Virus record (IMG/VR): IMGVR_UViG_3300023174_000033
Location: 248,001-312,000 of that record
Reading direction: 5' to 3' (one strand)
DNA: 64,000 nt
A program made the position numbers and the translations under genes. Below, piece by piece: positions 1 to 64,000 of the stretch; within the stretch, counting starts at the first letter, position 1, and the number at the start of each line of letters is the position of its first letter. The notes under the pieces were generated by a model. That model saw nothing but the letters and a program-made list of their open reading frames with translations, did not search any database and was not told where the DNA came from.

Positions 1-1937
1 TGTTCAATGTTAGCCTCGGAAGTTAATTCCGGATATAGCCTAGCTTGAGACATGATTGATTTTTTAGAAGACTCATTGAGTTGGGACCAGATTGGCTTTA
101 TGTTTTCGGGCATCAATCTAATCAATCTTTCTTCTAGGGTTTCATCCTTAGTTGAAAGAGATTCTTGTATTAGTCTTAAAACGTCAGACTGTGAGAAGTA
201 ACTTTTTTCGTTTATATAAAGTTTAACTTGCTCTTGCTCATCAATTGATAGATTATAAAAATCATCAGATTGACGCTTGCTTAAGAATTTCAAAAAATGC
301 ATTTCATTTGTTTCGGAAACTTTACGCTTGGTTGCTTCCTGAATTAATTTATCAATTTGCTTGGATAAGTCAGTGTCAGAATTTTTCTCATATGTATGAG
401 CTTCCTCTTCTTCTTCAGAACTCCAAGCCTCCTTTTCTTCTTCACTTTCTTCGGCCATATCCATATCGGTTGGGTCCATTTCCATGTTGTTGGTTTCCTC
501 TTCCTCTGTAGCCATCAAATGTGGTAATTCTTCCTCTTCACTTTCTTCAACTTCCATAGGATTCATTTCAAATCCCATTTCCTCTAAAGTTGGAAGTGGT
601 TTTTGAGATTTACTTTCATTGATTTTACCAGAATTCAAATGCTCGGAAATCATACCAGTGTAAGAAACTGCCTTATCTAAATTTTCAGCAATATACTCTG
701 AATAAGCGATGTTGTCATCTAGGTGTTCAGCAATATACTCTGAATAAGCAATATTACCCTCAATGTGTTCAGCTAAATACTCTGCATATGCAATTGAGTT
801 ATCTAGGTGTTCAGCAATGTACTCGGAGTAAGAAATACCTCTATCTAAATTTTCAGCGATATATTCTGAATAAGCAATGTTCTTATCTAAATTTTCAGCG
901 ATATATTCTGAATAAGCAATGTTCTTATCTAAATTTTCAGCAAGATACTCAGAGTAAGAAATATTCTTATCAAGGTTCTCGGCTAGGTATTCAGAATAGT
1001 CAATATTCTTATCAAGGTTCTCGGCTAAATATTCTGTATAGTTGATAGCCTTCTCTAGGTTTTCAGCTAAATAATCATTATGAGAAATTAATTTCTGTGC
1101 AGTGGATTTCAAATTAGAATTTTCATTTACTACTAATTGTACCTTTTCAGCTAAATAATCAAGATATTTAACGATTTGAGAATTAGTACTATTTAGTTCC
1201 TCATAGTATTCTAAAAGTTGCTCTAATTTCTTTGGATTAATACTACCGCTCTTTACAGCACTTTTTACTTGATTTTTAGTGGTAGATATCTCATTGATGA
1301 GATATTTTGAATAATCCGTCAGTTGTTGTTTGGTAACGAATTCGCTCTTGTTCATATTGAATATATCATTTATTTTGGACTCATCGGACATTTCATATAT
1401 CCTAAAGTTAGCTTTGCCTGAATAGTTTAGAGACTCATTTATTGAACTCATTTTAGCTGACGCGAATCCTGGATCGGCAACAATATCATATGTGAATAAT
1501 TTCTTCAAAGTTACTGTTCCGTCGGCCTCAGTCACACCAGCTGCTCTTGAAGATACAAATACTGGACAGTTATCCTCAACTAGAGCTTTTGCTTCTTTTC
1601 CCCAATAAGTATTGAGTAATTTGATTTGACCCTCAACTCTGTTAGCTTCTTTCACAAATTTTACATTACGTACAATGTGTGAAGATCTAGATAAAGAGGT
1701 GTCAAAAACATCAGGGTGATCAAATTCACCGTATACAACACCCATTGTGTTAATTCTTTCATTTAGTTCCTGTAAACATGGAATAAATTTTTCAGCAGTA
1801 TAAATTCTTTCATTGCGGTTTTTTTTATCAAACTCTGTGAAAATACCCCCTAAAACATACTCCTTTTTACCGTTTTGATTGCTAATACTCTCCTTCAAAG
1901 GATTGGTATTATTTTCAACGATCAAGATTGGTTTCAT
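1..1937 (-). CDS. Prohead core protease (T4 gp21-like) fused to repeat-rich scaffold-like region; 3' end lies beyond the window
   Basis: Manually translated from ATG at 1937 (MKPILIVENN...); frame read at several points is open down to position 3, so the ORF track omitted it for lack of a stop. gp21 motifs seen: NRNERIY, YGEFDHP, VSSRAAG, YDIVADPGF. Confidence 0.9.
   Translation of the reverse strand, partial: MKPILIVENNTNPLKESISNQNGKKEYVLGGIFTEFDKKNRNERIYTAEKFIPCLQELNERINTMGVVYGEFDHPDVFDTSLSRSSHIVRNVKFVKEANRVEGQIKLLNTYWGKEAKALVEDNCPVFVSSRAAGVTEADGTVTLKKLFTYDIVADPGFASAKMSSINESLNYSGKANFRIYEMSDESKINDIFNMNKSEFVTKQQLTDYSKYLINEISTTKNQVKSAVKSGSINPKKLEQLLEYYEELNSTNSQIVKYLDYLAEKVQLVVNENSNLKSTAQKLISHNDYLAENLEKAINYTEYLAENLDKNIDYSEYLAENLDKNISYSEYLAENLDKNIAYSEYIAENLDKNIAYSEYIAENLDRGISYSEYIAEHLDNSIAYAEYLAEHIEGNIAYSEYIAEHLDDNIAYSEYIAENLDKAVSYTGMISEHLNSGKINESKSQKPLPTLEEMGFEMNPMEVEESEEEELPHLMATEEEETNNMEMDPTDMDMAEESEEEKEAWSSEEEEEAHTYEKNSDTDLSKQIDKLIQEATKRKVSETNEMHFLKFLSKRQSDDFYNLSIDEQEQVKLYINEKSYFSQSDVLRLIQESLSTKDETLEERLIRLMPENIKPIWSQLNESSKKSIMSQARLYPELTSEANIE
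640..1085 (-). repeat. 42-nt (14-aa) tandem coding repeat, about 10-11 copies, consensus YSEY[IL]AE[NH]LD[KR]NI[AS]
   Basis: Recurring ttttcagcgatatattctgaataagcaatgttcttatctaaa units on the + strand; translation in the protease frame. Confidence 0.9.
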
Positions 1938-2053
1938 TTATAGCAATTTATTTTTATTATATATCTTCTCTAAAAAACCACTATTTTTCAAGAGGGATTT
2001 TTTATGGTAATATATAAAACTTTATATTATTTATAAAATATAACATTATACCT

Positions 2054-2464
2054 ATGATGTACAAAGTGGAAATAATTGAAAAAAAGAAGTCTTTACTTGA
2101 TGAAATATTTGACTTTTTGTTGGAAAAATCTTTTGAATTTAGAAGGAATTATAATATTGATATCAGTTTAAAGAAGAAGATTAACAAGGTGGAATATTTA
2201 AAGAAAAGCTCACCTATTAATGTTGAAAGTGTTTATGGTAGTACATACCAATCCAAATATAGAAGTAATGATCAGATATATTCAATATCCCATTCAATAC
2301 ATATAATAGAAATAATCGGCGATAAGATAATTGCGACCATAATGCCAAATGAATATGGTGAGGTAATTGATTTTGAAAAGGTGTATTTGAAACCAGTATA
2401 TTATAAAGACGAGAAAAATGAATATTGTTTAGCAACTTTTGATATTGATTTCAATATAAGTTAA
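2054..2464 (+). CDS. Hypothetical protein
   Basis: 136-aa ORF with phage-like composition, preceded by AAACTT-N16-TATAAC. Confidence 0.6.
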   Translation: MMYKVEIIEKKKSLLDEIFDFLLEKSFEFRRNYNIDISLKKKINKVEYLKKSSPINVESVYGSTYQSKYRSNDQIYSISHSIHIIEIIGDKIIATIMPNEYGEVIDFEKVYLKPVYYKDEKNEYCLATFDIDFNIS

Positions 2465-2473
2465 TAACCATAA

Positions 2474-2878
2474 ATGATCCTAACCAGAGACATATTAGTA
2501 AAGATAAATGAATCCAATTATTCATATTACGAGGAACTTGGTTATGAAGTGTCTATTGGTGAAACATTAGAAATTCCTATTGAACTACTTTCAACCGGAA
2601 GCCATTACAAAATTGAATGTAAGTGTGATGGATGTGGAATCCAAAAGGAAGTTATATTCAAGAACTATGTAAAATATGACAATAGATGGGGAGAATATTT
2701 TTGTAGAAAATGTTCTGAATCAAAACGAAAAGCGACTCTTAAAGAAAATTGGGGAGTTGAATATCCTATTCAGAATAAAGAAATCCGCAAAAAGATTGAG
2801 AAAACAATGATCCAAAAGTTTGGAGTAGATAATCCCTCTAAATCTAAAGAAATTTTAAGTAGGAAAGTTAAGGGTTAA
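2474..2878 (+). CDS. Zn-ribbon protein with GVEYP/GVDNP helical repeats (homing-endonuclease-associated DNA-binding module, no nuclease domain)
   Basis: CKCDGC...CRKC plus ENWGVEYP and QKFGVDNP units. Confidence 0.6.
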   Translation: MILTRDILVKINESNYSYYEELGYEVSIGETLEIPIELLSTGSHYKIECKCDGCGIQKEVIFKNYVKYDNRWGEYFCRKCSESKRKATLKENWGVEYPIQNKEIRKKIEKTMIQKFGVDNPSKSKEILSRKVKG

Positions 2879-2973
2879 ATTTTCGTGAATGAAAATGTAA
2901 ATCCATATCTAACCATATATTTATCCACATTCTCGAATAGATTTTATTTAGTGATGTTGAAATATATTAAATA

Positions 2974-4674
2974 TTAAAATTCAAATTCAGAAGATTCTTC
3001 TCCACCAGCTTCTGGTGATGCCTGAGCACCACCTGCTTGAGCCTCTGGAGCTTCTTGTGCACCACCTTCTGGCGCGGCTTGGGCACCACCCTCCATTCCA
3101 CCTTCACCACCCTCCATTCCACCTTCACCACCTGATGCGGCCCCACCTCCTTGTGCAGATTTGATCCAATAGGATTTGTTTTCTTCTTTTTCTTCGGCAG
3201 TGAGTTTCATTATTTTATCAACTAAATAATCTATGTGAAAATATGGCTGACCATCTGCAGTTTGAATTCCCAACAAGGTGCTCAATAACCCTGCTCTCTT
3301 TTCCATATTTCCAAGTTTTTTCCATTCCTCAAATAATTGATTTGAGACAAAATTGATGTCAACCTGATTCAAGAAAATTTCATCATCTTTCAATTCTGGG
3401 AACTCCATACACATCTGCAGTTTTAAAGGTTTAACAATTAACTCTTTGTAATTCGCTCTTAATCTATTAATAAAATTATTAAATTTAACTTCATCTCTGG
3501 TCATAGAAGCTGCGTCATCAAAGACCGTCCCACCACCATTCTCCTTGTCAAATCTTTGGAAAGGTATTTTAGAAGCTCGCTTTAATGCGTTATAGAACCA
3601 AGTCAACATATCATTTTCGTTCAAATTATGACCTTCTGGACTTACTAATTCCATGGCTGGGGTTCCAGCGTCTCCCTCTGGGAACCAAATTTGTTTATTG
3701 TAAGGCAAGTGTTTTTTCCCATTGATTGTAACCGTTCCTAGTGTATCATCCCATTCAATTTCTTCAGAGTAATCGGCAATCAATTGTCCAATCTGTTCCT
3801 CCGCTCTTTGTCTAGGTAATCCTTTGATTGGTATGGTGAATTTCTGATAAATTGTAGCATTAATAATATTGAACATTATACGTGTCTGCTCAAGTATTTT
3901 CAATTGATTATATGGTTTGATTAATCCTTCAACATATGAAGTTTCAGTGTAGTCATTTTGAGTTGAGTAAGAAATAAATACAATTTGAGAGTCCAAAAAT
4001 ATCCTCCTCAATTGCGGATCCTCTGGGAATTGTATCCATAAATTTCCAATAGCAGGTTCATACGCTGGTACCAATGTTTCGGGACGAAGTCTATTGAAAT
4101 AAATGATATTCTTTTTCTTATCGTCCCAAACAATTTCCATAGCAACATAACCATCAATTAAGAAGTCTCTCATCATGTTCCAAGCGGTTATGTTATCACC
4201 AAATCCAAACTTGTGATAAATTACCTCAAAGTATTCTTGGTACTTATCTCTCACATCTTGAGAGAAATCATTTGATAGGGGATCCGGTGCGCAGAAATCC
4301 TTTTCATCATTAAATATAATAGCTTCGTCAGCTACCGCTGATAGGAAATCCCTAATTTCATCTTTTATAGAATATTCTCTCAATATTCTTCTTTTATCCG
4401 CATAAGCTCTATCTAAATACGGAATTGATTTTTTATTTAACACAGAAGCTACCGCTTTCTGTGAGAAAAAATCATACATTGAATTATTCTTTTGGGAAAA
4501 TGGGTCTTCATTAATACCAACACCCACAGTATTTCTCAAAATCATATCATCATATTTCATTCCGAAATTGGATAGATTTCTGAGTAATCTATTGAATAAT
4601 CCCTTATTTTCAACAGATGAATTCAAATTCATTTGATTTTGATTTTGTTGATTGAGGGGGTTATATGAAGCCAT
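2974..4674 (-). CDS. Portal protein (T4 gp20-like)
   Basis: FLIDG, LIKPYNQLKILEQ, KGLPRQRAEE, TRDEVKFNNFINRLR motifs; Gly/Glu/Ala-rich C-terminal tail. Confidence 0.9.
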   Translation of the reverse strand: MASYNPLNQQNQNQMNLNSSVENKGLFNRLLRNLSNFGMKYDDMILRNTVGVGINEDPFSQKNNSMYDFFSQKAVASVLNKKSIPYLDRAYADKRRILREYSIKDEIRDFLSAVADEAIIFNDEKDFCAPDPLSNDFSQDVRDKYQEYFEVIYHKFGFGDNITAWNMMRDFLIDGYVAMEIVWDDKKKNIIYFNRLRPETLVPAYEPAIGNLWIQFPEDPQLRRIFLDSQIVFISYSTQNDYTETSYVEGLIKPYNQLKILEQTRIMFNIINATIYQKFTIPIKGLPRQRAEEQIGQLIADYSEEIEWDDTLGTVTINGKKHLPYNKQIWFPEGDAGTPAMELVSPEGHNLNENDMLTWFYNALKRASKIPFQRFDKENGGGTVFDDAASMTRDEVKFNNFINRLRANYKELIVKPLKLQMCMEFPELKDDEIFLNQVDINFVSNQLFEEWKKLGNMEKRAGLLSTLLGIQTADGQPYFHIDYLVDKIMKLTAEEKEENKSYWIKSAQGGGAASGGEGGMEGGEGGMEGGAQAAPEGGAQEAPEAQAGGAQASPEAGGEESSEFEF

Positions 4675-4726
4675 TTAATTTAGTATTGTGTTTTTAAATA
4701 TACCAAGTATATATTTTTTTTGAAGC

Positions 4727-5398
4727 TTACAATTTTTTGATATTACTTTGCACCCTTTTGATATGGGATTTTAAAACATCAAACTTTGATGAGATTTCCT
4801 CATCTATTTCTATCAAATCAGTCATCATAAGTTTTGACATCTCACTATGTCTTTTAGATCTATCAGCTGATTTTGCTGATTGTATTGAATAAAGTTTTTT
4901 GGGATCATATTTATTTATTGGATGTCCCGAATATAGAAATCTGGGAACCGTGTTCATCTTTATCTTATGAACAGAAACCACATTATTCAAAACATATTCA
5001 ACCAGAGAGTATTCCAGCCCTATTCTCAATAACTCATTGTATACCCCTTTCAAGTCAACAGAAATTGGAATATCTTTTTCAAAGGTTTCTTTACTCATGA
5101 ATTTATCAAACAACTGAACTCTTAATTCAATAGGTATAAAATTCAAATTGACGGCATAGAGTATAATTATATTTTCAAGTTTTTTAACACCGGCGGTAAA
5201 AATTGGTGAATATTTCATCCAATTTGAATCATCTTTATAATGTATAAAATAAAACTCACCCATTCTCATTGATGTCATAGGCACACTTTTTACAAATTCA
5301 TCAGATTTTTTATACTTTAGTGCAAAAAAATCAGAGTTTTTATAGTAGTCTTCTCTTACTAATTTTTCTAATTTAGCTATCTCCGATAATTCACCCAC
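4727..5398 (-). CDS. DNA end protector protein (T4 gp2-like)
   Basis: GEFYFIHY...YSPIF...AVNLNFIP.ELRVQLF pattern; adjacent to gp4-like gene. Confidence 0.65.
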   Translation of the reverse strand: MGELSEIAKLEKLVREDYYKNSDFFALKYKKSDEFVKSVPMTSMRMGEFYFIHYKDDSNWMKYSPIFTAGVKKLENIIILYAVNLNFIPIELRVQLFDKFMSKETFEKDIPISVDLKGVYNELLRIGLEYSLVEYVLNNVVSVHKIKMNTVPRFLYSGHPINKYDPKKLYSIQSAKSADRSKRHSEMSKLMMTDLIEIDEEISSKFDVLKSHIKRVQSNIKKL

Positions 5399-5442
5399 TA
5401 TGAAACAAAACTTTAAATTATATATAATTTTAACTCTATCCT

Positions 5443-5949
5443 ATGATTAATAGTGCGCCAAAACAATCAACAAAATACAGACAGGGATTGTATGTCCCGA
5501 GGAATCTAAATAAAGTCATAAAGCTAAATTCCCAAGGTGGATTATATTATAGGTCTGGTCTTGAACAAAAAATGATGGTATACCTTGATTCCAACGAGAA
5601 TATAATATTTTGGGGAGCAGAACACTTAAGAGTTCCATATGTAAAAACTGAATGGGTTTCTGAAACTCAGGAATTTAAAACAACTGAACACGGATATTAT
5701 CCAGACTTTTATTATGAGTTGAAACGAAGTGATGGGTCAGTATCAAGGGTGGTTGCAGAAGTAAAGCCACATTCAGAAACTATTGAACCAAAACTTCAAG
5801 AAAAACCAACCTCAAAGCAACTCAAAAACTTTGAGTATGCTTTGAAGATGTATAACAAAAATCTTAGTAAATGGAAAGCTATGATTGAATATTGTGAAAG
5901 AAAAGGTTTTGAGTTTATAATTATAACAGAACAACACCTCAAATATTAA
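5443..5949 (+). CDS. Head completion nuclease (T4 gp4-like, TnsA-type PD-(D/E)xK fold)
   Basis: YRSGLE, WGAE, YYPDF, EVKP, NLSKWKA, FIIITE motifs. Confidence 0.85.
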   Translation: MINSAPKQSTKYRQGLYVPRNLNKVIKLNSQGGLYYRSGLEQKMMVYLDSNENIIFWGAEHLRVPYVKTEWVSETQEFKTTEHGYYPDFYYELKRSDGSVSRVVAEVKPHSETIEPKLQEKPTSKQLKNFEYALKMYNKNLSKWKAMIEYCERKGFEFIIITEQHLKY

Positions 5950-6311
5950 ATTGAGTGTAGCCCCATTCCATCATTTGACGATTCAATTGAAATCAATCTA
6001 ATTTGATGATCATTATCCCCTTTCTTTTTATAGAGTTCATTGAATCCCTTTGCTAGTCCACGCTTGAATACCTCTGTGAAATACGCAAAAGCATTATGAG
6101 ACTTTTCTTCATTGAAGTTGTACCAATTAGAAAACATATCCAAGAGGCCCGATTGATAACAATCCATGCGATCATCATTGTTATAATACCTCATTTTTTT
6201 GATTGTCCTCTTTGCTAAAACCTCAAGCATTGACTTGGTCTTATTTGTTAATTTTCCTTGTGCCTTGGAAATAATTATTTCCATATAAAGGTCCTTGTTT
6301 GAAAGATAAAT
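5946..6311 (-). CDS. Late-transcription sigma factor (T4 gp55-like); probable ATT start at 6311 (first ATG at 6284)
   Basis: DCYQSGLLD...NFNEEKSHNAFAYFTEV matches the gp55 core; the gp55-like YLSNKDLY segment lies in frame upstream of the first ATG. Confidence 0.75.
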   Translation of the reverse strand: MYLSNKDLYMEIIISKAQGKLTNKTKSMLEVLAKRTIKKMRYYNNDDRMDCYQSGLLDMFSNWYNFNEEKSHNAFAYFTEVFKRGLAKGFNELYKKKGDNDHQIRLISIESSNDGMGLHSI

Positions 6312-6400
6312 AACTTTAAAATAATTTTTATTTTTGAATAAATTTCAATAAAAACGAATTATGTTTTTTATATATCATTATATTATTTTGTTTAAAATAA

Positions 6401-6422
6401 AAAACCCTCCGAAGAGGGTTTT
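6401..6422 (-). terminator. Intrinsic terminator
   Basis: aaaaccctc-cgaa-gagggtttt; TTCG loop and U tract on the minus strand, directly after the 429-aa ORF. Confidence 0.85.
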
Positions 6423-6426
6423 AAAA

Positions 6427-7716
6427 TTATAGTCTTTCTTTTTCTCTTTCTTTATATTGAAGTTCTCTAATTGCTAAAATTTCCTCTTCTAAAGTATCTT
6501 TTCTCTTTCTTAAATTTCCTAATGCGATTGCTAATGAGTTTGATTCTCCAATCATTTTCATAGAACTTTCAATTTTGTGGATATTTAATTCAACATCTTC
6601 TAATTTCAAAGTAATTTCTCTTTCCTTGTCTTCTAATTTCCTCTTTGTAATTAATTCCTTACTTAAATTATTTTCATAAAAATAAGTAAGGTCGTAGTTT
6701 AATTCATTTCTTACTTCATTTACTAATTCCAATGCTGACTCATATTTGAAGAATGAATTGCCATATCTCTCATCACATCTGTAAAGATAAATAGCATTCT
6801 TATAATTAAATGCAAAAACCTCAAGATGTGGGTTAATCAAGTTAGATACTCTTTTAACAACATCCATCTCAACTAATTTGTTCAAATTATTTGAAGTCTC
6901 AAGTAAGATAGGATAAAAATTCTTGTTTACAATTGGAATGATTGGTGATGCAAATAAACTTTCAAGTGTAGTTTCTTTGTTCATTTCATCGTCATTGATA
7001 AAAAGAATACCCTTTTTCTTGGTAGAAAGTCCGATAGTAAGATTTTCAGAAATTCTGAAGTTAATTCTATCATCATCAATTGAAGCAAAACGCATTCCAA
7101 CTTCAAGATTTCTAAGAGTTCTTAATTTCTCTTGATCTTTCACATGATTTTCTAAAAGTGTTTTTTCAATATTATTTTCTGTTAAAATAAACCATGAATC
7201 TCTAACTAAACAGCAATAACCATCTTCAACCTGCTCAACAATTGTATAAACCGATTCAGATTTCCCACCAGATAATAGATTAGTTTTCTTTTCTGGTGAT
7301 TTGATAAGATTGTGTACAAATAATTTTATTTCTGGTACCCAGTCATAAATCGCTAATTCATTAAGAATTTTTGACATTCTATCTTGATCTGACTCTAAAT
7401 TAATAGTCTGTAGAAGCACATTAATAGGTTGTCTGTAAATCTGTCCTTGATTTTTACTATCTAAAATGTTGTATAAATGTTTTAATTCATAAAGTAATTG
7501 ATATTCTTTTAGATCATCATTTAATGACTCGAGTAAAAATCTTACGGATTTATCGAATGTATATGTCTTCAATGTTTCATTTAATGAGTGAATTACCTCT
7601 TTTTCTGAGGAAGAGTTTAAAGCATTGATGTGGCCTTCTACTATAGCAGAAACCTGGATATCTTCAACAGATAGGTTTTTTCTGAAGTTGAAAAGCTCTA
7701 ATTTGAGATTCTTCAT
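6427..7716 (-). CDS. Hypothetical protein with C-terminal coiled coil (probably virion or morphogenesis)
   Basis: 429-aa ORF with its own late-type promoter and terminator. Confidence 0.7.
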   Translation of the reverse strand: MKNLKLELFNFRKNLSVEDIQVSAIVEGHINALNSSSEKEVIHSLNETLKTYTFDKSVRFLLESLNDDLKEYQLLYELKHLYNILDSKNQGQIYRQPINVLLQTINLESDQDRMSKILNELAIYDWVPEIKLFVHNLIKSPEKKTNLLSGGKSESVYTIVEQVEDGYCCLVRDSWFILTENNIEKTLLENHVKDQEKLRTLRNLEVGMRFASIDDDRINFRISENLTIGLSTKKKGILFINDDEMNKETTLESLFASPIIPIVNKNFYPILLETSNNLNKLVEMDVVKRVSNLINPHLEVFAFNYKNAIYLYRCDERYGNSFFKYESALELVNEVRNELNYDLTYFYENNLSKELITKRKLEDKEREITLKLEDVELNIHKIESSMKMIGESNSLAIALGNLRKRKDTLEEEILAIRELQYKEREKERL

Positions 7717-7782
7717 AATAATGGTTATTATTTTTTATTTCTTTGTATATATATTCACTTTTAAAATTATATTTTTTCAATT

Positions 7783-9756
7783 TTATTTATTATTGAAAAA
7801 CTTTCCTGGAAATTTTGAAACATTTAAATTTTGATTCTGACCCCTTGGTACACCTATGCCCATACGCGTCATTGATTTTGTTCCCTTATTGTCATAATAC
7901 CATCTACTTCTTTTTGGATTTATGATAGTATCTTCAAATACACCACCTGATTTTCCATAATCCAAGCTATTAGAATTTGGGTCAGGTTGAAATTCCGAAA
8001 CATCCAAGGAATCACCATTGACAATTTTTTCATATTTCTCACCACCATCTGGATCAATTCCTATTGTAATTCTCAATCCATTTCTATTATTATAGACATC
8101 CATGAGAGTTCCAGTTTTACCACCTGATGGCATTGCGGTGCTTATTTTTTTCCTATCAAATCTATACCAAACTTCAATTGTCTCTGGTATACTCGGTGTA
8201 GGTACCAATTTATTTTGAATAAATGTTCCAGTTTCATAATCAAAAAACCAATCTCTTGGGTCAACTTTTTGTATTACAACGTCACTCACATCTCTTGGTA
8301 TTACTGAATAACGTATGTCGTAATTTTCAGAAATCAAATTGGTCAATCTGCTTGTGGGTTGAATATCTTCTAAAGATCCAATCCCATAAACATAAGTATC
8401 CTGAGTTATTGGGTCTATTCCATTTGGAGGTAGATATGGCCAAAAACATTGATATTCATTGTTAGTTCCATCAATTGGTCCGGAGACTATCGCTTTTACT
8501 TTCACACCGACCCCTTGATTATTTGATATTAAGGGATTACTTGAAACATTTCTTTGATATGGCATTATATCACCGGTAAATTGAGCAGTGAAAAGTTTAT
8601 TTTCTACTAGTTCAAAAACATCATCATAATCCGAATCAATTTCAACTTTCAAGAAATAAATACCATTTTTAAAATCTATAGACATCAAATTGCCTATTTG
8701 GATATTACCCAATCCAATTTCATAGTCAATTTCACTGTTACCATCTGTATTTAGATTTAAAATCTCTTCATAAAGGACCTCACCAACTTCATTATTTTGT
8801 AAAAATAAAAATCTAAAATTAAAAGATTGATTTGGAATGGGGTCCCCATTTATGTCCGTGACATATTTTTTATATCTAAAACTCGGGTGTGTATCAAAAT
8901 TTTCTGGTATAGACTGAGATACTGTATCAAAATCTTCCAAATTAAAATCAAATTTAGTACCAGACCCTATCATCAAATAAGCCATCCCATCAGAAGATGT
9001 TACGACATTGTGAAATTCTGTAAATATTATATTATCCAAATTTCCTCTAGAAATTTGAACTTTTACCGAAATTAATTTGTTAGGATATATTGTTTGGATG
9101 GGGTATGATATACTTGATGGCAAAGTAGGCTTTCTATAAGCTGGATAATATGTTTGAACATCAAAACTCAAAGTGAGTTTTATCTGATTATCAGAGGTCA
9201 TATTTTTCTCACGTTGTATCTGTATCTGATTAGTATCTGGTATCAACATTACTGCGTCAATATTCATAAAGTTATGTTCAAAGTACATAAATCTGTACAA
9301 CCAAATAGTGTCCATGATAGCTTGGCTGCATTTAAAAGTATCAATTTCACTTGTGAGGAGTATACTCATTTCATACTTGGCTGTTATCGGAATGGCACGA
9401 ATCTTGGTCAAAACTCTTCTAACCTCATCATTGTGTTCTAGAACCATCTTCAACCAAACATTGGGATTCGCAAACTCATCAGATCTAATATCATATCCAG
9501 TCAGTGTTATGTGGGCTCTTGGTATAATATCAGTGTTTAGGTCAACTAATCTATTATCCGAAACAACATCATCCGAGAATGAATCTAGTAGAAATCTTTC
9601 ATCTCCAGTAAGTGAATAATAAAAGGGAACGTTGACAATTCTATCACCAGAACTAAATCTGTTTGTCCATTTTATTTCCCCCTCAAGTGTGTCTAATACA
9701 CAAACTGTCAAGTCTCTAAAAAACGAATCCTCAAAATTAAATTTTTGACCTATCAT
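7783..9756 (-). CDS. Tail terminator / sheath stabiliser (T4 gp15-like) with about 450-aa C-terminal extension
   Basis: N-terminal FFRDL...NVPFYY...ERFL...IPRAHI...AIPITAKYEMSI resembles gp15; extension described in findings. Confidence 0.7.
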   Translation of the reverse strand: MIGQKFNFEDSFFRDLTVCVLDTLEGEIKWTNRFSSGDRIVNVPFYYSLTGDERFLLDSFSDDVVSDNRLVDLNTDIIPRAHITLTGYDIRSDEFANPNVWLKMVLEHNDEVRRVLTKIRAIPITAKYEMSILLTSEIDTFKCSQAIMDTIWLYRFMYFEHNFMNIDAVMLIPDTNQIQIQREKNMTSDNQIKLTLSFDVQTYYPAYRKPTLPSSISYPIQTIYPNKLISVKVQISRGNLDNIIFTEFHNVVTSSDGMAYLMIGSGTKFDFNLEDFDTVSQSIPENFDTHPSFRYKKYVTDINGDPIPNQSFNFRFLFLQNNEVGEVLYEEILNLNTDGNSEIDYEIGLGNIQIGNLMSIDFKNGIYFLKVEIDSDYDDVFELVENKLFTAQFTGDIMPYQRNVSSNPLISNNQGVGVKVKAIVSGPIDGTNNEYQCFWPYLPPNGIDPITQDTYVYGIGSLEDIQPTSRLTNLISENYDIRYSVIPRDVSDVVIQKVDPRDWFFDYETGTFIQNKLVPTPSIPETIEVWYRFDRKKISTAMPSGGKTGTLMDVYNNRNGLRITIGIDPDGGEKYEKIVNGDSLDVSEFQPDPNSNSLDYGKSGGVFEDTIINPKRSRWYYDNKGTKSMTRMGIGVPRGQNQNLNVSKFPGKFFNNK

Positions 9757-9806
9757 ATTCTTTTTATTTAAAATATATATAATTTTTTTATTTTTACGGA
9801 GACAAA

Positions 9807-9833
9807 AAACTTAGAAGTTTATCAAATTATAAC
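9807..9833 (+). promoter_or_regulatory. Putative early/middle promoter AAACTT-N15-TATAAC
   Basis: Same bipartite motif upstream of 2054 (2017-2044) and gp47 (58072-58099, minus). Confidence 0.5.
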
Positions 9834-9837
9834 CACT

Positions 9838-10815
9838 ATGAAAAATTTATTGATCACCGAGAGGTGGAGACCAAAGAAATTTGAAGATATAATACTTCTC
9901 CCAAGGGTAAAGAAAATATTTGAAAATGGATTGGATAACAATATTCTTTTATACGGCAACTTTGGGTCCGGCAAAACAACTCTTGCCAGAATCCTAATCG
10001 GCAAATATGATAAATCACACCCATTTATAGAAATAAACAGCTCATTCCACACTTCAATTGATACTTTGAGGAATAAAGTTGATGAATTTTGTTCAAAAGT
10101 CTATATGGGAATTGATTTGGAAAATGACATAGACAAAAATTCCATAAAATACGTTTTTCTTGATGAATTTGATAGAACTTCCTTACAATATCAAGATGCA
10201 TTAAAAGCGTATATAGAAGAGTATTCATCAAAAAATGTTAGGTTTATTCTAACAACAAACCACATTAATAAAATTTCACCTGGAATTAGATCGAGATTAA
10301 CAGAAGTTTGCTTTGATTGTCAAACTGTGGAAGAGGAAAAATATCTCAAACAAGAAATTTTCAAGAAAATTAAAAATGTAATTTGTCCAATTGAAAAAAT
10401 ACAGATTGATAAAAATGAACTTGCTACAATTATAAATAAAAACTTTCCGGATTTTAGATCAACTCTCATTGACCTTGATAATTTCAAACTTACTGGAAAC
10501 ATTCAAAATGGTTCTCAAATAAATTTAAAACTAAAAGTTTCTACTTATGATTTGGTTATTAATAAGAATTTGACCTATGAGAATATCTATGATTTTATCC
10601 TGTCAAACTATGGACCCGATGGAATATTTGATTTGATAAAAATCTTTGGTAAGGATTTTATTGACTACTCAATTGAAAATAATCTATATTTGGACAAATT
10701 ATTCAAAGTAAACTCAATTGTTTGTGATTATACATTTTTATTGGAAAAGTCATCAGACCCCATAGTTTTATCTATGGCTTTGATTGGGAAATTAAGAGAG
10801 ATCTTGATGACTTGA
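9838..10815 (+). CDS. Clamp loader ATPase subunit (T4 gp44 / RFC small-like)
   Basis: ERWRPK, Walker A GNFGSGKTT, Walker B FLDEFD, IRSRL sensor motif. Confidence 0.9.
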   Translation: MKNLLITERWRPKKFEDIILLPRVKKIFENGLDNNILLYGNFGSGKTTLARILIGKYDKSHPFIEINSSFHTSIDTLRNKVDEFCSKVYMGIDLENDIDKNSIKYVFLDEFDRTSLQYQDALKAYIEEYSSKNVRFILTTNHINKISPGIRSRLTEVCFDCQTVEEEKYLKQEIFKKIKNVICPIEKIQIDKNELATIINKNFPDFRSTLIDLDNFKLTGNIQNGSQINLKLKVSTYDLVINKNLTYENIYDFILSNYGPDGIFDLIKIFGKDFIDYSIENNLYLDKLFKVNSIVCDYTFLLEKSSDPIVLSMALIGKLREILMT

Positions 10816-10834
10816 TATAATTAATATATAAACC

Positions 10835-11218
10835 ATGGCTTTTGATTTCAAGGATTTTTATGTAATGTACAAAGGTAATCCTTACTATGAGGGGGATAAA
10901 ATTGAGGAAGATAGTGTAATAAGAGTTATTATACAGAAATACTATAATTTATTATTCACCAATAAGGGGGATGTGCTCGGAGATCCTGAATTTGGAGCTA
11001 ATCTAGAAGAATTACTTTATGAAACAGGGTTAGACGATGTGTCCGTGAGGCAAGTCATAATTGACCAATTAGAGATATACATACCTGAAATATTTGGAAC
11101 TAGTTTTGATATAGGGGTCGTATTTGTTGAGGACCCATATAATTATCAAGAAATGATGTTTATCAATCTAACAATTAGTGACTTTGATATAATTACACAA
11201 GTAGGGAGGACTGGTTAA
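10835..11218 (+). CDS. Baseplate wedge protein (T4 gp25-like)
   Basis: LLFTNKGDVLGDPEFGANLEELLYE...IYIPE motif. Confidence 0.85.
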   Translation: MAFDFKDFYVMYKGNPYYEGDKIEEDSVIRVIIQKYYNLLFTNKGDVLGDPEFGANLEELLYETGLDDVSVRQVIIDQLEIYIPEIFGTSFDIGVVFVEDPYNYQEMMFINLTISDFDIITQVGRTG

Positions 11219-11826
11219 ATTGGACAGTGATTGGCAGACCAAATATACTTCCAGTTTCTTTTAATATTTATCCCCATTGATTCCATGAGTACATAAATAT
11301 CCTCAAGGCACTCATTATCAGCTCCCCCAACAATTGTAACATTTCTATTTTTTAAATTATTTAAAAGTTCCCAAAGTTTCTTTGGACACTCAAACCATTT
11401 GTGGTTATTACCGACAAAGACCAAATGAATCCCATCTTTTATTTTGAAAAAGTCACCAACTTTAATATCTCCCTTTTCTTCCTTACTTTTCAATAATTTA
11501 TAGGTTTCGTTCCCCATTTTATCTTTAAAAAAATCAACATCAACATCATACCTATATCTTTTCTCAATAATATCTTTTTGATTGGGGAATTGATAAAGAT
11601 CAGGGTGAATTGGGATTGTTGGATTATCTTTGTATAGATAATCATCTTCAACATTTTTCCCATCTACATGATTGTCCCAAATTTGATATACTTCTTTAAA
11701 AGTATTACAATATTTCTTTAATTCGTGTAAATACATTTCACTGAAAAATTTCTTGTAGGATTTCTGTGTGTCAACAATTACCAAAACTTCTTCTCCAAAG
11801 TTCTCGTAGATTTTTAAATACTTCAT
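11215..11826 (-). CDS. Isochorismatase/nicotinamidase-like cysteine hydrolase with N-terminal leader motif
   Basis: VLVIVDTQ (Asp), IIEK (Lys), IVGGADNECL (Cys) fit the D-K-C triad arrangement. Confidence 0.6.
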   Translation of the reverse strand: MKYLKIYENFGEEVLVIVDTQKSYKKFFSEMYLHELKKYCNTFKEVYQIWDNHVDGKNVEDDYLYKDNPTIPIHPDLYQFPNQKDIIEKRYRYDVDVDFFKDKMGNETYKLLKSKEEKGDIKVGDFFKIKDGIHLVFVGNNHKWFECPKKLWELLNNLKNRNVTIVGGADNECLEDIYVLMESMGINIKRNWKYIWSANHCPI

Positions 11827-11852
11827 ACAGTATATATTAGTAAGGTCAAAAA

Positions 11853-11878
11853 AAAAACACCGACGAATCGGTGTTTTT
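11853..11878 (-). terminator. Intrinsic terminator
   Basis: aaaaacaccga-cgaa-tcggtgttttt hairpin after the 184-aa ORF. Confidence 0.85.
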
Positions 11879-11897
11879 GATTTATTTTATTAAAATC

Positions 11898-12452
11898 TTA
11901 TTCAGGTAATTCTTCACCACCTTCTTCTTCTTCTTCTTCGGTGCCCTCTTCTTCAACTTCTTCAAATTCACTTTGACCCTGTGTTTGGCCCTGAGTTTGT
12001 GTCTGTCCCTCTTCCTGTGTCTCGGTTTGAACTTGTACCTGACCCTGTCCTTGTGTTTGTACCTGTCCTTGTGGTTGAGCTTCGGTTTGTACTTGAGTCT
12101 GGACTTGTCCTTGTGTTTGTGCTTGTGGCTCCATTTGACCTTGTCCTTGTGTTTGAGATTGTTCTTGTCCACCACCCACTAGAGCATTTGGCGAAAGTGT
12201 ATCAGCATCTAACCCAGTTTGTGCTACAAACTTTACAATTTCTTCAGCAATATCCATATCGCCGAAAAACTGCCTTAGGTTTTTGCCAGTATTATCCTTT
12301 ACTTTCTTTACGTAAGCATTGATTAATGACTGTGGAATGTCAATAGTAGTTTTAACTTTATAAATATCATTAACTTGGAAAACTGCTTCCATAATTATTT
12401 CCCCCCTTTTTTTGTCCTTTCTGAAGGATTCAAACTTTCTCAAATGATTCAT
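11898..12452 (-). CDS. Hypothetical protein with leader motif and Gln/Thr/Gly then Glu-rich tail
   Basis: Starts MNHLRKFESF; QTQGQ repeats; acidic C-terminus; own promoter and terminator. Confidence 0.75.
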   Translation of the reverse strand: MNHLRKFESFRKDKKRGEIIMEAVFQVNDIYKVKTTIDIPQSLINAYVKKVKDNTGKNLRQFFGDMDIAEEIVKFVAQTGLDADTLSPNALVGGGQEQSQTQGQGQMEPQAQTQGQVQTQVQTEAQPQGQVQTQGQGQVQVQTETQEEGQTQTQGQTQGQSEFEEVEEEGTEEEEEEGGEELPE

Positions 12453-12518
12453 GTTATCAAGAATATTTTTTATAATTAAAGTTATATATTATAATACAAA
12501 ACCCAATTTTTTATTTTT

Positions 12519-13022
12519 TCAATGTAGTGCTAAAATAATTGATAATACCAATGTCGTGACCAATAATCCACCAGTTCCCCACCAAGCCACGGCCTTTTCA
12601 AGCTTAAGATTATTTATTTGTTTATTATTGTTTGAGATTATTGTATCTTTTGAAGCAGATTGTTTTTCACAAAGAAATTTCAATCTTTCTTCTTCCTTTT
12701 TACTATCCAAGCAAGTATTTAATAAATTCAAGTTATTTGTACTTGAAGAGTCTGCTCTCTTCAAACTAACTCTATATGTGCCCAATGTCCTTTCATAGTC
12801 ATCAACCACAACAACCATTTTATTCATTGTGCAGTCGCAAGATATAGCCATAGTTTCAAAGAATGATTTCAATTGTAAATCATTTTTAATTCTTTTAAGT
12901 TGGGACATGGATATTGTTATACCAAGTGTATCTTTACCGTTTATGTAGTATTTTGGTAGTTTATCTTGTGAAAACACGAAATAAGGTAAAATTAAAAATA
13001 AAAGTATAAATAAACTTCTCAT
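12519..13022 (-). CDS. Exported coiled-coil protein with C-terminal transmembrane helix (candidate spanin partner)
   Basis: Signal peptide MRSLFILLFLILPYFVFS-Q; C-terminal GLLVTTLVLSIILAL. Confidence 0.55.
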   Translation of the reverse strand: MRSLFILLFLILPYFVFSQDKLPKYYINGKDTLGITISMSQLKRIKNDLQLKSFFETMAISCDCTMNKMVVVVDDYERTLGTYRVSLKRADSSSTNNLNLLNTCLDSKKEEERLKFLCEKQSASKDTIISNNNKQINNLKLEKAVAWWGTGGLLVTTLVLSIILALH

Positions 13023-13026
13023 CGGG

Positions 13027-13434
13027 TTAATATTTTTTAAAGAATTCTAAAGTTTCTTCATTTGTTGGAATTCTTTGATTTCTCTTCATTTCTTCAATTT
13101 TGTCTCTATCAATTTTCCATCTTTTTTTATAATTGTTCAACGTATCAATTGATATTTTTAATTTAGCTTCTTGAATTTTAATTTTTTCCCTATCTTTTTT
13201 TATCATACTATCCAATCTTAAACCAACTTTGTAAATGCTGTCATACCTCACCTCAAGTCTTTTTTTAATCAAATCAATTGAATCTTTTTGCTTTTCAAGA
13301 CTTTCAATTTTTGAAAGTAGTCTGGAATTATCCCTTTCTAATTTTGATGGATCTCCAAAAAAATTCTTCCAAACTAAATATATGAGTGAACAAATCAGTA
13401 TGGGAAATAAAATATATTTAAAAATATTTTCCAT
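13027..13434 (-). CDS. N-terminally membrane-anchored coiled-coil protein (i-spanin-like)
   Basis: Hydrophobic YILFPILICSLIYLVW followed by a long charged coiled coil. Confidence 0.55.
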   Translation of the reverse strand: MENIFKYILFPILICSLIYLVWKNFFGDPSKLERDNSRLLSKIESLEKQKDSIDLIKKRLEVRYDSIYKVGLRLDSMIKKDREKIKIQEAKLKISIDTLNNYKKRWKIDRDKIEEMKRNQRIPTNEETLEFFKKY

Positions 13435-13504
13435 TTTTGGTTTTTTTTTATATACCTTTGTATATATAAAAAATATATAATCTCATAAAAAATAAAAAAT
13501 AACG

Positions 13505-13786
13505 ATGTCCACGATTATTAAAGAACAACTAAGTACACAATTAGAGGAACTTTTGACTCAACCACATATGATCATTCTACATAATGATGATTACAATTCT
13601 TTTGATTTTGTAATCAACTCACTGATTGAAATCTGTGGACATGAATACGAACAGGCTTCTCAATGTGCCCATATCGTACATTTTACTGGTAAATGTGATA
13701 TTAAACGGGGTGACTTGGATTCATTGAAAAAAATGTATAATAAGTTGAAATCTCTTGGACTCTCCGTCACCTTGGAAATGATTTAA
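13505..13786 (+). CDS. clpS: ATP-dependent Clp protease adaptor ClpS
   Basis: IILHNDDYNSFDFVINSL...QASQCAHIVHFTGKCDIK signature. Confidence 0.9.
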   Translation: MSTIIKEQLSTQLEELLTQPHMIILHNDDYNSFDFVINSLIEICGHEYEQASQCAHIVHFTGKCDIKRGDLDSLKKMYNKLKSLGLSVTLEMI

Positions 13787-15930
13787 GATTTCCAAGGACT
13801 TTTGAATGTCTGATTTTCAACTATCCTAGCTGCCCTTCTCCTCCGATTTACTGACAATAAAGCGGAGTAGTCATTTCCTTCGGTATAATCTTTTCTATCT
13901 AAAATTTGATTATAATAAGATAATCTATGTCCCTCTAATTTAGTTCTCGCATAATCCTCAACCATTTCACGGAATTCGTATTTACTAAAAACACTTGACA
14001 TATTAACCAAAGTCATCACGGTGTCGTCGTGTCCGATATCAGCAGCATATCTGACATTTCCAGATGGGGTTATATGTTTAACAAATGTGGTGATTTCTCG
14101 TATATTATCTTCATTCGTAATCAAAATATTTTTTCTATCCATATTATCTTGATAATCTTTAACGAGCATATTCTTATTTTCACCAATTTTAAGTCCAATT
14201 TTTTCCTCTGGTGAGTCAACTCTGTGTTTATATCTGAAAAAAACATTTGACCCATAGTTATTATTACCTTCAAATAAACCTGGTAAATGAGCTAGAAATT
14301 CATTTCCATAGTTATTTAATTCCAATACAACTTTGAAATTTTCAGAGTTGAAATATTCAAATAATAAACAATAGAATACCTCTGCGAGTTGTTTTACCGA
14401 AACCAAATTATTTCTGTATACGGCAATTTGTTCTAAACAGAAAAAATCAGACAAATGTGTATAAGAATTTTTTTGCATCTCAACTAAATCCTCTGATTTT
14501 GGAACTATTTTGAAAACATTTATGATTGAATAGTCTTGTCCCAAACCTTCTGAAATATCAACCGACATTATTCCTTTGACAGTATTTCTATCAATCGGTG
14601 AAAAAACTGAATCATCATCAACCCATTTCAATTCATCATAGGGGAATTTTAATCTTCTGTCCAACTCCTCCAACTTTTCGTAAACATAATTTTTCTTATT
14701 TGAAAGTAATCCCTCAATTATATGTTCTGAAAGTAATGACCTTGTGGCATTGACAAACCTCAACCCATATTCTTGGTTGAAAGCGTCCTCACCACCGATA
14801 TCTTTGACCGCCTCCTCTTTCCAAGTAGTTACTTCTGCTACACTTTGTATTGGTATCTCTTCTCCACTTTCTTTTAATATCTTTATAGACTTTGCCTGAA
14901 TTTCACTGCAAGTTTCATTGTTATAAACACAGATAACATCTTTTACTATATCTGTATAAAATTTCATTTCAATTTTAGTGAATTTATTGAACTCATTATT
15001 TACTTGATCAAAAACACTTTCTTTTGTGAGTCCATGTTCATACATCTTGTGATTATTTAGTCGGTATAAAGTGACAAATCTTCCAGGCACTTGATACCAA
15101 TAAACCCTCATAGCTTTGTAGTTATTCTTTAATGGATCACCATCAGGCCTTTCCGCATCGGTTAAAAGTCTATGAAATAAATTCATCCCATTTGGTGTAG
15201 ACGTAATTACAATCTTGGAATTTTCCACCGCAGATACTACTGGAAATACCGCAGTATAGTATGGTTCAATTATGTTTGATGGTATGTGGGCAAATTCATC
15301 CAAATATAGAAAGTCAATCGTAAAACCAATTGCAGGTGTTTTACTTCTAGCGGCCGATTTTATTCTACAACCATTTTCAAATATTATGGTTCTTTGATTC
15401 CAGTTTTTCAAACCAGTTTTTAGAAAAAATGGAAGATTTTGATAAATTGCTTTTATCTTATCAATAATTTCAATAGTAGTACTAGCTATATTTGCTACAA
15501 TCATTATGTTTTTATCATTATTGAATGTGACATAATGTAACATCGCGATAGCTGCATTTATGGTTTTCCCTATCTGCCTTGACCCCATGAGTATTGAAAA
15601 TCTACTTGCGGTATATAAATCAAGTATCTTTTTCTGATAATCCCTTAATTTTATATTTTGTATTGAACCATCCTCTGTTTTGATTTTACAATATTTTTCG
15701 GCAAAGTAATGTATATCAAGTTTACATTTGATGTATTCTTGGATCTCATCTTGACTCATCATGAAAGTGATGCCAGACTTTCTCAACCCTACTTCACTTT
15801 GAAACCATGGGTTTTCAAATCTTTTGATTACAACACCATCATTTATCCTATCAGTAACATCTTCAATTAATGTGGAAGTGAATATGATTTTCCTTACTTC
15901 TTCCTCCTTTTTTGAGGCCATAGGGCTCAT
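13783..15930 (-). CDS. terL: Terminase large subunit (T4 gp17-like)
   Basis: LRDYQ, Walker A SRQIGKT, Walker B LYLDEFA, ITSTPNG, nuclease VDISEGLGQDYS and HDDTVM. Confidence 0.95.
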   Translation of the reverse strand: MSPMASKKEEEVRKIIFTSTLIEDVTDRINDGVVIKRFENPWFQSEVGLRKSGITFMMSQDEIQEYIKCKLDIHYFAEKYCKIKTEDGSIQNIKLRDYQKKILDLYTASRFSILMGSRQIGKTINAAIAMLHYVTFNNDKNIMIVANIASTTIEIIDKIKAIYQNLPFFLKTGLKNWNQRTIIFENGCRIKSAARSKTPAIGFTIDFLYLDEFAHIPSNIIEPYYTAVFPVVSAVENSKIVITSTPNGMNLFHRLLTDAERPDGDPLKNNYKAMRVYWYQVPGRFVTLYRLNNHKMYEHGLTKESVFDQVNNEFNKFTKIEMKFYTDIVKDVICVYNNETCSEIQAKSIKILKESGEEIPIQSVAEVTTWKEEAVKDIGGEDAFNQEYGLRFVNATRSLLSEHIIEGLLSNKKNYVYEKLEELDRRLKFPYDELKWVDDDSVFSPIDRNTVKGIMSVDISEGLGQDYSIINVFKIVPKSEDLVEMQKNSYTHLSDFFCLEQIAVYRNNLVSVKQLAEVFYCLLFEYFNSENFKVVLELNNYGNEFLAHLPGLFEGNNNYGSNVFFRYKHRVDSPEEKIGLKIGENKNMLVKDYQDNMDRKNILITNEDNIREITTFVKHITPSGNVRYAADIGHDDTVMTLVNMSSVFSKYEFREMVEDYARTKLEGHRLSYYNQILDRKDYTEGNDYSALLSVNRRRRAARIVENQTFKSPWKS

Positions 15931-15967
15931 TATTTTATGATATATATGGCAAACATTCCGGTCTCAT

Positions 15968-16576
15968 ATGGCAAAAAAAGACGAAAAATTGAACGATTTA
16001 AAGGATGAGTTCTCAAGAATCCAAGAAGAAAATAAAGACTTGGATGTATCAAAGTATCTAGCTAAAAAGGAAGATTTACCTGATTTTGGGTCAATTGAAA
16101 TTTATGATTATGATAAGGATCTTGTTGTATCGGAACTCTCCGCGAATGAGGTTTTGGAAGCTCTTTTTGAACTTTATTTTGGAGATATTGAGGGTATTCA
16201 AGAAAACAAATACCTTATAAAAAAGATGAAAGAAGATGCTCAAGTGTATGCGGAAACCATTTTTTTACAGAAAATGACAAGGAAGAACTTTCTTCAACAA
16301 TTGAAACAAATTGACAATGGGGACAATTCAGCTAGATTACATGAGGTGGTGAATCAATCAATTTCACAAGTTCGCGAGAATATAAAATTTGCCCAAAGTC
16401 AAAGAACGGAATTAGAAAAATACTATCGTGACATGAGAAAGGATTATGATAGAATGATGGAAAACTTAAAACAAACCAAAATTGAACAAGGCATTGAAAC
16501 AAAAACTGATGGTAAGATAGTGGATGCTAGAAGTTTGAATGATATGATTGAAAAAATGCTCAAGAATAAGGATTAA
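15968..16576 (+). CDS. Probable terminase small subunit (gp16-like)
   Basis: NSARLHEVVNQSI resembles the gp16 PRAYEV helix; helical, C-terminal SLNDMIEKML; divergent from terL. Confidence 0.5.
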   Translation: MAKKDEKLNDLKDEFSRIQEENKDLDVSKYLAKKEDLPDFGSIEIYDYDKDLVVSELSANEVLEALFELYFGDIEGIQENKYLIKKMKEDAQVYAETIFLQKMTRKNFLQQLKQIDNGDNSARLHEVVNQSISQVRENIKFAQSQRTELEKYYRDMRKDYDRMMENLKQTKIEQGIETKTDGKIVDARSLNDMIEKMLKNKD

Positions 16577-17411
16577 AATTCTCAAAAGTCTTGACTATCT
16601 TTGAAATGTTCAAAACAACCTTTTTACTTTCAATCTTATTTCTTTGATTTGTATTAATCTTGTGACACCATAATATAGGTTTGAAATCTTCAATATCTTC
16701 TTTTATTACTTCTCTCAATCCATCTTTCGTCCTTGAGATTAGAAATTCCAAAGTATTATTTATTTCGTCAGTCAGTTTGAGTGTTTGTGAATTCACATCG
16801 TAGAAATGTACCTCATCAAATTTTGTTATTTCCTCATCAATGAAATTATTTCCTTCCGTTTTGTAACCAACTAAATGTTGTAAAAGAAGTCTGACCTTTT
16901 TGAATTTAATTTCATCGTCATTTTGGTTCATAAAATTATCTGAAATAAAATAAAAGGTTTTTACTTTCATCCCCATCTCCAATAGCTTTTCTTTTAAAGT
17001 TTCAATAATTTTGGTATATCTCTCCCTAATTTGTTTTGAACAGATAACGTACAAATCAATTACTTTATTTGTGAATTCGTGAAGAAAATCTTTATTCACT
17101 TCAAAATCTAAATTGTCTATAACCTCTGGATTCATAAATTCTTGCAAACTTATTCCAATATCAGATAGATTAATTTTAAAGTTTTTACATTTAATTTTAA
17201 TATTATTCCAAAGGTCAGTTGGTAACCAATAGGTTTCACCGTTGAAATTTACTTTATTTCCTTGGGTTTTATAAATTCCATTTTTTATTAAATTAAAATC
17301 AGATTTTGATATTTTAAATATTGGTTGATTGGCATTTTTCTTATCTACAATCCAGACTTTATTTTCTAGATTCACCAAAGCATCAAAATCAATAAATACT
17401 CCTAAACTCAT
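16560..17411 (-). CDS. Hypothetical protein, possible HAD-like fold; probable start ATG 17411 (MSLGVFIDFD)
   Basis: DxD near N-terminus and HFYD later; track start 17498 would cross a terminator and promoter. Confidence 0.55.
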   Translation of the reverse strand: MSLGVFIDFDALVNLENKVWIVDKKNANQPIFKISKSDFNLIKNGIYKTQGNKVNFNGETYWLPTDLWNNIKIKCKNFKINLSDIGISLQEFMNPEVIDNLDFEVNKDFLHEFTNKVIDLYVICSKQIRERYTKIIETLKEKLLEMGMKVKTFYFISDNFMNQNDDEIKFKKVRLLLQHLVGYKTEGNNFIDEEITKFDEVHFYDVNSQTLKLTDEINNTLEFLISRTKDGLREVIKEDIEDFKPILWCHKINTNQRNKIESKKVVLNISKIVKTFENFNPYS

Positions 17412-17431
17412 AGTAATATTATATATTAAAT

Positions 17432-17460
17432 AAAAAAACCCATCGTAAAGATGGGTTTTT
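17432..17460 (-). terminator. Intrinsic terminator
   Basis: aaaaacccatc-gtaaa-gatgggttttt hairpin after the 150-aa ORF. Confidence 0.8.
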
Positions 17461-17463
17461 AAT

Positions 17464-17916
17464 TTATTTAGTGAATCCCTTTTCAAGGGCAAATTCATAA
17501 AGTGTTGGTAAATTCAAATATTTTATAAACAAATCTCTTATTTCTCCCATAGTTTTTGATTTATTAACTATCCATTTTACTAAAAACTTATACTCGTTCT
17601 CAAACTCATCTTCTACTTCATTCCAAGGTTTGGTATAATTTGAAAGTTTTACCCATTCCCTATCACCACCTGTTAACCAATATAAAGATTTTCTTGGTTG
17701 GATGGAATCGTTATTGGCTGATATCTTTTGTTCCCAAAAAGATTTTGTCACGTCATTGCTTCTCATCATAATCGCGACTGCTTCAGCTACATCTTCGGTT
17801 ACATGGTTATCAAATTCAAAGAATATTTGTTGATTAGTAGTAGGTACTAAATTTACAAAATCTTTGATCTCCCTTGTTTTGATGAGGTCTTGTCTTGTTG
17901 AACGTCTTTTGCCCAT
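17464..17916 (-). CDS. Hypothetical protein
   Basis: 150-aa ORF followed by a terminator. Confidence 0.7.
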   Translation of the reverse strand: MGKRRSTRQDLIKTREIKDFVNLVPTTNQQIFFEFDNHVTEDVAEAVAIMMRSNDVTKSFWEQKISANNDSIQPRKSLYWLTGGDREWVKLSNYTKPWNEVEDEFENEYKFLVKWIVNKSKTMGEIRDLFIKYLNLPTLYEFALEKGFTK

Positions 17917-17939
17917 AAAATTTAATGATTTTTTATAAT

Positions 17940-18227
17940 CTATGTAAGATTTATTCCACTTAGGAATTTACCATGAAAGTTTCCATTTTCAAATATACCA
18001 TTTTCAAATATACCATAGAAATTTCCCCCTTTGAATATACCATAATGCCAATGGCCAGAATAAAAAATGCCATCATGCCAAATTAAAGTGCCGTTTCTGA
18101 TTTCAATTTTGGCTTCCTCAATTTCAGAGTCAACCAGCCAGTGTAAATTCTCCTTCTCAAGAATTTGTGCAATCTCTCTTTGATTAGTAATTTTTGTGTT
18201 TCCGTATATTAGTTCCAAAAATCTCAT
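17940..18227 (-). CDS. Hypothetical protein with G-x-[WF]-x-x pentapeptide-like repeats
   Basis: WHDGIFYSGHWHYGIFKGGNFYGIFENGIFENGNFHGKF. Confidence 0.7.
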   Translation of the reverse strand: MRFLELIYGNTKITNQREIAQILEKENLHWLVDSEIEEAKIEIRNGTLIWHDGIFYSGHWHYGIFKGGNFYGIFENGIFENGNFHGKFLSGINLT

Positions 18228-18395
18228 AAAAAATTAACAAAATTGCATAAATTAATTAAACTCATAGTATATATAACTACTTTTTTGATTTATTTTTCCT
18301 TTTCCTTTTTTTTTTCAACAATTCCTGGGGAGGGGTTAAAATTATTTTTTCCCCACTCAAATGTTAATATATAAATGAAATTTTAATTTCTCCAA

Positions 18396-21134
18396 ATGAA
18401 ATACCTACAAAGAAGAGACGATTTTTTACAACTAAAAAATATTGACATTGAAAATGAAGATACTATAAAGTTATTCAAAAGTTCCGAAATGATACGTGAA
18501 ACCTTTGAAAATGACATAACTTGGGGTGGTTCGCTAGTAGGTAGACTTATAAATTCAGTAATCAGATATAGTAAGATTTTAGTTCAAGCTCAAAGAATAA
18601 AGAGTATAATTCCTCAAATTGAAAGATGTTTGAATGAACTATTAGCAATTGCCGTTTTTGATGAAGACCAAAGAAAGAAGATTGCCTTGGTCACTGTACA
18701 ATTCCTTTTAGAAGAAATAATAAAAGTGGTGAAATCAAATTTATCAGTTCAAGTAAAAATTACACAATTGGCTGGTGATGAGAATGGTGAAGGTGGTTTA
18801 ATTGATAATGTAATCAAAAAATTAGAGGAAAGTGTTGATGAGACTGATTTTCCAGATAAAAATGATGTTATCGCTAAACTTAAAAAGTTTAAAGAAGAAT
18901 TATTAAAATTAAGAGGTGATGAAACTCCCGAGGAAGAGGAGGAATCCGATGATGAAGAGCCAAGTTCAAATTTTAAAGAAGAAATAACTGAATTTTTAAA
19001 ATCAATTTTGGATTTATTTAATTTTTTTAAAAAATCACCAGAAGGAGAGAAAAAGACTAAACTTACTTGGAAAGGTAAAGAGGTTATAATAGTTAGTAAG
19101 GGGAATAAAAAATTAGGAGCCGGAGATGATCAAACTTGGAATACTACAGATGATGAATTTGACGGCAATCCACCAAAAAAAATAGTTCCTCCTGGTAGCA
19201 TACAAGTTATAGTTAAGAATCCAGTAACCAATAAATTTGATAAAGATTCAGAAATAGCTATTGTAAAACCAACAGAATTGAAGAAAGAATCCTTATTGGT
19301 TGAAAATTTGACACCAGAGGTTGAAAAACAAGTTCAAAATGCTAAAAGTAAAATTCAAAAAGCTTTTAAATTTTCCGAGATGGGTAAATATGAAAGTTTA
19401 TTCACTAAATTATTAAATGATTGTGAATCTGGTAATGAGGTGAGTATTGGATACGCAAAAGAAATTATGAAACAAGTCTTTAAAAATGAAATTACCGAAG
19501 GTAAACCGATTTCGTTTGAGGAACTCATAAAAGAAGCCGCTGAACCATTTTTTAAGACAGAGTACAAAGTTCTTCCAAAAGTGATTTCATTGTTGGGTAG
19601 GGTTTTGATGTCATTAAAAGATAGTATTGAATTTACTGGAAATTTTGGAGATTTGAGTGGTCACATAAAATCGTTTGTAGAGGGATATACAAAAATAAAA
19701 GAAACTTTAAAATCCGAATCCGAGGAAAAAGAGAATGTAGAGGTAAGTGAAGAAGGTGCTGGTGAAACGACTGCCGGTGAAAAATCAATTACAACAACAC
19801 AATCTCAAACTGAAAAGTTTAACTATAAACCCATATTTGAAAAAGATGAGCCGGGTAAAATTGGTGATGCTTTGGATAAGGTCATGGAAGCTTGGAGAAA
19901 TAATATCACGGTTGAAGAAGAAAAGAAATGGTCGGTAGATAAGACCTTAGCTAAAAAACTTGAGAATGATGGTAAAAAAGCAGAGAATAGTAAATTGACG
20001 ATTGACATAAGTAAGAAGGAAAACTTTGATTACATAGTTGAAATAGCTGATTTATTTGGAAAAGCTTATAAAATGTATGCTACGAATTGGATACCCTCTG
20101 GTAGACCAGGAGGTATTATTTCTTTGAGTACTTTAAGAGAATACAAATATATTGGTGATGAAACCACCTCAAGATCGGATTGGGGTAGAGATAAAGGAGA
20201 TGGTAATCCAGGTGAAGGTCCTTGGGCGGCTTTGAAAGTTTATAAGAAATTTGAGGATGGGATTATGGGATTATTGAAAAATAATCAATATAGAAAAATT
20301 CTTGCTAATTCTAGATTTAAGAATAGTGGTCCAAACCAAGCAGAAGGTTCAGGTAAAACACTTTTCAAATTCATGAATAATATGTTAAGTGGTATCAAAG
20401 GAGACTATGATAAAAATAGACACGAACTTTTTGCTGAATATTTTGGACAAGAGGGATCGGACCGGGCAGAATTTAAACCTGTTGGTGGTGGTGGTAATAA
20501 TGATATCTTACCAGGGAATCAAGGTGAAAAGGGATCTGTGTCCTTCTTGAAGGGAACCACCGGTATAACTTTAGCCGATGTGAGAGAAAGTGGGCAGTAT
20601 AATAAATCATTTGGGTATGTTGAAGGTGTTATAAATGGCAAAACCGATCAAAAAATGATAATATATTTTAATTCTGTTGTGAAAATTGATAAGAAAATGT
20701 TTCTATTTTGTAGGGTCCACCTGAGTAAGAATAATAAACAATCTTTGGTTTCTTCATACTTGAAAAAAACTATGGAAGATAAAAAACTCAAATTGGACAA
20801 GTCTTTGCCGGAAAATGTCAATGAATTAGTTTATTTTTTACCAATTGAAATGGATGGATCAAAGAAATATTTCAGAAAAGGAGTAGAATTAAATTTGAAA
20901 TGCATCAACATTAAAAAATTAGAAACAGATGAACCAATAACTTTAAAAATCAAACCTACAAAAGATATTTTTATACTTGGTTATGTTGATGAAAACAAAG
21001 ATGGAAAACAAACTCAAAAAGTTTTGAGTCTTGATGGAGAACCTTTCAGAAATCCAAGTGGCGACTTAAAAATAAACCTCGCTCAAAAATTCAAAGACAA
21101 GGAGAGTTTGAGGAAAAAATTTGGAATGCAATAA
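18396..21134 (+). CDS. Large hypothetical protein, probable internal head protein
   Basis: 912-aa ORF; MKYL leader, several [LI]xE sites beside acidic linkers; late promoter at 18366-18373. Confidence 0.7.
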   Translation: MKYLQRRDDFLQLKNIDIENEDTIKLFKSSEMIRETFENDITWGGSLVGRLINSVIRYSKILVQAQRIKSIIPQIERCLNELLAIAVFDEDQRKKIALVTVQFLLEEIIKVVKSNLSVQVKITQLAGDENGEGGLIDNVIKKLEESVDETDFPDKNDVIAKLKKFKEELLKLRGDETPEEEEESDDEEPSSNFKEEITEFLKSILDLFNFFKKSPEGEKKTKLTWKGKEVIIVSKGNKKLGAGDDQTWNTTDDEFDGNPPKKIVPPGSIQVIVKNPVTNKFDKDSEIAIVKPTELKKESLLVENLTPEVEKQVQNAKSKIQKAFKFSEMGKYESLFTKLLNDCESGNEVSIGYAKEIMKQVFKNEITEGKPISFEELIKEAAEPFFKTEYKVLPKVISLLGRVLMSLKDSIEFTGNFGDLSGHIKSFVEGYTKIKETLKSESEEKENVEVSEEGAGETTAGEKSITTTQSQTEKFNYKPIFEKDEPGKIGDALDKVMEAWRNNITVEEEKKWSVDKTLAKKLENDGKKAENSKLTIDISKKENFDYIVEIADLFGKAYKMYATNWIPSGRPGGIISLSTLREYKYIGDETTSRSDWGRDKGDGNPGEGPWAALKVYKKFEDGIMGLLKNNQYRKILANSRFKNSGPNQAEGSGKTLFKFMNNMLSGIKGDYDKNRHELFAEYFGQEGSDRAEFKPVGGGGNNDILPGNQGEKGSVSFLKGTTGITLADVRESGQYNKSFGYVEGVINGKTDQKMIIYFNSVVKIDKKMFLFCRVHLSKNNKQSLVSSYLKKTMEDKKLKLDKSLPENVNELVYFLPIEMDGSKKYFRKGVELNLKCINIKKLETDEPITLKIKPTKDIFILGYVDENKDGKQTQKVLSLDGEPFRNPSGDLKINLAQKFKDKESLRKKFGMQ

Positions 21135-21135
21135 A

Positions 21136-21693
21136 ATGTTACTTAAATATTCAGAATTTTTGAGAGAGAATGTAGAGGTTTATCAAACAGATGATCCAAG
21201 CCTAGCTTCAAGAAAGAATTTATTGAACGATTTGGAAAAACAATCCAAAGAATTTTTACAAAAAAGAGTTGAATTAGATAACATCTATTTAACTTATAAG
21301 GACGAGGGTGACCTCATTAATAAATTATCAGCCAGAGGATTTATCAAGAAAACTGGTAATAAAAAAAATATAGAATTTGAGAATCCCATACTTTCAATTT
21401 ATAGTGGTGCTAGTCAAAAAACCAGAAACTTGAAAGATATAGAAAAATCTGTTGAGGAATTGAAAGGAAAATTAAAGGAAAAAAATGATTATCTTCAGAA
21501 AAATCCAAACTCAAAAGAATCGGTGGGTGGTGAAATTGAAACTCTTAATAAAGAACTTGAGGAAAAGAACAAGCAAGTAGAAAATATTTCAAAACAAATA
21601 GTTGAGATTCAACGAGTTTCCAATCAAAGGTTAAAGGAAATCACCAAGAGTTTTAAGGACACGAACAAACAAGTTAGGAGTGATTTGAAATGA
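21136..21693 (+). CDS. Coiled-coil protein with leader motif; probable start ATG 21136
   Basis: MLLKYSEFLRENV starts 1 nt after the upstream stop. Confidence 0.7.
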   Translation: MLLKYSEFLRENVEVYQTDDPSLASRKNLLNDLEKQSKEFLQKRVELDNIYLTYKDEGDLINKLSARGFIKKTGNKKNIEFENPILSIYSGASQKTRNLKDIEKSVEELKGKLKEKNDYLQKNPNSKESVGGEIETLNKELEEKNKQVENISKQIVEIQRVSNQRLKEITKSFKDTNKQVRSDLK

Positions 21694-21757
21694 AAAAATA
21701 ATGAGCAGAATTAAAAAATTAAAACCGAAATTTTCAAATAATATCTTCAATAAATTA

Positions 21758-21790
21758 TGAAAAAATTGGTTTTTAGTTTTAATATATAAA
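21758..21790 (+). promoter_or_regulatory. Late promoter of sheath copy 1 (TGAAAAA...AATATATA)
   Basis: atgaaaaaattggtttttagttttaatatataa, repeated identically upstream of sheath copy 2. Confidence 0.7.
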
Positions 21791-21814
21791 ATAAACAAAA
21801 AAAAATACATTACT

Positions 21815-24800
21815 ATGGCAGCAATTCAGATTGGAAAATATAGAAGACCTGGTATCTTTTTCGAGGAGTTCGACTTATCGATAATTCCACCACCACCGGC
21901 TCCAGCCCCCCTTGCGAGCTCGCTTGTGGTTGGATTCTCCAAAAAAGGACCGATAAACACTCCTATATTAATCTCTAACGTAGACGAATTAGAGAGAATT
22001 TACGGTCCTTTGGACAGAACATTAGAAAGAAAGGGTTCTTATTTTCACAGAACTATAGCAAAAATTCTCGAGACATCCCCGGTTCTCGCTATGAATCTTT
22101 TGCCCGCATCAGATACTTTGGATCAAATTGAATATAGATCTTTATCCACAGCAACTGACAAAACAAATAGTAGTGTGATAAATATCCCGCTTAGAAAAAT
22201 CCACGATACATCAAGTTTCTGGATTAGAGACAATGAGACATTCATTGATAATATTAAAGATGAAGTAGGTGGTGAACAAAGACTTTTCCACGTCACAAAT
22301 ATCTCCAATAGATATGTCAGTTTATTTATTTTCAAATCAAAAATGACTGGTTTTGATCAATCATTAGTGGAATATTATGGCACTGCTGATAAAGTTCCAC
22401 CTTATGTAAACCCATTAGATTATGGTTCAGATTACTTGGTTGATGTTTTAGCTGTTAGTGGTGATTGGTCCAATTATAGCAACTTATCAGTTGACGTTAA
22501 ATGGAGTGCTTACTTCAGTAGTGAAGGTTTGAAGAAGGATGCAATTAGAACATTTGCACAAGATAGAAATGTTAATACATTAGCTTTCTACGAGGGATGT
22601 TCTTTAATCCCTTATTTCAGAGATGGAAATGGTAAAAATGTATTCATTGAAACTGTAATTAATAATGACACAGATAAAACCGGTCTTTTCTGTGCGTTCA
22701 ATGCTGATAAGCTTGAAAACGCATATAGAAATGACATGGTTGATTTAAATGGTAATAACTTGGCAAAGAACAATTCTTTAGTTGATAATGAGCAAAATAG
22801 TATTGATTTCTTATCATATACCGCTCAAATTACAGAGAAGAATTTCTTCAATCTTACACCATTAGATAATGCGGATGGCATCCAAGCTGTAATGGCTATG
22901 GGACCATCAATTTCCGGAGCATTCAGTCCAAACTTAGCAACAACAGGGGCCGGTAAGAATGACTATCTTAGAACACTTGGTACACAATCAGATTATTATA
23001 ACTATACTCCAGAATTGAGAGGTCCTAGGACTGCTTACTTTTCAAATGAAATTATTAGGGGTGTAAGATCTGCGTCAGCTAGTTCAAACATAGGTGCTGG
23101 AGCACCTGTCGCTGGTAGTACCAGTTCTATATTTATTGGATTTGATATATCTAGAAAAGATAGTCTTCCACTTGGAACCACAACGTTTTCTGCACCTTAT
23201 TTTGTGGTAAATGGTTCCAAGACCCTTGTCAGTGGAGCGCCGGCAACGGGGCAATTTTCAACGGTGACTTTTTCTCATTTTCACTTAAATTACACCGGAT
23301 ATTCAACATCCGGTCCAACTTACACGGTCTTTTCAACATATTATTTAGATAGTACTGGTAATATTAGGGAAAAGGTATCTACTGAAAATTTGAGAACGCC
23401 AGAATTGTCAAATAATGACGTTGTTTTGGGATTCTTGAGATTTGATATAGGTCGTGGTGGTCTTGGTGGTGGTGTTGGTAGTGGTTACTTCACTAACTCA
23501 AGATGGGTGCCAGTTGGTGTTACCGGCATTAATGCGGGTGTTGCGGTAGCAGAAGTAGGTTTCACCAATTCATTTATTGACTTTACGGGTTCTGGTGTTG
23601 GTGTGGCCAGTCCGGTAACCGATTATGCTGTTAGCGAACCTTATGGTCCGAATAATGGAAAAATTCGTGTTACTTTCCTTTATACTGCTGGTTTTTCAAA
23701 CACCAACGGTGGTGACCTAGCAACTAGTTCAACTTCATTTACTGGTAGGTATAATCCATACACCGCTTACAGGAAAATTAGATGGTTCAATTATTTAGTG
23801 AATCTTTTATCTTCGGACGAGAAGAAAAAAATGGTTATGCTTTATGATAATAGTGATACGGTGGGTAATATCCTATCAGGTGTGCCTCATTTCCAAAAGT
23901 TATCTATGGCGAATGTGAAAATTTCAAATATAGAAACTTCTACTACCGTAGATAGATCTTTTGAATTAGATTTGGGTATCGGTTTCACACCAGGTTGGGT
24001 TCGTGGTGGAAACCTCATCTTTTATAAAGTTGATAATGAATTTTATATAGGATCGGATGGATATAACACTCAAATGAGACAGAGTACTGCAACAATGGGT
24101 GTGGCTGGTAAATATTCTGATCCATATTTGAAATTCATTGATGGTGGAATAAATACTGCAGATTATTTCTATAAAAACCTTTATTCATCAACATACTCAT
24201 CCGCTATTCAATCTCCGGTTCGTGTATTAGGTAATCACAGAGTAGTTCTAACGACAACTGTAAATAATGAACCAGTTGTGGTGTTCCAAGGACCATCTGG
24301 TGGTGGACAATTAAATGGTTATCCATTCGCTGTCGGCGGCACTGAATCATTCTATTTACCTGATTCACTATTAAATGATAAGGTATTTACTATTAGAACA
24401 GCTGCTACGAGTTCAATTTTGGATCCAATTACTGGAACTTTCTTTGTATTTGGTGGTGGGGTAAATGCGACATCATCAGCTTGGGTTCTTGATAAACCAA
24501 CTGTTTATGAAAATCTATATGGAGTTCAGAGGATTTTAAATGCAACTGATAGAGTTTATTTGAGAGGATATACAACTGGTGATGAATTACAAGTAGATTT
24601 TGAACAAGAAAATTTAACAACACCAAGTTCAGCTTCTGCGTCTAGGGATTATAGCCCTGTGATTATATCCGACCTAGGAAGTTTAAAACAAACTGTTGAA
24701 ATATACGAACCAACTGGATATGTTTCCGTTGATAATAAAGTATTAACTTTGAGCACAAGAGCTACTGGTGTTAAGAAAGGTGATTTCTTACAAGCTAAAG

Positions 24801-26029
24801 TAAATACTGACAATCTTTCAACTGGTGAAACTGGTAGGAGATTGACAAGAATCCTAGCTAAAAGAAGTTGGAGTGTAGATCCTACCTATACTGAAATTAC
24901 TTGTGATTCTTCAATACAAAAGTATTTGTTTGATAATGGAAAAATGCAAACATTAGCATACACAACCATTGATCAATATGTAGACGCATACCAGGCTATT
25001 AAATTGAAAGGATTCAAAATGAGAGACGAATCGGTACCTAATGGAACTGAGGAAACACAACAATCAATTTTAAACATGGTAGCTAAAGGAACACCTATTT
25101 TTAAAGCACTTGTAAATAAGGATTCAATTGATTTTAGATATGTAGTTGACTCTTTTGGTCTTGGTCTTATCGAGAACTCAAAACAACAACTTGTTGATAT
25201 AGTTGGAGAAAGATTGGATTGTTTCGGATTCATAAATATGCCATCTATTAGACAATTCAAAAATTCTGCTAATCCATCTTTCACAAATACTGATGGTACA
25301 ATTAGCACATCATATATCGCTAGTGGTGGTAATAGAGAAGCTAATCCTAAATTCTTATACTCTTTTGGCAAAGGTAAAGGTGTAAGTGCGGTTGGTTATT
25401 TCCTACCTTATCTAGTAGTAAATGATAATGGTAGACCAGCAGAATTACCACCAGCTATGTTCGTGGCCAATACATATCTAAAGAAGATTACTGGAGCTAA
25501 CCCAGCGGTATTACCTTGGACCATCGCAGCTGGTGTTACTAATGGTAGAATACTCAATATCAGAGGAGTTGAATCAAATTTCTCATTTGAAGATATTGAA
25601 AATCTAAATACAGCTCAAATGAATCCAATTGTATTCAAGAAAAATGGTGGATTTATAATTGAGACTGAAAACACAGCTCAAGTAATTTACAAATCAGCTC
25701 TTTCTTACATCCACGTAAGAGAAGTTCTAATTGAACTTGAGAGAGATTTAACCGCAATGTTACTTGACTATCAGTGGAGATTTAATACTCCTGAGGTTAG
25801 AGCTGAGATTAAATTAAAGGCTGACGCAATTTGTGAAAAGTATGTAAACAAAAATGGTCTTTACAATTACTTCAACAAGTGTGATGATGAGAATAATACT
25901 CCTGATTTAATTGATAGACAAATTGGTGTTATTGACACTTTTGTTGAACCAATCAAAGGTATGGGTATAATTGTAAATAATATTACAATTCTCAGAACTG
26001 GCTCTATTGAAGCTGGTGGATTTGCATAA
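21815..26029 (+). CDS. Tail sheath protein (gp18-like), copy 1
   Basis: RPGIFFEEFD, GFSKKGPINTP, AAGVTNG, SALSYIHVRE, CDDENNTPDLID, EPIKGM. Confidence 0.92.
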   Translation: MAAIQIGKYRRPGIFFEEFDLSIIPPPPAPAPLASSLVVGFSKKGPINTPILISNVDELERIYGPLDRTLERKGSYFHRTIAKILETSPVLAMNLLPASDTLDQIEYRSLSTATDKTNSSVINIPLRKIHDTSSFWIRDNETFIDNIKDEVGGEQRLFHVTNISNRYVSLFIFKSKMTGFDQSLVEYYGTADKVPPYVNPLDYGSDYLVDVLAVSGDWSNYSNLSVDVKWSAYFSSEGLKKDAIRTFAQDRNVNTLAFYEGCSLIPYFRDGNGKNVFIETVINNDTDKTGLFCAFNADKLENAYRNDMVDLNGNNLAKNNSLVDNEQNSIDFLSYTAQITEKNFFNLTPLDNADGIQAVMAMGPSISGAFSPNLATTGAGKNDYLRTLGTQSDYYNYTPELRGPRTAYFSNEIIRGVRSASASSNIGAGAPVAGSTSSIFIGFDISRKDSLPLGTTTFSAPYFVVNGSKTLVSGAPATGQFSTVTFSHFHLNYTGYSTSGPTYTVFSTYYLDSTGNIREKVSTENLRTPELSNNDVVLGFLRFDIGRGGLGGGVGSGYFTNSRWVPVGVTGINAGVAVAEVGFTNSFIDFTGSGVGVASPVTDYAVSEPYGPNNGKIRVTFLYTAGFSNTNGGDLATSSTSFTGRYNPYTAYRKIRWFNYLVNLLSSDEKKKMVMLYDNSDTVGNILSGVPHFQKLSMANVKISNIETSTTVDRSFELDLGIGFTPGWVRGGNLIFYKVDNEFYIGSDGYNTQMRQSTATMGVAGKYSDPYLKFIDGGINTADYFYKNLYSSTYSSAIQSPVRVLGNHRVVLTTTVNNEPVVVFQGPSGGGQLNGYPFAVGGTESFYLPDSLLNDKVFTIRTAATSSILDPITGTFFVFGGGVNATSSAWVLDKPTVYENLYGVQRILNATDRVYLRGYTTGDELQVDFEQENLTTPSSASASRDYSPVIISDLGSLKQTVEIYEPTGYVSVDNKVLTLSTRATGVKKGDFLQAKVNTDNLSTGETGRRLTRILAKRSWSVDPTYTEITCDSSIQKYLFDNGKMQTLAYTTIDQYVDAYQAIKLKGFKMRDESVPNGTEETQQSILNMVAKGTPIFKALVNKDSIDFRYVVDSFGLGLIENSKQQLVDIVGERLDCFGFINMPSIRQFKNSANPSFTNTDGTISTSYIASGGNREANPKFLYSFGKGKGVSAVGYFLPYLVVNDNGRPAELPPAMFVANTYLKKITGANPAVLPWTIAAGVTNGRILNIRGVESNFSFEDIENLNTAQMNPIVFKKNGGFIIETENTAQVIYKSALSYIHVREVLIELERDLTAMLLDYQWRFNTPEVRAEIKLKADAICEKYVNKNGLYNYFNKCDDENNTPDLIDRQIGVIDTFVEPIKGMGIIVNNITILRTGSIEAGGFA

Positions 26030-26048
26030 TAATCATAATCCCTAAATT

Positions 26049-26078
26049 AAAAAACCCTCAAGAAATTGAGGGTTTTTT
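26049..26078 (+). terminator. Intrinsic terminator
   Basis: aaaaaccctcaa-gaaa-ttgagggtttttt. Confidence 0.9.
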
Positions 26079-26124
26079 AATTAATAAATAAAATACATAA
26101 AATGAAACAAAAGACTAAAAAAAT

Positions 26125-26157
26125 ATGAAAAAATTGGTTTTTAGTTTTAATATATAA
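26125..26157 (+). promoter_or_regulatory. Late promoter of sheath copy 2
   Basis: Identical 33-nt block to 21758-21790. Confidence 0.7.
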
Positions 26158-26182
26158 GATAAACAAAAAAAAATAATTTACT

Positions 26183-29100
26183 ATGGCAGCAATTCAGATT
26201 GGAAAATATAGAAGACCAGGTATCTTTTTCGAAGAGTTTGATTTATCGATTATTCCACCGCCACCAGCGCCAGCTCCTTTAGCTAGCTCTTTGGTTGTTG
26301 GTTTTTCGAAAAAGGGACCTATCAACACCCCTATATTGATCTCTAACGTAGATGACTTGGAGAAAATTTATGGTCCTTTGGACAGAACATTAGAAAGAAA
26401 GGGTTCTTATTTTCATAGAACTATAGCTAAAATATTAGAAACTTCTCCAGTTTTAGCAATGAACCTATTACCGACCTCAGATGTACTTGATAAAGTACAA
26501 TATAGATCGTTATCTACGGCGACAGATAAAAAGAACTCAAGTGTAATTGAAATTCCTTTCAGGTATATTCATGATACATCAAGTTTCTGGACAAGAGATA
26601 ATGAAACTTTTATTGATAATGTAAAAAATGAGGTGGACGGATCAAGCAGATTATTTCACATAACAAATATTGGGAATAGATTCACTACAGTTTTTATATT
26701 CAAATCAAAATTAACTGGTTTTGATCAATCATTAGTTGAATATTATGGAACTGCTGATAAGACCCCTCCTTATGTAAATCCTTTAGATTTTGCATCTGAT
26801 TATATGGTTGATGTTTTAGCCGTTAGTGGGGATTGGTCAAATTATGAAGAGTTAGCTGTTGATATCAGATGGAGTGCATATTTTGACACCACTGGATTGA
26901 AAAAAACTGCTATACGTGAATTTGCAGCTGATAGAAATGTTAATACATTAGCTTTTTATGAAGGATGTTCACTCATCCCATATTTCACAAATTCTGATGG
27001 TAGAAATGTTTTCATTGAGACAATTATCAATAATGATACTGATAGAACTGGCCTTTTCTGTGCTTTCAATTCGGATAAATTGGAAAATGATTATAGAAAT
27101 GATATGGTTGATATTGTTGGCAACAACTTATCAAATAATAACACATTAATTGATAAAGATATCACTGAAGTTGATTTCCTTTCATATAAAGAAAGAATTA
27201 CAGAAGTAAATCCATTCAAACTTCAAACATTGGATGATGCAAATGGAATACAATCCGTTATGGTTATTGGTTCTGCATTTGCAGGTTTTATGCCAACTGC
27301 GGTGAATTTGACTGCGGGTTCATTCAGTAGAGAGGGGGCTTGGATTGGTCTAGGATTGTTTGGAACAAAGGTTAGATCACAAGACGAGTGGTATACATAT
27401 GGTGCTACAGGAACTAACTTCTTGATGCCATCTAGAACAACCTATAACGCAAATGAATTGATAAGGGGGGTTAGGTATAATCCTACTAGTACCTTATCTA
27501 TAATTTTGTCAGGAGCATTCACTTCTTCAACCACTGTTACTTTTCAAGTTGCTTCACAGTCATCTCAATTCTATGGTACACTAACCGCGTCCGATCCTTA
27601 TTTTGTTGTGAACGGTAAAAAGACTTACATAGAGGGTCCAACCTCATCACTTGGTACTTACTTCTTTGGAGTATCATTCTCAATTTCTCATAAAGATTAT
27701 TTACCAATCAGTGCTACCGCAACTTATCACACAGCTTTTCACTTGACTCCAGGTGAAGGTGTGATTAAGAAAACACAAGGGACCGAAGTTGGTATATTAC
27801 CAATTCTTCCTGATGAGGACGTTGTTTTGGGTTTTGCAACTTACAGAATGGCCGCTCTGGGTGGTGTTCAGTCTGGATACTTTGCGAATGATACCACAAA
27901 TTACCCACCATTCTACACGTCAGTGGGTATAACTGGTAGTACGACTACATTTGCTAGAACTTCACATGAATTTCTACCAGGTATTGACTATACTGTACAA
28001 GAAGTGACGGCAACTAGTTTCAGATTGACAATGTTGAATACTGCTGTTGTTGATGTTAATGGTGGTGGTACTGATTTTGGATTCTATACAAATATGTACT
28101 ATACCCACAGGAAGATTAGATGGTTTAATAGCCTTGTTTCTTTACTTGATTCCGAGGATAGAAAAAAAATGTGTATGTTAATTGATACAAACTATACTAA
28201 ATTATCCCTTGAAAACTCAGTAGTTTCTCAAATAAATAAATCAGAATCTTCAAATAAGAGTTTTGTTTTAGACGTTGGGGTTCCTTTAACCTCTTTTGTG
28301 AAAGAAGGAAACTTAGCATTCTATCAAATTGATAATGAATTTTTCAGTGGTTCAAGAGGGTTTGTTAGCTCAACTCAATCATCTTCACGTGGATCTGCAA
28401 AAGTGGGTGTGGCTGGTAGATATTCAGATGCTGTAATTGCTATTCAACAAGGTAACGTTTCAACAGGTGATTTCTTCTATCCAAACTTCACCACAGAATT
28501 GCAATCAACGAGGGTTACATTTGCAAAGAATTCATTAGGACAAAGTGTGGTTGTGTTCACTGGCACGGCGTCAGGTGCTCTAAATAACAATAGACCTTGG
28601 CCAACTTTTGGTGGCACTGAATCAGTATTTTTCCCTGATACCAAATTGAATTTTAAATCGTTCACGTTGGTGCAGACAAGTACCTATTCGGTAGTTGATC
28701 CATTGACTGGCACCGGATTCAATATAGCAAATACTGCTTCGTCCGTTTATATCGTAGATAAGGAAGTAGTATCGGAAGATTTAGGGTTCATTAATCAAAT
28801 AAATTCCACAACTGATAAATACTATTTGAGTATTGACCAAAAATCAACAGGAGAGTACAGTGTACAATATACATTACCAAATCTAATTGATGCGGTCACT
28901 GAGGTTGGTCTTAATGCAACTGCTAGCACAACCTTCTTACCAAGACAGTTCGCTCCACAAATTATTTCAGAACTTGGTAACTTAAAACAAACAGTAGAAA
29001 TTCAAGTTCCAACTGGGTACACATCAGTTGATAACAAAATATTAGTATTCGGAACTTCCTATCCTACAATAAAGGTTGGTGATTTCTTATTAGCTAAAGT

Positions 29101-30325
29101 TGATACTGATATGTTAGCAACAAATGAAACTGGCAGAAGACTAACTAGAATTTTGAATAAAAAAGCTTGGTCAGTTGATTCAACCTATATGGAAATAACC
29201 TGTGATTCGGCTATACAGAAGTTCACAATCCAAGATGGTATTCAGACTATTGCTTACACCACTATTGATTCCTACTCCTCAACATATAAAGCTTTAACAC
29301 TTAAAGGCTTCAGAATTAGAGAAGAATCATTACCAGATGGAACGGAGGAAACTCAACAAGAAATTTTGAATATGGTTGCAAAAGGTACTCCTTTATTCAA
29401 AGCATTGACTAATAAAGATTCAATTGATTTTAGATATGTAGTTGACTCCTTTGGTCTTGGATTGATTGAGGATTCCAAACAACAACTAGTTGATATAGTT
29501 GGTGATAGATTAGATTGTTTTGGTTTCATAAACATGCCGTCTATCAGACAATTTAAAAATTCCGCTAATCCATCTTTCACAAATACTGATGGAACTATCA
29601 ACACTGGATATATCGCAGCTGGTGGAAATGAAGAAGCTAACCCTAGGTTCTTATACTCTTTCGGTAAAGGTAAAGGTGTAAGTGCGGTTGGTTATTTCTT
29701 ACCTTATATGGTTGCTAATGACAACGGCAGACCAGCAGAATTACCACCAGCTATGTTTGCAGCTAGTACTTACTTGAGAAAACTGACTGGCGCTAATCCA
29801 GCGGTATTACCTTGGACCATCGCAGCTGGTGTTACTAATGGTAGAATTCAAAATGTACAGGGTGTAGAAACAAACTTCTCATTTGAAGATATTGAAAACC
29901 TCAACATGGCTCAAATGAACCCAATCGTGTTCAAAAAGAATAGAGGATTTGTAATTGAAACTGAAAATACAGCTCAAGTAATTTACAAATCAGCTCTTTC
30001 TTACATCCACGTTAGGGAAGTGCTCATTGAACTTGAGAGAGAATTAGCTACAATGTTATTATTCTATCAATGGAAATTCAACACTCCAGAAGTTAGAGCT
30101 GAAATCAAATTAAAAGCAGATGGTATCTGTGAAAAATATTTGAACAAGAATGGTCTCTATAACTACTTCAACAAGTGTGATGAGGAAAATAACACACCAG
30201 ATCTTATTGACAGACAAATTGGTGTAATTGACACATATGTTGAACCAATCAAAGGTATGGGAGTTATCGTAAATAACATTACGATATTGAGAACTGGAGC
30301 TATTGAAGCTGGTGGATTTGCTTAA
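26183..30325 (+). CDS. Tail sheath protein (gp18-like), copy 2
   Basis: Same motifs as copy 1; near-identical termini and diverged centre. Confidence 0.92.
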   Translation: MAAIQIGKYRRPGIFFEEFDLSIIPPPPAPAPLASSLVVGFSKKGPINTPILISNVDDLEKIYGPLDRTLERKGSYFHRTIAKILETSPVLAMNLLPTSDVLDKVQYRSLSTATDKKNSSVIEIPFRYIHDTSSFWTRDNETFIDNVKNEVDGSSRLFHITNIGNRFTTVFIFKSKLTGFDQSLVEYYGTADKTPPYVNPLDFASDYMVDVLAVSGDWSNYEELAVDIRWSAYFDTTGLKKTAIREFAADRNVNTLAFYEGCSLIPYFTNSDGRNVFIETIINNDTDRTGLFCAFNSDKLENDYRNDMVDIVGNNLSNNNTLIDKDITEVDFLSYKERITEVNPFKLQTLDDANGIQSVMVIGSAFAGFMPTAVNLTAGSFSREGAWIGLGLFGTKVRSQDEWYTYGATGTNFLMPSRTTYNANELIRGVRYNPTSTLSIILSGAFTSSTTVTFQVASQSSQFYGTLTASDPYFVVNGKKTYIEGPTSSLGTYFFGVSFSISHKDYLPISATATYHTAFHLTPGEGVIKKTQGTEVGILPILPDEDVVLGFATYRMAALGGVQSGYFANDTTNYPPFYTSVGITGSTTTFARTSHEFLPGIDYTVQEVTATSFRLTMLNTAVVDVNGGGTDFGFYTNMYYTHRKIRWFNSLVSLLDSEDRKKMCMLIDTNYTKLSLENSVVSQINKSESSNKSFVLDVGVPLTSFVKEGNLAFYQIDNEFFSGSRGFVSSTQSSSRGSAKVGVAGRYSDAVIAIQQGNVSTGDFFYPNFTTELQSTRVTFAKNSLGQSVVVFTGTASGALNNNRPWPTFGGTESVFFPDTKLNFKSFTLVQTSTYSVVDPLTGTGFNIANTASSVYIVDKEVVSEDLGFINQINSTTDKYYLSIDQKSTGEYSVQYTLPNLIDAVTEVGLNATASTTFLPRQFAPQIISELGNLKQTVEIQVPTGYTSVDNKILVFGTSYPTIKVGDFLLAKVDTDMLATNETGRRLTRILNKKAWSVDSTYMEITCDSAIQKFTIQDGIQTIAYTTIDSYSSTYKALTLKGFRIREESLPDGTEETQQEILNMVAKGTPLFKALTNKDSIDFRYVVDSFGLGLIEDSKQQLVDIVGDRLDCFGFINMPSIRQFKNSANPSFTNTDGTINTGYIAAGGNEEANPRFLYSFGKGKGVSAVGYFLPYMVANDNGRPAELPPAMFAASTYLRKLTGANPAVLPWTIAAGVTNGRIQNVQGVETNFSFEDIENLNMAQMNPIVFKKNRGFVIETENTAQVIYKSALSYIHVREVLIELERELATMLLFYQWKFNTPEVRAEIKLKADGICEKYLNKNGLYNYFNKCDEENNTPDLIDRQIGVIDTYVEPIKGMGVIVNNITILRTGAIEAGGFA

Positions 30326-30347
30326 TCACATCAAAAAAAATAAAAAG

Positions 30348-30378
30348 AAAAACCCTCAAGAAATTGAGGGTTTTTTTT
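30348..30378. terminator. Bidirectional intrinsic terminator
   Basis: Same hairpin as 26049-26078, between convergent genes. Confidence 0.9.
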
Positions 30379-30637
30379 ATAGAAACATATTTAAAAGTTT
30401 ATCAAGGTTAGTTTTATTGAAATCTGATAAGGGTTCTTTACCACCCGATTTCAAATAAAGATTATAAAGATCAAGAAACTGATCTTCGTTATAAATATTT
30501 CCATCCATCCCAAGTATAACCGATGTATCATCTGTACTCAATGTAATTTGATTTTTCTGTTGTGGATAGTTTGGCCCCATATCACGACCAACTAATTCCC
30601 ACCCACTAATAGATTCTTTGAACGATTTTAGCTTCAT
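30377..30637 (-). CDS. Hypothetical protein with leader motif
   Basis: MKLKSFKES; ATGA overlap with the upstream ORF. Confidence 0.65.
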   Translation of the reverse strand: MKLKSFKESISGWELVGRDMGPNYPQQKNQITLSTDDTSVILGMDGNIYNEDQFLDLYNLYLKSGGKEPLSDFNKTNLDKLLNMFL

Positions 30638-31062
30638 TTTTCAATATTTATTTTTTCGTAAAATTCACCTTGGGTCTCTAAAGAATAATTATCTTTTTGA
30701 AAGTTATATGTTATTTTATATAAAAATTTATCAAAAATTTTACAAATCTGGTCATGTTTCAGATATAAAACACAATATTCATTTTCAAAATCATTAACAA
30801 TTGAAATAATTTGTTCATTTATGATACCATCTTTATCCTTTAGATCACAAATTACTTTCTTTTTCTTTGAAAGATAGTAAGTTATTTTATCAAATACCTG
30901 GTTTTTTGATAAGTGTGAAAAATTAGCATGATCAATTTCTGGAATCGTATCAAATTCGCAAAGAAATTTAATCTCATTTTCTGTGAGAATTTTATTCATT
31001 TTGATTTTTTCCAACACGGAATTCAATTCAAATTCTTTTATATTTTCCCTCACCCCCGTCAT
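30634..31062 (-). CDS. Hypothetical protein
   Basis: 142-aa ORF; AATATATA at 31094-31101 on the minus strand. Confidence 0.65.
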   Translation of the reverse strand: MTGVRENIKEFELNSVLEKIKMNKILTENEIKFLCEFDTIPEIDHANFSHLSKNQVFDKITYYLSKKKKVICDLKDKDGIINEQIISIVNDFENEYCVLYLKHDQICKIFDKFLYKITYNFQKDNYSLETQGEFYEKINIEK

Positions 31063-31149
31063 AATATTTTTATGAAGTGTTTAACCCTACTGGTATATAT
31101 TAAAGGATTATCACGAATTTATATATACTCTAAGGTTTGAAAAGTTCAA

Positions 31150-34100
31150 ATGGATAAGAAACTATTAGATGCTCTCAATAATTTATCAATAGGGTTAGAG
31201 ATTCTATCCCAGGCTCTTGAAGATAACGGCAAGGAAATGAAATCCGCTGTTTCTCAAGCTTTAAAATCAATTGATTTGGACAAGAAATTCAAAACTCTCA
31301 GTAAAGGTATTGAGAGTTTGGCCGATGTATCTAAAAAGATTACAGACGGACAAAATACTACCTTAAAAATCCTAGAAGAACAATCCAAAAAAATAGCTGG
31401 ATTATCCAAATCAACGACCGGTGCTAAAGCAAAGATAACGAAAGTTAATCAGGGTCCAGAATTAGCACCTCTACCTGAACAAGAAATACCTCTTAAATAT
31501 GGTGAAGTTCCAACTTTACCAGAATTGGGGAAAATTGAAGAACAGATTATTCCCATAAAGTATGGTGAGTTGCCAACTCTTCCGGAATTAGGTAAAATCA
31601 AAGAACAAATCATTCCCCTAAAATATGGAAAGGCCCCTATATTTGTAAATTTATCAAAGATTAAAGAAACTTTAATTCCTTTAAAATATGGTAAAGTCCC
31701 TATTTTTATAAATTTAGAAAAAATAAAGGAAGCGATAATTCCTTTGAAATATGGATCCGTTCCAACTTTGCCAAAAATGGCCAAAATTGAGGAACAAATC
31801 ATACCACTTAAATATGGTGATATTCCTACTTTACCAGAGATGGCAAAGGTTGAAGAACAAATCATACCATTAGTATATGGAGAACTTCCCACTTTACCTA
31901 GTATTGCGGAACAAGTTATACAATTAAAGTATGGGGAACTCCCATCTTTACCTAGTATTGGTGAGCAAATTATACCACTTAAATATGGTGAAGTTCCTAC
32001 CTTGCCTAAAATGGGTGAAATTGAGGAACAAATTATACCACTTAAATATGGTGAGGTTCCTACATTGCGAGATTTAGCAAAAGTTGAAGATCAGATCATA
32101 CCTCTTAAATATGGCGAAGTTCCGACATTGCCTGAAATGGCAAAGATTATTGAGCAAATTATACCGTTAAAGTATGGTGAGGTTCCTACCTTACCAGAGA
32201 TGGCCAAGATTAGTGAACAAATTATACCACTCAAATATGGCGAAGTTCCTACCTTACCAGAGATGGCAAAGGTTGAAGAGCAAATCATACCGTTAAAGTA
32301 TGGTGAGGTTCCTACCTTACCAGAGATGGCCAAGATTGGAGATCAGATCATACCATTAAAGTATGGAGATGTTCCTACCTTGCCTAAAATGGGCGAAATT
32401 GAGGAACAAATTATACCTCTTAAATATGGTGAGGTTCCTACCTTGCCTAAAATGGGCGAAATTGAGGAACAAATTATACCTCTTAAATATGGTGAGGTTC
32501 CTACCTTACCAGAGATGGCCAAGATTGGAGATCAGATCATACCATTAAAGTATGGAGATGTTCCTACCTTACCAGAGATGGCCAAGATTGGTGAGCAAGT
32601 TATACCATTAAAGTATGGTGAGGCTCCTACCTTACCAGAGATGGCCAAGATTAGTGAACAAATTATACCACTCAAATATGGAGATGTTCCTACCTTACCA
32701 GAGATGGCCAAGATTGGAGATCAGATCATACCATTAAAGTATGGAGATGTTCCTACCTTACCAGAAATGGCCAAGATTAGTGAACAAATTATACCGTTAA
32801 AGTATGGTGAGTTACCAACCTTACCAGAGATGGCAAAGGTTGAAGAGCAGATCATACCTCTTAAATGTGGTGAGGCTCCTACCTTACCAGAGATGGCCAA
32901 GATTGGTGAGCAAGTTATACCATTAAAGTATGGTGAGGCTCCTACCTTACCAGAGATGGCAAAGGTTGAAGAGCAGATCATACCATTAAAGTATGGCGAT
33001 GTTCCTACCTTACCAGAAATGGTCAAGATTAGTCAACAAATTATACCACTTAAATATGGTGAGTTACCAACCTTACCAGAAATGGCCAAGATTAGTGAAC
33101 AAATTATACCGTTAAAGTATGGTGAGGTTCCGACTTTGCCTGAAATGGCAAAGGTTGAAGAGCAGATCATACCATTAAAGTATGGTGAGTTACCAACCTT
33201 ACCAGAGATGGCAAAGATTGGTGATCAAATTATACCGTTAAAGTATGGTGATGTTCCGACGTTGCCAGAATTGGGTAAAATTGATTCTCAAGAAATTCCA
33301 TTATCTTATGGGAAATTGCCTGAATTGCCTAAGGTTGGTAAGGTTGATTCAATAGAACTGCCTGTTAAATATGGTAAGATGCCAGATTTACCGAAAATGG
33401 CAAAAATGAAACCAATTGAATTACCAGTAAAATGGGGTAAAATTCCAAAATTGCCACAGCTACCAAAGATATCGGCTCAAGAAATTGCATTAAAATATGA
33501 AAAAGTAAAACCATTTACACCACCAACTCCAAAAAAGGTTATCATACCAACTGAGTATGAACAGCCTAAAAATAAAGTGACGGCACCTCCTAAACAAACT
33601 GTTAAAGGACAAGCCGAATCACCAATGGATCCAAAGAAAAATAAAGGAATTAAAGAAGGTATTGGTTTAATACTATTGATGGCAGTAGCTATTGTAGCTC
33701 TTGGATTGGCATTTAAAGTAATTGGAGGTGTGAATATAGGAACTGTATTAGCTTTATCAGTTGCTATACCAATATTAGCTTTAGCATTTGCGAAAGTATC
33801 TGAATATAAAAGTCTTACTTTAAAACGAGCACTTGAATTAACGGGTGTCATGGTCGCAATTGCAACTGCAGTATTGTTATCTTCATTTATATTGTCGGCG
33901 GTGGCTCCGGTGGGCGGTGCTCAAATTCTTACCACATTGTCAATTGCTTTGATGTTTACCGTGATAGGATTTGGATTGCAACAACTCATTAATTCAGTTC
34001 AAGGATTAGGTCCGAAAGCTATGAGGAATGTATTCTTGCTTCCAATAATAATGCCAGCATTATCATTGGCAATTTTATTATCTTCATTTATACTTTCAAT

Positions 34101-37100
34101 GGTTCAACCGGTCGGTATGGTACAATTATTCTCGGCGATAGCAATTGCTGGAGTGTTCTATGTATTATCACTTGGTATTGAAAAATTAGTTGAAGGAGTT
34201 TCTAAAATAGGAGCAGGTTCTTTAGTAGCTCTGGCTATTATGCCGTTAGTATTAGCAGCATTGTCCTTTTCTATAATGTTATCATCTTATTTCTTAAGTG
34301 CAGTTGCTCCGGTTGGTATAGTTCAATTATTTACAGCTATAGGCATAGCCGCTGTATTTACTGTACTTTCCTATGGATTAAAAAATCTAATGGAGGGTAT
34401 TTCTTCAGTGGGTATAAAATCTTTGTTATTCTTACCATTCTTACCACTAATAATGGTGACATTATCACTTGCGATTGCTATGTCTAGCTATGTGTTGGGT
34501 GCGGTAAAACCAGTTGGTATCTTACAATTATTTACCGCAATATTGATTGCTGGTGTATTCTCTGTACTCGCTTATGGGTTGAATAAAATGATTTCTGCCT
34601 TGAAGGGTGTGAATCCAGCAACGGCAGCTGTAATTGCGGTCGCATTGCCAATATTACTTGTTGCGATTTCATTTGCGATAATGGCTTCTTCTTACGCATT
34701 TGCCGCTATTAAACCTATCGGATTGACACAATTCTTAACCGCATTAGCAATATCCATAATATTCATACCAATTTCATTTGCATTACCTTACATTTCAAAG
34801 GCAATTCAAAATATTAGTATTGGTAGGATAGTTTTATTACCAGTTATAATGGTCGCAATGGCGGTAGCTATTTGGTTGTCTTCGGAAATATTTGCAAAAG
34901 TAACACCTATTCCATTAGCAACATTATTTAATGTTGTAATGATCGCGATTACAATGGCGCTCGTCACACTAATACTTGGTTTTACTGCGAAATTAATTAA
35001 TAGTATTTCAATAAAGACTTTCCTGAAAGGAGCTCTCGCTATGGTTATAATCGCAACCACTATAATGACAACCTCTTTAATTCTCGCAAAGGGAGAATAC
35101 ACGAAGTATCCTTCAATTGGTTGGTTAATTGGTTCACTCTTAGGAGTTGCTGGATTCGGTATTGTGATGTTCCTACTTGACAAAGTTGGATTAAATCCAG
35201 CAAAAGTTATAACCGGAGCTATAGCGATAGTAGCAATAGCAGGTGCTATATATGTATCTTCACTTATTTTATCAAAAGGTAATTATACGAAGTATCCTAC
35301 AATTGATTGGGCAATAGGAGTTGCCGCTTCTATGATTCCGTTTGGAATAGCCTCTGTAATATTGGGAGCGATTGCGACATCAGGAGTTGGGGCATTAGCA
35401 ATTGCCGCTGGACTTGTTGCTATAATAGCTATAGCCGGAACTATCATAGCAGTTGATAAAATACTTTCAATTGGTTCGTATGGTAAATACCCAACTTTAC
35501 CTTGGGTGAAAGGAGTTGGCGCGAGTCTATTAGCATTTGGAGTTGCCACAGTTGGACTTGGTACTTTCATAGTTGGTACAATAGGAATAGGAGCTTTGGC
35601 ATTGGCTGCTGGTAAGGACGCTGTATTGGGTATTGCACAAAATATAGTAGATGCGGCAGAAATTCTATCAAAAGGTAATTTCACTGGTGGTCCAAAGAAA
35701 GAATGGGCCGAAGGTGTGGCTATTGCCCTTGGTGCATTTTCCCCAATATACTCTATGTTAGCTAAAGGTGGAATAATGAAACTTTTCACTGGTGGTCCAA
35801 GTCCTCAAGAATTTGGACAAGCAATAGTTGCAATCTGTGATAGTATTAATATAGCTGCAGAAAGATTATCCAAAGGTAAATTTATAGGGGGTCCTACAAA
35901 AGCTTGGTCGGAAGGAGTAGGACTGGGAATTGGGGCATTTGCTTCTGTTTACAAAATGTTACTCGCTAACTCCATAATGAAGATGTTTGGAGGTGGTGGT
36001 ATTGGGCCAAAAGATTTTGCAAGTGCTATTCAAGCTATATCTGCTGGATTGCTCGTTGCTGGTGAGTCCTTGTCAAAGGGCACCTTCACCGGTGGACCTA
36101 CGAAAGAATGGTCAGAAGGAGTGGCCGCTGGTATTGGTGGGTTTAGTCAAGTTTATAATATGCTTATGGCAAATGCCATAATGAAGATGTTTGGAGGTGG
36201 TGGTATTGGACCTAAAGATTTTGGAAAAGCAATTCAAGCCATATCACAAGGACTTCTAATTTCTTCGGAAATTCTAGCAAAAGGTACCTTTACGGGTGGA
36301 CCTACTAAAAAATGGTCAGAGGGGGTAGCAGCTGGCATTGGCGGGTTCAGTCAAGTATATAGCATGTTGATGTCAAATGCCATAATGAAGATGTTCGGAG
36401 GTGGTGGAATTGGACCTAAAGATTTCTCAAAAGCAGTTGAGGCAATTTCCAAAGGATTGATGGTCGCATCATTAAATTTGGCTAAAGGTAATTTCACAGG
36501 TGGTCCATCAAAAAATTGGGCAGAAGGTGTGTCCGCTAGTATTGGGGCATTCAGCAAAGTTTATAATATGTTAATTTCTAGCTCCATAATGAAAATGTTT
36601 GGAGGTGGTGGTATTAGTCCACAAGATTTTGGTAAAGCTATTGAATCAATAAGTAAGGGACTCACTAAGGCTGGTGATATTTTAAGTAAAGGTAAATTTA
36701 CTGGTGGCCCATCTGTTAGTTGGGCACTTGGTGTGAGAGAAGGTATCGGAGCATTCAGTAGCGTCTATGCTATGTTGATTAGTAGTGGTATCCCTAAAAT
36801 GTTTGGAGGTGGGTTTGGACCAAAAGATTTCGCGACGGCTATAGAAACTATGTCCGAGGCACTTAAGAAAAGTGGTAATATACTTTCAAAAGGTAAGTTT
36901 TCTGGTGGTCCAACATTAGCTTGGGCCATGGGTGTTTCCCAAGCTATCGGTGGATTCAGCAAAGTCTATGATATGATGGTGATGAATAAGGTAGCATCTA
37001 TGTTCGGAGGTGGTGGACTAGGACCTATTGAATTTGCTAAAGCGGTTGAATCTGTTTCTAAATCTTTGAATTTAGCTGGTGAACTATTAAGTGGTGGTAA

Positions 37101-40100
37101 ATTTACAGGTGGTCCAACCGAAGCTTGGGCAAAGGGAGTATCACTAGGTATAGGTGGATTTGGTAAAGTATATGGAATGTTACTAGCTAACCAAATAGCT
37201 AAAATGTTTGGTGGTGGTGGTATTGGACCGGAACAGTTTGCGGAAGCCGTGAAATCAGTTTCAATAGCTTTAACTATCGCGGGTTCTATATTGAGTACAG
37301 CTAAATTCACTGGTGGTCCAACAGAGGAATGGTCTAAAGGTGTTGCTGCTGGTATAGGAGGATTCAGTACTGTATATAAAATGTTATTACTTAACCGAAT
37401 CGCAGAGATGTTTGGTGGTGGTGGAATTGGTCCAGATCAATTCTCTGAAGCTGTCAAAACTGTCTCAACTGCTTTAGCAGTCGCTGGAATAATACTAGGA
37501 CCGGCTAAATTCACTGGTGGTCCAACAGAGGAATGGTCCAAAGGTGTTGCTGCTGGTATAGGTGGTTTTAGTACCGTTTATAAAATGTTATTACTAAACA
37601 GAATCGCAGAGATGTTTGGTGGTGGTGGTATTGGACCTACCGATTTTTCTAAAGCTGTTGAATCGGTATCAATGGCCCTTATGGTTGCTGGAAGAGCGTT
37701 GGAAAATGGTAAGTTTACCGGTGGTCCAACAGTTGCTTGGTCCGAGGGTGTTGGTAAGGCACTAGGAGCATTCAGTGCAGTCTATCGTATGATGGCCGTT
37801 AATGGTTTAGCCAAAATGTTTGGCGGTGGTGGTCTTGGACCAAATGAGTTTGCAAGTGCGATAGAAGTAGTTTCTGGTGGTTTAGTTAAAGCAGGTGAAG
37901 CCTTAGCTGGTGGTAAATTTATTGGTGGACCTACTCTTGCTTGGTCTGAAGGTGTTTCCAAAGCTTTGGGGGCTTTCTCACCGATATACACAATGTTAGC
38001 TAAAAATAAAGAGTGGATATCTGCGGGGCCTAGTATAGAAGAGTACAAAACTGCAATACGTACAGTTGCGTTGGGTATGGTGGAAGCGGCTAAAATTTTA
38101 GCTTCACCAGAGGCACAAGTGGCTTATAAAAATGGACCTTCAAAACAGTGGGCAGAGGGTGTTTCAATAGCTTTACAAGGATTCACTGGAATATTTTCAA
38201 GCTTGAACAAAGACTCAAGTTGGTTCAGTGGTGGTCAGGATTATGAATTTTATGGTAAGGCCATAGAATCTGTTGGTAGAGGACTTGTAGCCGCAGCTAG
38301 AGCAATTGGAGCAGAGGGAGTTACATATGATTTGAATAAAGTGCCAAAACCAGAATGGGGTAAAAATGTGGGTGAAGCATTCAAGGCATTTATACCAGCT
38401 TTGAAATTAGTTCAAAGTGCTGGTTCTTCATTGCCTTGGGGACAAACTGGAGCAGAGGTTGTTTTAGAGGCTATGACCGCAATCGGAGATTCTTTAGTGA
38501 ATGTTTCATTAACAATATCAAAAGGAAACTTCAAAACTATTATACCATTACCTTGGGTTACTGGTTTGAAAGATTCATTCGGTATGATGGTTGATATCTT
38601 GAAGAGGGTAAATGGTGAGAAATTTACGGAAGCAGATAGTTGGGGACCACTTGGAAATATAGCATCCGCAGTTAAAATTGTATCGCAATTATTAGTTAAG
38701 GGTATTTATCCAGAGAATTTGATACCAGATGAGTGGACAAGTTCAGTAACATCTACTTTCAATCAATTTATTTCTATAATGAAGGATTTGGGGAAAATGA
38801 CAGACTTCACTGGTATAAGAAATATCACAAATAATGTTGTTTGGGTTTCAAAAATACTTTCAAGAGGTAAATATGATTATCAAGTAAATGAAGATTGGTT
38901 GGATAGTACCAAAACAACCTTTGATAATTTCATTGAGATTCTTAAATCAGTTAGGGATTTAATACCAATGGACTATGTTAAATTTAGAGCTGTCGGTAGT
39001 AATTTGGTGTGGATTTCAAATTTATTACCAAAGGGTAAATATGATTTCATAGTACCAGAAATTTGGACCGATTCAACTGTTTCAACAATGCAAACCTTTG
39101 CTGAATTATTCTCAAGTATGGGTAGAGTTGAACCAGCTGCTTACCAAGGTATAAGAAATATGGTCAATAATATTGTTTGGACCTCTCTTATATTACCAAG
39201 AGGAAAATACGATTATTCAATACCGAAGACTTTCAGTATGAATCTAGAATCTATATTCAATGATTTCATAAAATTATCATCAATATCAGAAAAATTACAA
39301 CCTAAATCCGTTGCATCTGTTAGGATTATGTCAAGATTAGTTACTGATACCTCACTTAATTTGAAAAGAGGTTTCTTCAATACTATGATTCCAAAGGGAT
39401 GGGCACAGTCAATACAAGAGACATTCAAACAATTTGCTTTGGGTATTTCCTTTTTGAAGAAAGAAGATGTATTGAAATCACTTGACAAGACAATGTCCAA
39501 GCAATTAATGGAATTAAGTCAATGTATCATAGATGTTGCTAATTTCTTTAATAAAACAAAGACAAATTTTGATCCTAGGAGAATGCCTAGTTTGGCTTGG
39601 TCACAAGGTTTTAGTCAAATAATTTCTGCTATAATACCTGGCCTACAGTTTATGGAGGAGAATGATTCTATATTTGGATTGGGGGATAGTGGTGCGGATA
39701 AGTTGAAAAAGGGTGTACAAGCACTAGCTAATGCTGTTGTGGACGCAAGTAATATTTTATCCAAGGGTAAATTCACTGTTAGAATACCTACTGACTATTT
39801 CACAAATTTAAGTGCAAGTATACAAAGTTATATTGAAATTACCAAAAATCTCAATGGTAGTGGTAGCACAAGTAGTGAATTGTTGAGATATGTGGATGGT
39901 ATGACAAAATTAGCAGAGGCATATGATAAACTTAGTCGGGCTCTTAACAAACTAAATAGTGAAGTTAATAAGATTGACAAAGAAAAAATGGACACCTTGA
40001 AAAACATGGCTGGTTCCGTTGTATTACTTTCACTAATGGATTCCTCTCAATTTGATAAGATGATGATGTCATTAGAGAGTAAGGCTAAAATGTTTGTTGA

Positions 40101-40401
40101 GTTCTTTGATAAAACTGCTAAACAATCTTTAAAAGAGGCTCCTGGTTATCCAACCGCTGAAGTTGAGGAAGGTGCTAAAAAATTAGGCCCACAATCAACT
40201 GCAGTCAAACCTACTGCTGTTAAAAAAGAAAAGAAACCAGAAGATTTGATGAGCGAAATGAGTGGATATTTGAAACTTATGGCGACTTCTTTAGCATCTA
40301 TTCAAGGTGTTATTGGAGAGTCGCAGAAGGACATTACTTTATCTGGATATTTATCTTATAAGCAAAGTCAGGGACAAGTATTCAAATTAGGGGGTAATTA
40401 A
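31150..40401 (+). CDS. Tape-measure-like protein (3083 aa) with multiple repeat blocks and hydrophobic segments
   Basis: Very long, Ala/Gly/Ile-rich helical repeats with periodic Trp/Phe and many TM-like segments; near sheath genes. Function inferred. Confidence 0.65.
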   Translation: MDKKLLDALNNLSIGLEILSQALEDNGKEMKSAVSQALKSIDLDKKFKTLSKGIESLADVSKKITDGQNTTLKILEEQSKKIAGLSKSTTGAKAKITKVNQGPELAPLPEQEIPLKYGEVPTLPELGKIEEQIIPIKYGELPTLPELGKIKEQIIPLKYGKAPIFVNLSKIKETLIPLKYGKVPIFINLEKIKEAIIPLKYGSVPTLPKMAKIEEQIIPLKYGDIPTLPEMAKVEEQIIPLVYGELPTLPSIAEQVIQLKYGELPSLPSIGEQIIPLKYGEVPTLPKMGEIEEQIIPLKYGEVPTLRDLAKVEDQIIPLKYGEVPTLPEMAKIIEQIIPLKYGEVPTLPEMAKISEQIIPLKYGEVPTLPEMAKVEEQIIPLKYGEVPTLPEMAKIGDQIIPLKYGDVPTLPKMGEIEEQIIPLKYGEVPTLPKMGEIEEQIIPLKYGEVPTLPEMAKIGDQIIPLKYGDVPTLPEMAKIGEQVIPLKYGEAPTLPEMAKISEQIIPLKYGDVPTLPEMAKIGDQIIPLKYGDVPTLPEMAKISEQIIPLKYGELPTLPEMAKVEEQIIPLKCGEAPTLPEMAKIGEQVIPLKYGEAPTLPEMAKVEEQIIPLKYGDVPTLPEMVKISQQIIPLKYGELPTLPEMAKISEQIIPLKYGEVPTLPEMAKVEEQIIPLKYGELPTLPEMAKIGDQIIPLKYGDVPTLPELGKIDSQEIPLSYGKLPELPKVGKVDSIELPVKYGKMPDLPKMAKMKPIELPVKWGKIPKLPQLPKISAQEIALKYEKVKPFTPPTPKKVIIPTEYEQPKNKVTAPPKQTVKGQAESPMDPKKNKGIKEGIGLILLMAVAIVALGLAFKVIGGVNIGTVLALSVAIPILALAFAKVSEYKSLTLKRALELTGVMVAIATAVLLSSFILSAVAPVGGAQILTTLSIALMFTVIGFGLQQLINSVQGLGPKAMRNVFLLPIIMPALSLAILLSSFILSMVQPVGMVQLFSAIAIAGVFYVLSLGIEKLVEGVSKIGAGSLVALAIMPLVLAALSFSIMLSSYFLSAVAPVGIVQLFTAIGIAAVFTVLSYGLKNLMEGISSVGIKSLLFLPFLPLIMVTLSLAIAMSSYVLGAVKPVGILQLFTAILIAGVFSVLAYGLNKMISALKGVNPATAAVIAVALPILLVAISFAIMASSYAFAAIKPIGLTQFLTALAISIIFIPISFALPYISKAIQNISIGRIVLLPVIMVAMAVAIWLSSEIFAKVTPIPLATLFNVVMIAITMALVTLILGFTAKLINSISIKTFLKGALAMVIIATTIMTTSLILAKGEYTKYPSIGWLIGSLLGVAGFGIVMFLLDKVGLNPAKVITGAIAIVAIAGAIYVSSLILSKGNYTKYPTIDWAIGVAASMIPFGIASVILGAIATSGVGALAIAAGLVAIIAIAGTIIAVDKILSIGSYGKYPTLPWVKGVGASLLAFGVATVGLGTFIVGTIGIGALALAAGKDAVLGIAQNIVDAAEILSKGNFTGGPKKEWAEGVAIALGAFSPIYSMLAKGGIMKLFTGGPSPQEFGQAIVAICDSINIAAERLSKGKFIGGPTKAWSEGVGLGIGAFASVYKMLLANSIMKMFGGGGIGPKDFASAIQAISAGLLVAGESLSKGTFTGGPTKEWSEGVAAGIGGFSQVYNMLMANAIMKMFGGGGIGPKDFGKAIQAISQGLLISSEILAKGTFTGGPTKKWSEGVAAGIGGFSQVYSMLMSNAIMKMFGGGGIGPKDFSKAVEAISKGLMVASLNLAKGNFTGGPSKNWAEGVSASIGAFSKVYNMLISSSIMKMFGGGGISPQDFGKAIESISKGLTKAGDILSKGKFTGGPSVSWALGVREGIGAFSSVYAMLISSGIPKMFGGGFGPKDFATAIETMSEALKKSGNILSKGKFSGGPTLAWAMGVSQAIGGFSKVYDMMVMNKVASMFGGGGLGPIEFAKAVESVSKSLNLAGELLSGGKFTGGPTEAWAKGVSLGIGGFGKVYGMLLANQIAKMFGGGGIGPEQFAEAVKSVSIALTIAGSILSTAKFTGGPTEEWSKGVAAGIGGFSTVYKMLLLNRIAEMFGGGGIGPDQFSEAVKTVSTALAVAGIILGPAKFTGGPTEEWSKGVAAGIGGFSTVYKMLLLNRIAEMFGGGGIGPTDFSKAVESVSMALMVAGRALENGKFTGGPTVAWSEGVGKALGAFSAVYRMMAVNGLAKMFGGGGLGPNEFASAIEVVSGGLVKAGEALAGGKFIGGPTLAWSEGVSKALGAFSPIYTMLAKNKEWISAGPSIEEYKTAIRTVALGMVEAAKILASPEAQVAYKNGPSKQWAEGVSIALQGFTGIFSSLNKDSSWFSGGQDYEFYGKAIESVGRGLVAAARAIGAEGVTYDLNKVPKPEWGKNVGEAFKAFIPALKLVQSAGSSLPWGQTGAEVVLEAMTAIGDSLVNVSLTISKGNFKTIIPLPWVTGLKDSFGMMVDILKRVNGEKFTEADSWGPLGNIASAVKIVSQLLVKGIYPENLIPDEWTSSVTSTFNQFISIMKDLGKMTDFTGIRNITNNVVWVSKILSRGKYDYQVNEDWLDSTKTTFDNFIEILKSVRDLIPMDYVKFRAVGSNLVWISNLLPKGKYDFIVPEIWTDSTVSTMQTFAELFSSMGRVEPAAYQGIRNMVNNIVWTSLILPRGKYDYSIPKTFSMNLESIFNDFIKLSSISEKLQPKSVASVRIMSRLVTDTSLNLKRGFFNTMIPKGWAQSIQETFKQFALGISFLKKEDVLKSLDKTMSKQLMELSQCIIDVANFFNKTKTNFDPRRMPSLAWSQGFSQIISAIIPGLQFMEENDSIFGLGDSGADKLKKGVQALANAVVDASNILSKGKFTVRIPTDYFTNLSASIQSYIEITKNLNGSGSTSSELLRYVDGMTKLAEAYDKLSRALNKLNSEVNKIDKEKMDTLKNMAGSVVLLSLMDSSQFDKMMMSLESKAKMFVEFFDKTAKQSLKEAPGYPTAEVEEGAKKLGPQSTAVKPTAVKKEKKPEDLMSEMSGYLKLMATSLASIQGVIGESQKDITLSGYLSYKQSQGQVFKLGGN
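31470..33510 (+). repeat. 63-nt (21-aa) tandem coding repeat, about 33 copies, consensus EEQIIPLKYGEVPTLPEMAKI
   Basis: Counted in the translation; near-identical DNA units such as cctaccttaccagagatggccaagatt. Confidence 0.95.
35670..38200 (+). repeat. About 204-nt (68-aa) tandem coding repeat, about 12 copies (GKFTGGPTxxWSEGV...MFGGGGIGP)
   Basis: GxFTGGP motif starts at 36283, 36487, 36691 etc. with 204-nt spacing. Confidence 0.9.
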
Positions 40402-40434
40402 AAACTAATTCAGTTTCTTTTTATATAAAAAATT

Positions 40435-40863
40435 ATGAAAGTTAATTTTTTCAAAAAGATTTATTTATTCTTTACATTTTACAATAAGTTACAAAAGAAT
40501 AAAACCAATTTATTGGGAGGTTTTGGAGCTCGTGTGGATTATATTTGTAGAATTTACACGGTATTAAATATCCCAAAGGAAATGTTTGAGGAACCGTATA
40601 ATATCAGAACAACCGATATTGATGCAATTTCTCAAAATTATTTGAGAACATTCTCAACTCAATTTCAAGATTATCTTAATTCAATAGGTTTAAGGGAGTT
40701 GTTTGACATCTATGAAGTCAAAAAGGTGGATAAATTTAGTTACCTGGTTGTATTTGGTTTTTCACTTTTCAATACTAAAAAGGTGGCAAAAAATCTCATT
40801 ATTATATCTACGTTTCTTGGTATGATCATGATTATTTATGGAATTTACAATCTCATAAATTAA
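40435..40863 (+). CDS. Hypothetical membrane protein
   Basis: C-terminal hydrophobic helix LIIISTFLGMIMIIYGIY. Confidence 0.65.
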   Translation: MKVNFFKKIYLFFTFYNKLQKNKTNLLGGFGARVDYICRIYTVLNIPKEMFEEPYNIRTTDIDAISQNYLRTFSTQFQDYLNSIGLRELFDIYEVKKVDKFSYLVVFGFSLFNTKKVAKNLIIISTFLGMIMIIYGIYNLIN

Positions 40864-40904
40864 ACTACTAAACTTTGTCAAATATAATCTTAAAATAAAT
40901 AAAT

Positions 40905-41330
40905 ATGGCTAAATTTTATAACTTGGGTGATGATACAATCACTTTATTCAGAAGAGTATTTCAGAGGAAATCTTTTCCATTTAATGTTGGATTTCAATTT
41001 GTTGGATGCGAGTCACAAAAGAATCTAATAAAGATAACAAAATTACCTGATCAATTTTCTTTCATTTTAGAGAAAGAACTTCTTGTGATCATTAATGAAG
41101 ATTTGATTCAAGTTTATGATGAAGAATCAACCCAAATTCTAATTGAACAAGAAATTGATAAAATTTCGGTAAATATGGATACCGGTAAAATCAAAATGGT
41201 GAAGCCAGATCTGTCAACCTTTTCAAGTCTTATTAACAAATATGGAATTGATAAAATTGCAAGGGCTAATAAAGTTGAGGAACTTTATCAAGAACAAAAA
41301 AATGATCAAGAAATTGATTTTTTAAATTAA
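40905..41330 (+). CDS. Phage metallopeptidase-like fold, apparently lacking HExxH
   Basis: LLVIINED...ILIEQEIDKI...KPDLSTFSSLINKYG follows the layout of the putative phage metallopeptidase family, with QEIDK in place of HELxH. Confidence 0.45.
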   Translation: MAKFYNLGDDTITLFRRVFQRKSFPFNVGFQFVGCESQKNLIKITKLPDQFSFILEKELLVIINEDLIQVYDEESTQILIEQEIDKISVNMDTGKIKMVKPDLSTFSSLINKYGIDKIARANKVEELYQEQKNDQEIDFLN

Positions 41331-41350
41331 AAAAAATAAAATAAAATTAT

Positions 41351-41977
41351 ATGTATCAAAAACCAGAAATACAAACTAACGTGGTTAAACCAAAAATGTT
41401 TACCAACTTCAATAATGAAGAATTCAGAATTCTTTCACCAGAAATGGAAAATGAGTTGGACAAAGCTGTTAAAGATGTTCTAACTTTTATGACTTATAAC
41501 ATGGGCGTTGGCAAATCAGAAGAAGAAAAAGACTATCTCTACATTGAGGCAAAAAAGCTTTGGGAAAATTATGTTAGAGTTTTTAGAGATACTAAATTAA
41601 CCCTATATTTGAATCCTGAACAATTTGATTATTTTACAAAAATCCTTAAAGAAGAAATTGAATACGATGTAAATACTATTTTCTTTGGAATTGATTTGAC
41701 AAATACTCTTGGAAGTTGGGTTAAGCAAGTAATTGAATCTGAAGTTGAAATAAGTAGTTATCAGACTGACCCAGTAAGTTTCAATTATATTGACCATCTA
41801 ATTTCCACAGTAAAGGTTAAGGGTCTAACAGAGGAATCTTATCTATTTGGCCAAGTATTGCGTAAAATCAAAGAGATCATGAAGGTCATTAATTTTTACG
41901 ACGGTCATGCTAAAAATCTTTCAAAAGATATCCAAGAATGGGTCTCTAATTTTGAACAAAACCAAATGGCCTATTAA
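41351..41977 (+). CDS. Hypothetical protein
   Basis: 208-aa ORF followed by a terminator. Confidence 0.7.
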   Translation: MYQKPEIQTNVVKPKMFTNFNNEEFRILSPEMENELDKAVKDVLTFMTYNMGVGKSEEEKDYLYIEAKKLWENYVRVFRDTKLTLYLNPEQFDYFTKILKEEIEYDVNTIFFGIDLTNTLGSWVKQVIESEVEISSYQTDPVSFNYIDHLISTVKVKGLTEESYLFGQVLRKIKEIMKVINFYDGHAKNLSKDIQEWVSNFEQNQMAY

Positions 41978-41980
41978 TTT

Positions 41981-42008
41981 AAAACCCCTCTTTTGAGGGG
42001 TTTTTTTT
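41981..42008. terminator. Bidirectional intrinsic terminator
   Basis: aaaacccctc-tttt-gaggggtttttttt between convergent genes. Confidence 0.85.
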
Positions 42009-45000
42009 ATTCAATCTTTCTTGTTAATTGTATAATTGGTGAGAAAGGCAATAGTGGTTCTGGATATCTTAACGGATCAGCTAAATCCTTTGTACTTCTG
42101 ATTTCATAATTTTTCTTTACTGTGAATGTCTGACCATATCCATTATCACTTGTCAATTCAATTACTACGAATGGATCAATATTTGTATCAATTGTAAAAT
42201 TGTAAGGATTTGATATAAATTGTGGTTTTGGCTTTTCGTCATAAAGAAGTACAGGCAGATCTTCTACTAAACTGTAACTTGATACGATTCTAAACTCACT
42301 CAATGTCTGAACCGGCATCATATCTACAAGTTTCCACTCTGTCATATAAAGCCAACTAGCTGTTGCTGGTTGTCTATTTATATCTAAAAATGGATTCACA
42401 TTTGATTGAGAACCAAAAGTTATATAAGAATTTGTTGCGTTGATATATTGATAAATTTCTCTATCATAATTTATGAATTGGCCGAGTGTGAAATTAATTG
42501 ATGCCGTCCAAGTTGTTAGATTTTCATATTTTCTTGGATTTTTTAATTTGTTATTAGTTATTACAGAAGTATAAAATTTACCATAATAAGAAACTATATC
42601 ACTTAAAGTATATGTTGTGAAAGGATTCCATTCTTTATAAGTCTTATAAGTTTTTATTTTAATTTTAAAATAATCTGGCATAACTGAGTGTGTTGGCACC
42701 GCACCAACATAGAAGTCAATTCTGCAAGTGTAAACAGTTGATCCACTATTCACTGGTGCTAAATAAGCTTCACTGAGCGTGAAATCAACTGGAGTAAAAT
42801 CTTGTTTTATATTCAGTATTTTAGCATCATAATTTTTGTGTTGTATTGTAGTCACCCCAACAAAATCAGCCCTACCTGTAATATCAAGTATTCTATGAGT
42901 TATTGGTATAATTTTATTTTCTAACCATAATTTCAATCCCTGTAATTTCATCAAAACCTCACTCAAAGAATACAAAAGTACATTAGTTCCTTCCTTATCA
43001 GTTATTTTGAATGTTAAATTGAATAAGTTAGTTTCTTCGTATCTAGGATTTGGTAGAGTATATTTCAGAAAATCTTTATCACTCCAACCTTTAATTGTGT
43101 TATCAAAAATATCCGGTATTTCTACTTTGAATAAAGATTCAAATCTTATATCACTTTTTTCTACATTTCTATAATATTCATAAAGTTCCAAATCGTTGTA
43201 GCCAAAGTGATTTATTGAATTTATAATTGACTTATAAGATCCAATATACGGGAATATTTCATTACGAGTCATTAATAACTCTTTCCTTTTCTTGTTTAAG
43301 TAAGTCCAATCAACACCTTGTTCATTTATATCATATTCTTTATAGATGAATATATCATCTGGATTTACTAATTGACCGTTGTTAGCTAATTCAATTTTAT
43401 AACGTATATCTTCAATTTCAGTTTGGACTTTTACATTTATTTTTGCAATTGGCCTATCAACTACCTGAAATCTTGTCTGTAAATAAGTAGTATCGCCGTC
43501 AAATGGATAATCATCAATTTGAGTAAACTCATCAATAAAAACTCTATCAATAAAATTCACTATCAAATATTTTGAAAATACTTCTTCAATCTCAACAGTT
43601 ATTCCACTATTGTATGATATGTACTTATTTTTCTGATTTGTAGCATCTGTTATTGTCAATTTCAAGAATTGTCCTTGTTTCAATCCCCTTGTGATACCCT
43701 TTGAATCTTGTCTAAAATTATGAAATGATATACTATTTAGTAATATGTATCCTTTTGAATTACCAAGTCTATCGGTTTGAACTGTAAATTGAATTACACT
43801 TGAATTTTGAGATGCTGAAACTATCGTAAAATCAATTGGCTCTCTTTTATTAATGTAAAGAGTGGATGCCATAACACCCTCATTTTTTGAATTACACCCA
43901 ATGTATACTTGTAAAGGTGTTGGTTTGTTAGCTATGTTGGTTTCTGAATCAACATGATCAAGTGTAAATCTTAATGATTCAAAAACAGTTTGTTGATATT
44001 CCGATAGACCAGCTCTATCTGGTTTTGTATTTGGTGTTGTATTTAGAGAAACAATTGGAAACGGTTTTGGTCCAGTATATGGTACGGATGCTGTCGGACT
44101 CAATTGATCACCACTATAGTCATATAAAAATATATCCTTTACATCATCGTTTTCCCACTGAAATATAAAGTCCACTAATGGTTCATCATTGAAGTTTTCT
44201 CTTGGTTTTCTAACATATTCTCTAGCTTTTAACCATAAATTTTTTGGCAGCGAATAATTTGGATCAAGATTTCCATATAAGTTATCCGCGGTAGTTTCTG
44301 AAATACTTGTGCCATCTATAGCGATACTGGTTGATACTGAAACATCCATTTCAAATAATAAAGATACCTTATCAGCAGTTAGTTGACTTGGTGAATAAAC
44401 GATACCATAAATACTTTTTCTATCTGGATTATAAATGATTTTTGAAGCGGTTCCATCAATACTTTGTTGGGACTTTATGGATCTACTGAATTTATCCATA
44501 ACAGATATGGTTCTCTGCGAAGCATTCGCGATATAAGTATCTCCATCAAACAGGTTATGTACGATTGGCCCCCATGCTACCGGAGTTATTATGTTGGAAA
44601 CTGGGTTACCATCAAGGTCAAATACATCAAACTGACCAGTGGAAGAAACTTGAATTTGTTGTTGGGCAATGTCATAAGCGATGTATCTATTTGCTCCGGT
44701 AAAAATTGGTGTCAACGGACTAGAATAGGTCGCAAAATTTATCAAGGCGTCACCATTTACACTTAACATACCTGCAAATGAATTTGGTGAGGTTCTTTGT
44801 CCAAAAGCATATATTGAGCTATTCCAAGGGCCATAATACAATTCTTCTTTAAGAGAGGCCGGTGAAGTTGTCATTAAGCTATAGCTTGATACAATTAATC
44901 TTGTGTCACCATCATATCGGAGTATCCAAGGTCTATTCGATGGTACAGTCTGTGTGTCAATCGCTCTGATATACATATCCTTCTCAACAGGATTAAAAAC

Positions 45001-48000
45001 CATGTTATACCAATTTAGACTTGGAACACTTGATTCAAAAGTCGGAACGCTTGTAAAATTACTTTTTGACCAAACACTAAATTTTCTATTAGTGGCTCCC
45101 GCACCATATGTCACATAAAAATCACCGTTATCCGTATTAACTTCGCAAGCATGTGGGGAAGCGGAGAAAGTGAATGTATATTCTAATTTCGGTATGTATG
45201 GGTCAACAACATAAGCTCTGTGTACTGTAGCAGCTGGTAATGCACTTTGGGATGAACTTATACAATAAAGAAAGTTATTTACGGGATTAAATACCATAAA
45301 TTTTGGTTGACCAGAAAATGGTAATATAACTTGATCTATAAAATCATTAGTTCTTGAATCATAAGCGATCAATCTACTATCACTTGGTAAACTTACTGAT
45401 GTTCCTGATAAAACATAAATTCTATTTGCAGAATTTAAATACGTTATATCAACAAAGTGGTCAAAATCATATGACGCGGCACTCGGGTGATTTGGTCTAC
45501 CGACATAACTCATTGTATAACTATTTGAGGCTCCGAATTGTATCCTGAATGAACTAGCAAAAGAAGACTTTGCGAAATCTCCTGGACTTGCGGGTTTTGG
45601 AACACTTGGAGTACAACTCAAAACATTAAAACCAGCACCAAAACCTAATGTTGAAAATGGAGCTACATCACAATATGGAGTAGTTGTTGGCCAAAATGGA
45701 CCTTGATAACTCAAATTCATAGATTGTGAACCCAAAAATTCAATATTATACTCATTATTATTATAAGGTCTAGTTGAATTATTTATAGTCACTAATTGTC
45801 CAGTAGCGAACCCATCAATTTCAAAATTAAATTTATTATTATTTGATAAAACCACAGAGTTTGAAGTTATCAAACATCCTAAATTGCCAGGTATGCATTT
45901 CTTTATTTCAAATGATGGTAGTCCTGGTAGTGAAATTATACCAGTTTTTACCGAAATTTCAAACCTTTGGTCTTGTTCTTTTACACTAAAAATTAACATA
46001 GAAAGATTACTTGTCACGATAATATCATATCCTGCTAATTTTTCCGACCAGTTCCTGACAAAATTTATTAATGTAGTATTAAAATCTACCTTACCCGATT
46101 TATAAGTCACATCTTGTCTATATTCAAAATCATTTAGTAATATAGAAAAACTAGAACTCAAATTATAAAGAAGTACTTTGGTGTGTAAAATTGAAAAATT
46201 AGCAGTTGTGCCAACTCTCACACTAAAAACCAAAGGTACATTTGGATACTCTGTTTTAAAGGATATTGTATTTCTGAAAATTGAATAACCTTTACCCGTG
46301 TATTCAAGTGTTGTTACTATACCTAAATTTGCTATTGGTACATACCATTTTGTTAACCAATTTTCTAGAGTTCTATTTATTGTAGAATCCATGTTAACAT
46401 TTATTCCATCATAAATAAATTCAACATCTTCATAATATATTTGACCATTCAAAGTTATTTCAATTCCAAATTCATCAATATCGGTAAAAACAATATCATA
46501 TCGTTTATTTTCTGAAAAATCTCTATTAAGTTCAGTCGTTAGATTTTCTACAATCTCAATGTTTGATTCACTAATATCAATTATTTCAGCAGATGGGGCT
46601 ATTAGTTGGGTGCTAGTAGTTGGTGTTTCCAAATAATATTCAACTTTAGCATATTCCTCTGGATAAATTAAGTCACAATAAATTTTATTATTATTGTAAT
46701 AATAATTAATATTCAAACTTTTTAGTTCAGGTGCGTATCTATCAATTGAAGAACCGAATGTAAAATCAACACTTTGTGTATAAGGTTGTGGATAAACAAA
46801 ATAATTGTTAATCAGTTGTACTTCACCTGTAAAAAAAGGTTGATCAACAATTGATTCAACAATTGGTAATGTTGTAGATTCTTTCCAAAATCCTGTGTTA
46901 TCTGGAAAAATTGAAGCAGTTGCCGTCCAAGTGTATTGTGTGGTACATTCGTATATAATATTATTATAAATGGTTAAGAAACCCACTGGTATGTCTGTTT
47001 TGGGTTTCACAGGTTGGTTCCAAGTTGAGTAAGTAGATGATACACCTATTGAATTCCAGTTTGGAATATTATCTATTGTTAAAAAATTACTGTTTAAACC
47101 TGGTGACGCATTAACCACACTAAACCTAATACCAGGTTTTAATATCCTTGGAATTCCACCCTGCAACTGAATTGTTTTTGTTGCTTGGAAAAATTGTAAT
47201 CCTCCAGTATATACAGTTGGTAAATCTGTCAATAAAGTTACTCTTAATGTAAAAGTGGTATTTGGAAGAATAGATATAGGGTTCAGTGTATACCTTTTAT
47301 AAACTCTGTCCGGTAGAGAAACAGGATTACCAAAAGTGTCCTTTGGAATATTAACTGATACAATCTTATTATTCTTCTCTGAATTTATTATATTTAATTT
47401 TCTGTCGTTATAATATTTTCTATAAAATTGTGGTTCCGACCAAGAAGAAAGGTTATCTTTACTACCACTTCTGTAATTATAAATGCCGATAGAATTTACA
47501 CCAGATATGAAAAAAGTATTAATAAAAGTTATGTCAAATAATCCCGCTAAATTGTTTTTTGTGTCAGCCAATAACATTATAGCATTCTTTTTTGTTTTAT
47601 GTACATTATAAGTCTTATTAGGTGAGAAATCGGTGAATGCTGTTGAGAATCTAACCTGAGACCCTATTGGAAATATTGTATCAAAATTATCTCCATAAAT
47701 CCACCTTGATGATAATTTTGGATCTGAATTTGGCACCTCATAATTTGTTATAGAAAAAGTAGAGGAAGTAGCTCCATAGAAATTAATCCCAAATTCATTG
47801 AATAATTGAAATTTATCCAATGATAGTGTAACACCAGGTGCATAAGCAAAACCTGGTATTTTCTCTAAAACATAAAGTCCTATTGTTTTGTGAGTATCAT
47901 CACTATTTTCGTGGAAGATTAAATCACCTTCCCAAATTTTATCAGTTTCGCTCCATCTAAAATTTAAACTATCCCCCTCTTTATTAAAGAAAATTAATGA

Positions 48001-48006
48001 TTGCAT
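42007..48006 (-). CDS. Large baseplate/tail structural protein with beta-propeller-like middle, wedge-like domain and CBM-like repeats
   Basis: Repeated FNPVNN/YNPDRK blade motifs; IGSYKSIINSINHFGY wedge-like motif; EWNPFTTYTLSDIVSYYGKFY and TWTASINFTLGQFINYDREIY resemble CBM5/12. Confidence 0.65.
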   Translation of the reverse strand: MQSLIFFNKEGDSLNFRWSETDKIWEGDLIFHENSDDTHKTIGLYVLEKIPGFAYAPGVTLSLDKFQLFNEFGINFYGATSSTFSITNYEVPNSDPKLSSRWIYGDNFDTIFPIGSQVRFSTAFTDFSPNKTYNVHKTKKNAIMLLADTKNNLAGLFDITFINTFFISGVNSIGIYNYRSGSKDNLSSWSEPQFYRKYYNDRKLNIINSEKNNKIVSVNIPKDTFGNPVSLPDRVYKRYTLNPISILPNTTFTLRVTLLTDLPTVYTGGLQFFQATKTIQLQGGIPRILKPGIRFSVVNASPGLNSNFLTIDNIPNWNSIGVSSTYSTWNQPVKPKTDIPVGFLTIYNNIIYECTTQYTWTATASIFPDNTGFWKESTTLPIVESIVDQPFFTGEVQLINNYFVYPQPYTQSVDFTFGSSIDRYAPELKSLNINYYYNNNKIYCDLIYPEEYAKVEYYLETPTTSTQLIAPSAEIIDISESNIEIVENLTTELNRDFSENKRYDIVFTDIDEFGIEITLNGQIYYEDVEFIYDGINVNMDSTINRTLENWLTKWYVPIANLGIVTTLEYTGKGYSIFRNTISFKTEYPNVPLVFSVRVGTTANFSILHTKVLLYNLSSSFSILLNDFEYRQDVTYKSGKVDFNTTLINFVRNWSEKLAGYDIIVTSNLSMLIFSVKEQDQRFEISVKTGIISLPGLPSFEIKKCIPGNLGCLITSNSVVLSNNNKFNFEIDGFATGQLVTINNSTRPYNNNEYNIEFLGSQSMNLSYQGPFWPTTTPYCDVAPFSTLGFGAGFNVLSCTPSVPKPASPGDFAKSSFASSFRIQFGASNSYTMSYVGRPNHPSAASYDFDHFVDITYLNSANRIYVLSGTSVSLPSDSRLIAYDSRTNDFIDQVILPFSGQPKFMVFNPVNNFLYCISSSQSALPAATVHRAYVVDPYIPKLEYTFTFSASPHACEVNTDNGDFYVTYGAGATNRKFSVWSKSNFTSVPTFESSVPSLNWYNMVFNPVEKDMYIRAIDTQTVPSNRPWILRYDGDTRLIVSSYSLMTTSPASLKEELYYGPWNSSIYAFGQRTSPNSFAGMLSVNGDALINFATYSSPLTPIFTGANRYIAYDIAQQQIQVSSTGQFDVFDLDGNPVSNIITPVAWGPIVHNLFDGDTYIANASQRTISVMDKFSRSIKSQQSIDGTASKIIYNPDRKSIYGIVYSPSQLTADKVSLLFEMDVSVSTSIAIDGTSISETTADNLYGNLDPNYSLPKNLWLKAREYVRKPRENFNDEPLVDFIFQWENDDVKDIFLYDYSGDQLSPTASVPYTGPKPFPIVSLNTTPNTKPDRAGLSEYQQTVFESLRFTLDHVDSETNIANKPTPLQVYIGCNSKNEGVMASTLYINKREPIDFTIVSASQNSSVIQFTVQTDRLGNSKGYILLNSISFHNFRQDSKGITRGLKQGQFLKLTITDATNQKNKYISYNSGITVEIEEVFSKYLIVNFIDRVFIDEFTQIDDYPFDGDTTYLQTRFQVVDRPIAKINVKVQTEIEDIRYKIELANNGQLVNPDDIFIYKEYDINEQGVDWTYLNKKRKELLMTRNEIFPYIGSYKSIINSINHFGYNDLELYEYYRNVEKSDIRFESLFKVEIPDIFDNTIKGWSDKDFLKYTLPNPRYEETNLFNLTFKITDKEGTNVLLYSLSEVLMKLQGLKLWLENKIIPITHRILDITGRADFVGVTTIQHKNYDAKILNIKQDFTPVDFTLSEAYLAPVNSGSTVYTCRIDFYVGAVPTHSVMPDYFKIKIKTYKTYKEWNPFTTYTLSDIVSYYGKFYTSVITNNKLKNPRKYENLTTWTASINFTLGQFINYDREIYQYINATNSYITFGSQSNVNPFLDINRQPATASWLYMTEWKLVDMMPVQTLSEFRIVSSYSLVEDLPVLLYDEKPKPQFISNPYNFTIDTNIDPFVVIELTSDNGYGQTFTVKKNYEIRSTKDLADPLRYPEPLLPFSPIIQLTRKIE

Positions 48007-48102
48007 TCAAATTATTCCAATTTAGAATTATATATTAAAACCTCTCTTTTTAATCTTAAAGAAAAGATATATAAGTTATATTTCAAAAATAAAAATATTC
48101 AA

Positions 48103-48681
48103 ATGAGGTACATAAATTTGTTTAATAAATTCCAACCAATTAGTGAAAATCTTAAATATCATGTAGATAATAATCTACCAGTATTAGAAAATGTTTTTAG
48201 ACCTGGTTCAAATTCTTTCTTTGAATTAATTAAGGAAGCTAGAAATCTTTTTGACTCAAAAGAGATTGAATTAGTTGGAATTGACAAAATACTTTTTGAA
48301 ACTACGGATTTAGGCAAATTTGCAGAGTTTGAAGGTGAAATTGTACCACTTGACCTACCGATTGAAGAAACCGAAGAATTATACGAGGCTGAATATCATG
48401 GTAAAAAAGTTCCTATCGGCAAACCTATGAGAAGTTCTGGTCCGAAGAAATATAAAGTTTATGTGAAAAATCCTAAAACTGGAAATGTAAAAGTGGTAAA
48501 TTTTGGTGATGCTAAAGGTGGATTGAGTGCTAAAGTATCTGATCCAAAAGCTAGAAAATCTTTTGCAGCCAGACATCAGTGCCATTTGAAAAAAGATAAG
48601 ACCAAACCAGGTTACTGGGCTTGTAGGGCTAACAGATATGCTAATCTTTGGGGTGGCAAAACTTATCCTGGATATTGGTAA
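48103..48681 (+). CDS. Conserved viral protein with basic C-terminal domain (RKSFAARHQC...PGYWAC); probable start ATG 48103
   Basis: MRYINLFNKF start follows GATATATA at 48066-48073; track start overlaps the divergent gene. Confidence 0.75.
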   Translation: MRYINLFNKFQPISENLKYHVDNNLPVLENVFRPGSNSFFELIKEARNLFDSKEIELVGIDKILFETTDLGKFAEFEGEIVPLDLPIEETEELYEAEYHGKKVPIGKPMRSSGPKKYKVYVKNPKTGNVKVVNFGDAKGGLSAKVSDPKARKSFAARHQCHLKKDKTKPGYWACRANRYANLWGGKTYPGYW

Positions 48682-48750
48682 TTACTAACACAATATAGAT
48701 TTTCTAACCTTCATTATTAATATATAGTCTATAAAACTATATCATAAATA

Positions 48751-51700
48751 ATGAAAATAGATAAACCCTCCATTAATAGAATTACAGACTTACGTAGTAT
48801 CAACGACGTAAATATTACAATTGGTAATACAAGCTCACTCTCATTTCCAACATCAGAAGCAAATCACATCATAATTGGCGCATCGGCTGGTCAAGAAAAC
48901 TACGGTATAAATGTAGTTGGCTTGGGATTGGAAAGTGTGAAAAATAATGATGGTTCCTCGGTATATGCAATTGGTCGCAAATCTGCTTTTGGTAACTCAC
49001 AAGACCACGTAGTAGCTATCGGTGACCTCACTGCGAATGAAAATCTTGGAATAAATGTAAATGCTATTGGTGAGTGGGCAGGAGCTTCAAATTCAGGTGA
49101 TAATGTAAACGCTTTTGGAAAAAGGGCTGCTTATGGTAATACTGGTTCAAATGTAAATGCTTTTGGTGAATTGGCGGCACAGGGTAACGATGGTAATGAT
49201 TTGAATGCAATTGGTTACTATGCTGGCAATCAGAACACAGGCGATTATGTAAATGCGGTAGGTTGGATTGCTGGTAGGAAAAACACAGGTGATAATGTAG
49301 ATGCTTTTGGTAATTACGCAGCAGAGAGTAATAAAGGAAGTCGAGTAGTGGGGATTGGTAATGCGGCAGCATACCAAAATACTGGTTCTACTATTGTTGC
49401 AGTTGGTTACTTATCGGCATTTGGAAATACTGGATCAGACGGTGTTTATATTGGTAACAATGCTGGTTCGAAGAATATAGGTGACGGGGTAAATGCTATA
49501 GGTAATAGCTCGGGACTAGCAAATAGTGGAAATCAATTAAATTCAATTGGAAATGATTCAGCAAGAAATAACACCGGAAATAATGTTGTTGCCATTGGGG
49601 ACAGAGCTGCTTATCAAAACGAGGGTTCGGAAACATATGTTTTTGGTTTAGATGCTGGTAGAGAAAATAAAGGAAATTATGTTGCATCTATTGGAACGGA
49701 AGCTGCTAGAGAAAACACTGGATCCAATGTACAAGCTTTCGGAAGACTCGCTGCAAAAGGAAATACTGGTTCTGATGTGGTATCAATCGGTTATGCTGCT
49801 GGAATTAGGAATGTAGGGGATGTTATTAATGCAATCGGTCTTGAATCAGCTTTAGACAATAGTGGAAATTATGTAAACTCAATCGGTCAAAGAGCTGGGG
49901 ATACCAATACTGGTGATTTTGTAAACCAATTCGGAAGATATGCTGGTCAGAATAATAAAGGTTCCTATGCGAATCAAATAGGAGATTCAGCTGGTAAGTA
50001 TAATACAGGCATGAGTGTGAATCAAATCGGTCTAAATGCCGGTCTTGGTAACACTGGTTCATATGTGGTGCAGATTGGTGAAGGCGCTGGTTCAGGAAAT
50101 ACCACTAACCTTATGGTACAAATTGGTTTAGAAGTTGGTACAAATAATACTGGTGAGAGATCAAACCAAATTGGTGCTTTTGCTGGTGGAAATAATAGTG
50201 GATCATTTGCAAATCAAATTGGATTTGGATCGGGCGCAAATAACACAGGAGAACAAGCCACACAAATTGGAAATGCTGCAGGTTCGGGAAATTCCGGTCT
50301 TGCAGTTAATCAGATAGGCTCAAATGCGGGCCAATCAAACGAAGGTGATTATGTGAATCAAATAGGCGTTGGAACTGGTCAATCAAACAAAGGTAATAAT
50401 GCAAATCAGATTGGTAGTGGGGCTGGAAGTGGTAATGAGGGAAATGATGTGAATCAAATTGGAACAAATGCTGGTGGGAATAATACCGGAGATTCCGTTA
50501 ATTTTATAGGAAAAAATAGTGGTGCTAGTAATACTGGAACTTATGTAGAAGCGATTGGTGAAAACTCAGCTTTTTCAAACACTGGTGTCCATGTGATTGC
50601 TTTGGGATATGACGCAGCAAATGATAATTCGGGAAATAATGTCATAGCAATCGGAGGGACAGCGGCAAGAGAAAATACCGGTTCCGATGTAATTGGCATT
50701 GGTGAAAATGCTGCGTATTTAAATAGTGGTGCTTCAGATGTAATTGCAATCGGTCGTGATGCGGCTAAACAAAACACTGGTCAATATGTTTATGCGTTCG
50801 GAACTATTGCTGCTAGAGAAAATACAGGCACAAATGTCGTCGCTATAGGTGGTCCGGTACTCGTAAACAACTCCGGCAATCAAGTAGTTGGATTGGGAAT
50901 AAGTTCACTAGAAGATAATCAAGGCGACTATGTTATAGGCATAGGAGACATTACGGGAAATAGTAATACAGGTGATTATCTTATCGCTATAGGTAGAGAG
51001 GCTGGTACATTAAATACCGGAATTCATCAGAATGCTTTTGGAAATAGGTCACTATATAATGCCACTTCAAATTACTCAAATGCTATTGGGTATCAATCTG
51101 GCGAACAATCCTCTGGTAGTCATAAAAATATGATCGGATATGAAGCAGGATTGGGGTCTGGTGGCGATCGACAAGATGTAATGGGTTACAACGCCTTTTA
51201 TGAAGCAAGTGGTAGTGATATTGTTGCTATTGGAGCTTATGCATTATTCTTGGGCACTGCTAGTCGTTTAGTGGCAATTGGCGCGTCAGCAGGTATGTAT
51301 AATATCGCAAACGATGGTATCTTCATAGGTGGGGAAGCTGGTAGTTTCAACAAGGGAACTGAATCAATCCAAATAGGTAAACTTGCTGGTAGTAGAAATA
51401 CTGGAAGTAATGTAGTGCAAATAGGTATTGAGACAGGAACTGGTAATACTGGTTCTAATAATCTCCAAATAGGTGGATATGCTGGTCAAGAAAATATTTC
51501 AAGTGGATCAATACAAATAGGTTTATTTGCCGGATATCAAAATACTGGAAATCATTCCAATCAACTAGGTTATCAGGCGGGTTATCAAAATATTGGTTCA
51601 AGAGCAATACAATTAGGTTATGCCGCTGCTCAACAAAATAGTGGAGATTACGCTGTTCAAATCGGAGATAATGTTGGTGGCCTAAATACAGGTGATTATG

Positions 51701-54700
51701 TGAATCAATTCGGTGTGTCATCTGGTGCAAACAATCAAGGTAGTTATGTAAATCAGATAGGGTACGCAGTTGGAGATGGTAATAAGTCCTCATTTGTTAA
51801 TTCCATAGGTTATTTAACTGGTCAAGCAAATGGAGGTAGTTTTTCTAATTTTATGGGAGCTTGGGCGGGATGGCAAAATAGTGGGCACTCTGTCAACGCA
51901 ATCGGTAATAGTGCTTCAAAGTCAAACACCGGTGATTATGTAAATGCTATTGGAGATAATGCTGGGTTTTCCAATTTAGGAAACCATGTAAATTCTATGG
52001 GTCGAGATTCAGCGAGGGAAAACAAATCTGATTTTGTTGATGCAATCGGAACAGAGGCAGCAAAATTAAACTCAGGAACTTATGGTATTTTTATCGGATA
52101 TCAATCTGGATTATCAAATAAAGGTTCATATGTTGTGAGTTTAGGATATCAATCAGGTGATAATAATAGTGGTGAAGGTTCGGTAAGTATAGGTCGAAGA
52201 GCTGGTCAAAACTCTTCTGGTGATTATATGAATGCGATTGGATATCTAGCTGGTTTTGGTTCAAGTGGAGTCAGAAATAATTTCATAGGTTACGATACTG
52301 GTGAAAATAACACTGGCACAAGAGTAAATGCCATAGGTGAAAGTGCTGCCCTTTCCAATGATGGTAATTATATAAATGCTATTGGATTTGAAGCTGCTTG
52401 GGATAATGCCAGCGATTATGTAGATGCAATTGGGTATCAGGCGGCTTACCAAAACACAAACGCTTCAAATTATATAGTAGCAATTGGGCGTTCGAGTGGA
52501 TACAGAAATAGTGGATCATACAACAACTTCGTAGGAAATGAAAGTGGATTTGACAATGAGGGAAGTTTCAATATTGGTTTGGGGTTTCGATCTGGCTACT
52601 CTGTAACAGCATCATACGTCGTTTCCTTGGGATTTGAGAGCGGTCAAAATTCAATAGCTGGAGTAAATGTAAATATCGGAAGAGAAGCTGGTAAACAAAG
52701 TCTTGGCGCTGGTAGTAATTTTATCGGTGATATGGCTGGTAAAAATAATAAAAGTCAATACGTTATAGCGATAGGGGAATCAGCAGCAGAAGGAAATTAT
52801 GGAACTTTTGGCATTTTTCTTGGACGTTTCAGTGGTCAAAACAATCAAGGTGCGTCCAACATTGGATTGGGTAATAATACTTTCGTTAATAGTCTCGCCA
52901 CTCGTTCTGTTGGCATTGGTAGTGGTGGAGCTCTTCAGAATTCCTACGGTAGTTTCCTTGTCGCAATTGGAGATAGTAGTGGTGGATTCAATAAATCTGA
53001 TAGAACAATATCTATTGGTTACCTTGCTGGATATTTACAAGCTGGTACACAATCAATTGCTATAGGTAATGAAAGTGGACAAAGCAACATTGGTATTCGG
53101 GTTATATCAATAGGAAGTAGAGCTGCTTATGGAAATACTGGTAGTGAAGTTATATCTATAGGTTCAACTGCGGGTTACTATAATTCTGGTGAGAGAGGTA
53201 TCTATATAGGGATTGAATCCGGTAGAGAACATACTGGAGATAACTCAATCGCGATTGGTGATGGTTCATTGAGTAGAGAGACTATAGCTCCATTTAGAAC
53301 CACATCATCAACATACTCAATTGCCATAGGTTCAGATGCTGGTAAGAGAAGTAGTTTATCAAATAGTGTGGTGGTCGGTAAATCCGCTGGTCTTGGATCC
53401 TCTGGTGTTCAAATTATAGGCATTGGTGATTCAGCTCAATCAGGTTCAAGTGGTGCAAATAGTATAGGTATAGGTCAGTCATCACTTTCATCTAATTCAG
53501 GTACTTGGTCAATTGGATTGGGATATAGGGCAGGACAACTGAATACATCAGAATACTTGATTGCCATGGGATATGATGCTGGTAATCAAAATCAGGGAGA
53601 TAATTCAATTTTGCTTGGATATCAATCAGGTCTAGGTAATAAAAGTGATTCTACGATAAGTTTTGGGTTTCAATCGGGTTATCTAAACGAAGGAACTTAT
53701 TCCGTTATGGTTGGTGAAAGAGCTGGTGCGAATAATCAAGGATTTAGTTTAAACTCTGTTGGATGGTATGCAGGTAATGGTAATGATGGTGATTATGTTG
53801 TTGGTATAGGATATCAATCAGCAAGAGAGAATAAAGGAGATGATTTAGTTTCACTCGGACAAGAGGCAGGTCAGTTCAATAAATCATCAAATGTTGTATC
53901 TATTGGTCAGAGAAGTGGTCGTACAAATACCGGAACTTGGTCTAATTTTATAGGTTTCAAATCTGGAGAATTAAATACCGGAGCTTACACAAACGCATTT
54001 GGTTCTAGTGCTTCTTTCACAAATAAAGGTCAATATGTAAATGCGATTGGTTTTGAAGCTGGTGCATTCAATGAAGGGACATATGGTGATTTCCTCGGAT
54101 ATAGAGCTGGTTATCAAAACTTTGGAGAAAATTATGTTATTGGTATAGGTGTGCAAGCTGCTATGTCAAATTCAGCTTCAAACATAATTGCAATTGGTTT
54201 AAATGCTTTAAGAAGTAATTTAGGTGGAAGTGATGAAACCATCGGTATAGGTAATCAGTCAGGTAATCAAAATAAGGGGGTAAAAAATGTTTTCATAGGT
54301 AGTAACGCCGGACAATTACAAAAGGGTGACCAAAATATTGCAATTGGTGCTAACTCAGGACAACAAAGTTTTGGTACAAATTCAGTTTATATTGGTTTAT
54401 TTGCTGGATACCAACAAACCGGAGAAAGTGCTATTTTGATTGGTGAAAATGCTGGAAATGCTGGTACTGGACATGAAAATATAAGTATTGGTAAAAACGT
54501 TGGTGGAGTTAGAGGCTCAAATAATATTTCAATCGGGGAAGAAGCTGGTTCACAAATTAGAGCGACATTCAGTATACAAATTGGTTATAGAGCTGGAACA
54601 AGAAACTCTGGTTCGGATGTTGTAATTATTGGTAATAATGCAGGTGTAGGCAATACTGGCAGTAGTAATAATATAATAGGAGCGAGTGCAGGTCAAGGGA

Positions 54701-56130
54701 ATTTCGGTTCATTTGCAAATATAATGGGAGTTGATTCAGCTCTGAACTCTTTGAATATAAGTTATGGTAATGCTTTTGGATATGGTGCGGCAAGAAATGC
54801 TATAGGATTTGGTTCCAACTTTATTGGCCAAGAAGCTGGTTCTACTGCTGCTGCGGTTGCTCAATATAGTAATTATATCGGAGCATGGGCAGGTGGATCT
54901 AATGGTGGAGATAGAGTGAACTCGATAGGATTTTTTGCAGGCCATAACACCAAGGGATATTATTCTAATTATATCGGATGGGATGCTGGTAAAGATACAA
55001 ATATGCGTCACTCAAATGCTATAGGTTATAGGGCAGCAAGTGAAGTCGGTAAAAATCAAACCTCGAGCCCTAATCCTTTTAACAGTGCATTGAACCAATT
55101 TATAAATGCAATCGGAGTTGAATCTTTATTTGCAGGAACTGGAAGTCACGTTAACGCAATAGGTACTAGTGCTTCTTTCAGAGGAGCAGGGGAGTTTATC
55201 AATAGTATTGGTTTTGAAGCAGGCGCTATTACTAACGGTTCTTACAGTAACTACATAGGATTTAAAGCTGGATTTCAAAGTACAGGAGACTATAACGACT
55301 TTATTGGATATCAATCTGGATTTAGAAATAAAGGTAACAAAAACCTGGCAATTGGTACCGAGGCCTTATCGTCGTTCAACGGATTGTCGACAATAGGAAT
55401 CGGAGAGTTATCTGGTCAGTATTCCACTGGTAGTTCAAATATATTTATAGGAGGATTTCAGACCGGAAAATATTCGGAAGGAAATAGTAATATTTATATT
55501 GGGGGCAGAACGGGTGAAGATACAAATGGTGACGCAAATGTATCCTTAGGTATAAATAGTCTTCAGGGGGGTACTGCATCAACCACAATTGTGATTGGTG
55601 CTAATAGTGGGGGTAGTATGAGGACTTTGGATGGAATCGCTATAGGTAGTAATGCACTTTCAGGCCATAATGGGAATAATACTATCTCGATAGGTAAAAG
55701 TTCTGGTAATAATTCCTTAGCGAATAACCTGATTATGATTGGGGAGAACGCTGGTGAGCGTAGTAGAGGAACTCATAGTATACACATTGGTCAGAATTCT
55801 GGAGGTAAAAGTGGTGGGTTTCAGATTGGTCAGTACAATGTTGGTATAGGTAGGGAAAGTCTTTATGGACTCACCGGATCTTACTTAGTTGCTATTGGTG
55901 ATCAAGCTGGATACGAAAATTCCGCAGATCACGTTATTGCTTTGGGAGCAACTGCTGGATATAGAAACACAAAGAGTAACCAATTCATAATTAGTAATAG
56001 TAATATGCCAGTATACACCGATAAAGCTACAGCTGATGCCGCTATAACAGTAGCGAACGGATTCAACAGTGGTAATACTTACTTATATTGGAACACCGCA
56101 ACTGCTGATATAGGAGCTAAAAGATTGTAA
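48751..56130 (+). CDS. Long beta-solenoid fibre/adhesin-like protein (2459 aa, about 16-aa NxGxxVxAIGxxA repeats)
   Basis: Continuous Gly/Asn/Ser repeats similar to trimeric adhesin-head and fibre repeats; own late promoter at 48719-48726. Confidence 0.8.
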   Translation: MKIDKPSINRITDLRSINDVNITIGNTSSLSFPTSEANHIIIGASAGQENYGINVVGLGLESVKNNDGSSVYAIGRKSAFGNSQDHVVAIGDLTANENLGINVNAIGEWAGASNSGDNVNAFGKRAAYGNTGSNVNAFGELAAQGNDGNDLNAIGYYAGNQNTGDYVNAVGWIAGRKNTGDNVDAFGNYAAESNKGSRVVGIGNAAAYQNTGSTIVAVGYLSAFGNTGSDGVYIGNNAGSKNIGDGVNAIGNSSGLANSGNQLNSIGNDSARNNTGNNVVAIGDRAAYQNEGSETYVFGLDAGRENKGNYVASIGTEAARENTGSNVQAFGRLAAKGNTGSDVVSIGYAAGIRNVGDVINAIGLESALDNSGNYVNSIGQRAGDTNTGDFVNQFGRYAGQNNKGSYANQIGDSAGKYNTGMSVNQIGLNAGLGNTGSYVVQIGEGAGSGNTTNLMVQIGLEVGTNNTGERSNQIGAFAGGNNSGSFANQIGFGSGANNTGEQATQIGNAAGSGNSGLAVNQIGSNAGQSNEGDYVNQIGVGTGQSNKGNNANQIGSGAGSGNEGNDVNQIGTNAGGNNTGDSVNFIGKNSGASNTGTYVEAIGENSAFSNTGVHVIALGYDAANDNSGNNVIAIGGTAARENTGSDVIGIGENAAYLNSGASDVIAIGRDAAKQNTGQYVYAFGTIAARENTGTNVVAIGGPVLVNNSGNQVVGLGISSLEDNQGDYVIGIGDITGNSNTGDYLIAIGREAGTLNTGIHQNAFGNRSLYNATSNYSNAIGYQSGEQSSGSHKNMIGYEAGLGSGGDRQDVMGYNAFYEASGSDIVAIGAYALFLGTASRLVAIGASAGMYNIANDGIFIGGEAGSFNKGTESIQIGKLAGSRNTGSNVVQIGIETGTGNTGSNNLQIGGYAGQENISSGSIQIGLFAGYQNTGNHSNQLGYQAGYQNIGSRAIQLGYAAAQQNSGDYAVQIGDNVGGLNTGDYVNQFGVSSGANNQGSYVNQIGYAVGDGNKSSFVNSIGYLTGQANGGSFSNFMGAWAGWQNSGHSVNAIGNSASKSNTGDYVNAIGDNAGFSNLGNHVNSMGRDSARENKSDFVDAIGTEAAKLNSGTYGIFIGYQSGLSNKGSYVVSLGYQSGDNNSGEGSVSIGRRAGQNSSGDYMNAIGYLAGFGSSGVRNNFIGYDTGENNTGTRVNAIGESAALSNDGNYINAIGFEAAWDNASDYVDAIGYQAAYQNTNASNYIVAIGRSSGYRNSGSYNNFVGNESGFDNEGSFNIGLGFRSGYSVTASYVVSLGFESGQNSIAGVNVNIGREAGKQSLGAGSNFIGDMAGKNNKSQYVIAIGESAAEGNYGTFGIFLGRFSGQNNQGASNIGLGNNTFVNSLATRSVGIGSGGALQNSYGSFLVAIGDSSGGFNKSDRTISIGYLAGYLQAGTQSIAIGNESGQSNIGIRVISIGSRAAYGNTGSEVISIGSTAGYYNSGERGIYIGIESGREHTGDNSIAIGDGSLSRETIAPFRTTSSTYSIAIGSDAGKRSSLSNSVVVGKSAGLGSSGVQIIGIGDSAQSGSSGANSIGIGQSSLSSNSGTWSIGLGYRAGQLNTSEYLIAMGYDAGNQNQGDNSILLGYQSGLGNKSDSTISFGFQSGYLNEGTYSVMVGERAGANNQGFSLNSVGWYAGNGNDGDYVVGIGYQSARENKGDDLVSLGQEAGQFNKSSNVVSIGQRSGRTNTGTWSNFIGFKSGELNTGAYTNAFGSSASFTNKGQYVNAIGFEAGAFNEGTYGDFLGYRAGYQNFGENYVIGIGVQAAMSNSASNIIAIGLNALRSNLGGSDETIGIGNQSGNQNKGVKNVFIGSNAGQLQKGDQNIAIGANSGQQSFGTNSVYIGLFAGYQQTGESAILIGENAGNAGTGHENISIGKNVGGVRGSNNISIGEEAGSQIRATFSIQIGYRAGTRNSGSDVVIIGNNAGVGNTGSSNNIIGASAGQGNFGSFANIMGVDSALNSLNISYGNAFGYGAARNAIGFGSNFIGQEAGSTAAAVAQYSNYIGAWAGGSNGGDRVNSIGFFAGHNTKGYYSNYIGWDAGKDTNMRHSNAIGYRAASEVGKNQTSSPNPFNSALNQFINAIGVESLFAGTGSHVNAIGTSASFRGAGEFINSIGFEAGAITNGSYSNYIGFKAGFQSTGDYNDFIGYQSGFRNKGNKNLAIGTEALSSFNGLSTIGIGELSGQYSTGSSNIFIGGFQTGKYSEGNSNIYIGGRTGEDTNGDANVSLGINSLQGGTASTTIVIGANSGGSMRTLDGIAIGSNALSGHNGNNTISIGKSSGNNSLANNLIMIGENAGERSRGTHSIHIGQNSGGKSGGFQIGQYNVGIGRESLYGLTGSYLVAIGDQAGYENSADHVIALGATAGYRNTKSNQFIISNSNMPVYTDKATADAAITVANGFNSGNTYLYWNTATADIGAKRL

Positions 56131-56138
56131 TTTTGACT

Positions 56139-56405
56139 ATGGAATTACCTTTCAACGAAGAAGAAATTTCAAAGGCTGTCTATTTAAGGACATTTTATGA
56201 AAATGTTGAGTCAGGTGATTTGACTTGGCACAGAGATAGAGAAGACAGATATATTGAGCCAACCCATGAGACAAATTGGGCATTCCAAATAGATAACGAA
56301 TTGCCACAAAATATAGATAAAAAAATATTTATACCTAAAGGTGTTTATCACAGACTTATAAAAGGTAAAGGAGATTTGATATTAAAAATTGAAAAATTAA
56401 ATTAA
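56139..56405 (+). CDS. Small cupin-like protein
   Basis: WHRDRED...IFIPKGVYHRL cupin motifs; ATG at 56139. Confidence 0.75.
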   Translation: MELPFNEEEISKAVYLRTFYENVESGDLTWHRDREDRYIEPTHETNWAFQIDNELPQNIDKKIFIPKGVYHRLIKGKGDLILKIEKLN

Positions 56406-56415
56406 TATATAATTT

Positions 56416-56634
56416 ATGAATCACTTATTATTATTTGAAGACTTTCAAGAATATCTAATTGTTGAAAAAAATGTACCTAACAATCCATCTTTATGGGCAT
56501 CTTGCAAAGCTTGGGCAAAAAATACTTATGATGTTTATCCATCCGCTTATGCTAATGGAGCAGCTGCAAAAAGGTACAAATCCAAAGGTGGAACTTGGAG
56601 AAAATCAAAAATTAGAAAAAAGAAAAAGAAATAA
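56416..56634 (+). CDS. Small basic protein (YPSAYAN...YKSKGGTW family) with leader motif
   Basis: MNHLLLFEDFQEYLIVE leader followed by a Lys-rich conserved core. Confidence 0.75.
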   Translation: MNHLLLFEDFQEYLIVEKNVPNNPSLWASCKAWAKNTYDVYPSAYANGAAAKRYKSKGGTWRKSKIRKKKKK

Positions 56635-56936
56635 TGGAACATTTACTCCCATTTGAAGACTTCATCAATGAAGAAAAATCATATAAGGGTTCTCATGGTG
56701 GACTGGATAAATGGTTCAAAGAGAAGTGGGTAGATATTTCGAAAACTAATAAAGATGGATCACACCCGCCTTGTGGCAGGTCAGATACAAGTAAAGGTGG
56801 GTATCCTAAATGTAGAAAAGTAAGAGTAGCCGCTAAAATGTCTAAAAAACAAAAAAAGGCATCAGTTTCTAGAAAAAGAAGAGCGGAAAAAGAGGGTTCA
56901 AAGGGAAGTGGTAGGAAACCAAACTACGCGAATTAA
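56634..56936 (+). CDS. Small basic protein (GLDKWFKEKWVD...PCGR...YPKCR family) with leader motif
   Basis: MEHLLPFEDFINEE leader; TAATG coupling to the previous gene. Confidence 0.75.
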   Translation: MEHLLPFEDFINEEKSYKGSHGGLDKWFKEKWVDISKTNKDGSHPPCGRSDTSKGGYPKCRKVRVAAKMSKKQKKASVSRKRRAEKEGSKGSGRKPNYAN

Positions 56937-58064
56937 TTAGTCTACGGCAAAACCTTCGTCATAAATTCTAGCAATTTCATTAAATTCTTGTAAGACCCCA
57001 CTTTTCACTTTCTCACTTTCATACTTTTGATTATTTATGTATTGTCTGATTAAATCAGTATATTCAAGTTGTATTGAGGGTATCACACCATTATTTAATT
57101 CATCTTCTGTTATTTCGTCCAATACAGATTTTACTTCACTATTGTTCTCCAAAACCAAATCATCAATATAATCTACAGTGGCGAAATTACCAGACTCTAA
57201 CATTGTTTCCAATTTTCTTCTTAATTTTCGGTTATTTATTAGAAGAGAATTTGAAATGAATAAATCCACATAATCTTTGGTTGATACAGATTCCAAGGAT
57301 TCAATATCTTCTTGGGTTCTTATGTAAATTTTCTTATACCTTGGTGATACGTTGTTTGGAATAAAATCTTCTTCTCCTGTTAACGTATCTAATATAAATA
57401 TTCCTTTTTGATTACCTATGTCATTTCTATCCATTTCAAAATTATTACCTACAAAGGTGAAATTTTTATTAACCTGTAATATATGAATGTGACCCGAATA
57501 AACATTTTTATATCCCGAAAATTCTTCAACATCAATTTTATCAGGATTTTTGTGAGCTACAGATGTAAGATGCATTCTAGCGCCATTCAAATCTGAATGA
57601 CAGAAAAGGTAATCACATCCAGAAAATTGTTTAAGAACATTTATTTGGTCTTGCTTCTTTTCAACCCAAGGCAACATTAGTATGGATTTCCCAAAAAATT
57701 GTATTTTAGTTGGTTCCTCATAAACGGTGATATTTGGTATGTATTTATACAATTTTACTGTATTAACATCATTTGAGGCTTTTGTGTATAAATCATGATT
57801 TCCAATTAAAATGTGGATTGGGCAAATCTTTGATATTCTCTCTAATAAGTCTTGGGCATAGTTTAAGATGTTAATTGGTACTACAGACCGATTATCAAAT
57901 AAATCTCCACAGTGGACTATTATATCTTCAGATGTGAGATTTTTTTCTATTAATGGTATAAGAAAGCCCTCAAAATACTCTCTATGGACTTTAAACCATT
58001 TATCAACTGAATTTGGATACCCTAAACCTAGGTGTGTATCACCGATTATAAGAATTTTTGACAT
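56937..58064 (-). CDS. Recombination endonuclease subunit (T4 gp47 / SbcD-Mre11 family)
   Basis: GDTHLG, GDLFD, GNHD, SGHIH metallophosphoesterase motifs. Confidence 0.9.
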   Translation of the reverse strand: MSKILIIGDTHLGLGYPNSVDKWFKVHREYFEGFLIPLIEKNLTSEDIIVHCGDLFDNRSVVPINILNYAQDLLERISKICPIHILIGNHDLYTKASNDVNTVKLYKYIPNITVYEEPTKIQFFGKSILMLPWVEKKQDQINVLKQFSGCDYLFCHSDLNGARMHLTSVAHKNPDKIDVEEFSGYKNVYSGHIHILQVNKNFTFVGNNFEMDRNDIGNQKGIFILDTLTGEEDFIPNNVSPRYKKIYIRTQEDIESLESVSTKDYVDLFISNSLLINNRKLRRKLETMLESGNFATVDYIDDLVLENNSEVKSVLDEITEDELNNGVIPSIQLEYTDLIRQYINNQKYESEKVKSGVLQEFNEIARIYDEGFAVD

Positions 58065-58242
58065 ATTAAGAGTTATATCAAAAAATCATAAAGAAGTTAA
58101 TATTCTAAATATAACAAAAAAAGTTGGAAAAAAATCATTTTTTTTATCTAATATATACTTTACAAAGTAATAGAAAGAAAAATTATTTTGATATATAATT
58201 TATAATTGAAAAACAATTAAAAGAAAAAAAATATAAAGAGTT

Positions 58243-58860
58243 ATGCCATTACCTCATTTTACCCAACTCCAGATGACCGGTTCGCCAGGTTTACCAGGTA
58301 GTTTACCAGAAGAACCAGTATACCTCAACTTGTTTGAGATTACTTTCGTTCTACCAACGATTCTACAAGCACAAGGCAGAGATCCTGTTTTGATGTTACA
58401 ACAAGCAAACTCTGTTGGATTGGATTTAACACCAGCAATCGAGACTGCTGAACAGAAATTCAAGTATTCAACCAGAGCATTCATGAAGACTCCTACAAAA
58501 ACTCACGTAGACTTCAATATCAAATTCAACGTGAACGTTACCGACCAAGGTCAAATGACCGTTTGGAACACATTAAAGGCTTGGTACGATGTTGTATGGA
58601 ATTCTCAGAATGGTACAGTTGGATATAAGAGTGATATCATCGGTTCTGTTATCGTTAATCAACACGATAAGAAGGGTGTTGTCCTAAGAAGAGTTACTTT
58701 CAACTCTGTTCAAATCAAACAAGTTTCAGCAGTTGAATTAGCTTGGAACTCAAATGAAATTTTAAGTGATGTTCAGGCTGATTTCGTAGCAGATTACTGG
58801 ATTGATGAGTACATTGATGGAAACTTCACTATTACTCCTCCACTTATTTCTGGATATTAA
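58243..58860 (+). CDS. Tail tube protein (T4 gp19-like)
   Basis: NLFEITF, LKAWYD, GYKSD, VNQHDKKGVVLRRVTF, ELAW, FVADYW. Confidence 0.8.
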   Translation: MPLPHFTQLQMTGSPGLPGSLPEEPVYLNLFEITFVLPTILQAQGRDPVLMLQQANSVGLDLTPAIETAEQKFKYSTRAFMKTPTKTHVDFNIKFNVNVTDQGQMTVWNTLKAWYDVVWNSQNGTVGYKSDIIGSVIVNQHDKKGVVLRRVTFNSVQIKQVSAVELAWNSNEILSDVQADFVADYWIDEYIDGNFTITPPLISGY

Positions 58861-58874
58861 TAGTATGTCACTAC

Positions 58875-58903
58875 AAAAAAACCCACCATTGGTGGGTTTT
58901 TTT
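58875..58903. terminator. Bidirectional intrinsic terminator
   Basis: aaaaaaacccacc-att-ggtgggttttttt between convergent genes. Confidence 0.85.
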
Positions 58904-59150
58904 ATTTGAATTTGTTTGCCATACCTGACATTTGGTTCATATAAGATCCAGGATTGAAGTTTGGCATTTTTTGCATTCCTTCTTCCTTTTTCTGACGTTT
59001 CTCCTCTTCTTCAGTTAATTCATTGACAATTCGGATGTTTTCCTCCATCATCCAATAAGGCCACTCATTCATAGCGGCCTCTTGAAGATGATAGTTCTTT
59101 TGTAATAGTAGTTTATTCTTTAATAAACTGCTCAAATGCGTCATGAACAA
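58902..59150 (-). CDS. gp51-like hub/tail assembly protein; possibly expressed as a frameshift extension of the upstream ORF
   Basis: LLLQKNYH...MNEWPYWMME...EEEEKRQ pattern; overlaps the gp26-like ORF in the +1 frame. Confidence 0.6.
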   Translation of the reverse strand: MFMTHLSSLLKNKLLLQKNYHLQEAAMNEWPYWMMEENIRIVNELTEEEEKRQKKEEGMQKMPNFNPGSYMNQMSGMANKFK

Positions 59151-60060
59151 CGAAAACAGCTGACGGTCCGTCGGGAAATATCATATCTGTGTGGATCTCT
59201 AGACCACACTGACATTGACTTTGCAGTTTCTCAATACCGAATGTAAGCTTCTCAACTGCAGAATTTAGGAATTGAAATGGAATATCCTCCATTTTTTGGA
59301 ATTCATCCAACTTTGATTTTATACCTTCAATAGTAATTGAATTACGGTCAGGTAACATGAAAGGAATAATTTTCAAGAAAGAAAGATTTGGTTTTCTTTT
59401 TTCAGCATTTTCCTTTACAATGTAATCAGTGAAAGACTTCTGAACACCAATAGTAGGTGGTGCCAAGTTGAACACTTGACCAGTTTTAATTTGGAATCTA
59501 AATGAAACTGAAGCAGGATCAAAAAATTCCATCACTCTTTCGGCTGGTTGGAAGAATTTGAAATTTTCCCTTTTCAGCTCAATCGCTACTTCGTTTCCAC
59601 AGGAACAATTAACCTTTGTAGTAAGTACAGAACCTTTTTGGAAAGTCAATTCTCTGATTAGGAAAATTAGATAATAACGATCAGGATCTCTCAAATCTAA
59701 ATATGAACCAATTGTGCCATCCAAGTGTTTAATTCTAACACAAGATGATAACATATCATTCATTTTCTCAACGATATCATAGAAGTTGTTATCATCAACC
59801 ATTGAATAAGCCTGAATTTCTTTTACTTGGGCTGCCCTAACTTGGATTGTTGAACCAGGAGGGTAAAGTAATCCACAAGGAAATTCCCTAACATCAAAAG
59901 CAAAATAATGCAAATCACTTGTTCTTGATTGTTCAATGTTATTTAGTGGTGTTTTTGGTGCTACTGGAGCTTCCATCGTTGGTTTATTTTGTTCAAGTCC
60001 TTCGAGGTGGCGTCTGAGATATTCTTCCTCACTCATGTTATTTTCTTGTTCTTTTGACAT
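59113..60060 (-). CDS. Baseplate hub assembly protein / tail assembly chaperone (T4 gp26-like)
   Basis: FPCGLLYP, VRAAQVKE, DRYYLIFLIRELTF, CSCG and CQCG Zn motifs, PPTIG. Confidence 0.7.
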   Translation of the reverse strand: MSKEQENNMSEEEYLRRHLEGLEQNKPTMEAPVAPKTPLNNIEQSRTSDLHYFAFDVREFPCGLLYPPGSTIQVRAAQVKEIQAYSMVDDNNFYDIVEKMNDMLSSCVRIKHLDGTIGSYLDLRDPDRYYLIFLIRELTFQKGSVLTTKVNCSCGNEVAIELKRENFKFFQPAERVMEFFDPASVSFRFQIKTGQVFNLAPPTIGVQKSFTDYIVKENAEKRKPNLSFLKIIPFMLPDRNSITIEGIKSKLDEFQKMEDIPFQFLNSAVEKLTFGIEKLQSQCQCGLEIHTDMIFPDGPSAVFVVHDAFEQFIKE

Positions 60061-60138
60061 AAAATAATAATTTTTTTTTCGTGTTATATATTATATAACC
60101 TAGGTTCCCAAAAAATTAAAAAAATTTGAACTTTTTTT

Positions 60139-60846
60139 TTACCCAACAATCGTAATTGTGGCAAGACTTATTTGTGTTGCGCAAGTTACTATTATATCAT
60201 TAGTTGGACTTACCGAAGAAAGTTCCACATTAGCGTAGATGAAGTTATATCCATCACGAACTGTATATGTAAAATCAGTTGTATTTAAACCATGTGATAT
60301 TGTGATACCAACGCCGGGAACTGAAGAGAAAGTCTTTACTACTTTTTGTTGATATGCTAAACTTACAGTTGAGAAAAGACCAGAAGTGTTTATAAATTGA
60401 CCTGTACTCTGTGTGTATAAACCACCATTTAATATAACTGTTTTACCACCATTGATTAAACTACCTCCGGTGCCAATTGTTAAGTCTCCATAAACTAGAT
60501 ATAAAGTGTTTGCTGGAACTTCAACAGTTTCATTTACAATATTGTATTTAATTGGCACAGAACCCGTTCCTGATGATAAGAAACCATCCCAGTCAGAAGA
60601 AGTGCCGACACTCCACGTAAGACCATTTCCCTCTGGTTTCAACTTATAATAAGTCACTGTATTGTTCAAATTATCTGAAATACCCACAACCATACCACCT
60701 CTCCTTTTTTCCAATGGAATATCATACATTTCACTCAATGATGAAACATTTCTCAATCCATCTACCCCAAATATTGGATCAATCACTGGGTAAGAGTCAT
60801 TAAGAGATATTGGTGTTATGAGTCCGCCTATTTTAACTTTATCCAT
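60139..60846 (-). CDS. Tail fibre-associated structural protein
   Basis: YPVID...GLRNV...IPLEKRRGGMVV domain and C-terminal ISHGLNT motif, both typical of fibre modules. Confidence 0.55.
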   Translation of the reverse strand: MDKVKIGGLITPISLNDSYPVIDPIFGVDGLRNVSSLSEMYDIPLEKRRGGMVVGISDNLNNTVTYYKLKPEGNGLTWSVGTSSDWDGFLSSGTGSVPIKYNIVNETVEVPANTLYLVYGDLTIGTGGSLINGGKTVILNGGLYTQSTGQFINTSGLFSTVSLAYQQKVVKTFSSVPGVGITISHGLNTTDFTYTVRDGYNFIYANVELSSVSPTNDIIVTCATQISLATITIVG

Positions 60847-60854
60847 GTTGATTA

Positions 60855-62546
60855 TTAATTTGATATTTGTATAGACATTGTAGCTGATATGTTATTAACA
60901 GTTCTATATATTTTATATTCTTTTGATATCCCATAACTATTTGTGAAAGTCATATATGTGAAATTTATATCGTTTTGGGAATATGTATAACCACTTGTTG
61001 TGCCGGCAATTGGTAGTGGGAAACCTTGGTAAGTCATTTTTGAAAAATCATAAGAAACATCATTTGGAGCCACAAAATATTTATATCCATCACTTGAAAA
61101 AGTAAATGTTCCGATTGAACTTGTAGCCAAAGTGCTTGATAGAGATAATATTTGACTAGCGGTCAAACTTGAATATGTTGAGGAGCCATAATAAACCCTC
61201 CAAGTCCAATTTATGTCATAGTTTTTATTTAAAATTACTCCATCGGTTCGCTTTAATTTCAAACGTAAATTAGTTTGACCCGGACTCGTTTTTAAATAAC
61301 TAGCTGTTGGATATGATGTGGGAAATCTGAAAGTTCCAACATTACCTACAAATCCACTACTTTGAGTAAATGGTGGGTGATAATTTAAATCATCTATTTG
61401 AAGTGTATTTGGTTCAAATTTTATTGGGTCACTCAATGTGAAACTAAATGTATATGTTCCATTTATACTGAAGCTAGCGCCAATCTCAAATAAATTATTC
61501 AATGTAGAAGTAGTCGGGCCAGTACAAGTTAGTCCTTGAATTACACCGGCACTTTCTGGATACATAAATTGTGAAAATAAATTTAAAAAACTAGTATTGT
61601 CAAATGATGTTCCTTTTTCCACGCCAGAATATGTTTGGAGTGTCTGACTAGCATTTGTATATTTGTTTGAATCTGCAACTGGATATCTTTCAAAGAATTC
61701 AAATTGATTATTTCTGAAAAGTAAGTAATAGGTCTGTGGTGTAGTAGAACCAGAGGCACCTAGAATATCTCCAGTATTTAACGTTGTTGGTTGACCATTC
61801 AAATATCTTACCACACTCACCGTACCTATATTATTAATGTTTAATGATACAGTACCTGATGTATTGGTGTTAGCAAAATCAACCAAATATAAATAATTGT
61901 TTGAATAGGTTGAAATTATTGGTCTACTATATGTTGCGTAATATGAATTTATGCCGGTAGCACTTATTCTGATGTTTTCTATGCTTCTTTCACTTAAATC
62001 AGATAATTTAGATCCTAAATAAGCATATACATCAATTCTTGAAGGAGTGCCAGATATGGTATTTTCATTTTGATAAAATACCCCACTAGAATATTGATAT
62101 AGCCAATCTCTACTACTTAAAGGATAAATTCTATTATTACTCTCATCATAGGGAATTGCAGCATATGATTCACCGTTTGAGTCAGAAATCAAATTAGTCA
62201 TCTTCTGACCGGCAGATACACCCATCAAAGATCCATATCCATATGCGTATGTCAAACCAGTTTTAAAGTCAAATCCCGTTGGTGGTTGAGTTGGCCAATA
62301 TGTTAAAAAGGCTCTATTATTTGTACCTGGTATAAGACCTAATGAAGCACTCACACCAACGGCAATACCTTGTTCAACACCTAGTGAGGCTGTAACAGGT
62401 AAATTATCCATATAAATATTTTTTGAAGGAATATTAAATGAGAATCCAATAGTTTCTTCTAATAAACTTTTGTTCAAATCCGTTTGTGATTTACCAGAAA
62501 TGTTTTTGAAGGATATTTGAGATAGTACGCTACTTGTTAAAGCCAT
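60855..62546 (-). CDS. Ser/Thr-rich virion structural protein
   Basis: 563 aa, beta-rich; shares a domain with the gp15 extension. Confidence 0.65.
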   Translation of the reverse strand: MALTSSVLSQISFKNISGKSQTDLNKSLLEETIGFSFNIPSKNIYMDNLPVTASLGVEQGIAVGVSASLGLIPGTNNRAFLTYWPTQPPTGFDFKTGLTYAYGYGSLMGVSAGQKMTNLISDSNGESYAAIPYDESNNRIYPLSSRDWLYQYSSGVFYQNENTISGTPSRIDVYAYLGSKLSDLSERSIENIRISATGINSYYATYSRPIISTYSNNYLYLVDFANTNTSGTVSLNINNIGTVSVVRYLNGQPTTLNTGDILGASGSTTPQTYYLLFRNNQFEFFERYPVADSNKYTNASQTLQTYSGVEKGTSFDNTSFLNLFSQFMYPESAGVIQGLTCTGPTTSTLNNLFEIGASFSINGTYTFSFTLSDPIKFEPNTLQIDDLNYHPPFTQSSGFVGNVGTFRFPTSYPTASYLKTSPGQTNLRLKLKRTDGVILNKNYDINWTWRVYYGSSTYSSLTASQILSLSSTLATSSIGTFTFSSDGYKYFVAPNDVSYDFSKMTYQGFPLPIAGTTSGYTYSQNDINFTYMTFTNSYGISKEYKIYRTVNNISATMSIQISN

Positions 62547-62574
62547 TTTGTTTTGGATTTTCTATTTTATATAT

Positions 62575-64000
62575 TTAATTTGTGTTTACTATTGCTGATA
62601 ATATTTCACCATTATAATTTGGACCAGAAGTTATTCTCATAAGTATCACACCATTTGAAAAGTAAGTGTTTTTTAAACCAAAAGTTACTGCTACTGAACT
62701 AGTTCCACTATTTGTTTCATCCCAACATCCAGATCCATTCTCATATTGACCTGGTAGAAAGCCTTTAGCAGCGTCCAACCAACCAGTTACCCCACCATCA
62801 CTCACAGTACCTCCGGGTGGGATTTCAGTTCCCTTATATGGTAACTTAAATTCTAAATAAACTTGACTTGTGCTTGTATTCAAACTTGTTCCAACGGGAA
62901 CTACAGTTGTATTAACGGTTCCTAAATTCAATCTTATTGATGATCTTTGAGTTGGTACCACATAATATCTTGTGTAACTCCTACTAAATGATCCGTGTAT
63001 GTTATTAACAGTTGAACTAGCACAAAGTGAGTAATTACTATAAGACAATCCATAATTTTTATTTGTTATCACATTTCCAAAATTTGAAAAATTAATTTTA
63101 GGATATACTAAACTACCACCTAAAACTTGTAATGCGTCTCTATAATTGTTTGATAAATATAAACTATTTTGACTATTCCATTGACTAGATGATAAACCAG
63201 ATACTAAACTATGAGAAGCATACCCACCATTTATCAATCTATATTGTTCATCTTCAAAGCTCTCTATTAATACAGTTGAGGATGTTGCAAATGTGTCAAT
63301 CAACCATCCAACGACAGACAAAGTTCCACCAATTGTTGTACCTTGAACTGTTCTTTTAGAACTAACATTTACAGTAATTGGTTGATTTATTCTTCTTCTT
63401 GAAGTTTTTATAGTATATGTAGTTGAAAATGTGAATGATGAACTAACACTACTTGGTACTGGAAGTGATTGTGATGCAGGATTTGGGGTAACCAAATCAA
63501 TTGGGTCACCAAAAACACCGGCATCAAAATTCGGATAGTAAGTATTTCTATAAATATCCAATGCCTCAATATCATATTTGAAATTCATGTTATCAATATG
63601 CCTCAATCCAGATATGAATTTGAATGTTGTATTATAATTAGTACCCTGTGGTGTAGCGTATGTGGTTTGAGTATTTGAACTATCGGATATAAATTCAATT
63701 TTATTTAAACTGAAAGCTGTAGTTCCTATATTGTGTACTACTTGAATTGAATTCAAACCATCAACAAAAAATCCACTATCTCGTTTTATAAGATAGGTTC
63801 CAGACCTATTCCAATAATTATTCAATTCACTACCTTGTGGGTATTTTGATGTTGTCGCAGACGATAACACAAATCCAGAAGTAAGACCAGATGTTGTGCC
63901 TGATATAGTAGTGTCAATTGCCAACGAATGAGTAGTACCTAGATTTAATGATGATACAGTAAATGAATTTAAGTATAAATAAAGACTACCAGTTATACCA
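62575..64000 (-). CDS. Ser/Thr-rich virion structural protein, 5' end beyond the window
   Basis: Frame remains open upstream of the TTG at 63924 to the window edge (GITGSLYLYLNSF...). Confidence 0.7.
   Translation of the reverse strand, partial: GITGSLYLYLNSFTVSSLNLGTTHSLAIDTTISGTTSGLTSGFVLSSATTSKYPQGSELNNYWNRSGTYLIKRDSGFFVDGLNSIQVVHNIGTTAFSLNKIEFISDSSNTQTTYATPQGTNYNTTFKFISGLRHIDNMNFKYDIEALDIYRNTYYPNFDAGVFGDPIDLVTPNPASQSLPVPSSVSSSFTFSTTYTIKTSRRRINQPITVNVSSKRTVQGTTIGGTLSVVGWLIDTFATSSTVLIESFEDEQYRLINGGYASHSLVSGLSSSQWNSQNSLYLSNNYRDALQVLGGSLVYPKINFSNFGNVITNKNYGLSYSNYSLCASSTVNNIHGSFSRSYTRYYVVPTQRSSIRLNLGTVNTTVVPVGTSLNTSTSQVYLEFKLPYKGTEIPPGGTVSDGGVTGWLDAAKGFLPGQYENGSGCWDETNSGTSSVAVTFGLKNTYFSNGVILMRITSGPNYNGEILSAIVNTN

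What the first reader, a model, noticed from the sequence alone, without database searches (positions are those of the whole stretch)
6284..6345. Late sigma factor appears to start at a non-canonical ATT codon
Seen: upstream of the first ATG the frame reads TGA-...-AAA GTT ATT TAT CTT TCA AAC AAG GAC CTT TAT ATG, with no ATG/GTG/TTG after the in-frame TGA. The encoded YLSNKDLY resembles the conserved N-terminal YVNNKEL motif of gp55, and ATT (6309-6311) directly precedes it after an A-rich tract. Known: AUU starts (infC, pcnB) are inefficient and IF3-sensitive. Inference: the late-transcription switch is translationally throttled or coupled to IF3 availability.
Basis: partly seen in the sequence, partly recalled or inferred. 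Interest (0 to 1): 0.6.

Follow-up and report, generated by a model that had tools for sequence, protein, structure and literature searches.

The report
Phage late sigma gene starting at ATT
A huge phage's gene for the sigma factor that switches on late genes most likely begins at a weak ATT codon, and about half of its relatives also use ATT or ATC there, which points to a built-in brake on the late switch and explains why gene callers mis-place this gene's start.

Summary
On the minus strand, a gp55-like late sigma gene is open from an in-frame TGA (6347-6345) to its stop (5948-5946). No ATG, GTG or TTG lies before the ATG at 6284. ATT (6311-6309) directly precedes the conserved YLSNKDLY.

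In 80 relatives from viral metagenomes, the codon at that position is ATG in 35, ATT in 23, ATC in 13 and GTG in 6. It is never ATA or any other Ile, Val or Leu codon. The other three relatives have an ATG one to three codons upstream.

Within the ATT/ATC lineages, codons 2-26 are under strong purifying selection, but the in-frame triplets upstream are not. Most of these lineages have no Met at codon 10. Two have a stop one or two triplets before ATT.

Three other assemblies of the window's own strain or a near strain also read ATT, so it is not an assembly error. The ATT site has a good SD-less, A-rich initiation context; the ATG at 6284 has a poor one. Among 289 ortholog comparisons, this is the only gene with the problem.

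ATT is therefore very probably the real start, giving a 121-aa protein. Weak, IF3-sensitive translation is a plausible but untested consequence. The phage does encode IF3, but IF3 presence does not track start-codon type.

The parts
5946..6311 (-). Proposed full coding sequence of the gp55-like late sigma factor (121 aa plus TAA stop at 5948-5946), starting at ATT.
   Evidence: The table-11 ORF is listed. PHROG 234 'late sigma transcription factor' matches at E 8e-8. The AF2 model has pLDDT 83, and its best PDB match is T4 gp55 in the RNAP open complex, 7d7c_F. All relatives are 121-122 aa from the aligned codon.
6309..6311 (-). ATT, the proposed non-canonical start codon.
   Evidence: The aligned codon in 80 relatives is ATG 35, ATT 23, ATC 13, GTG 6, and never ATA. 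The context score is 5.2, at the 63rd percentile of the genome's predicted starts and the 99.5th percentile of internal ATGs. ATT is reproduced in three other assemblies.
6285..6308 (-). Codons 2-9, YLSNKDLY, the conserved N-terminal motif and start of helix 1.
   Evidence: Y2, L3, N5 and L8 are invariant. Among 26 distinct ATT/ATC loci, pS is 0.86 and pN 0.097. The motif aligns to T4 gp55 residues 10-17. The model's helix 1 spans residues 5-18.
6282..6284 (-). ATG at codon 10: the start used by gene callers and a possible secondary start giving a 112-aa product.
   Evidence: This is the first canonical start in the frame. Its context score is -2.65, at the 3rd percentile of predicted starts. 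In relatives this codon is Val, Ile, Ala or Ser in most. It is Met only in loci whose first codon is ATT or GTG: 14 of 44, against 0 of 37 ATG loci.
6345..6347 (-). In-frame TGA that closes the frame upstream.
   Evidence: Seen. Further in-frame stops at 6377-6375 and 6380-6378 mean that recoding TGA would not reach an ATG (read).
6321..6335 (-). A-rich tract of the initiation region. In relatives it reads AAAAAATAAT and ends 10 nt before the start.
   Evidence: The genome-wide start model is A-rich and G-poor with no Shine-Dalgarno signal. The spacer between this motif and the start is exactly 10 nt in 22 of 24 distinct ATT/ATC loci, but 6-11 nt in ATG loci.
6334..6348 (-). Small leader hairpin (TTGAA-loop-TTCAA). 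Its 5' arm contains a TTG that is out of frame with the gene in the window.
   Evidence: The hairpin appears in the MFE fold. The stem is kept by compensating changes in L007 and L008, read by eye. That TTG is in frame in L007-L009 but shifted by a 1-nt indel in the window. This shows that the stretch is not coding.
6392..6422 (-). Intrinsic terminator of the upstream 429-aa gene (6427-7716), so the sigma gene has its own leader.
   Evidence: The terminator scan finds a 9-bp stem plus a T tail, against 0.1 expected by chance.

Best explanation
The window comes from a 464.6-kb huge phage of the Mahaphage kind, whose genes use SD-less, A-rich initiation regions as in Bacteroidota.

Shown by comparison: its gp55-like late sigma factor is a 121-aa protein whose translation begins at AUU (6311-6309). 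The initiator tRNA would read this near-cognate codon, giving M-YLSNKDLY... This is the ancestral N-terminus of the clade. About half the relatives have AUG or GUG at this codon, and the other half have AUU or AUC. The two forms have replaced each other several times, at least once by recombination of a short cassette carrying the initiation region and the start codon.

Inferred: AUU/AUC makes initiation inefficient and dependent on the stringency of IF3. This keeps the late sigma factor scarce or delays it. Because the phage carries its own IF3 and bS21, the level could be tied to the state of the initiation machinery during infection.

Inferred: in the window's lineage, an AUG that arose at codon 10 may add a second, 9-residue-shorter product.
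For: 1. Codon spectrum. At the aligned site the codon is ATG 35, ATT 23, ATC 13 and GTG 6. ATA makes up 36% of Ile codons in the genome and 29% in this gene family, yet it never occurs here. GTG is only 12% of Val codons, yet it is the only Val codon seen here.

2. Selection boundary. Within ATT/ATC loci, codons 2-9 have pS 0.86 and pN 0.10, and codons 10-26 have pS 0.75 and pN 0.13. The 12 upstream in-frame triplets have pS 0.44 and pN 0.43.

3. No alternative start. 29 of 37 ATT/ATC loci lack Met at codon 10, and their next ATG is at codon 28. L015 and L022 have an in-frame stop one to two triplets before ATT. Upstream ATG or TTG codons fall in varying frames.

4. Context. ATT 6311 scores like a genuine start and ATG 6284 like an internal Met. 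ATT/ATC loci have a fixed 10-nt spacer and U at -1 in 22 of 24.

5. Specificity. In 289 ortholog N-terminus comparisons with three relatives' genomes, sigma is the only gene with a conserved extension lacking a canonical start, apart from one overlap artefact and one split gene.

6. Not an error. The same ATT and spacing occur in three other assemblies and in 36 independent metagenome contigs.

7. Persistence and exchange. The best tree needs 9 changes between the canonical and the ATT/ATC state, and well-supported branches alone force at least 3 changes for each codon group. L070 is a mosaic in which only -20..+60 comes from an ATC lineage.

8. Structure. Residues 1-10 are confidently modelled and helix 1 starts at residue 5.

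9. Precedent. IF3 represses the non-canonical GTC start of Streptomyces sigR (PMC5472188).

10. Toolkit. The phage encodes a full-length IF3 and bS21.
Against: There is no direct evidence of initiation: no N-terminal peptide, ribosome profiling or reporter assay.

The window has a canonical ATG only 9 codons downstream, which could capture most initiation. Met at that codon occurs only in lineages with a weak first codon, which hints that it compensates.

How strongly Bacteroidota-type ribosomes and IF3 discriminate against AUU/AUC is not known to me.

IF3 presence does not follow start-codon type in the three near-complete genomes checked.

The number of independent origins of ATT/ATC is uncertain. 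The gene tree is poorly resolved (13 of 52 branches well supported) and recombination moves the cassette.
Confidence: 0.72

Rival explanations
1. Translation starts only at ATG 6284. The nine codons upstream are a relic of a recently lost ATG start, and the working protein is 112 aa.
For: ATG 6284 is the first canonical start and the one that public gene calls use for this exact sequence. Met at codon 10 is found only where the first codon is ATT or GTG, as expected if it took over as the start.
Against: The window's closest clade (L008, L009) keeps ATT/ATC without Met at codon 10, so ATT predates the ATG. Codons 2-9 remain under purifying selection in ATT/ATC lineages. The window and L007 differ there by two synonymous changes only. 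The context of ATG 6284 is at the 3rd percentile of starts. A 112-aa product would lose invariant Y2, L3, N5 and L8 and the first turn and a half of helix 1.
Confidence: 0.13
2. Translation starts further upstream, at the TTG in the leader hairpin (6348-6346) through a frameshift or indel, or by re-initiation after a short upstream ORF.
For: In L007-L009 that TTG is in frame, and gene callers produced 133-aa models from it. In L028 and L031-L033 an upstream ATG is in frame. Open frames upstream are longer in ATT/ATC loci than in ATG loci.
Against: In the window the TTG is out of frame because of a 1-nt indel, and this is reproduced in three other assemblies. Upstream triplets show pN about equal to pS. 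The TTG sits in a hairpin stem kept by compensating changes (read). The upstream ATG falls in frames 0, 1 or 2, and its ORF ends anywhere from 48 nt before the start to 10 nt after it. L015 and L022 have in-frame stops just before ATT. The longer open frames follow from the fixed 10-nt spacer, which puts the TAA of the A-rich motif out of frame.
Confidence: 0.04
3. ATT is a sequencing or assembly error for ATG.
For: None beyond the prior rarity of ATT starts.
Against: The same ATT occurs in four assemblies of this or a near strain. ATT or ATC occurs in 36 other contigs from many metagenomes.
Confidence: 0.01

Closest known systems
T4 gp55 (late sigma factor) family, PHROG 234
   Same: It is a small single-domain sigma with a region-2-like helical fold. 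Its best structural match is gp55 in the RNAP open complex (7d7c_F). It shares the N-terminal Y-[VL]-x-N-K-[DE]-L motif and is collinear with gp55. It sits among structural genes such as the portal and head closure genes.
   Different: It is 121 aa against 185 aa and lacks gp55's 9-residue N-terminal lead and its C-terminal part. Pairwise sequence similarity is weak (E 0.005). T4 gene 55 and the more distant homologs checked (Lak-C1, PAU, pT24, MA9V-1) have a canonical in-frame start.
Streptomyces sigR with a GTC start codon repressed by IF3 (Feeney et al. 2017, PMC5472188)
   Same: Both are sigma factor genes whose output would be set by a non-canonical start codon. In sigR, changing it to a canonical codon overproduces the sigma factor, and IF3 mutants relieve the repression.
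   Different: The sigR case is shown experimentally in a bacterial chromosome with an SD-using system, and its codon is conserved across the genus. Here the gene is viral, the codon is AUU/AUC, the initiation region is SD-less, nothing is measured, and the codon flips to AUG in about half the relatives.
E. coli infC and pcnB AUU start codons (own knowledge; pcnB: PMC2939334)
   Same: AUU is the initiation codon of a dosage-sensitive regulator. It is discriminated against by IF3, which makes output sensitive to IF3 level.
   Different: infC is autoregulatory because it encodes IF3 itself. Here the AUU gene is a sigma factor and the IF3 gene lies elsewhere in the phage genome and starts with ATG. 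No feedback loop is shown.
SD-independent initiation of Bacteroidia (Baez et al. 2019, PMC6847099; McNutt et al. 2023, PMC9976891)
   Same: The genome's start contexts are A-rich and G-poor with no SD. This matches the described reliance on upstream adenines, low secondary structure and the absence of nearby AUGs (PMC9976891).
   Different: Those studies concern AUG starts. ATT/ATC loci here carry an unusual C/G-containing hexamer at -6 to -1 (consensus A-C-G-G/C-C-U) and a fixed spacer, neither of which is part of the described code.

Membership tests
gp55-like phage late sigma factors (PHROG 234) | Significant match to the family profile | tested here: met
   phrog_234 'late sigma transcription factor' matches at E 7.8e-8 for the 112-aa form and 6.1e-7 for the extended form. 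Pfam Sigma70_r2 gives only a sub-threshold match (E 0.03).
gp55-like phage late sigma factors (PHROG 234) | Sigma region-2-like helical fold resembling gp55 | tested here: met
   The AF2 model has pLDDT 83.4 and pTM 0.81, with four long helices. The Foldseek top hit is 7d7c_F, T4 gp55 in the RNAP-promoter open complex (E 6.4e-3, TMq 0.65). The next hits are region 2 of sigma-32, sigma-E and WhiG. The E-value is modest.
gp55-like phage late sigma factors (PHROG 234) | N-terminal Y-[VL]-x-N-K-[DE]-L motif collinear with gp55 | tested here: met
   hhalign places the window's residues 2-81 on gp55 residues 10-101. The motif is invariant or nearly so in 27 relatives.
gp55-like phage late sigma factors (PHROG 234) | Directs host RNAP to late promoters, with gp33-like and clamp co-activators | not tested
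   I did not search for late promoter motifs or for gp33/gp45 homologs.
Genes with a functional non-canonical (AUU-class) start codon under IF3 control (infC, pcnB, sigR type) | Conserved coding sequence extends upstream of the first canonical start, and a near-cognate codon sits at the homologous start position | tested here: met
Genes with a functional non-canonical (AUU-class) start codon under IF3 control (infC, pcnB, sigR type) | The non-canonical codon is maintained in relatives | tested here: met
   ATT or ATC is present in 36 of 80 relatives, including whole clades. Unlike infC or sigR, it alternates with ATG.
Genes with a functional non-canonical (AUU-class) start codon under IF3 control (infC, pcnB, sigR type) | The protein N-terminus maps to the non-canonical codon | not testable with these tools
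   This needs proteomics or initiation-site ribosome profiling.
Genes with a functional non-canonical (AUU-class) start codon under IF3 control (infC, pcnB, sigR type) | Expression rises when the codon is changed to AUG or when IF3 stringency is lowered | not testable with these tools
   Only circumstantial evidence is available. The phage encodes IF3, but IF3 presence does not correlate with codon type.

The most novel reading that the evidence does not exclude
The strength of the late sigma factor's start codon is an evolvable, recombining timer module. One form is AUU/AUC in a precisely spaced, open initiation region. The other is AUG in a different initiation region. These circulate as alternative cassettes in a clade of huge phages. 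In the AUU/AUC form, the onset of late transcription is gated by IF3 stringency, which the phage itself can alter with its own IF3 and bS21.
Probability: 0.2. Interest if true: 0.8.

Novelty: new member of a known kind. Interest (0 to 1): 0.6.

Why it matters
It would matter in three ways.

1. Regulation. It would be a viral example of setting the dose or timing of a master transcription switch through start-codon choice. It occurs in a translation system without Shine-Dalgarno pairing, where the rules for near-cognate starts are unknown. The phage also carries its own IF3 and bS21, which makes the IF3 link directly testable.

2. Natural experiment. ATG, GTG, ATT and ATC alternate at one site, and the cassette moves by recombination. 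This offers a natural series of alleles for measuring start-codon strength in Bacteroidota-type initiation.

3. Annotation. Public gene calls for this single 90%-identity cluster have five different lengths (133, 112, 94, 82 and 73 aa), and none is the 121-aa form. This conserved phage marker gene is therefore systematically mis-annotated.

Tried and rejected
- **Reads check.** I did not try to reach reads another way. Independent public assemblies served instead.
- **Near-identical phage DNA.** Megablast of the region against GenBank phages found nothing.
- **TGA recoding.** Rejected: the frame upstream of the TGA meets TGA and TAA again with no ATG, and the genome's long ORFs are normal under table 11.
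- **SD-like AAGGA, 7 nt before ATG 6284.** Rejected as a ribosome-binding site, because the genome's start contexts are G-depleted with no SD signal.
- **Special initiator tRNA for AUU.** The genome has 7 tRNAs. Its tRNA-Met(CAU) has a paired G1-C72 and lacks the three G-C pairs in the anticodon stem, so it looks like an elongator.
- **IF3 correlation.** IF3 is present in the window's genome (ATT) and in a 508-kb relative (ATG). It is absent from a 95%-complete 385-kb relative (ATC). No pattern emerges.
- **'AUG in an occluded site versus AUU/AUC in an open site'.** Predicted opening energy of -15..+6 is higher for ATG loci (5.2 against 2.9 kcal/mol, p 0.0003). After shuffling the upstream leader, most of the difference proved intrinsic to the initiation region's composition (z-score difference p 0.09). 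This is suggestive only.
- **Met at codon 10 versus weak first codon.** Raw counts are 14/44 against 0/37, but too few independent pairs exist for a test.
- **Upstream ORF coupling.** The frames and end points of the upstream ATG's ORF vary, so coupling is not a conserved feature.
- **Rfam.** Only sub-threshold hits on the terminator hairpin.
- **PDB by sequence.** No match.
- **Large protein searches.** Not used, as the operators advised; the loci gave enough relatives.

Full report
**1. What is in the sequence**

The feature lies on the minus strand. The ORF that gene callers see runs from ATG 6284 to the TAA at 5948-5946 and encodes 112 aa. Upstream in the same frame there is a TGA at 6347-6345, followed by 20 sense codons. 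The first 11 are NLFKNKNYFKV. Then comes ATT (6311-6309), then YLSNKDLY (6308-6285).

None of these codons is ATG, GTG or TTG. With the full table-11 start set, the first start is ATT, which gives 121 aa. Reading TGA as sense does not help, because the frame meets TGA and TAA again further upstream with no ATG.

An intrinsic terminator at 6422-6392 ends the upstream 429-aa gene, so the sigma gene has its own leader. Its neighbours include the portal gene and a convergent head-closure gene.

**2. What the gene is**

The protein matches PHROG 234, 'late sigma transcription factor', at E 8e-8. An AlphaFold2 model of the 121-aa form is confident (pLDDT 83, pTM 0.81) and has helices at residues 5-18, 23-38, 45-61 and 74-96.

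Its best PDB match is T4 gp55 in the gp55-dependent RNAP open complex (7d7c_F, E 6e-3, TMq 0.65). Region-2 domains of other sigma factors follow.

T4 gp55 begins MSETKPKYNYVNNKELL. A profile alignment places the window's Y2 on gp55 Y10 and runs collinearly to residue 81.

**3. Where it comes from**

The window is positions 248001-312000 of a 464,605-bp virus record estimated at 98% complete, with 32% GC. The closest GenBank relatives of the sigma protein are the 462-735-kb uncultured huge phages of Al-Shayeb et al. 2020, followed by the Lak phages. That paper places its largest genomes and the Lak phages in the 'Mahaphage' clade, predicts Bacteroidetes hosts for the genomes over 634 kb and for the Lak phages, and notes phage-encoded IF1, IF3, S1 and S21 (PMC7162821).

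I built a start-site model from 458 long ORFs of this genome. It shows no Shine-Dalgarno signal. Upstream positions are A-rich and strongly G-depleted, with U favoured at -1. This matches the SD-independent initiation described for Bacteroidia (PMC9976891). The AAGGA that lies 7 nt before ATG 6284 is therefore not a credible ribosome-binding site.

**4. Comparative test of the start**

A scan of IMG/VR returned 80 relatives with 79-99% protein identity. I read the codon aligned to the window's ATT in each.

| Codon at the aligned site | Loci |
|---|---|
| ATG | 35 |
| ATT | 23 |
| ATC | 13 |
| GTG | 6 |
| Other, with an ATG one to three codons upstream | 3 |

No locus has ATA, although ATA is 36% of Ile codons in the genome and 29% within this gene family. 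The only Val codon seen is GTG, which is 12% of Val codons. The site therefore holds only codons that can initiate.

In most ATG loci an in-frame stop lies 0-5 codons upstream, which fixes the N-terminus as M-Y-L-x-N-K.

Among the ATT/ATC loci, most have no canonical in-frame start upstream. The exceptions are as follows.
- A TTG in L007-L009 lies in the stem of a small leader hairpin that is kept by compensating changes (read). In the window it is put out of frame by a 1-nt indel.
- An ATG in L028 and L031-L033 belongs to a conserved leader box. That ATG falls in all three frames across loci.

L015 and L022 have in-frame stops one and two triplets before ATT. Only 8 of the 37 ATT/ATC loci, the window included, have Met at codon 10. 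In the rest the next ATG is at codon 28.

**5. Where coding constraint begins**

I computed Nei-Gojobori proportions among 26 distinct ATT/ATC loci.

| Region | pS | pN |
|---|---|---|
| Codons 2-9 | 0.86 | 0.097 |
| Codons 10-26 | 0.75 | 0.13 |
| Codons 27-121 | 0.80 | 0.077 |
| 12 in-frame triplets upstream of the start | 0.44 | 0.43 |

The ATG/GTG loci give the same picture. The protein-level constraint therefore begins exactly at the ATT/ATC codon. Y2, L3, N5, L8 and E11 are invariant in 27 diverse sequences.

**6. Initiation context**

ATT 6311 scores 5.2 under the genome's start model. That is the 63rd percentile of predicted starts and the 99.5th percentile of internal ATGs. ATG 6284 scores -2.65, the 3rd percentile of starts.

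ATT/ATC loci share a tighter context than ATG loci.
- The spacer after the A-rich AAAAATAA motif is exactly 10 nt in 22 of 24 distinct loci, against 6-11 nt in ATG loci.
- U is at -1 in 22 of 24, against 11 of 20.
- A is at -6 in 21 of 24.
- A C/G-containing hexamer sits at -6 to -1.

The fixed spacer puts the motif's TAA out of frame. This explains why upstream open frames are longer in ATT/ATC loci without any need for upstream translation.

**7. Is it an error, and is it genome-wide?**

However, the exact 112-aa product is found on other public assemblies. Two assemblies are identical to the window over 420 nt, and a third differs at 12 of 420 positions. All three have ATT and the same A-run lengths.

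I also compared stop-to-stop frames of this genome with three relatives' contigs of 107, 204 and 385 kb. Of 289 ortholog pairs with N-terminal coverage, sigma is the only gene with a conserved extension that lacks a canonical start. The two other flags were a gene overlap and a split gene. The ATT start is therefore specific to this gene.

**8. Evolution**

A maximum-likelihood tree of 84 coding sequences, with the start codon excluded, needs 9 changes between canonical and ATT/ATC states. Well-supported branches alone force at least 3 changes for each codon group. The window's clade (the window plus L007, L008 and L009) is entirely ATT/ATC.

L070 is a mosaic. Positions -20 to +60 match an ATC lineage (1/20 and 3/60 differences). 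The leader upstream and the rest of the gene match an ATG lineage. At least some switches are therefore recombination of a short cassette carrying the initiation region and start codon. Mutational origins are thus fewer than the tree suggests. It also shows that both forms circulate and are interchangeable.

More distant homologs (Lak-C1, PAU, pT24, MA9V-1) have longer N-termini and a canonical in-frame start.

**9. Mechanism**

Shown: ATT is the homolog of the clade's start codon. The residues it precedes are translated in ATT/ATC lineages. No better start exists in most of them.

Inferred from established knowledge: AUU and AUC are weak, IF3-discriminated start codons in E. coli infC and pcnB. 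A non-canonical GTC start puts Streptomyces sigR under IF3 repression (PMC5472188). By analogy, the late sigma factor would be translated inefficiently and in an IF3-sensitive way.

The phage encodes a full-length IF3 with both N and C domains and a bS21 homolog. It has no IF1 and no initiator-like tRNA. IF3 is present in an ATG-type relative and absent from a 95%-complete ATC-type relative. The link to phage IF3 therefore remains a hypothesis.

In the window and L007, the ATG at codon 10 is derived, because the sister loci L008 and L009 have GTT there. It may give a second, shorter product. Met at that codon is seen only with ATT or GTG first codons (14/44 against 0/37), but the test lacks power.

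**10. What did not hold up**

ATG-type leaders often pair the region just before the start with a box further upstream. Their predicted opening energy is higher than in ATT/ATC leaders. A shuffle control shows that most of this difference is intrinsic to the initiation region's composition. I therefore report it only as a lead.

**11. Verdict**

The throttle and IF3 interpretation is plausible but untested. This is a new member of a known kind (regulators with non-canonical start codons), in an unusual setting: a huge phage with SD-less initiation and its own IF3. It also has a direct annotation consequence, because public gene calls for this cluster have five different lengths and none is 121 aa.

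Noticed in passing
Relatives L010, L016, L017, L026, L043, L062, L065, L068 and others, 42-69 nt upstream of the start; degenerate in the window around 6355-6375 (-): A 13-nt box, TATAACATGAAAG, is conserved in the sigma leader of many relatives even though synonymous sites are saturated. It occurs only once per genome in G001 and G005 and is absent from G000 and G004, so it is specific to this leader and not a general promoter. It often pairs with an upstream complement (TTCATGTTA...) or with the region just before the start. Its function is unknown.
   Followed up: partly
Positions -6 to -1 before the start in ATT/ATC loci (window 6317-6312, AAAGTT): ATT/ATC loci share a C/G-containing hexamer (consensus A-C-G-G/C-C-U) and a fixed 10-nt spacer after the A-rich motif. 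This differs from the genome's general G-poor start context. I could find no pairing partner or explanation.
   Followed up: partly
L070 (-20 to +60 relative to the start) compared with L065 and L068: There is a short recombination tract of about 80 nt. It carries the initiation region, the ATC start and the first 20 codons from one lineage into the leader and gene body of an ATG lineage.
   Followed up: yes
Own genome outside the window: G000:C1:386322-386852 (-) and 133276-133413 (+); tRNAs at 46112, 122154, 123126, 222412, 222562, 427193 and 427324: The phage encodes a full-length IF3 (176 aa, ATG start), a bS21 homolog and 7 tRNAs (Trp, Cys, Arg-UCU, Gln, Glu, Ile-UAU and an elongator-like Met-CAU). 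No IF1 was found.
   Followed up: partly
Protein cluster of window 5949-6284 (-) in the public collection: Gene callers gave this one 90%-identity cluster products of 133, 112, 94, 82 and 73 aa, and none of 121 aa. The start of this gene is called inconsistently across databases.
   Followed up: yes
L126 (Prevotella phage Lak-C1 homolog): The Lak-C1 sigma homolog has several in-frame TAG codons within conserved sequence (for example Y-V-TAG-N-K-E-L). This fits the stop-codon recoding reported for Lak phages. The window's genome shows no such recoding.
   Followed up: no
window 58902-59150 (-) and 59113-60060 (-): An 82-aa ORF overlaps the last 38 nt of the preceding 315-aa gene in another frame. 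Its frame is conserved upstream of its first canonical start in two relatives, most simply because the overlapped C-terminus is conserved. I did not examine a frameshift product.
   Followed up: partly
window 5443-5949 (+): This convergent neighbour overlaps the sigma stop codon by 4 nt. It is called 'head closure' by PHROGs (E 1e-31), but the contig look-up lists Pfam Tn7_TnsA-like_N for the same product. The annotations conflict.
   Followed up: no

What the first reader, a model, noticed from the sequence alone, without database searches (positions are those of the whole stretch)
8159..8520. gp15 extension carries a ~120-aa domain paralogous to the structural protein at 60855-62546
Seen: gp15 QGVGVKV...GTNNEYQCFWPYLPPNGIDPITQDTYVYGIGSL...TNLISENYDIRYSVIPRD...RDWFFDYETGTFIQN...PETIEV aligns colinearly with QGIAVGV...GTNNRAFLTYWPTQPPTGFDFKTGLTYAYGYGSL...TNLISDSNGESYAAIPYD...RDWLYQYSSGVFYQN...PSRIDV (about 62012-62375), 54 kb away. 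Inference: an intragenomic domain graft gives the neck a docking or decoration module otherwise used in the fibre cluster, perhaps for collar fibres or for holding retracted fibres.
Basis: seen in the sequence. Interest (0 to 1): 0.6.

Follow-up and report, generated by a model that had tools for sequence, protein, structure and literature searches.

The report
Tail-fibre domain inserted into gp15
In this 465-kb uncultured phage, the protein that caps the tail sheath carries a roughly 405-residue insert whose last module is a copy of a domain otherwise found only near the start of the phage's tail-fibre-like protein; the match is real and inherited in several lineages, but its function is not shown.

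Summary
P0001 (window 7783-9756, minus strand, 657 aa) residues 414-536 match P0002 (60855-62546, minus strand, 563 aa) residues 59-180. Identity is 39% and E is 7e-21. These are the only two copies in the 464,605-bp genome.

The host protein is a distant T4 gp15 relative (tail terminator / sheath stabiliser).

The extra sequence is an insertion, not a C-terminal extension. About 405 residues sit between two motifs kept in every relative of 234-704 aa: YYPAYRK (203-209) and PKRSRWY (614-620). The AlphaFold model and the repeat pattern give this order:
- a split beta-sandwich (212-265 plus 545-598)
- a second beta-sandwich (289-400)
- the fibre-type domain (408-540)

Relatives form a size series: about 250-330 aa with no module, about 376 aa with one sandwich, 464 aa with two, and about 650 aa with two plus the fibre domain. 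The last form occurs in 5 protein clusters.

In 171 other representative proteins the domain lies almost always at residues about 53-185 of fibre-like proteins of 130-2226 aa. The gp15 copies form one clade (support 100/99), so there was one old graft. The window's own fibre gene is not their nearest relative. The graft lacks the fibre family's conserved first 52 residues.

Function is inferred only: six displayed arms below the neck. It is a new variant of known phage domain shuffling.

The parts
7783..9756 (-). Gene for P0001, the long gp15-like tail terminator (657 aa plus stop)
   Evidence: ORF list. Four further full-length versions of 649-662 aa come from independent metagenomes. Synteny with the clamp-loader gene and the 429-aa gene is kept in relatives.
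9127..9756 (-). gp15-like ring core, residues 1-210, ending in the YYPAYRK motif (203-209, nt 9130-9150)
   Evidence: 938 homologues of 118-376 aa plus 242 of 361-1150 aa. Near homologues pass PF16724. Family profile against T4 gp15 gives E 6e-8. hhalign aligns 27-206 with T4 23-201. The fold was not confirmed, because model pLDDT is 30-55 here.
8893..9123 (-). First half of beta-sandwich A (residues 212-288; confident part 212-265)
   Evidence: Shared with the roughly 376-aa relatives such as P0056. The model pairs it with residues 545-598; structural matches span 212..598 with about 90 aligned residues.
8557..8892 (-). Beta-sandwich B (residues 289-400), an internal repeat of sandwich A
8137..8535 (-).
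   Evidence: BLASTP against P0002 gives E 7e-21. Model pLDDT is 89-96. 25 of 43 fibre-family conserved columns are kept in the gp15 copies. The gp15 copies are monophyletic at 100/99.
7957..8127 (-). Second half of beta-sandwich A (residues 544-600)
   Evidence: Aligns with P0056 265-346 at E 9e-10. pLDDT is 76-93 at 555-590.
7786..7956 (-). Conserved C-terminal tail (residues 601-657) with the PKRSRWY motif (614-620, nt 7897-7917); presumed sheath-binding segment
   Evidence: The motif is present in all size classes shown, 234-662 aa, and lies only about 8 residues after the core in the shortest forms. The sheath-binding role is inferred by position from T4 gp15 209-272 (PMC12929629).
60855..62546 (-). 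Gene for P0002, a tail-fibre-like protein (563 aa), the only full member of the fibre N-module family in this genome
62391..62546 (-). Conserved N-terminal segment of the fibre family (residues 1-52), absent from gp15
   Evidence: K14 and E31 are invariant in 33 sequences. A profile search finds it only here in the genome.
61995..62390 (-). Globular domain of P0002 (residues 53-184), homologous to P0001 408-540

Best explanation
P0001 is the phage's gp15-type tail terminator, the ring that caps the contractile sheath and joins it to the neck. It carries a roughly 405-residue nested insertion.

The insertion sits exactly where T4 gp15 passes from its ring core (1-208) to its sheath-binding C-terminal domain (209-272). 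It lies between two motifs kept in all relatives, YYPAYRK and PKRSRWY. Its layout is a split beta-sandwich A, then beta-sandwich B inside it, then one globular domain copied from the N-proximal part of the phage group's tail-fibre family.

It was built stepwise. Relatives carry no module, one sandwich, two sandwiches, or two sandwiches plus the fibre domain. The fibre domain was grafted once, long ago, and has been kept as an open frame in at least five lineages.

By analogy with the T4 gp15 hexamer, the virion would carry six short arms at the top of the sheath, just below the neck, each ending in the fibre-type domain.

Shown: the homology, the insertion site, the module order, the single origin and the retention. 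Inferred: the hexamer, outward display and function.

My preferred function is an accessory surface-displayed binding or decoration arm of the kind that Ig-like modules provide on many phage structural proteins. The graft lacks the fibre family's conserved 52-residue N-terminal segment, which I take to be the fibre's virion anchor. It does not need that segment because it is already covalently attached.

The anatomy is about 0.85 likely. The decoration or adhesion role is about 0.35.
For: - Homology of the two domains: E 7e-21, with only two copies in the genome.
- gp15 identity of the core: plus the top shape match in the atlas search and the T4-like morphogenesis context with portal, terminase and clamp loader and gp23 in a relative.
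- Insertion, not extension: both flanking motifs are kept in all size classes shown.
- Size series and module content.
- Nested layout: model pLDDT and structural matches spanning 212..598 and 289..396.
- Usual context of the domain: residues about 53-185 in nearly all of 171 representatives of 130-2226 aa.
- Single origin: clade support 100/99.
- Constraint: identity to P0004 and P0005 is 42-44% in the domain against 88% in the core, with the frame intact; 25 of 43 fibre-conserved columns are kept.
- A phage with a short gp15 (271 aa) still has a P0002 orthologue, so the graft is the derived state.
- T4 gp15 domain boundaries and the sheath handshake: PMC12929629.
Against: - The core's fold and its hexameric state were not confirmed, because model pLDDT is 30-55 there.
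- No fold match was obtained for the shared domain. It was never folded alone, and the hit lists were filled by the beta-sandwiches.
- No ligand or partner is known.
- An N-proximal fibre domain is not where host-binding activity normally sits, which weakens the adhesion reading.
- The complex prediction gave no answer.
- The equivalence of the C-terminal motif to a sheath-binding strand rests on position only.
Confidence: 0.55

Rival explanations
1. Fibre dock or whisker. The gp15-borne domain keeps a protein-protein surface of the fibre family. It uses that surface to recruit P0002 or another fibre to the neck, or to hold folded-back fibres, as a built-in counterpart of the T4 fibritin whiskers.
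For: - In its native context the domain is the virion-proximal part of fibre-like proteins, so its natural partners should be phage proteins.
- 25 of 43 family-conserved columns are retained.
- It lies deepest in the nested insert, carried on the two sandwich modules.
- No fibritin homologue was detected in the genome. This is weak evidence, because fibritin is poorly conserved.
Against: - The most conserved, presumed anchoring segment (residues 1-52) was not grafted.
- No other gene in the genome carries an orphan N-segment or a third copy that could pair with it.
- Six family-conserved positions are lost in the gp15 copies, including the YQY motif and the terminal Y.G..L.
- The complex prediction of P0001 400-545 with P0002 1-190 scored 0.00, which counts as no answer, not as evidence.
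Confidence: 0.2
2. Mechanical brace. The six inserts pack against each other, the neck proteins or the capsid floor, and so stiffen the neck-sheath joint of a very large virion. This would extend the trend seen in T4, where gp15 gained a larger C-terminal domain for a stronger connection.
For: - The insertion lies in the segment that links the ring to the sheath.
- PMC12929629 argues that T4 gp15 gained its C-terminal domain for reinforcement.
- If fibre N-proximal domains oligomerise, the six copies could contact each other.
Against: - Close relatives with comparably large or larger genomes (634-642 kb) have gp15 of only 271 and 326 aa, so genome size does not require the insert.
- The insert evolves much faster than the core, which is more typical of exposed accessory modules than of load-bearing contacts.
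Confidence: 0.12
3. A tolerated passenger with no selected function. The core to C-tail junction is simply a permissive site that accumulates modules by recombination.
For: - Many different insert lengths and contents occur at the same site, giving proteins of 234-704 aa.
- Most relatives do without any insert.
Against: - The open frame and 25 of 43 conserved columns persist across lineages that have diverged to 42-44% identity in the domain.
- An unselected 133-residue segment would not stay intact, or keep its fold-defining residues, at that divergence.
Confidence: 0.08

Closest known systems
T4 gp15 tail terminator / tail sheath stabiliser (Pfam PF16724; in situ structure described in PMC12929629)
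   Same: The core of about 210 residues is remotely homologous and colinear. It lies in a T4-like morphogenesis gene set. A C-terminal segment follows the core, as in T4, where residues 209-272 bind the top sheath ring.
   Different: About 405 residues of three extra modules sit between the core and the C-terminal segment. The C-terminal segment itself shows no detectable similarity to the T4 C-terminal domain. P0001's own sequence does not reach the Pfam threshold.
N-terminal module of an unnamed tail-fibre-like protein family of megaphages (P0002, P0126-P0186; orthologues in LR756500-LR756503)
   Same: The globular domain is homologous at 31-39% identity, and 25 of 43 conserved columns are kept.
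   Different: In the family the domain follows a conserved 52-residue N-terminal segment and precedes a variable distal part. In gp15 it has neither, and it is embedded inside another domain.
Ig-like and other beta-sandwich decoration modules added to phage structural proteins (for example T4 Hoc; my own knowledge of Fraser et al. 2006, not read here)
   Different: Here they are nested in an internal junction of the tail terminator and carry a further fibre-derived domain. No carbohydrate-binding or adhesion activity has been shown.
T4 fibritin (wac) collar and whiskers on the neck
   Same: This is a possible functional analogy only: fibre-related material displayed around the neck-tail junction in multiples of six (PMC12929629).
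   Different: Fibritin is a separate trimeric coiled-coil protein bound to gp13. Here the module is part of the gp15 chain itself. There is no sequence similarity, and no wac homologue was detected.

Membership tests
T4 gp15 tail terminator (PF16724) | Sequence match to the family model | tested here: inconclusive
   [not shown]
T4 gp15 tail terminator (PF16724) | Tube-protein-like fold forming a hexameric ring on top of the tail | tested here: inconclusive
   The AlphaFold model has pLDDT 30-55 over residues 1-210. The atlas shape search puts a PF16724 cluster first, but with TM of only 0.21/0.36. The oligomeric state was not tested.
T4 gp15 tail terminator (PF16724) | [quoted passage not shown] | not testable with these tools
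   A conserved PK[KR][TS][RK]WY motif follows the core in all size classes shown. Its role is inferred by position from T4.
T4 gp15 tail terminator (PF16724) | Location in a T4-type head and tail morphogenesis gene set | tested here: met
   The window holds a T4-type portal (E 7e-59), a terminase large subunit (E 1.8e-22) and a gp44 clamp loader. The same order, plus gp23, is found in a relative.
Megaphage fibre N-module family (P0002-like) | Globular domain at about residues 53-185 | tested here: met
   Both P0002 and P0001 408-540 match the domain profile.
Megaphage fibre N-module family (P0002-like) | Conserved N-terminal segment (residues 1-52; K14 and E31 invariant) | tested here: not met
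   It is present in P0002 only. A genome-wide profile search finds no second copy, and the residues before P0001 408 do not match. The gp15 copy is therefore a domain homologue, not a member with the family's architecture.
Megaphage fibre N-module family (P0002-like) | Domain at the N-terminus, followed by a variable distal part | tested here: not met
   In nearly all of the 150 listed hits the domain lies at about 53-190. In P0001 it lies at 408-540, inside another domain.
T4 fibritin / whisker | Sequence similarity to wac | tested here: not met
   No match to T4 wac in the genome at E <= 1. That search had no positive control, so absence of a homologue is not shown.

The most novel reading that the evidence does not exclude
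The long gp15 is a built-in whisker. A sublineage of megaphages fused a fibre-derived docking head onto its tail terminator through a two-sandwich stalk. As a result, the neck-sheath junction itself recruits or holds the phage's tail fibres. In T4 this job needs a separate protein, fibritin.
Probability: 0.15. Interest if true: 0.6.

Novelty: new variant of a known kind. Interest (0 to 1): 0.4.

Why it matters
Tail terminators are usually treated as compact, conserved adaptors. In this megaphage group, the junction between the ring core and the sheath-binding tail of gp15 is a hot spot where display modules accumulate step by step. One lineage has placed a fibre-derived domain there.

This gives a dated, stepwise example of module accretion in a virion protein. 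It also marks a permissive site that could be used to display foreign domains on myophage tails. If the arms prove to bind fibres, it would be an alternative solution to the whisker function of T4. These phages are uncultured, so for now the value is comparative and hypothesis-generating.

Tried and rejected
- **Direct family searches.** Pfam, PHROGs and PDB-sequence searches with P0001, P0002 and their pieces found nothing. A 38-sequence profile of the fibre N-module also found no solved relative; the best hit was E 1.4.
- **First composite alignment.** The first alignment made for folding P0001 (A5) scattered the fibre fragments across the protein. I tested MAFFT settings offline and used a smaller set that aligned correctly (A6).
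- **Fold searches.** Both full-length models were searched in PDB by Foldseek or VIA-align, and P0002 also in BFVD. The PDB lists were filled by the beta-sandwich domains, and none that reports aligned ranges gave a match for the shared domain. I therefore make no claim that its fold is new.
- **Atlas searches.** The ESM Atlas feature and shape search with P0002 1-188 gave only unnamed viral clusters. One cluster carries PF26696, which is not in the local Pfam copy.
- **Complex prediction.** P0001 400-545 with P0002 1-190 gave no answer (score 0.00). This is not evidence either way.
- **Orphan N-segment.** A search for genes with the fibre N-terminal segment but without the globular domain, as possible trans partners of the gp15 copy, found none. 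The sandwich modules have no other copy in the genome.
- **Neck components.** Searches for T4 wac and the T4 neck-protein family in the genome found nothing. They had no positive control, so they are uninformative.
- **dN/dS.** This was not computed on the insert. No DNA was available for the closest relative, P0003, and the other pairs are too diverged.
- **Donor lineage.** Tracing the nearest fibre relative, P0127, failed because it lies on a 4.1-kb contig.

Full report
**Source of the window.** The window is bases 248001-312000 of a single 464,605-bp virus record that CheckV rates 98% complete. Its closest GenBank relatives are the uncultured megaphages LR745206 and LR756500-LR756504, of 462-735 kb. 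LR756502 and LR745206 came from a French freshwater lake and a Japanese subsurface sample (PMC9723777). The window holds a T4-type morphogenesis set: portal (E 7e-59), terminase large subunit, a weak prohead-protease match below Pfam's cut-off, and a gp44-type clamp loader. All reading frames are open under the standard bacterial code. No other code was used.

**The observation.** The ORF at 7783-9756 (minus strand) encodes P0001, 657 aa. The ORF at 60855-62546 (minus strand) encodes P0002, 563 aa. BLASTP gives one strong colinear match, P0001 414-536 against P0002 59-180, with 39% identity over 124 columns and E 7e-21. Every other segment pair has E above 2. A six-frame search of the whole genome finds only these two copies.

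**Is the host protein gp15?** P0001 has no hit of its own in Pfam, PHROGs or PDB sequences. Its first 215 residues do have 938 homologues of 118-376 aa. Several of these, about 80% identical to P0001, pass the curated cut-off of PF16724 (T4-gp15_tss) at 26 bits and E about 6e-6. A profile built from 226 cores matches T4 gp15 with E 6e-8 in a single planned comparison. hhalign aligns residues 27-206 with T4 23-201. The atlas shape search puts a PF16724 cluster first, although the TM-score is low. The flanking genes, the clamp loader on one side and a 429-aa protein on the other, are the same in relatives. I accept the gp15 assignment as remote homology. The fold was not confirmed, because the model is poor in this part, with pLDDT 30-55.

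**An insertion, not an extension.** The relatives LR756502 and LR745206 have gp15 of 271 and 326 aa. After the core, both still carry a motif of the form PKRTRWF. Across all size classes shown (234-662 aa), the core ends in YYPA[YF]RK and a motif PK[KR][TS][RK]WY follows. In the shortest forms the gap between them is about 8 residues. In P0001 the motifs lie at 203-209 and 614-620. [quoted passage not shown] Other myophages use a short C-terminal strand for the same handshake (PMC12929629). The roughly 405 extra residues therefore lie in the link between the ring and the sheath handshake. That the conserved C-terminal motif is the handshake segment is inferred from position only.

**What the insert contains.**
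- The AlphaFold model of P0001 was made from an alignment that I checked for correct placement of the fibre fragments. It is confident for 212-265, 292-350, 367-389, 405-535 (pLDDT 89-96) and 555-590.
- Sequence agrees with this. The roughly 376-aa relatives such as P0056 have one sandwich. Its first half aligns with P0001 212-292 and its second half with 544-620. P0001 319-384 is an internal repeat of it.
- The 464-aa relative P0278 has two sandwiches and no fibre domain.
- The order is therefore: core, sandwich A first half, sandwich B, fibre-type domain, sandwich A second half, C-terminal tail.

**A size series at a hot spot.** The 602-aa and 704-aa forms have other content. The junction is thus a hot spot for module gain.

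**What was grafted, and when.**
- The fibre family's first 52 residues are its most conserved part; K14 and E31 are invariant in 33 sequences. This segment is not present in gp15. In the genome it occurs only in P0002.
- Of 43 columns conserved in the fibre copies, the gp15 copies keep 25, keep 12 in part and lose 6. The losses include the YQY motif and the residues that lead into the next fibre domain.
- In a maximum-likelihood tree of 37 domain sequences, the four gp15 copies form one clade (100/99) on a long stem. That clade is weakly sister (88/76) to the fibre protein P0127, not to the window's P0002.
- LR756502 has a short gp15 and a P0002 orthologue, so the graft is the derived state.
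- The graft happened once in an ancestor of these lineages and has been inherited since. The donor was a fibre gene of this family, but whether it came from the same genome cannot be told.
- Identity of P0001 to P0004 and P0005 is 88% in the core and 42-44% in the domain, with the frame intact. The domain is fast-evolving but constrained.

**Function.** Nothing here measures function. By analogy with T4, the ring would have six subunits, so the virion would carry six arms at the top of the sheath, each a two-sandwich stalk with the fibre-type domain nested deepest in the insert. I favour an accessory displayed binding or decoration arm, for three reasons:
- Close relatives gain and lose sandwich modules at the same site, as is typical of Ig-like decorations on phage proteins.
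- The insert evolves much faster than the core.
- Relatives with larger genomes manage without it.

However, the presumed anchoring segment was not grafted, no candidate trans partner exists in the genome, and the one complex prediction gave no answer. A bracing role and a neutral passenger are less likely, for the reasons given under the rival explanations.

**Novelty and verdict.** Domain shuffling among phage structural proteins, and the addition of Ig-like modules to them, are both well known. I did not find in the papers I searched a tail terminator carrying a nested multi-module insert that includes a fibre-derived domain. I rate it a new variant of a known kind. Interest is moderate.

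Noticed in passing
P0288 (704 aa), P0283 (602 aa), and P0281/P0285/P0290/P0291 (492-495 aa): Other long gp15 variants in the same phage group have inserts at the same junction but lack the fibre-type domain. Their content beyond partial sandwich repeats was not worked out.
   Followed up: partly
window 6427-7716 (-): A 429-aa protein lies next to gp15 in the window and in three relatives. It has no Pfam or PHROG hit and a coiled-coil-like C-terminus. By position it is a candidate neck protein.
   Followed up: partly
[not shown]
   Followed up: partly
window 18396-56130: Five very large ORFs of 1380-3083 aa, and one of 912 aa, lie between the packaging genes and the fibre cluster. The three largest (3083, 2459 and 1999 aa) have no Pfam hit at E <= 0.001.
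   Followed up: partly
window 58243-58860 (+): A 205-aa protein has a weak tail-tube match (phrog_45, E 6.5e-7). It sits about 2 kb from the P0002 gene.
   Followed up: no
L006 13853-14359 (-); syntenic window ORF 5443-5949 (+): In the relative, a 168-aa Tn7 TnsA-like N-domain protein lies between the 429-aa gene and the portal gene. The window has a 168-aa ORF at the same place. It may be a nuclease or a mobile-element remnant inside the morphogenesis module.
   Followed up: no
P0001 residues 282-400 (window 8557-8913): In the ESM Atlas shape search, sandwich B resembles domains of collagen-like and baseplate-like proteins labelled Bacteroidota (rmsd 2.9-3.5 over 111-118 residues). This is a faint hint about host or gene-pool affiliation.
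   Followed up: no
L001 6989-8065 (-) and L002 7416-8513 (-): Both megaphage relatives encode a protein of about 360 aa, a few kb from gp15, that by eye looks like a glutamine synthetase. It was not checked with any tool and was not looked for in the window.
   Followed up: no

Follow-up and report, generated by a model that had tools for sequence, protein, structure and literature searches.

A ten-residue N-terminal leader resembling the phage T4 capsid targeting sequence on about one in ten proteins of a 465-kb huge phage of Bacteroidota

We analysed a 64,000-nucleotide stretch (the window; positions 248,001 to 312,000 of IMG/VR record IMGVR_UViG_3300023174_000033) together with the whole 464,605-bp genome from which it derives. 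Unless stated otherwise coordinates refer to the window, which carries part of a T4-like head module and several genes for otherwise unrelated proteins with a similar N-terminus. The features are as follows.

1..1937 (-), gp21-family prohead protease (690 aa) fused to a scaffold-like acidic C-terminal part; the gene starts at 1937 and runs 136 bases past the left edge of the window (genome 247865-249937), between the portal and major capsid genes
661..1077 (-), about 12 tandem 14-aa repeats (YSEYIAENLDKNIA) inside the protease gene
2974..4674 (-), T4 gp20-like portal protein
5946..6284 (-), gp55-like late sigma factor
11215..11826 (-), leader MKYLKIYENF on a 203-aa isochorismatase/nicotinamidase-like body
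11830..11837 (-), ATATATA promoter-like element a few bases upstream of the ATG of this leader gene
11898..12452 (-), leader MNHLRKFESF on a 184-aa acidic protein of unknown function; an ATATATA element lies at 12482-12489
18396..21134 (+), 912-aa ORF with a leader-like but divergent N-terminus (MKYLQRRDDF), of uncertain membership; an ATATATA element lies 22 nt upstream
21136..21693 (+), T4-like leader MLLKYSEFLRE on a 185-aa protein between the 912-aa ORF and the sheath-like genes
30377..30637 (-), 86-aa ORF starting MKLKSFKES, borderline and not counted as a member
48103..48681 (+), degenerate leader MRYINLFNKF on a 192-aa conserved domain
56128..56135 (+), Bacteroidota-type TAnnTTTG early promoter element 3 nt upstream of a non-leader gene (56139)
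56416..56634 (+), leader MNHLLLFEDF on a 72-aa basic protein; an ATATATA element lies at 56405-56412
56634..56936 (+), leader that continues into a T4-like site (MEHLLPFEDFINEE) on a 100-aa basic protein; its start overlaps the stop of the previous leader gene

The preliminary description, made from the window alone, listed eight unrelated ORFs with a similar leader (starting at 11826, 12452, 18396, 21136, 30637, 48103, 56416 and 56634), and all eight N-termini read as given there. Its observation holds, and the set of such genes is larger than it had reported. Specifically, about 50 of about 530 ORFs in the genome start with M-K-[YH]-[LI]-K-x-[FYW]-E-x-F. A PSSM built on the N-termini splits the proteome in two, with 51 ORFs scoring at least 13.7 bits and the rest at most 11.4 bits; position 4 is L/I and position 7 is F/Y/W in 51/51. 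Five of the eight examples are canonical members, i.e. 11826(-) (33.6 bits), 12452(-) (28.9 bits), 48103 (20.2 bits), 56416 (30.8 bits) and 56634 (27.0 bits). Of the others, 21136 belongs to a second, T4-like class (type B, as opposed to type A for the main class), while 30637 scores below the threshold and 18396 scores 3.3, with R at position 7; an ORF in the related genome LR756502, its orthologue, starts MRYLKQREEF, passes the threshold and also has R at this position. As the preliminary description stated for replication enzymes and tail genes, no T4-like replication gene or large structural ORF is among the leader genes.

The motif is almost never internal. In the six-frame translation of the whole genome there are 54 hits of at least 14 bits, of which 49 lie exactly at the first ATG of a called ORF and three of the other five lie one to five codons from a start. 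Without M1-K2 the core motif occurs truly internally only twice in the whole proteome. A comparison with shuffled N-termini, proposed beforehand as a check and run here in a non-circular form, agrees in that 63 ORFs have at least 5 N-terminal neighbours against 0-5 in 20 shuffles. Moreover, synonymous codons follow genome usage, so selection acts on the peptide.

After residue 14 the 50 bodies fall into 40 BLAST clusters. The possibility that the proteins constitute one large diverged paralogue family, with the leader as its best-conserved segment, is supported only by some sub-families (six proteins in one cluster, three in another, and three pairs) and appears very unlikely, since distinct folds and families occur among the bodies (NUDIX, NFACT-R, OmpA-like, DUF5872 and isochorismatase-like). 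Pfam and PHROGs name few of them. The 72-aa protein at 56416 weakly matches the first half of DUF5872 (E 0.006, profile positions 1-50) and the 100-aa protein at 56634 its second half (E 0.0002, profile positions 42-114). For the isochorismatase/nicotinamidase-like protein at 11215-11826 the AlphaFold2 model has a mean pLDDT of 83, with residues 1-9 below 50 and without secondary structure, and in this one model the leader is disordered and outside the predicted fold; the best PDB matches are nicotinamidase and isochorismatase but are weak (E 0.015, TM 0.35-0.44). This family has 882 homologues, all 120 examined keep the leader, and D19 and C173 are invariant. The LR756502 orthologue of 12452 keeps the leader as MKHIRQFESY. 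Homologues of 48103 on metagenomic viral contigs start MKYLKLFESF or MKHLELFESF, whereas the homologue in the cultured Flavobacterium phage immuto lacks the leader and in Melnitz the domain is the C-terminal part of a 650-aa protein. Leader proteins are soluble: 2/50 have a hydrophobic segment, none of them at the N-terminus, against 48/458 others. The leader has alternating charged and aromatic residues, and thus lacks the hydrophobic core of about 10-15 residues after a basic N-terminus of Sec or lipoprotein signal peptides; true lipoprotein-like signals occur on other ORFs.

Two promoter-like elements separate the genes. Host-type early elements (TAnnTTTG) precede 0/50 leader genes against 73/480 others (p = 8e-4), while ATATATA elements precede 32/50 against 144/480 (p = 5e-6), and the 17 leader genes without their own element are operon-internal. 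LR756502 replicates the split, with 0/120 against 51/847 for the early element and 70/120 against 187/847 for ATATATA. A simple count of the late-promoter sequence TATAAATA was not informative (4/50 against 16/480). The ATATATA element also precedes the major capsid, portal, sheath-like and giant structural ORFs, and all leader genes are in ATATATA-driven units shared with structural genes. We first took this class to be strictly late, but a PHROG summary showed that it also drives ribonucleotide reductase, topoisomerase II, PhoH and methyltransferase genes, and it therefore marks "not early" rather than "late". The gp55-like sigma factor (phrog_234, 7.8e-8) is a candidate reader of the ATATATA promoters, a link that is our inference.

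These elements bear on whether the leader helps translation start, or early elongation, on mRNAs lacking a Shine-Dalgarno sequence or a 5' leader in a Bacteroidota host. Upstream regions show no Shine-Dalgarno sequence, in 20 of the 33 leader genes with an ATATATA element it ends fewer than 12 nt from the ATG, so that many mRNAs would be leaderless or nearly so, and codons 2 and 5 are mostly AAA. However, about 29 early genes with TAnnTTTG fewer than 6 nt from the ATG are equally leaderless and none has the leader peptide, operon-internal leader genes keep it, the strongly expressed structural genes lack it, and conservation is at the amino-acid level and reaches residue 10-13. We consider this explanation improbable.

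Leader genes turn over much faster than other genes: only 7/50 leader proteins have a homologue in the closest relative, LR756502, against 222/458 others (p = 2e-6). This matches the published description of T4 internal proteins as a diverse set that shares only the capsid targeting sequence (CTS) (PMC3012670). The shared start might alternatively be a functionless by-product of gene shuffling, with new genes inserted by recombination at a conserved promoter-plus-first-codons module, like the promoter-terminator cassettes (PeSLs) of T4-type phages (PMC2839356, PMC4122927), in which a conserved regulatory element flanks hypervariable genes and may help them shuffle. Leader genes are the most variable part of the genome, most carry the same ATATATA element just upstream, and in one 183-kb contig (G001) about 25 copies share nearly identical leader DNA. 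PeSLs are, however, non-coding DNA elements conserved as promoter and stem-loop, whereas here the promoter element is conserved but the leader codons vary synonymously as in the rest of the genome. Furthermore, all 120 orthologues of the isochorismatase-like family examined keep the peptide pattern while residues 2, 3, 6 and 9 vary, 17 leader genes have no promoter of their own, and positions 4 and 7 never vary in chemical type. We therefore regard this possibility as unlikely.

The head module is T4-like, with a portal (PF07230, 7e-59), a gp23-like major capsid protein (PF07068, 1.9e-25) and the gp21-family protease, which matches phrog_207 (head maturation protease, 1e-29), Peptidase_S77 (weakly, 1e-3), T4 gp21 by blastp (2e-4) and cyanophage S-CRM01 gp21 (3e-13). 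Each 14-residue repeat of the protease (DNA period 42) holds a T4-type [IL]-A-E site and the T4 targeting-sequence core. The array is conserved in the relatives LR756502, LR756501, LR756504 and G005, the repeat region is matched by LR745206 and G009 (G005 and G009 being our labels for two further sequences), and 11-14 Y-x-x-Y-[ILV]-A-E repeats are present in every relative read residue by residue except LR756500, where the array is degenerate.

Related Mahaphage-clade genomes carry 33 to about 120 leader genes each, and each genome has its own consensus across dozens of unrelated proteins, which implies one shared, co-evolving recognition partner. We had expected the leader to be absent from LR756501 and LR756500, because the strict DNA pattern gave 0 hits, but both have their own variants, and the idea that intact protease repeats go together with presence of the leader therefore failed. 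LR756500 has 33 leader genes with consensus M-K-[YF]-I-K-E-Y-E-E-F-[LIV]-N-E-[ASN], of which 21 keep [ILVM]11-x-E13, joining the type A half to the T4 site in one peptide; the leader there runs on into Y-E-E-F-[LIV]-x-E, the extended T4 gp21 cleavage pattern. The leader consensus does not visibly co-vary with the protease repeat, which is almost the same in all relatives.

The T4-type CTS is a short peptide (10-19 residues) at the extreme N-terminus that ends in a gp21 cleavage site, [LI]-x-E, followed by a small residue. In T4, residues 4 and 7 of the CTS carry targeting and residues 8 and 10 carry processing (PMC9026906); T4 has Y4 and F7, and here these positions are L/I and aromatic. The T4 sequences examined show one extended pattern, hydrophobic-x-x-hydrophobic-[IL]-x-E, seen in IPII/III (MKTYQEFIAE), the gp23 site FGSFLTE at residue 65 and gp24 INELLRE. 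Type B leaders (M-x(1-6)-[FYW]-x-x-[FYW]-[ILVM]-x-E) fit it at 13 N-termini (1.5 expected by chance), comprising about nine mostly larger, conserved proteins, including 21136, and four type A leaders that run on into the site, and their orthologues in LR756502 and LR756501 keep it. The N-terminus at 21136 fits hydrophobic-x-x-hydrophobic-[ILV]-x-E, as do T4 YQEFIAE and the protease repeat YSEYIAE. In contrast, of the type A leaders in this genome (M-K-[YH]-L-K-x-F-E-x-F, about 50 small, fast-changing proteins) 27/50 have any [LIVM]-x-E ending by residue 14, 20 of them at E8, and only 4 have the canonical F-[ILV]-x-E. The [LIF]-x-E that the preliminary description placed after the leader is only about two-fold enriched, and [LIV]-x-E in residues 9-20 is only weakly so (15/50 against 93/458).

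Together these data lead us to favour, with moderate confidence and from sequence alone, a clade-specific and greatly expanded form of the T4 CTS. In this view a short, free, disordered N-terminal peptide, with Met-Lys and hydrophobic residues spaced three apart as its key features, would dock newly made soluble proteins onto the prohead core. The likely docking site would be the gp21-like protease-scaffold protein, whose repeats have the same Y-x-E-Y-I-A-E pattern. The shell would then close around the cargo, the protease would cut after Glu where a site is present, and the proteins would stay in the head and enter the host with the DNA. Type B would be a near-copy of the T4 CTS and cleavage sites, while type A would keep the targeting half and in most copies have lost the canonical cleavage half, so that many type A cargoes may be loaded uncleaved or cut at E8. 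The motif, its N-terminal exclusivity, selection at the peptide level, the unrelated bodies, the head-gene set, the protease repeats, the promoter classes and the turnover follow from the sequences analysed, whereas binding to the core, packaging, cleavage and injection are inferred. The proposal of the preliminary description, that the phage uses a portable address tag to package a broad set of proteins into the head for injection, well beyond the few internal proteins of T4, is thus supported in part. The sequence-level tests fit such a tag, but the resemblance to T4 rests on about 10 residues, 50 to 120 cargo species would be unprecedented, and some bodies look like ordinary cytoplasmic enzymes (NUDIX, a HAD/polynucleotide-kinase-like protein and the isochorismatase-like protein). 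No cultured phage with the tag or the repeat-bearing protease was found, all carriers being uncultured metagenomic phages.

The leader might instead be a shared recognition tag for a partner other than the prohead, e.g. a phage or host chaperone, a protease that times degradation (an N-terminal degron) or a localisation factor. A genome-specific consensus on unrelated proteins shows only that there is a common reader, most type A leaders here lack a canonical prohead-protease site, several bodies are metabolic enzymes that would work in the cytoplasm, and the promoter class is not strictly late. This alternative, which we consider unlikely but the strongest of the rivals, does not explain the match to the T4 targeting determinants at positions 4 and 7, why the leader continues into a gp21-type site in LR756500, or why the same pattern is repeated 12 times in the prohead protease, and no candidate alternative reader was identified.

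Compared with the CTS of T4 internal proteins IPI, IPII, IPIII and Alt, the leaders are likewise short N-terminal tags that start M-K, have hydrophobic or aromatic residues at positions 4 and 7, and sit on otherwise unrelated, fast-evolving proteins, and the type B leaders, the LR756500 leaders and the protease repeats reproduce [FY]-x-x-[FY]-[IL]-x-E followed by A, S or N. They differ in that there are 50 to about 120 tagged genes per genome against a handful in T4, in that the main consensus (MK[YH]LKxFExF) is three residues longer before the second aromatic and mostly lacks the [IL]-x-E end, in that the bodies include enzymes, and in that the targeting-sequence-like unit is repeated in tandem inside the protease, which is not known to us from T4. 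The phiKZ-like giant phages (phiKZ, 201phi2-1, SPN3US) have a gp21-related prohead protease, about 50 head proteins, a large mass of ejected proteins, and N-terminal propeptides thought to target proteins into the prohead (PMC5694885); these propeptides are mostly longer than 100 residues, share no common sequence and are processed at a different motif, while the tag here is 10-13 residues with a strong consensus. In phage P1 the Dar (defence against restriction) proteins are built into the head during assembly and injected with the DNA (PMC12810830, PMC9024508). Dar loading depends on an ordered chain of specific Dar proteins and is not known to use one portable consensus tag. In encapsulins a short portable peptide directs unrelated enzymes into an HK97-fold shell, but the peptide is usually C-terminal, the shell has no portal, protease or DNA, and nothing is injected. 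Literature searches, in an incomplete library, found no report of this leader or of the protease repeats.

If the tag does load the capsid, it would help explain what huge phages do with hundreds of small, unknown, rapidly changing genes, which would form an injected first-strike arsenal present in the host cell before any phage gene is expressed. It would also mark candidate anti-defence proteins by sequence alone in uncultured phages, provide a short portable packaging tag and a candidate docking array for engineering, and extend a mechanism studied mainly in T4-like coliphages across the Mahaphage clade of Bacteroidota phages. In its furthest form, which is possible but in our judgement less likely than not, the largest known phages would load about a tenth of their proteome, 50 to 120 different fast-turning-over soluble proteins including NAD- and nucleotide-handling enzymes and possibly an ADP-ribosyltransferase-like protein, into the capsid and inject them with the DNA, loading being through docking of the 10-13-residue tag onto the tandem tag-like repeats of the protease-scaffold, i.e. 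a programmable multi-effector delivery system far beyond the few internal proteins of T4. The ADP-ribosyltransferase lead, for the 476-aa leader protein at genome 33458-34888, rests only on weak Atlas scores of 0.76-0.79. Even if the reader of the tag is something else, a genome-specific N-terminal tag on 10% of the proteome is a clear, testable handle on huge-phage biology.

Finally, two sequences appeared to carry leader genes without T4-like head genes. In the contig G001, with its about 25 leader genes, no head genes were found, and it may be a fragment. The IMG/VR record G003, called 100% complete and without a T4 portal, has hits with the same sequences as those of LR756504 and is probably part of that genome.

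The 464,605-bp viral contig has a G+C content of approximately 32%, and the following head and replication proteins are encoded within the window (bases 248001-312000) or, for the last one, next to it:

2974-4674, minus strand, a T4 gp20-like portal (PF07230, 7e-59)
13783-15930, minus strand, a T4-type large terminase
a gp4-like head-closure protein
5946-6284, minus strand, a gp55-like late sigma factor
a gp44-like clamp loader
just left of the window, a gp23-like major capsid protein

T4-like replication genes are scattered over the genome. The nearest relatives by portal identity are LR756502 (642 kb, 81%), LR745206 (635 kb, 77%), LR756504 (636 kb, 56%), LR756501 (735 kb, 51%), LR756500 (462 kb, 37%) and the Lak phages (31%). 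The largest of these were placed in the Mahaphage clade with predicted Bacteroidetes hosts (PMC7162821), and the promoters that we found (see below) agree with that host.

The observation made in the preliminary description, i.e., that unrelated proteins start with a similar leader, was confirmed, and all eight N-termini that it named are present. We called 530 non-overlapping ORFs and built a position matrix on their N-termini; 51 ORFs score at least 13.7 bits while the rest score at most 11.4. The consensus is M-K-[YH]-[LI]-K-x-[FYW]-E-x-F, where position 4 is L or I in 51/51 and position 7 is aromatic in 51/51. Of the eight examples five are canonical, window 21136 belongs to a second class (type B, see below), and windows 18396 and 30637 are borderline.

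Several controls show that the motif is not a chance pattern. In the six-frame translation, 49 of 54 hits sit exactly on the first ATG of a called ORF and most of the others lie a few codons from a start, and without M1-K2 the core matches only two truly internal places in the proteome. In a test that does not use the trained matrix, 63 ORFs have at least five N-terminal neighbours, compared to 0-5 in shuffles. Moreover, synonymous codons at the conserved residues follow genome-wide usage, and matched DNA in relatives varies at third positions; hence, selection acts on the peptide.

After residue 14 the 50 proteins form 40 BLAST clusters, and the few bodies that can be named differ from one another: NUDIX, NFACT-R, OmpA-like, a polynucleotide-kinase-family match and DUF5872. 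For DUF5872, two adjacent and overlapping small ORFs (window 56416-56936) match the first and second halves of the domain and each has its own leader; they could be a split gene or two diverged partial paralogues. A 476-aa basic leader protein (genome 33458-34888, minus strand; our locus L002, 13461-14888) has only ADP-ribosyltransferase families (DarT/PARP, Arr, Tox-ART) among its nearest Atlas clusters, but the scores are 0.76-0.79 and the Pfam search gave no match, and this is a lead only; if true, it would parallel the packaged Alt enzyme of T4. The leader proteins are soluble, with 2/50 having a hydrophobic segment. For the family of window 11215-11826, all 120 listed homologues keep the leader, and the AlphaFold2 model (pLDDT 83) leaves residues 1-9 disordered ahead of the first strand. 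The predicted fold weakly resembles nicotinamidase and isochorismatase, which gives weak support to the preliminary assignment as a cysteine hydrolase.

The strict DNA pattern gave 11, 13 and 18 hits in LR756502, LR745206 and LR756504, respectively, and none for the reversed control pattern; it also hits more than 118 AT-rich IMG/VR stretches, almost always at ORF starts. Full scans showed that LR756502 has about 120 leader genes among 967 ORFs, with variants MKHLKxYKIFES and MKHLKKYNES. LR756501 has 33 in 400 kb with consensus M-[IV]-[KT]-[KN]-[FY]-x-x-[FY]-[EIV]-[NK]-E, for example MIKTFDEFINES, and many of its leader proteins (loci L151-L170) share a DPYGEE(x)W motif soon after the leader, suggesting a large leader-tagged paralogue family. 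LR756500 has 33 in 400 kb with consensus M-K-[YF]-I-K-E-Y-E-[ED]-F-[LIV]-N-E-[ASN]. Thus, each genome has its own consensus across dozens of unrelated proteins, which points to one shared reader that co-evolves with the tag.

Among the IMG/VR records, G001 (182,728 bp; locus L036) has about 25 leader genes, most with nearly identical leader DNA (MKYLKLFENF followed by a shared NQSEIDEIC-like segment); this is a recently expanded paralogue family, and no portal, capsid or protease gene was found on the contig. The record G003 (347,857 bp; locus L044) is listed as 100% complete with inverted terminal repeats, but its 13 leader-pattern hits have the same sequences as those of the 636-kb LR756504. 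It is therefore probably a partial or folded assembly of that phage, and the completeness estimates for these huge phages look unreliable.

Two cultured comparators with gp21-like proteases have no dominant leader: Flavobacterium phage immuto (160 kb) has roughly 4-13 T4-like N-termini and Melnitz (141 kb) has two, which is the scale seen in T4. That the tag is portable is shown by the body of window 48103, which occurs with the leader on metagenomic contigs, without it in immuto, and as a C-terminal domain in Melnitz.

The T4 sequences that we read are IPII/III MKTYQEFIAE, IPI MKTFKEFTST, the gp23 maturation site FGSFLTE ending at residue 65, gp24 MAKINELLRE and gp22 MLKEQLIAE. Together they give an extended pattern, hydrophobic-x-x-hydrophobic-[IL]-x-E. 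Published mutagenesis places capsid targeting at residues 4 and 7 of the capsid targeting sequence (CTS) and processing at residues 8 and 10, and a change at residue 10 blocks processing but not targeting (PMC9026906). The T4 internal proteins are described as a diverse defence set that shares only the CTS (PMC3012670).

Three findings tie the present leaders to this system. First, 13 N-termini in this genome fit M-x(1-6)-[FYW]-x-x-[FYW]-[ILVM]-x-E, while 1.5 are expected by chance; we refer to these as type B, and examples are MRFQKFYEFIAEK and window 21136. Most are larger proteins, and their orthologues in LR756502 and LR756501 keep the same kind of N-terminus. One type B leader protein outside the window (MRILNFKNFLVES; genome 58901-60070, minus strand) contains GGAVRDF, which by visual inspection resembles the motif of tRNA nucleotidyltransferase (CCA-adding) enzymes. 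Second, the LR756500 leader is the leader that dominates this genome (type A) continued into exactly this site; F7 and F10 of type A therefore correspond to Y4 and F7 of T4. Third, the 690-aa protein between the portal and capsid genes is a gp21-family protease, and its residues from about 255 to 435 are about 12 tandem 14-residue repeats of YSEYIAENLDKNIA (DNA period 42 at window 661-1077). Each repeat holds an [IL]-A-E site and the T4 CTS core. Arrays of 11-14 such repeats are seen in LR756502, LR756501, LR756504 and the relative G005, the repeat region also matches in LR745206 and the relative G009, and the array is degenerate in LR756500. While the motif, its variants and the repeats are observed in the sequences, their role is inferred: in our interpretation the array would be a scaffold-like segment that the protease chops up, and cargo leaders would imitate one repeat and so join the core.

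Two upstream elements dominate the genome. The first, TTTG...TAnnTTTG with TTTG about 20 nt upstream, typically ends 4 nt before the ATG (for example window 56128-56135, upstream of 56139-56405). It matches the Bacteroidota housekeeping promoter, so the corresponding mRNAs should be early, leaderless and read by the host polymerase; it also supports a Bacteroidota host independently of phylogeny. It precedes 73/480 non-leader genes and 0/50 leader genes (p = 8e-4). The second, [AT]ATATATA, precedes the capsid, portal, sheath-like and giant structural genes, usually 20-28 nt from the ATG, and 32/50 leader genes compared to 144/480 others (p = 5e-6). It is also contained in the near-identical 50-nt upstream regions of two tandem giant paralogues (window 21815-26029 and 26183-30325; 1404 and 1380 aa), the first of which weakly matches a tail-sheath C-terminal domain (E 0.004). 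The 17 leader genes without their own element overlap or abut an upstream gene on the same strand, and 13 of those upstream genes are themselves leader genes. The split is repeated in LR756502, with 0/120 against 51/847 for the first element and 70/120 against 187/847 for the second. However, the ATATATA class also includes ribonucleotide reductase, topoisomerase II, PhoH and methyltransferase genes, and it therefore marks phage-directed, non-early transcription rather than strictly late genes. With respect to turnover, only 7/50 leader proteins have a homologue in LR756502, compared to 222/458 of the others and 131/335 of the others no longer than 300 aa (p = 2e-6 and 4e-4, respectively).

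The suggestion in the preliminary description that the leader is a capsid-targeting tag is partly supported: it passes every sequence-level test that we could devise, including N-terminal enrichment and absence from early genes, which had been set beforehand as conditions that could refute it. On present evidence, which comes from sequence and not from virions, we consider this reading somewhat more likely than not for type A, and we are more confident for type B. For type A in this genome, only about half of the leaders have any [LIVM]-x-E by residue 14, mostly L/I-F-E at positions 6-8, and only four have the canonical form; several bodies look like cytoplasmic enzymes, and the similarity to T4 spans about ten residues. 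Alternatively, the leader might be a tag for another partner, a by-product of gene shuffling, a translation aid or the conserved part of a paralogue family. Each of these fails at least one test, although a tag for another partner cannot be excluded. No report of this leader or of the protease repeat array was found in the literature that could be searched. In our view the T4 type of system is what is already known, and its proposed, greatly expanded form is what is new here.

Within the window, an ORF with homing-endonuclease-like PHROG matches (2474-2878) sits between the prohead protease and portal genes. Giant ORFs of 3083, 1999 and 2459 aa are present at 31150-40401, 42007-48006 and 48751-56130, respectively, and the two on the plus strand lie in stretches of 35-42% G+C with strong positive GC skew, compared to about 30% in most of the window.

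What the first reader, a model, noticed from the sequence alone, without database searches (positions are those of the whole stretch)
21758..30378. Entire tail-sheath transcription unit duplicated in tandem, with conserved cores and diverged central inserts
Seen: two intact sheath genes (1404 and 1380 aa) 4368 nt apart, each with an identical 33-nt promoter block and an identical terminator hairpin. The first ~340 aa and last ~450 aa are highly similar, while the central ~600 aa (about 22850-24660 versus 27220-28960) match only in short islands (YFVVNG, DVVLGF, RKIRWFN, DNEF, GGTES). Identical DNA patches (e.g. about 48 nt ccagcggtattaccttggaccatcgcagctggtgttactaatggtagaat near 25502 and 29798) sit among synonymous differences. 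Known: T4 gp18 is single-copy and about 660 aa, and sheath inserts face outward. Inference: two co-expressed, co-polymerisable subunits display different surface domains (mosaic sheath, or two tail types), with gene conversion keeping the lattice compatible.
Basis: partly seen in the sequence, partly recalled or inferred. Interest (0 to 1): 0.75.

Follow-up and report, generated by a model that had tools for sequence, protein, structure and literature searches.

The report
Tandem duplicated tail-sheath genes, megaphage
A 465-kb freshwater megaphage carries two complete, side-by-side tail-sheath genes, kept in at least three related phages, that share an almost identical polymerising core but differ strongly in a large central insert; a real but not unprecedented sheath-gene duplication.

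Summary
ORFs 21815-26029 (1404 aa) and 26183-30325 (1380 aa) are intact tail-sheath genes. Each follows a near-identical 94-nt promoter/leader block and ends at an identical 29-nt terminator hairpin. Amino-acid identity is 81% at the N end, 40% in the middle and 90% at the C end.

It is not an assembly artefact. Both copies have equal depth in three independent lake metagenomes. Two diverged relatives from other assemblies carry the same tandem pair.

About 80 other relatives have one sheath gene in the same conserved gene order, so the duplication is specific to this lineage. Both copies are under purifying selection (dN/dS 0.02-0.10). The middle diverged about twice as much, relative to the ends, as in orthologue pairs.

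The identical DNA patches alone do not prove gene conversion, because orthologues in different phages show them too. Three-genome comparisons do show short conversion tracts in the C-terminal core and the 3' UTR.

The tail-tube candidate is single-copy, so co-assembly of both paralogues into one sheath is the most likely mechanism. This is inferred, not shown.

Two sheath paralogues are already known in phage PaBG, in Alexandravirus and in PVC/AFP injection systems. This is a new member of a known kind, of moderate interest.

The parts
21756..21814 (+). Promoter-like block and A-rich leader of sheath copy 1. It contains the genome-wide core TAATATATAA at 21780-21789.
   Evidence: The 94 nt from 21756 to 21849 match 26124-26217 with 3 mismatches. 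The core motif occurs 52 times in the 464.6-kb genome against about 19 expected, nearly always 3-30 nt before an ATG. A similar block lies upstream of the single sheath gene in relatives.
21815..26029 (+). Tail-sheath paralogue 1 (1404 aa): conserved N part 1-340, variable insert about 341-960, conserved C-terminal sheath core about 1069-1404.
   Evidence: phrog_34521 E 6e-101. In the AF2 model, protein residues 1069-1404 align to solved sheaths such as KP1 at Z 9.2, phi-kp24, A-1(L), TssC and phiKZ. Orthologues in L086 and L087 give dN/dS 0.02-0.08 in the C part.
26050..26078 (+). Intrinsic terminator hairpin of copy 1.
   Evidence: -21.1 kcal/mol, z -7.3. The hairpin is identical in all six gene copies of three genomes. 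Relatives keep a hairpin at this position with compensatory changes.
26079..26123 (+). Unique spacer between the two units.
   Evidence: It has no similarity to the sequence upstream of copy 1. An exact 467-nt contig in run X1 covers 25687-26153, so it crosses the spacer. The spacer is largely conserved in L086 and L087.
26124..26182 (+). Promoter-like block and leader of sheath copy 2.
   Evidence: It is 1-2 nt different in relatives L086 and L087.
26183..30325 (+). Tail-sheath paralogue 2 (1380 aa), with the same layout as copy 1. The insert model is mostly beta strands with one long helical hairpin.
   Evidence: phrog_34521 E 1e-98. Orthologues P0003 and P0004 are 80% and 74% identical in the insert. 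dN/dS against L087 is 0.04 (N), 0.10 (middle) and 0.02 (C). AF2 model of residues 330-1000: pLDDT 76, pTM 0.74.
30348..30376 (+). Intrinsic terminator hairpin of copy 2.
   Evidence: -18.8 kcal/mol, z -6.4. The 29 nt are identical to 26050-26078.
25475..25543 (+). Candidate gene-conversion tract in the C-terminal core (codons about 1223-1243). It contains the 50-nt identical patch at 25502-25551; the partner lies at about 29771-29839.
   Evidence: A run of 6 consecutive within-genome-pattern sites with no orthology-pattern site, P = 0.001.
58243..58860 (+). Tail-tube candidate (205 aa), single copy in the genome. It is context for the mechanism, not part of the duplication.
   Evidence: phrog_45 tail tube E 6.5e-7 and phrog_32623 E 9e-16. 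It is the only match in the 464.6-kb genome at E<=0.01.

Best explanation
What is shown: a lineage-specific tandem duplication of the complete tail-sheath transcription unit (promoter-like block, leader, gene, terminator) in a 465-kb freshwater megaphage related to the Mahaphage/Lak group, whose predicted hosts are Bacteroidota. The ancestor had one sheath gene between the same neighbouring genes. The duplicate pair predates the split of at least three sampled lineages. Both copies have been kept under purifying selection. The N-terminal arm and the C-terminal sheath core stay almost identical between the copies. This comes from strong constraint plus short gene-conversion tracts in the C-terminal core and 3' UTR. 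The roughly 620-aa central insert has diverged about twice as much, relative to the ends, as it does between orthologues.

What is inferred: both genes are transcribed together late in infection from near-identical promoters and leaders, in roughly equal amounts. Both proteins polymerise on the single tail tube into one heteromeric contractile sheath that shows two different outer surfaces. The order may be layered, as with Pvc2/Pvc3 in PVC particles, or irregular.

The confidence of 0.6 is for the whole statement. The shown, evolutionary part I rate at about 0.9 and the inferred co-assembly at about 0.55.
For: Real and tandem:
- Word depth of copy 1 versus copy 2 is 47.5 vs 47.9, 5.9 vs 6.6-6.8 and about 5.5 vs 5.3 in three runs from three studies. 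An exact contig crosses the spacer.
- The same tandem pair is found in a JGI contig (L086) and an ENA contig (L087). Their copy-1 orthologue parts are 85.5% and 97.9% identical to P0001. Their copy-2 orthologues are 74% and 80% identical in the insert.

Lineage-specific:
- None of 82 related loci has a second copy within 10 kb.
- L005, L006 and L047 have the same flanking genes around one sheath gene.
- The two copies are sisters in the N, middle and C trees, with support 99-100.

Both functional:
- Both ORFs are intact.
- Orthologue dN/dS is 0.02-0.10 for copy 2. For copy 1 only the C part could be measured, at 0.02-0.08.
- The promoter block and terminator are conserved.

Insert divergence: the middle/N path ratio is 6.6 for the paralogues, against 2.4-4.7 for orthologue pairs.

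Conversion:
- Within-genome site patterns cluster at codons 1089-1128 and 1205-1243, P = 0.001.
- In L086 the 3' UTRs of the two copies differ at 1 of about 24 nt, yet both are unlike the window's copy 1.
- Synonymous divergence in the C core is 0.54-0.55 between paralogues. That is no higher than between W and L086 orthologues, at 0.47-0.62.

Co-assembly:
- Residues 1-57 are identical and the C-terminal 324 aa are 90% identical.
- This C part is the conserved sheath fold.
- The tube candidate is single-copy.

Precedents:
- PaBG has two sheath paralogues, both found in virions.
- PVC particles have alternating Pvc2/Pvc3 layers.
Against: - No expression or virion data exist. One 168-nt contig from an RNA library lies on copy 2 only, and no RNA run was listed for the copy-1 insert.
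- Co-polymerisation was not tested.
- 21 copy-specific fixed differences lie in the C core, split 7/10 as derived in copy 1/copy 2. They could mean each copy prefers its own kind or a particular position in the tail.
- Synonymous sites are close to saturation, so relative ages of the regions are uncertain.
- The insert fold could not be assigned, so its orientation and function rest on analogy.
Confidence: 0.6

Rival explanations
1. Position-specific specialisation. One paralogue builds the bulk of the sheath. The other forms a special zone, such as the baseplate-proximal initiator rings or the neck-proximal rings, as Pvc4 does in PVC particles.
For: Pvc4 is a paralogous sheath initiator in PVC. 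21 copy-specific fixed substitutions in the C core are conserved across three genomes.
Against: The promoter, leader and first 12 codons are near-identical, and gene dosage is equal. That suggests similar amounts, not a few rings against hundreds of subunits. Divergence is symmetrical: neither copy stays closer to the single-copy outgroups.
Confidence: 0.17
2. Two tail types. Each virion uses only one paralogue, so a burst contains two kinds of particle with different sheath surfaces (bet-hedging).
For: The strongly diverged inserts and the copy-specific core substitutions could favour self-sorting.
Against: There is a single tube candidate. The N-terminal arms are identical and the core is 90% identical, which leaves little basis for exclusion. 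The regulatory blocks are identical.
Confidence: 0.1
3. One copy is not a virion sheath subunit. It is a redundant duplicate on its way to loss, or it has been recruited to another role.
For: No direct expression or virion evidence exists for either copy.
Against: Both frames are intact. The pair is retained in three diverged lineages. dN/dS is 0.02-0.10 in every region that could be measured; the copy-1 insert could not be, because synonymous sites are saturated there. Each copy keeps its own conserved promoter block and terminator.
Confidence: 0.06
4. Assembly artefact. Two strain alleles were joined in tandem, or a repeat was wrongly expanded.
For: Metagenomic assemblies can misjoin repeats. 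Logan contigs break at the shared identical tracts.
Against: Depth is 1:1 in three runs from three studies, and an exact contig crosses the unique spacer. Two independent assemblies of diverged relatives show the same arrangement. The apparent back-joints are cross-mapping of parts of each copy that lay outside the laid stretch.
Confidence: 0.02

Closest known systems
Pseudomonas jumbo phage PaBG (proposed 'Lupandier' group), tail-sheath proteins gp76 and gp213 (PMC7412058)
   Same: Two sheath paralogues arose by a lineage-specific gene duplication in a jumbo myovirus. Both PaBG proteins are in the virion proteome, which is the outcome I infer here.
   Different: The PaBG genes are dispersed, about 58 kDa each, and 38% identical throughout. 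Here the genes are adjacent, about 1400 aa, and share regulatory blocks. Divergence is concentrated in a central insert, with 81-90% identity at the ends, and there are conversion tracts.
Alexandravirus (Erwinia phage Alexandra, Dickeya phage AD1), two distinct tail-sheath proteins (PMC9686651)
   Same: Jumbo myoviruses reported to encode two sheath proteins.
   Different: I have only the one-line statement. The arrangement and similarity of those genes were not examined here. The hosts are Enterobacterales, not Bacteroidota-type.
Photorhabdus virulence cassette sheath Pvc2/Pvc3/Pvc4, and AFP Afp2/3/4 (PMC12546770)
   Same: Paralogous sheath subunits with a common fold and conserved strand-exchange handshakes co-assemble on one tube. 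Pvc2 and Pvc3 alternate in layers and differ by a surface knob. This is a working model for a two-surface sheath.
   Different: It is a bacterial extracellular injection system, with small subunits of about 350-450 aa. The extra Pvc3 domain is a known fibre dock. Here both paralogues carry homologous inserts of about 620 aa and unknown function.
Huge 'Mahaphage' genomes of Al-Shayeb et al. 2020 (LR745206, LR756500-LR756504; PMC7162821)
   Same: They are the closest deposited phage records: 43-44% identity over the full sheath length, with sheaths of 1248-1285 aa. LR756504 also has a second sheath paralogue, a 1221-aa frame 42% identical in the C part.
   Different: Their second copy, where present, lies 200 kb away and is much more diverged. 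At the syntenic place there is one gene. The paper does not mention sheath proteins at all.
T4 gp18 and other solved phage sheaths (KP1, phiKZ, phi-kp24, A-1(L))
   Same: The C-terminal 336 aa share the conserved sheath fold (Z 8.0-9.2).
   Different: They are single-copy and about 500-690 aa. The proteins here are twice as long, with a large extra N region and insert.

Membership tests
Contractile tail sheath protein (T4 gp18 / Phage_sheath superfamily) | Sequence match to sheath profiles | tested here: met
   phrog_34521 at E 6e-101 and 1e-98, and phrog_23 at E about 1e-16, for both copies. The Pfam Phage_sheath_1C and Phage_sheath_1 hits are below the curated cut-off. tblastn hits annotated tail sheaths of Flavobacterium, Tenacibaculum and T4-like phages.
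Contractile tail sheath protein (T4 gp18 / Phage_sheath superfamily) | Conserved C-terminal sheath fold | tested here: met
   In the AF2 model of P0001:205-1404, residues 865-1200 align to KP1 sheath (Z 9.2), phi-kp24 (8.6), AlgoCIS (8.5), A-1(L) (8.5), TssC (8.4) and phiKZ (8.0) over 230-249 residues. Model confidence in this part is low to moderate, so the support is moderate.
Contractile tail sheath protein (T4 gp18 / Phage_sheath superfamily) | Genomic context of a contractile tail (tube and other tail genes) | tested here: met
   A tail-tube candidate lies at 58243-58860 (phrog_45, E 6.5e-7). A protein with a tail-spike-like part lies at 48751-56130. Most neighbouring genes have no family match.
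Contractile tail sheath protein (T4 gp18 / Phage_sheath superfamily) | Polymerises round the tube and contracts | not testable with these tools
   This needs virions, by cryo-EM or negative stain.
Phages and injection systems with two co-assembling sheath paralogues (PaBG, PVC/AFP type) | Two or more intact sheath paralogues in one genome, arisen by duplication | tested here: met
   The two copies are sisters in all three region trees. Related phages have a single copy at the same place.
Phages and injection systems with two co-assembling sheath paralogues (PaBG, PVC/AFP type) | Both paralogues maintained by selection | tested here: met
   Orthologue dN/dS is 0.02-0.10 for copy 2 over its whole length, and 0.02-0.08 for the C part of copy 1. 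The pair is retained in three lineages.
Phages and injection systems with two co-assembling sheath paralogues (PaBG, PVC/AFP type) | Both proteins present in the same particle | not testable with these tools
   There are no virions or proteomes. Complex prediction was not run, because a pass between cores that are 90% identical would not have changed my odds.
Phages and injection systems with two co-assembling sheath paralogues (PaBG, PVC/AFP type) | Both genes expressed | tested here: inconclusive
   Only one 168-nt contig from an RNA library, on 26308-26472. No RNA run was listed for the copy-1 insert.
Concerted evolution (gene conversion) between tandem paralogues | Segments where paralogues within a genome are more alike than orthologues between genomes | tested here: met
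   Quartet sites overall are 204 orthology, 41 within-genome and 31 crossed. Local windows reverse this: 3:7 at codons 1089-1128 and 1:6 at 1209-1248. The run of 6 has P = 0.001. The 3' UTR of L086 is homogenised between its two copies. The N-terminal end could not be tested, because the copy-1 5' parts of both relatives are off their contigs.

The most novel reading that the evidence does not exclude
The two paralogues assemble in a fixed pattern, such as alternating rings, into one very large sheath. Its two outer surfaces would have different jobs, for example docking folded tail fibres on one and binding host or environmental glycans on the other. Short gene-conversion tracts would keep the lattice-forming core interchangeable while the inserts are free to diverge. 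This would be the first heteromeric sheath lattice described in a true phage of the megaphage group.
Probability: 0.2. Interest if true: 0.7.

Novelty: new member of a known kind. Interest (0 to 1): 0.45.

Why it matters
Sheath proteins are usually treated as single-copy parts of a homopolymer. This case is naturally well controlled: two paralogues have near-identical regulatory regions, an identical N-terminal arm and a 90% identical C-terminal core, but inserts only 40% identical, and three lineages have kept both. That makes it a good system for two questions. How much surface variation does a contractile lattice tolerate? What are the large sheath inserts of megaphages for? It also gives a worked example of how to separate real gene conversion from nucleotide-level conservation in a highly expressed structural gene. 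The practical limit is that the phage is uncultivated, so the mechanism cannot be tested until an isolate or recombinant assemblies exist.

Tried and rejected
1. Identical tracts and same-codon excess as proof of conversion: rejected as sufficient evidence. Orthologue pairs from different phages show tracts of 47-50 nt (win1-L006, L005-L047). They also show same-codon fractions of 0.54-0.67 in the C core, against 0.65 for the paralogues.

2. dN/dS between the two copies: synonymous sites are near saturation (pS 0.54-0.72), so the ratio is unreliable. Orthologue comparisons were used instead.

3. Fold assignment of the insert. Foldseek of the 671-aa insert model against PDB and AlphaFold clusters gave only TM below 0.15, with vague multi-beta-sandwich look-alikes. 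Whole-model searches recovered only the sheath core. Pfam found nothing in the insert.

4. Search for copy-1 insert relatives: the search for homologous proteins returned nothing, not even the query itself. The metagenome scan returned only the window's own contig. The 5' halves of copy 1 in L086 and L087 therefore remain unknown, and conversion at the 5' end could not be tested.

5. Expression: one small contig from an RNA library, and no RNA run listed for the copy-1 insert. This says nothing either way.

6. Recombination by insert swapping from another phage: not supported. The inserts of the two copies are sisters, with support 99.

7. Apparent 'goes back' joints: they are explained by cross-mapping. 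Contigs that run beyond the laid stretch carry parts of one copy that align to the other copy. They are not chimeric alleles.

8. Complex prediction was not used. With cores 90% identical, neither a pass nor a fail would have moved the odds.

9. Neighbouring genes: most gave no PHROG match.


Full report
**Observation.** The window is bases 248001-312000 of a 464,605-bp virus record judged 98% complete. Two + strand ORFs, 21815-26029 (1404 aa, P0001) and 26183-30325 (1380 aa, P0002), lie 4368 nt apart. Both match tail-sheath families: phrog_34521 at E 6e-101 and 1e-98, and phrog_23 at about 1e-16. The Pfam sheath hits are weak and below cut-off.

BLASTP aligns the two proteins end to end at 61% identity. 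Identity is 81% over residues 1-340, 40% over 341-960, 64% over 961-1080 and 90% over the last 324 residues. The middle is homologous throughout, not only in islands.

Upstream, 94 nt (21756-21849 against 26124-26217) differ at 3 positions, and the similarity ends abruptly at 21755. Downstream, a 29-nt hairpin plus T-run is identical at 26050 and 30348. It folds at -21.1 and -18.8 kcal/mol, z -7.3 and -6.4. The longest identical coding tract is 50 nt at 25502/29798.

**Is it real DNA?** Words from the junction occur in many independent freshwater metagenomes. In Logan contigs of three runs from three studies, the unique insert of copy 1 and that of copy 2 have the same depth: 47.5 vs 47.9, 5.9 vs 6.6-6.8, and about 5.5 vs 5.3. 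An exact 467-nt contig runs from the 3' end of copy 1 through the terminator and unique spacer into the promoter block of copy 2. The contigs break where the copies share 31-mers, as a de Bruijn assembler would. The listed back-joints are cross-mapping of parts of each copy that lay outside the laid stretch. A merge of two strains is excluded.

**Relatives.** The nearest deposited phage records are the 634-735-kb 'uncultured phage' genomes LR745206 and LR756500-LR756504, at 43-44% identity over the whole sheath. Next come jumbo phages of Flavobacterium, Tenacibaculum, Chryseobacterium and Prevotella (Lak), at about 29%. Al-Shayeb et al. 2020 place the genomes above 634 kb in the Mahaphage clade with predicted Bacteroidetes hosts, and never mention sheath proteins (PMC7162821).

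IMG/VR holds 80 related loci. Their sheaths are 1200-1457 aa, so the great length is a clade trait, not a peculiarity of this genome. None of 82 related loci has a second sheath copy within 10 kb. The closest ones (L005, L006, L047) have the same neighbours in the same order around a single sheath gene. Upstream of that single gene lies a similar promoter-like block and A-rich leader. Downstream lies a hairpin terminator with compensatory changes. The core of the block, TAATATATAA, occurs 52 times in this genome, nearly always 3-30 nt before an ATG. It is probably a general promoter element of the phage; this is an inference.

**Age and retention.** Trees of the N, middle and C parts all place the two copies as sisters (support 99-100), inside a clade with L005, L006, L047 and L044. 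A search with the insert of copy 2 found two proteins, 80% and 74% identical in the insert. Their contigs come from an ENA assembly (L087) and a JGI assembly (L086). Each carries, directly upstream, the 3' part of a copy-1 orthologue, 97.9% identical over 339 aa and 85.5% over 677 aa. Each also has the same terminator, spacer and promoter block, and the same downstream genes. The duplication therefore predates the split of three lineages, and both copies have been kept.

Between orthologues, dN/dS for copy 2 is 0.04 (N), 0.10 (insert) and 0.02 (C). For the C part of copy 1 it is 0.02-0.08. Both genes are under purifying selection. For copy 2 this includes the divergent insert. For the copy-1 insert, synonymous sites are saturated and no ratio could be computed.

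**What diverged.** The insert evolves fast in the whole family: L005-L047 is 82/46/86% identical in the N, middle and C parts. The paralogues still stand out. Their middle/N path-length ratio is 6.6 and their middle/C ratio is 5.8. Fourteen orthologue pairs give 2.4-4.7 and 2.1-4.0. Either the insert diverged faster after the duplication, or the ends were homogenised, or both.

The divergence is symmetrical. Of 21 copy-specific fixed differences in the C core, 7 keep the outgroup state in copy 1 and 10 keep it in copy 2.

An AF2 model of the copy-2 insert (pLDDT 76, pTM 0.74) is mainly beta strands with one long helical hairpin. It has no convincing structural neighbour. In the model of P0001:205-1404, the C-terminal 336 residues align with solved sheaths at Z 8.0-9.2. 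In solved sheaths the conserved C-terminal domain and the terminal arms form the inner, lattice-forming layer, and inserted domains lie outside. This is established knowledge of T4 gp18, pyocin and T6SS sheaths, not tested here.

**Gene conversion.** Orthologues from different phages also share tracts of 47-50 nt. They also show same-codon fractions of 0.54-0.67 in the C core, against 0.65 for the paralogues and 0.47 expected at saturation.

The three-genome comparison is a valid test. Among quartet-informative sites for the window and L086, 204 support orthology, 41 the within-genome pattern and 31 the crossed pattern. The within-genome sites cluster. Codons 1089-1128 have 3 orthology sites against 7 within-genome sites. 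Codons 1209-1248 have 1 against 6. A run of six lies at codons 1223-1243 (P = 0.001 by shuffling) and holds the 50-nt patch.

In L086, the stretch from about 20 nt before the stop codon to the terminator is nearly identical between its two copies (1 difference in about 24 nt of UTR), and unlike the window's copy 1. In L087, the copy-1 UTR begins like the copy-2 type. Synonymous divergence in the C core is no greater between paralogues (0.54-0.55) than between window and L086 orthologues (0.47-0.62), although the duplication is older.

Short conversion tracts in the 3' third are therefore supported. The 5' end could not be tested, because the relatives' contigs end inside copy 1.

**Mechanism.** Shown:
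- Two intact, selected sheath genes.
- Near-identical promoter, leader and start region, with identical terminators.
- Identical first 57 residues and a 90% identical core.
- A tube candidate (58243-58860; phrog_45, E 6.5e-7) that has no second copy in the genome.

Inferred: both are made together in similar amounts and polymerise on the same tube into one sheath with two kinds of outer surface. Precedents make this plausible. PaBG has two sheath paralogues, both found in virions (PMC7412058). PVC particles alternate layers of Pvc2 and Pvc3, which differ by a surface knob that docks fibres, and start with the paralogue Pvc4 (PMC12546770).

The rivals are position-specific use, two particle types, a non-structural or decaying copy, and an assembly artefact. 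I rate them 0.17, 0.10, 0.06 and 0.02.

**Novelty.** Sheath duplication is known in PaBG and in Alexandravirus (PMC9686651). I also found a dispersed second sheath gene in LR756504. This case adds a tandem form that keeps the whole transcription unit, divergence confined to the insert, and conversion tracts, in an uncultivated megaphage lineage. I file it as a new member of a known kind, interest 0.45.

Noticed in passing
whole genome G000; in the window e.g. 2008, 10822, 12491(-), 17428(-), 18365, 21780, 26148, 48037(-), 56403, 60093(-): The 10-mer TAATATATAA occurs 52 times in the 464.6-kb genome (about 19 expected from base composition), usually after a T-rich run and 3-30 nt before an ATG. 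It is probably the phage's own promoter element, with very short A-rich leaders and no Shine-Dalgarno sequence, as is typical of Bacteroidota-type hosts.
   Followed up: partly
window 31150-40401 (+), 42007-48006 (-), 48751-56130 (+): Three giant ORFs of 3083, 1999 and 2459 aa flank the sheath module. The first has higher G+C (0.38-0.42) and strong GC skew. It varies greatly in length among relatives and is missing in L058. The third has a tail-spike-like part (phrog_4636, E 3e-16). Their functions are unknown.
   Followed up: partly
L086 2192-2341 and L087 1177-1326 against window 26183-26332: The first 50 codons of copy 2 are 97-99% identical in DNA among the three phages, while the rest of the gene is 79-84% identical. 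This suggests either recent exchange between phages or strong nucleotide-level constraint on the translation start region. Copy 1 in the window differs from copy 2 by 16% over the same codons.
   Followed up: no
G000:C1 61999-69194 (-), 412152-413898 (-), 369801-378074 (+); all outside the window: The genome has other tandem paralogue sets: three ORFs of 770-827 aa, three of 141-149 aa, and a 2227-aa ORF followed by a related 525-aa ORF. A dispersed family of about 6 members of 330-650 aa is also present. The sheath pair is the most similar full-length pair among the large proteins.
   Followed up: no
LR756504.1 366430-367590 (-), locus L091: A second, dispersed sheath paralogue (1221-aa open frame, 42% identical to the C part of P0001) lies in a 636-kb huge phage, 200 kb from its main sheath gene. 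LR756501 has only a 226-aa fragment with an in-frame TAG (L092).
   Followed up: partly
window 13783-15930 (-) and 56937-58064 (-): A large terminase subunit (phrog_5989, E 7e-43) and an SbcD-like nuclease (phrog_100, E 4e-58) lie in the window. The sheath module is therefore embedded among packaging and DNA-metabolism genes rather than in a compact tail operon.
   Followed up: no
window 24973-25371 (-) and 29353-29604 (-): Antisense ORFs of 132 and 83 aa lie inside the sheath genes. They are most likely chance frames.
   Followed up: no
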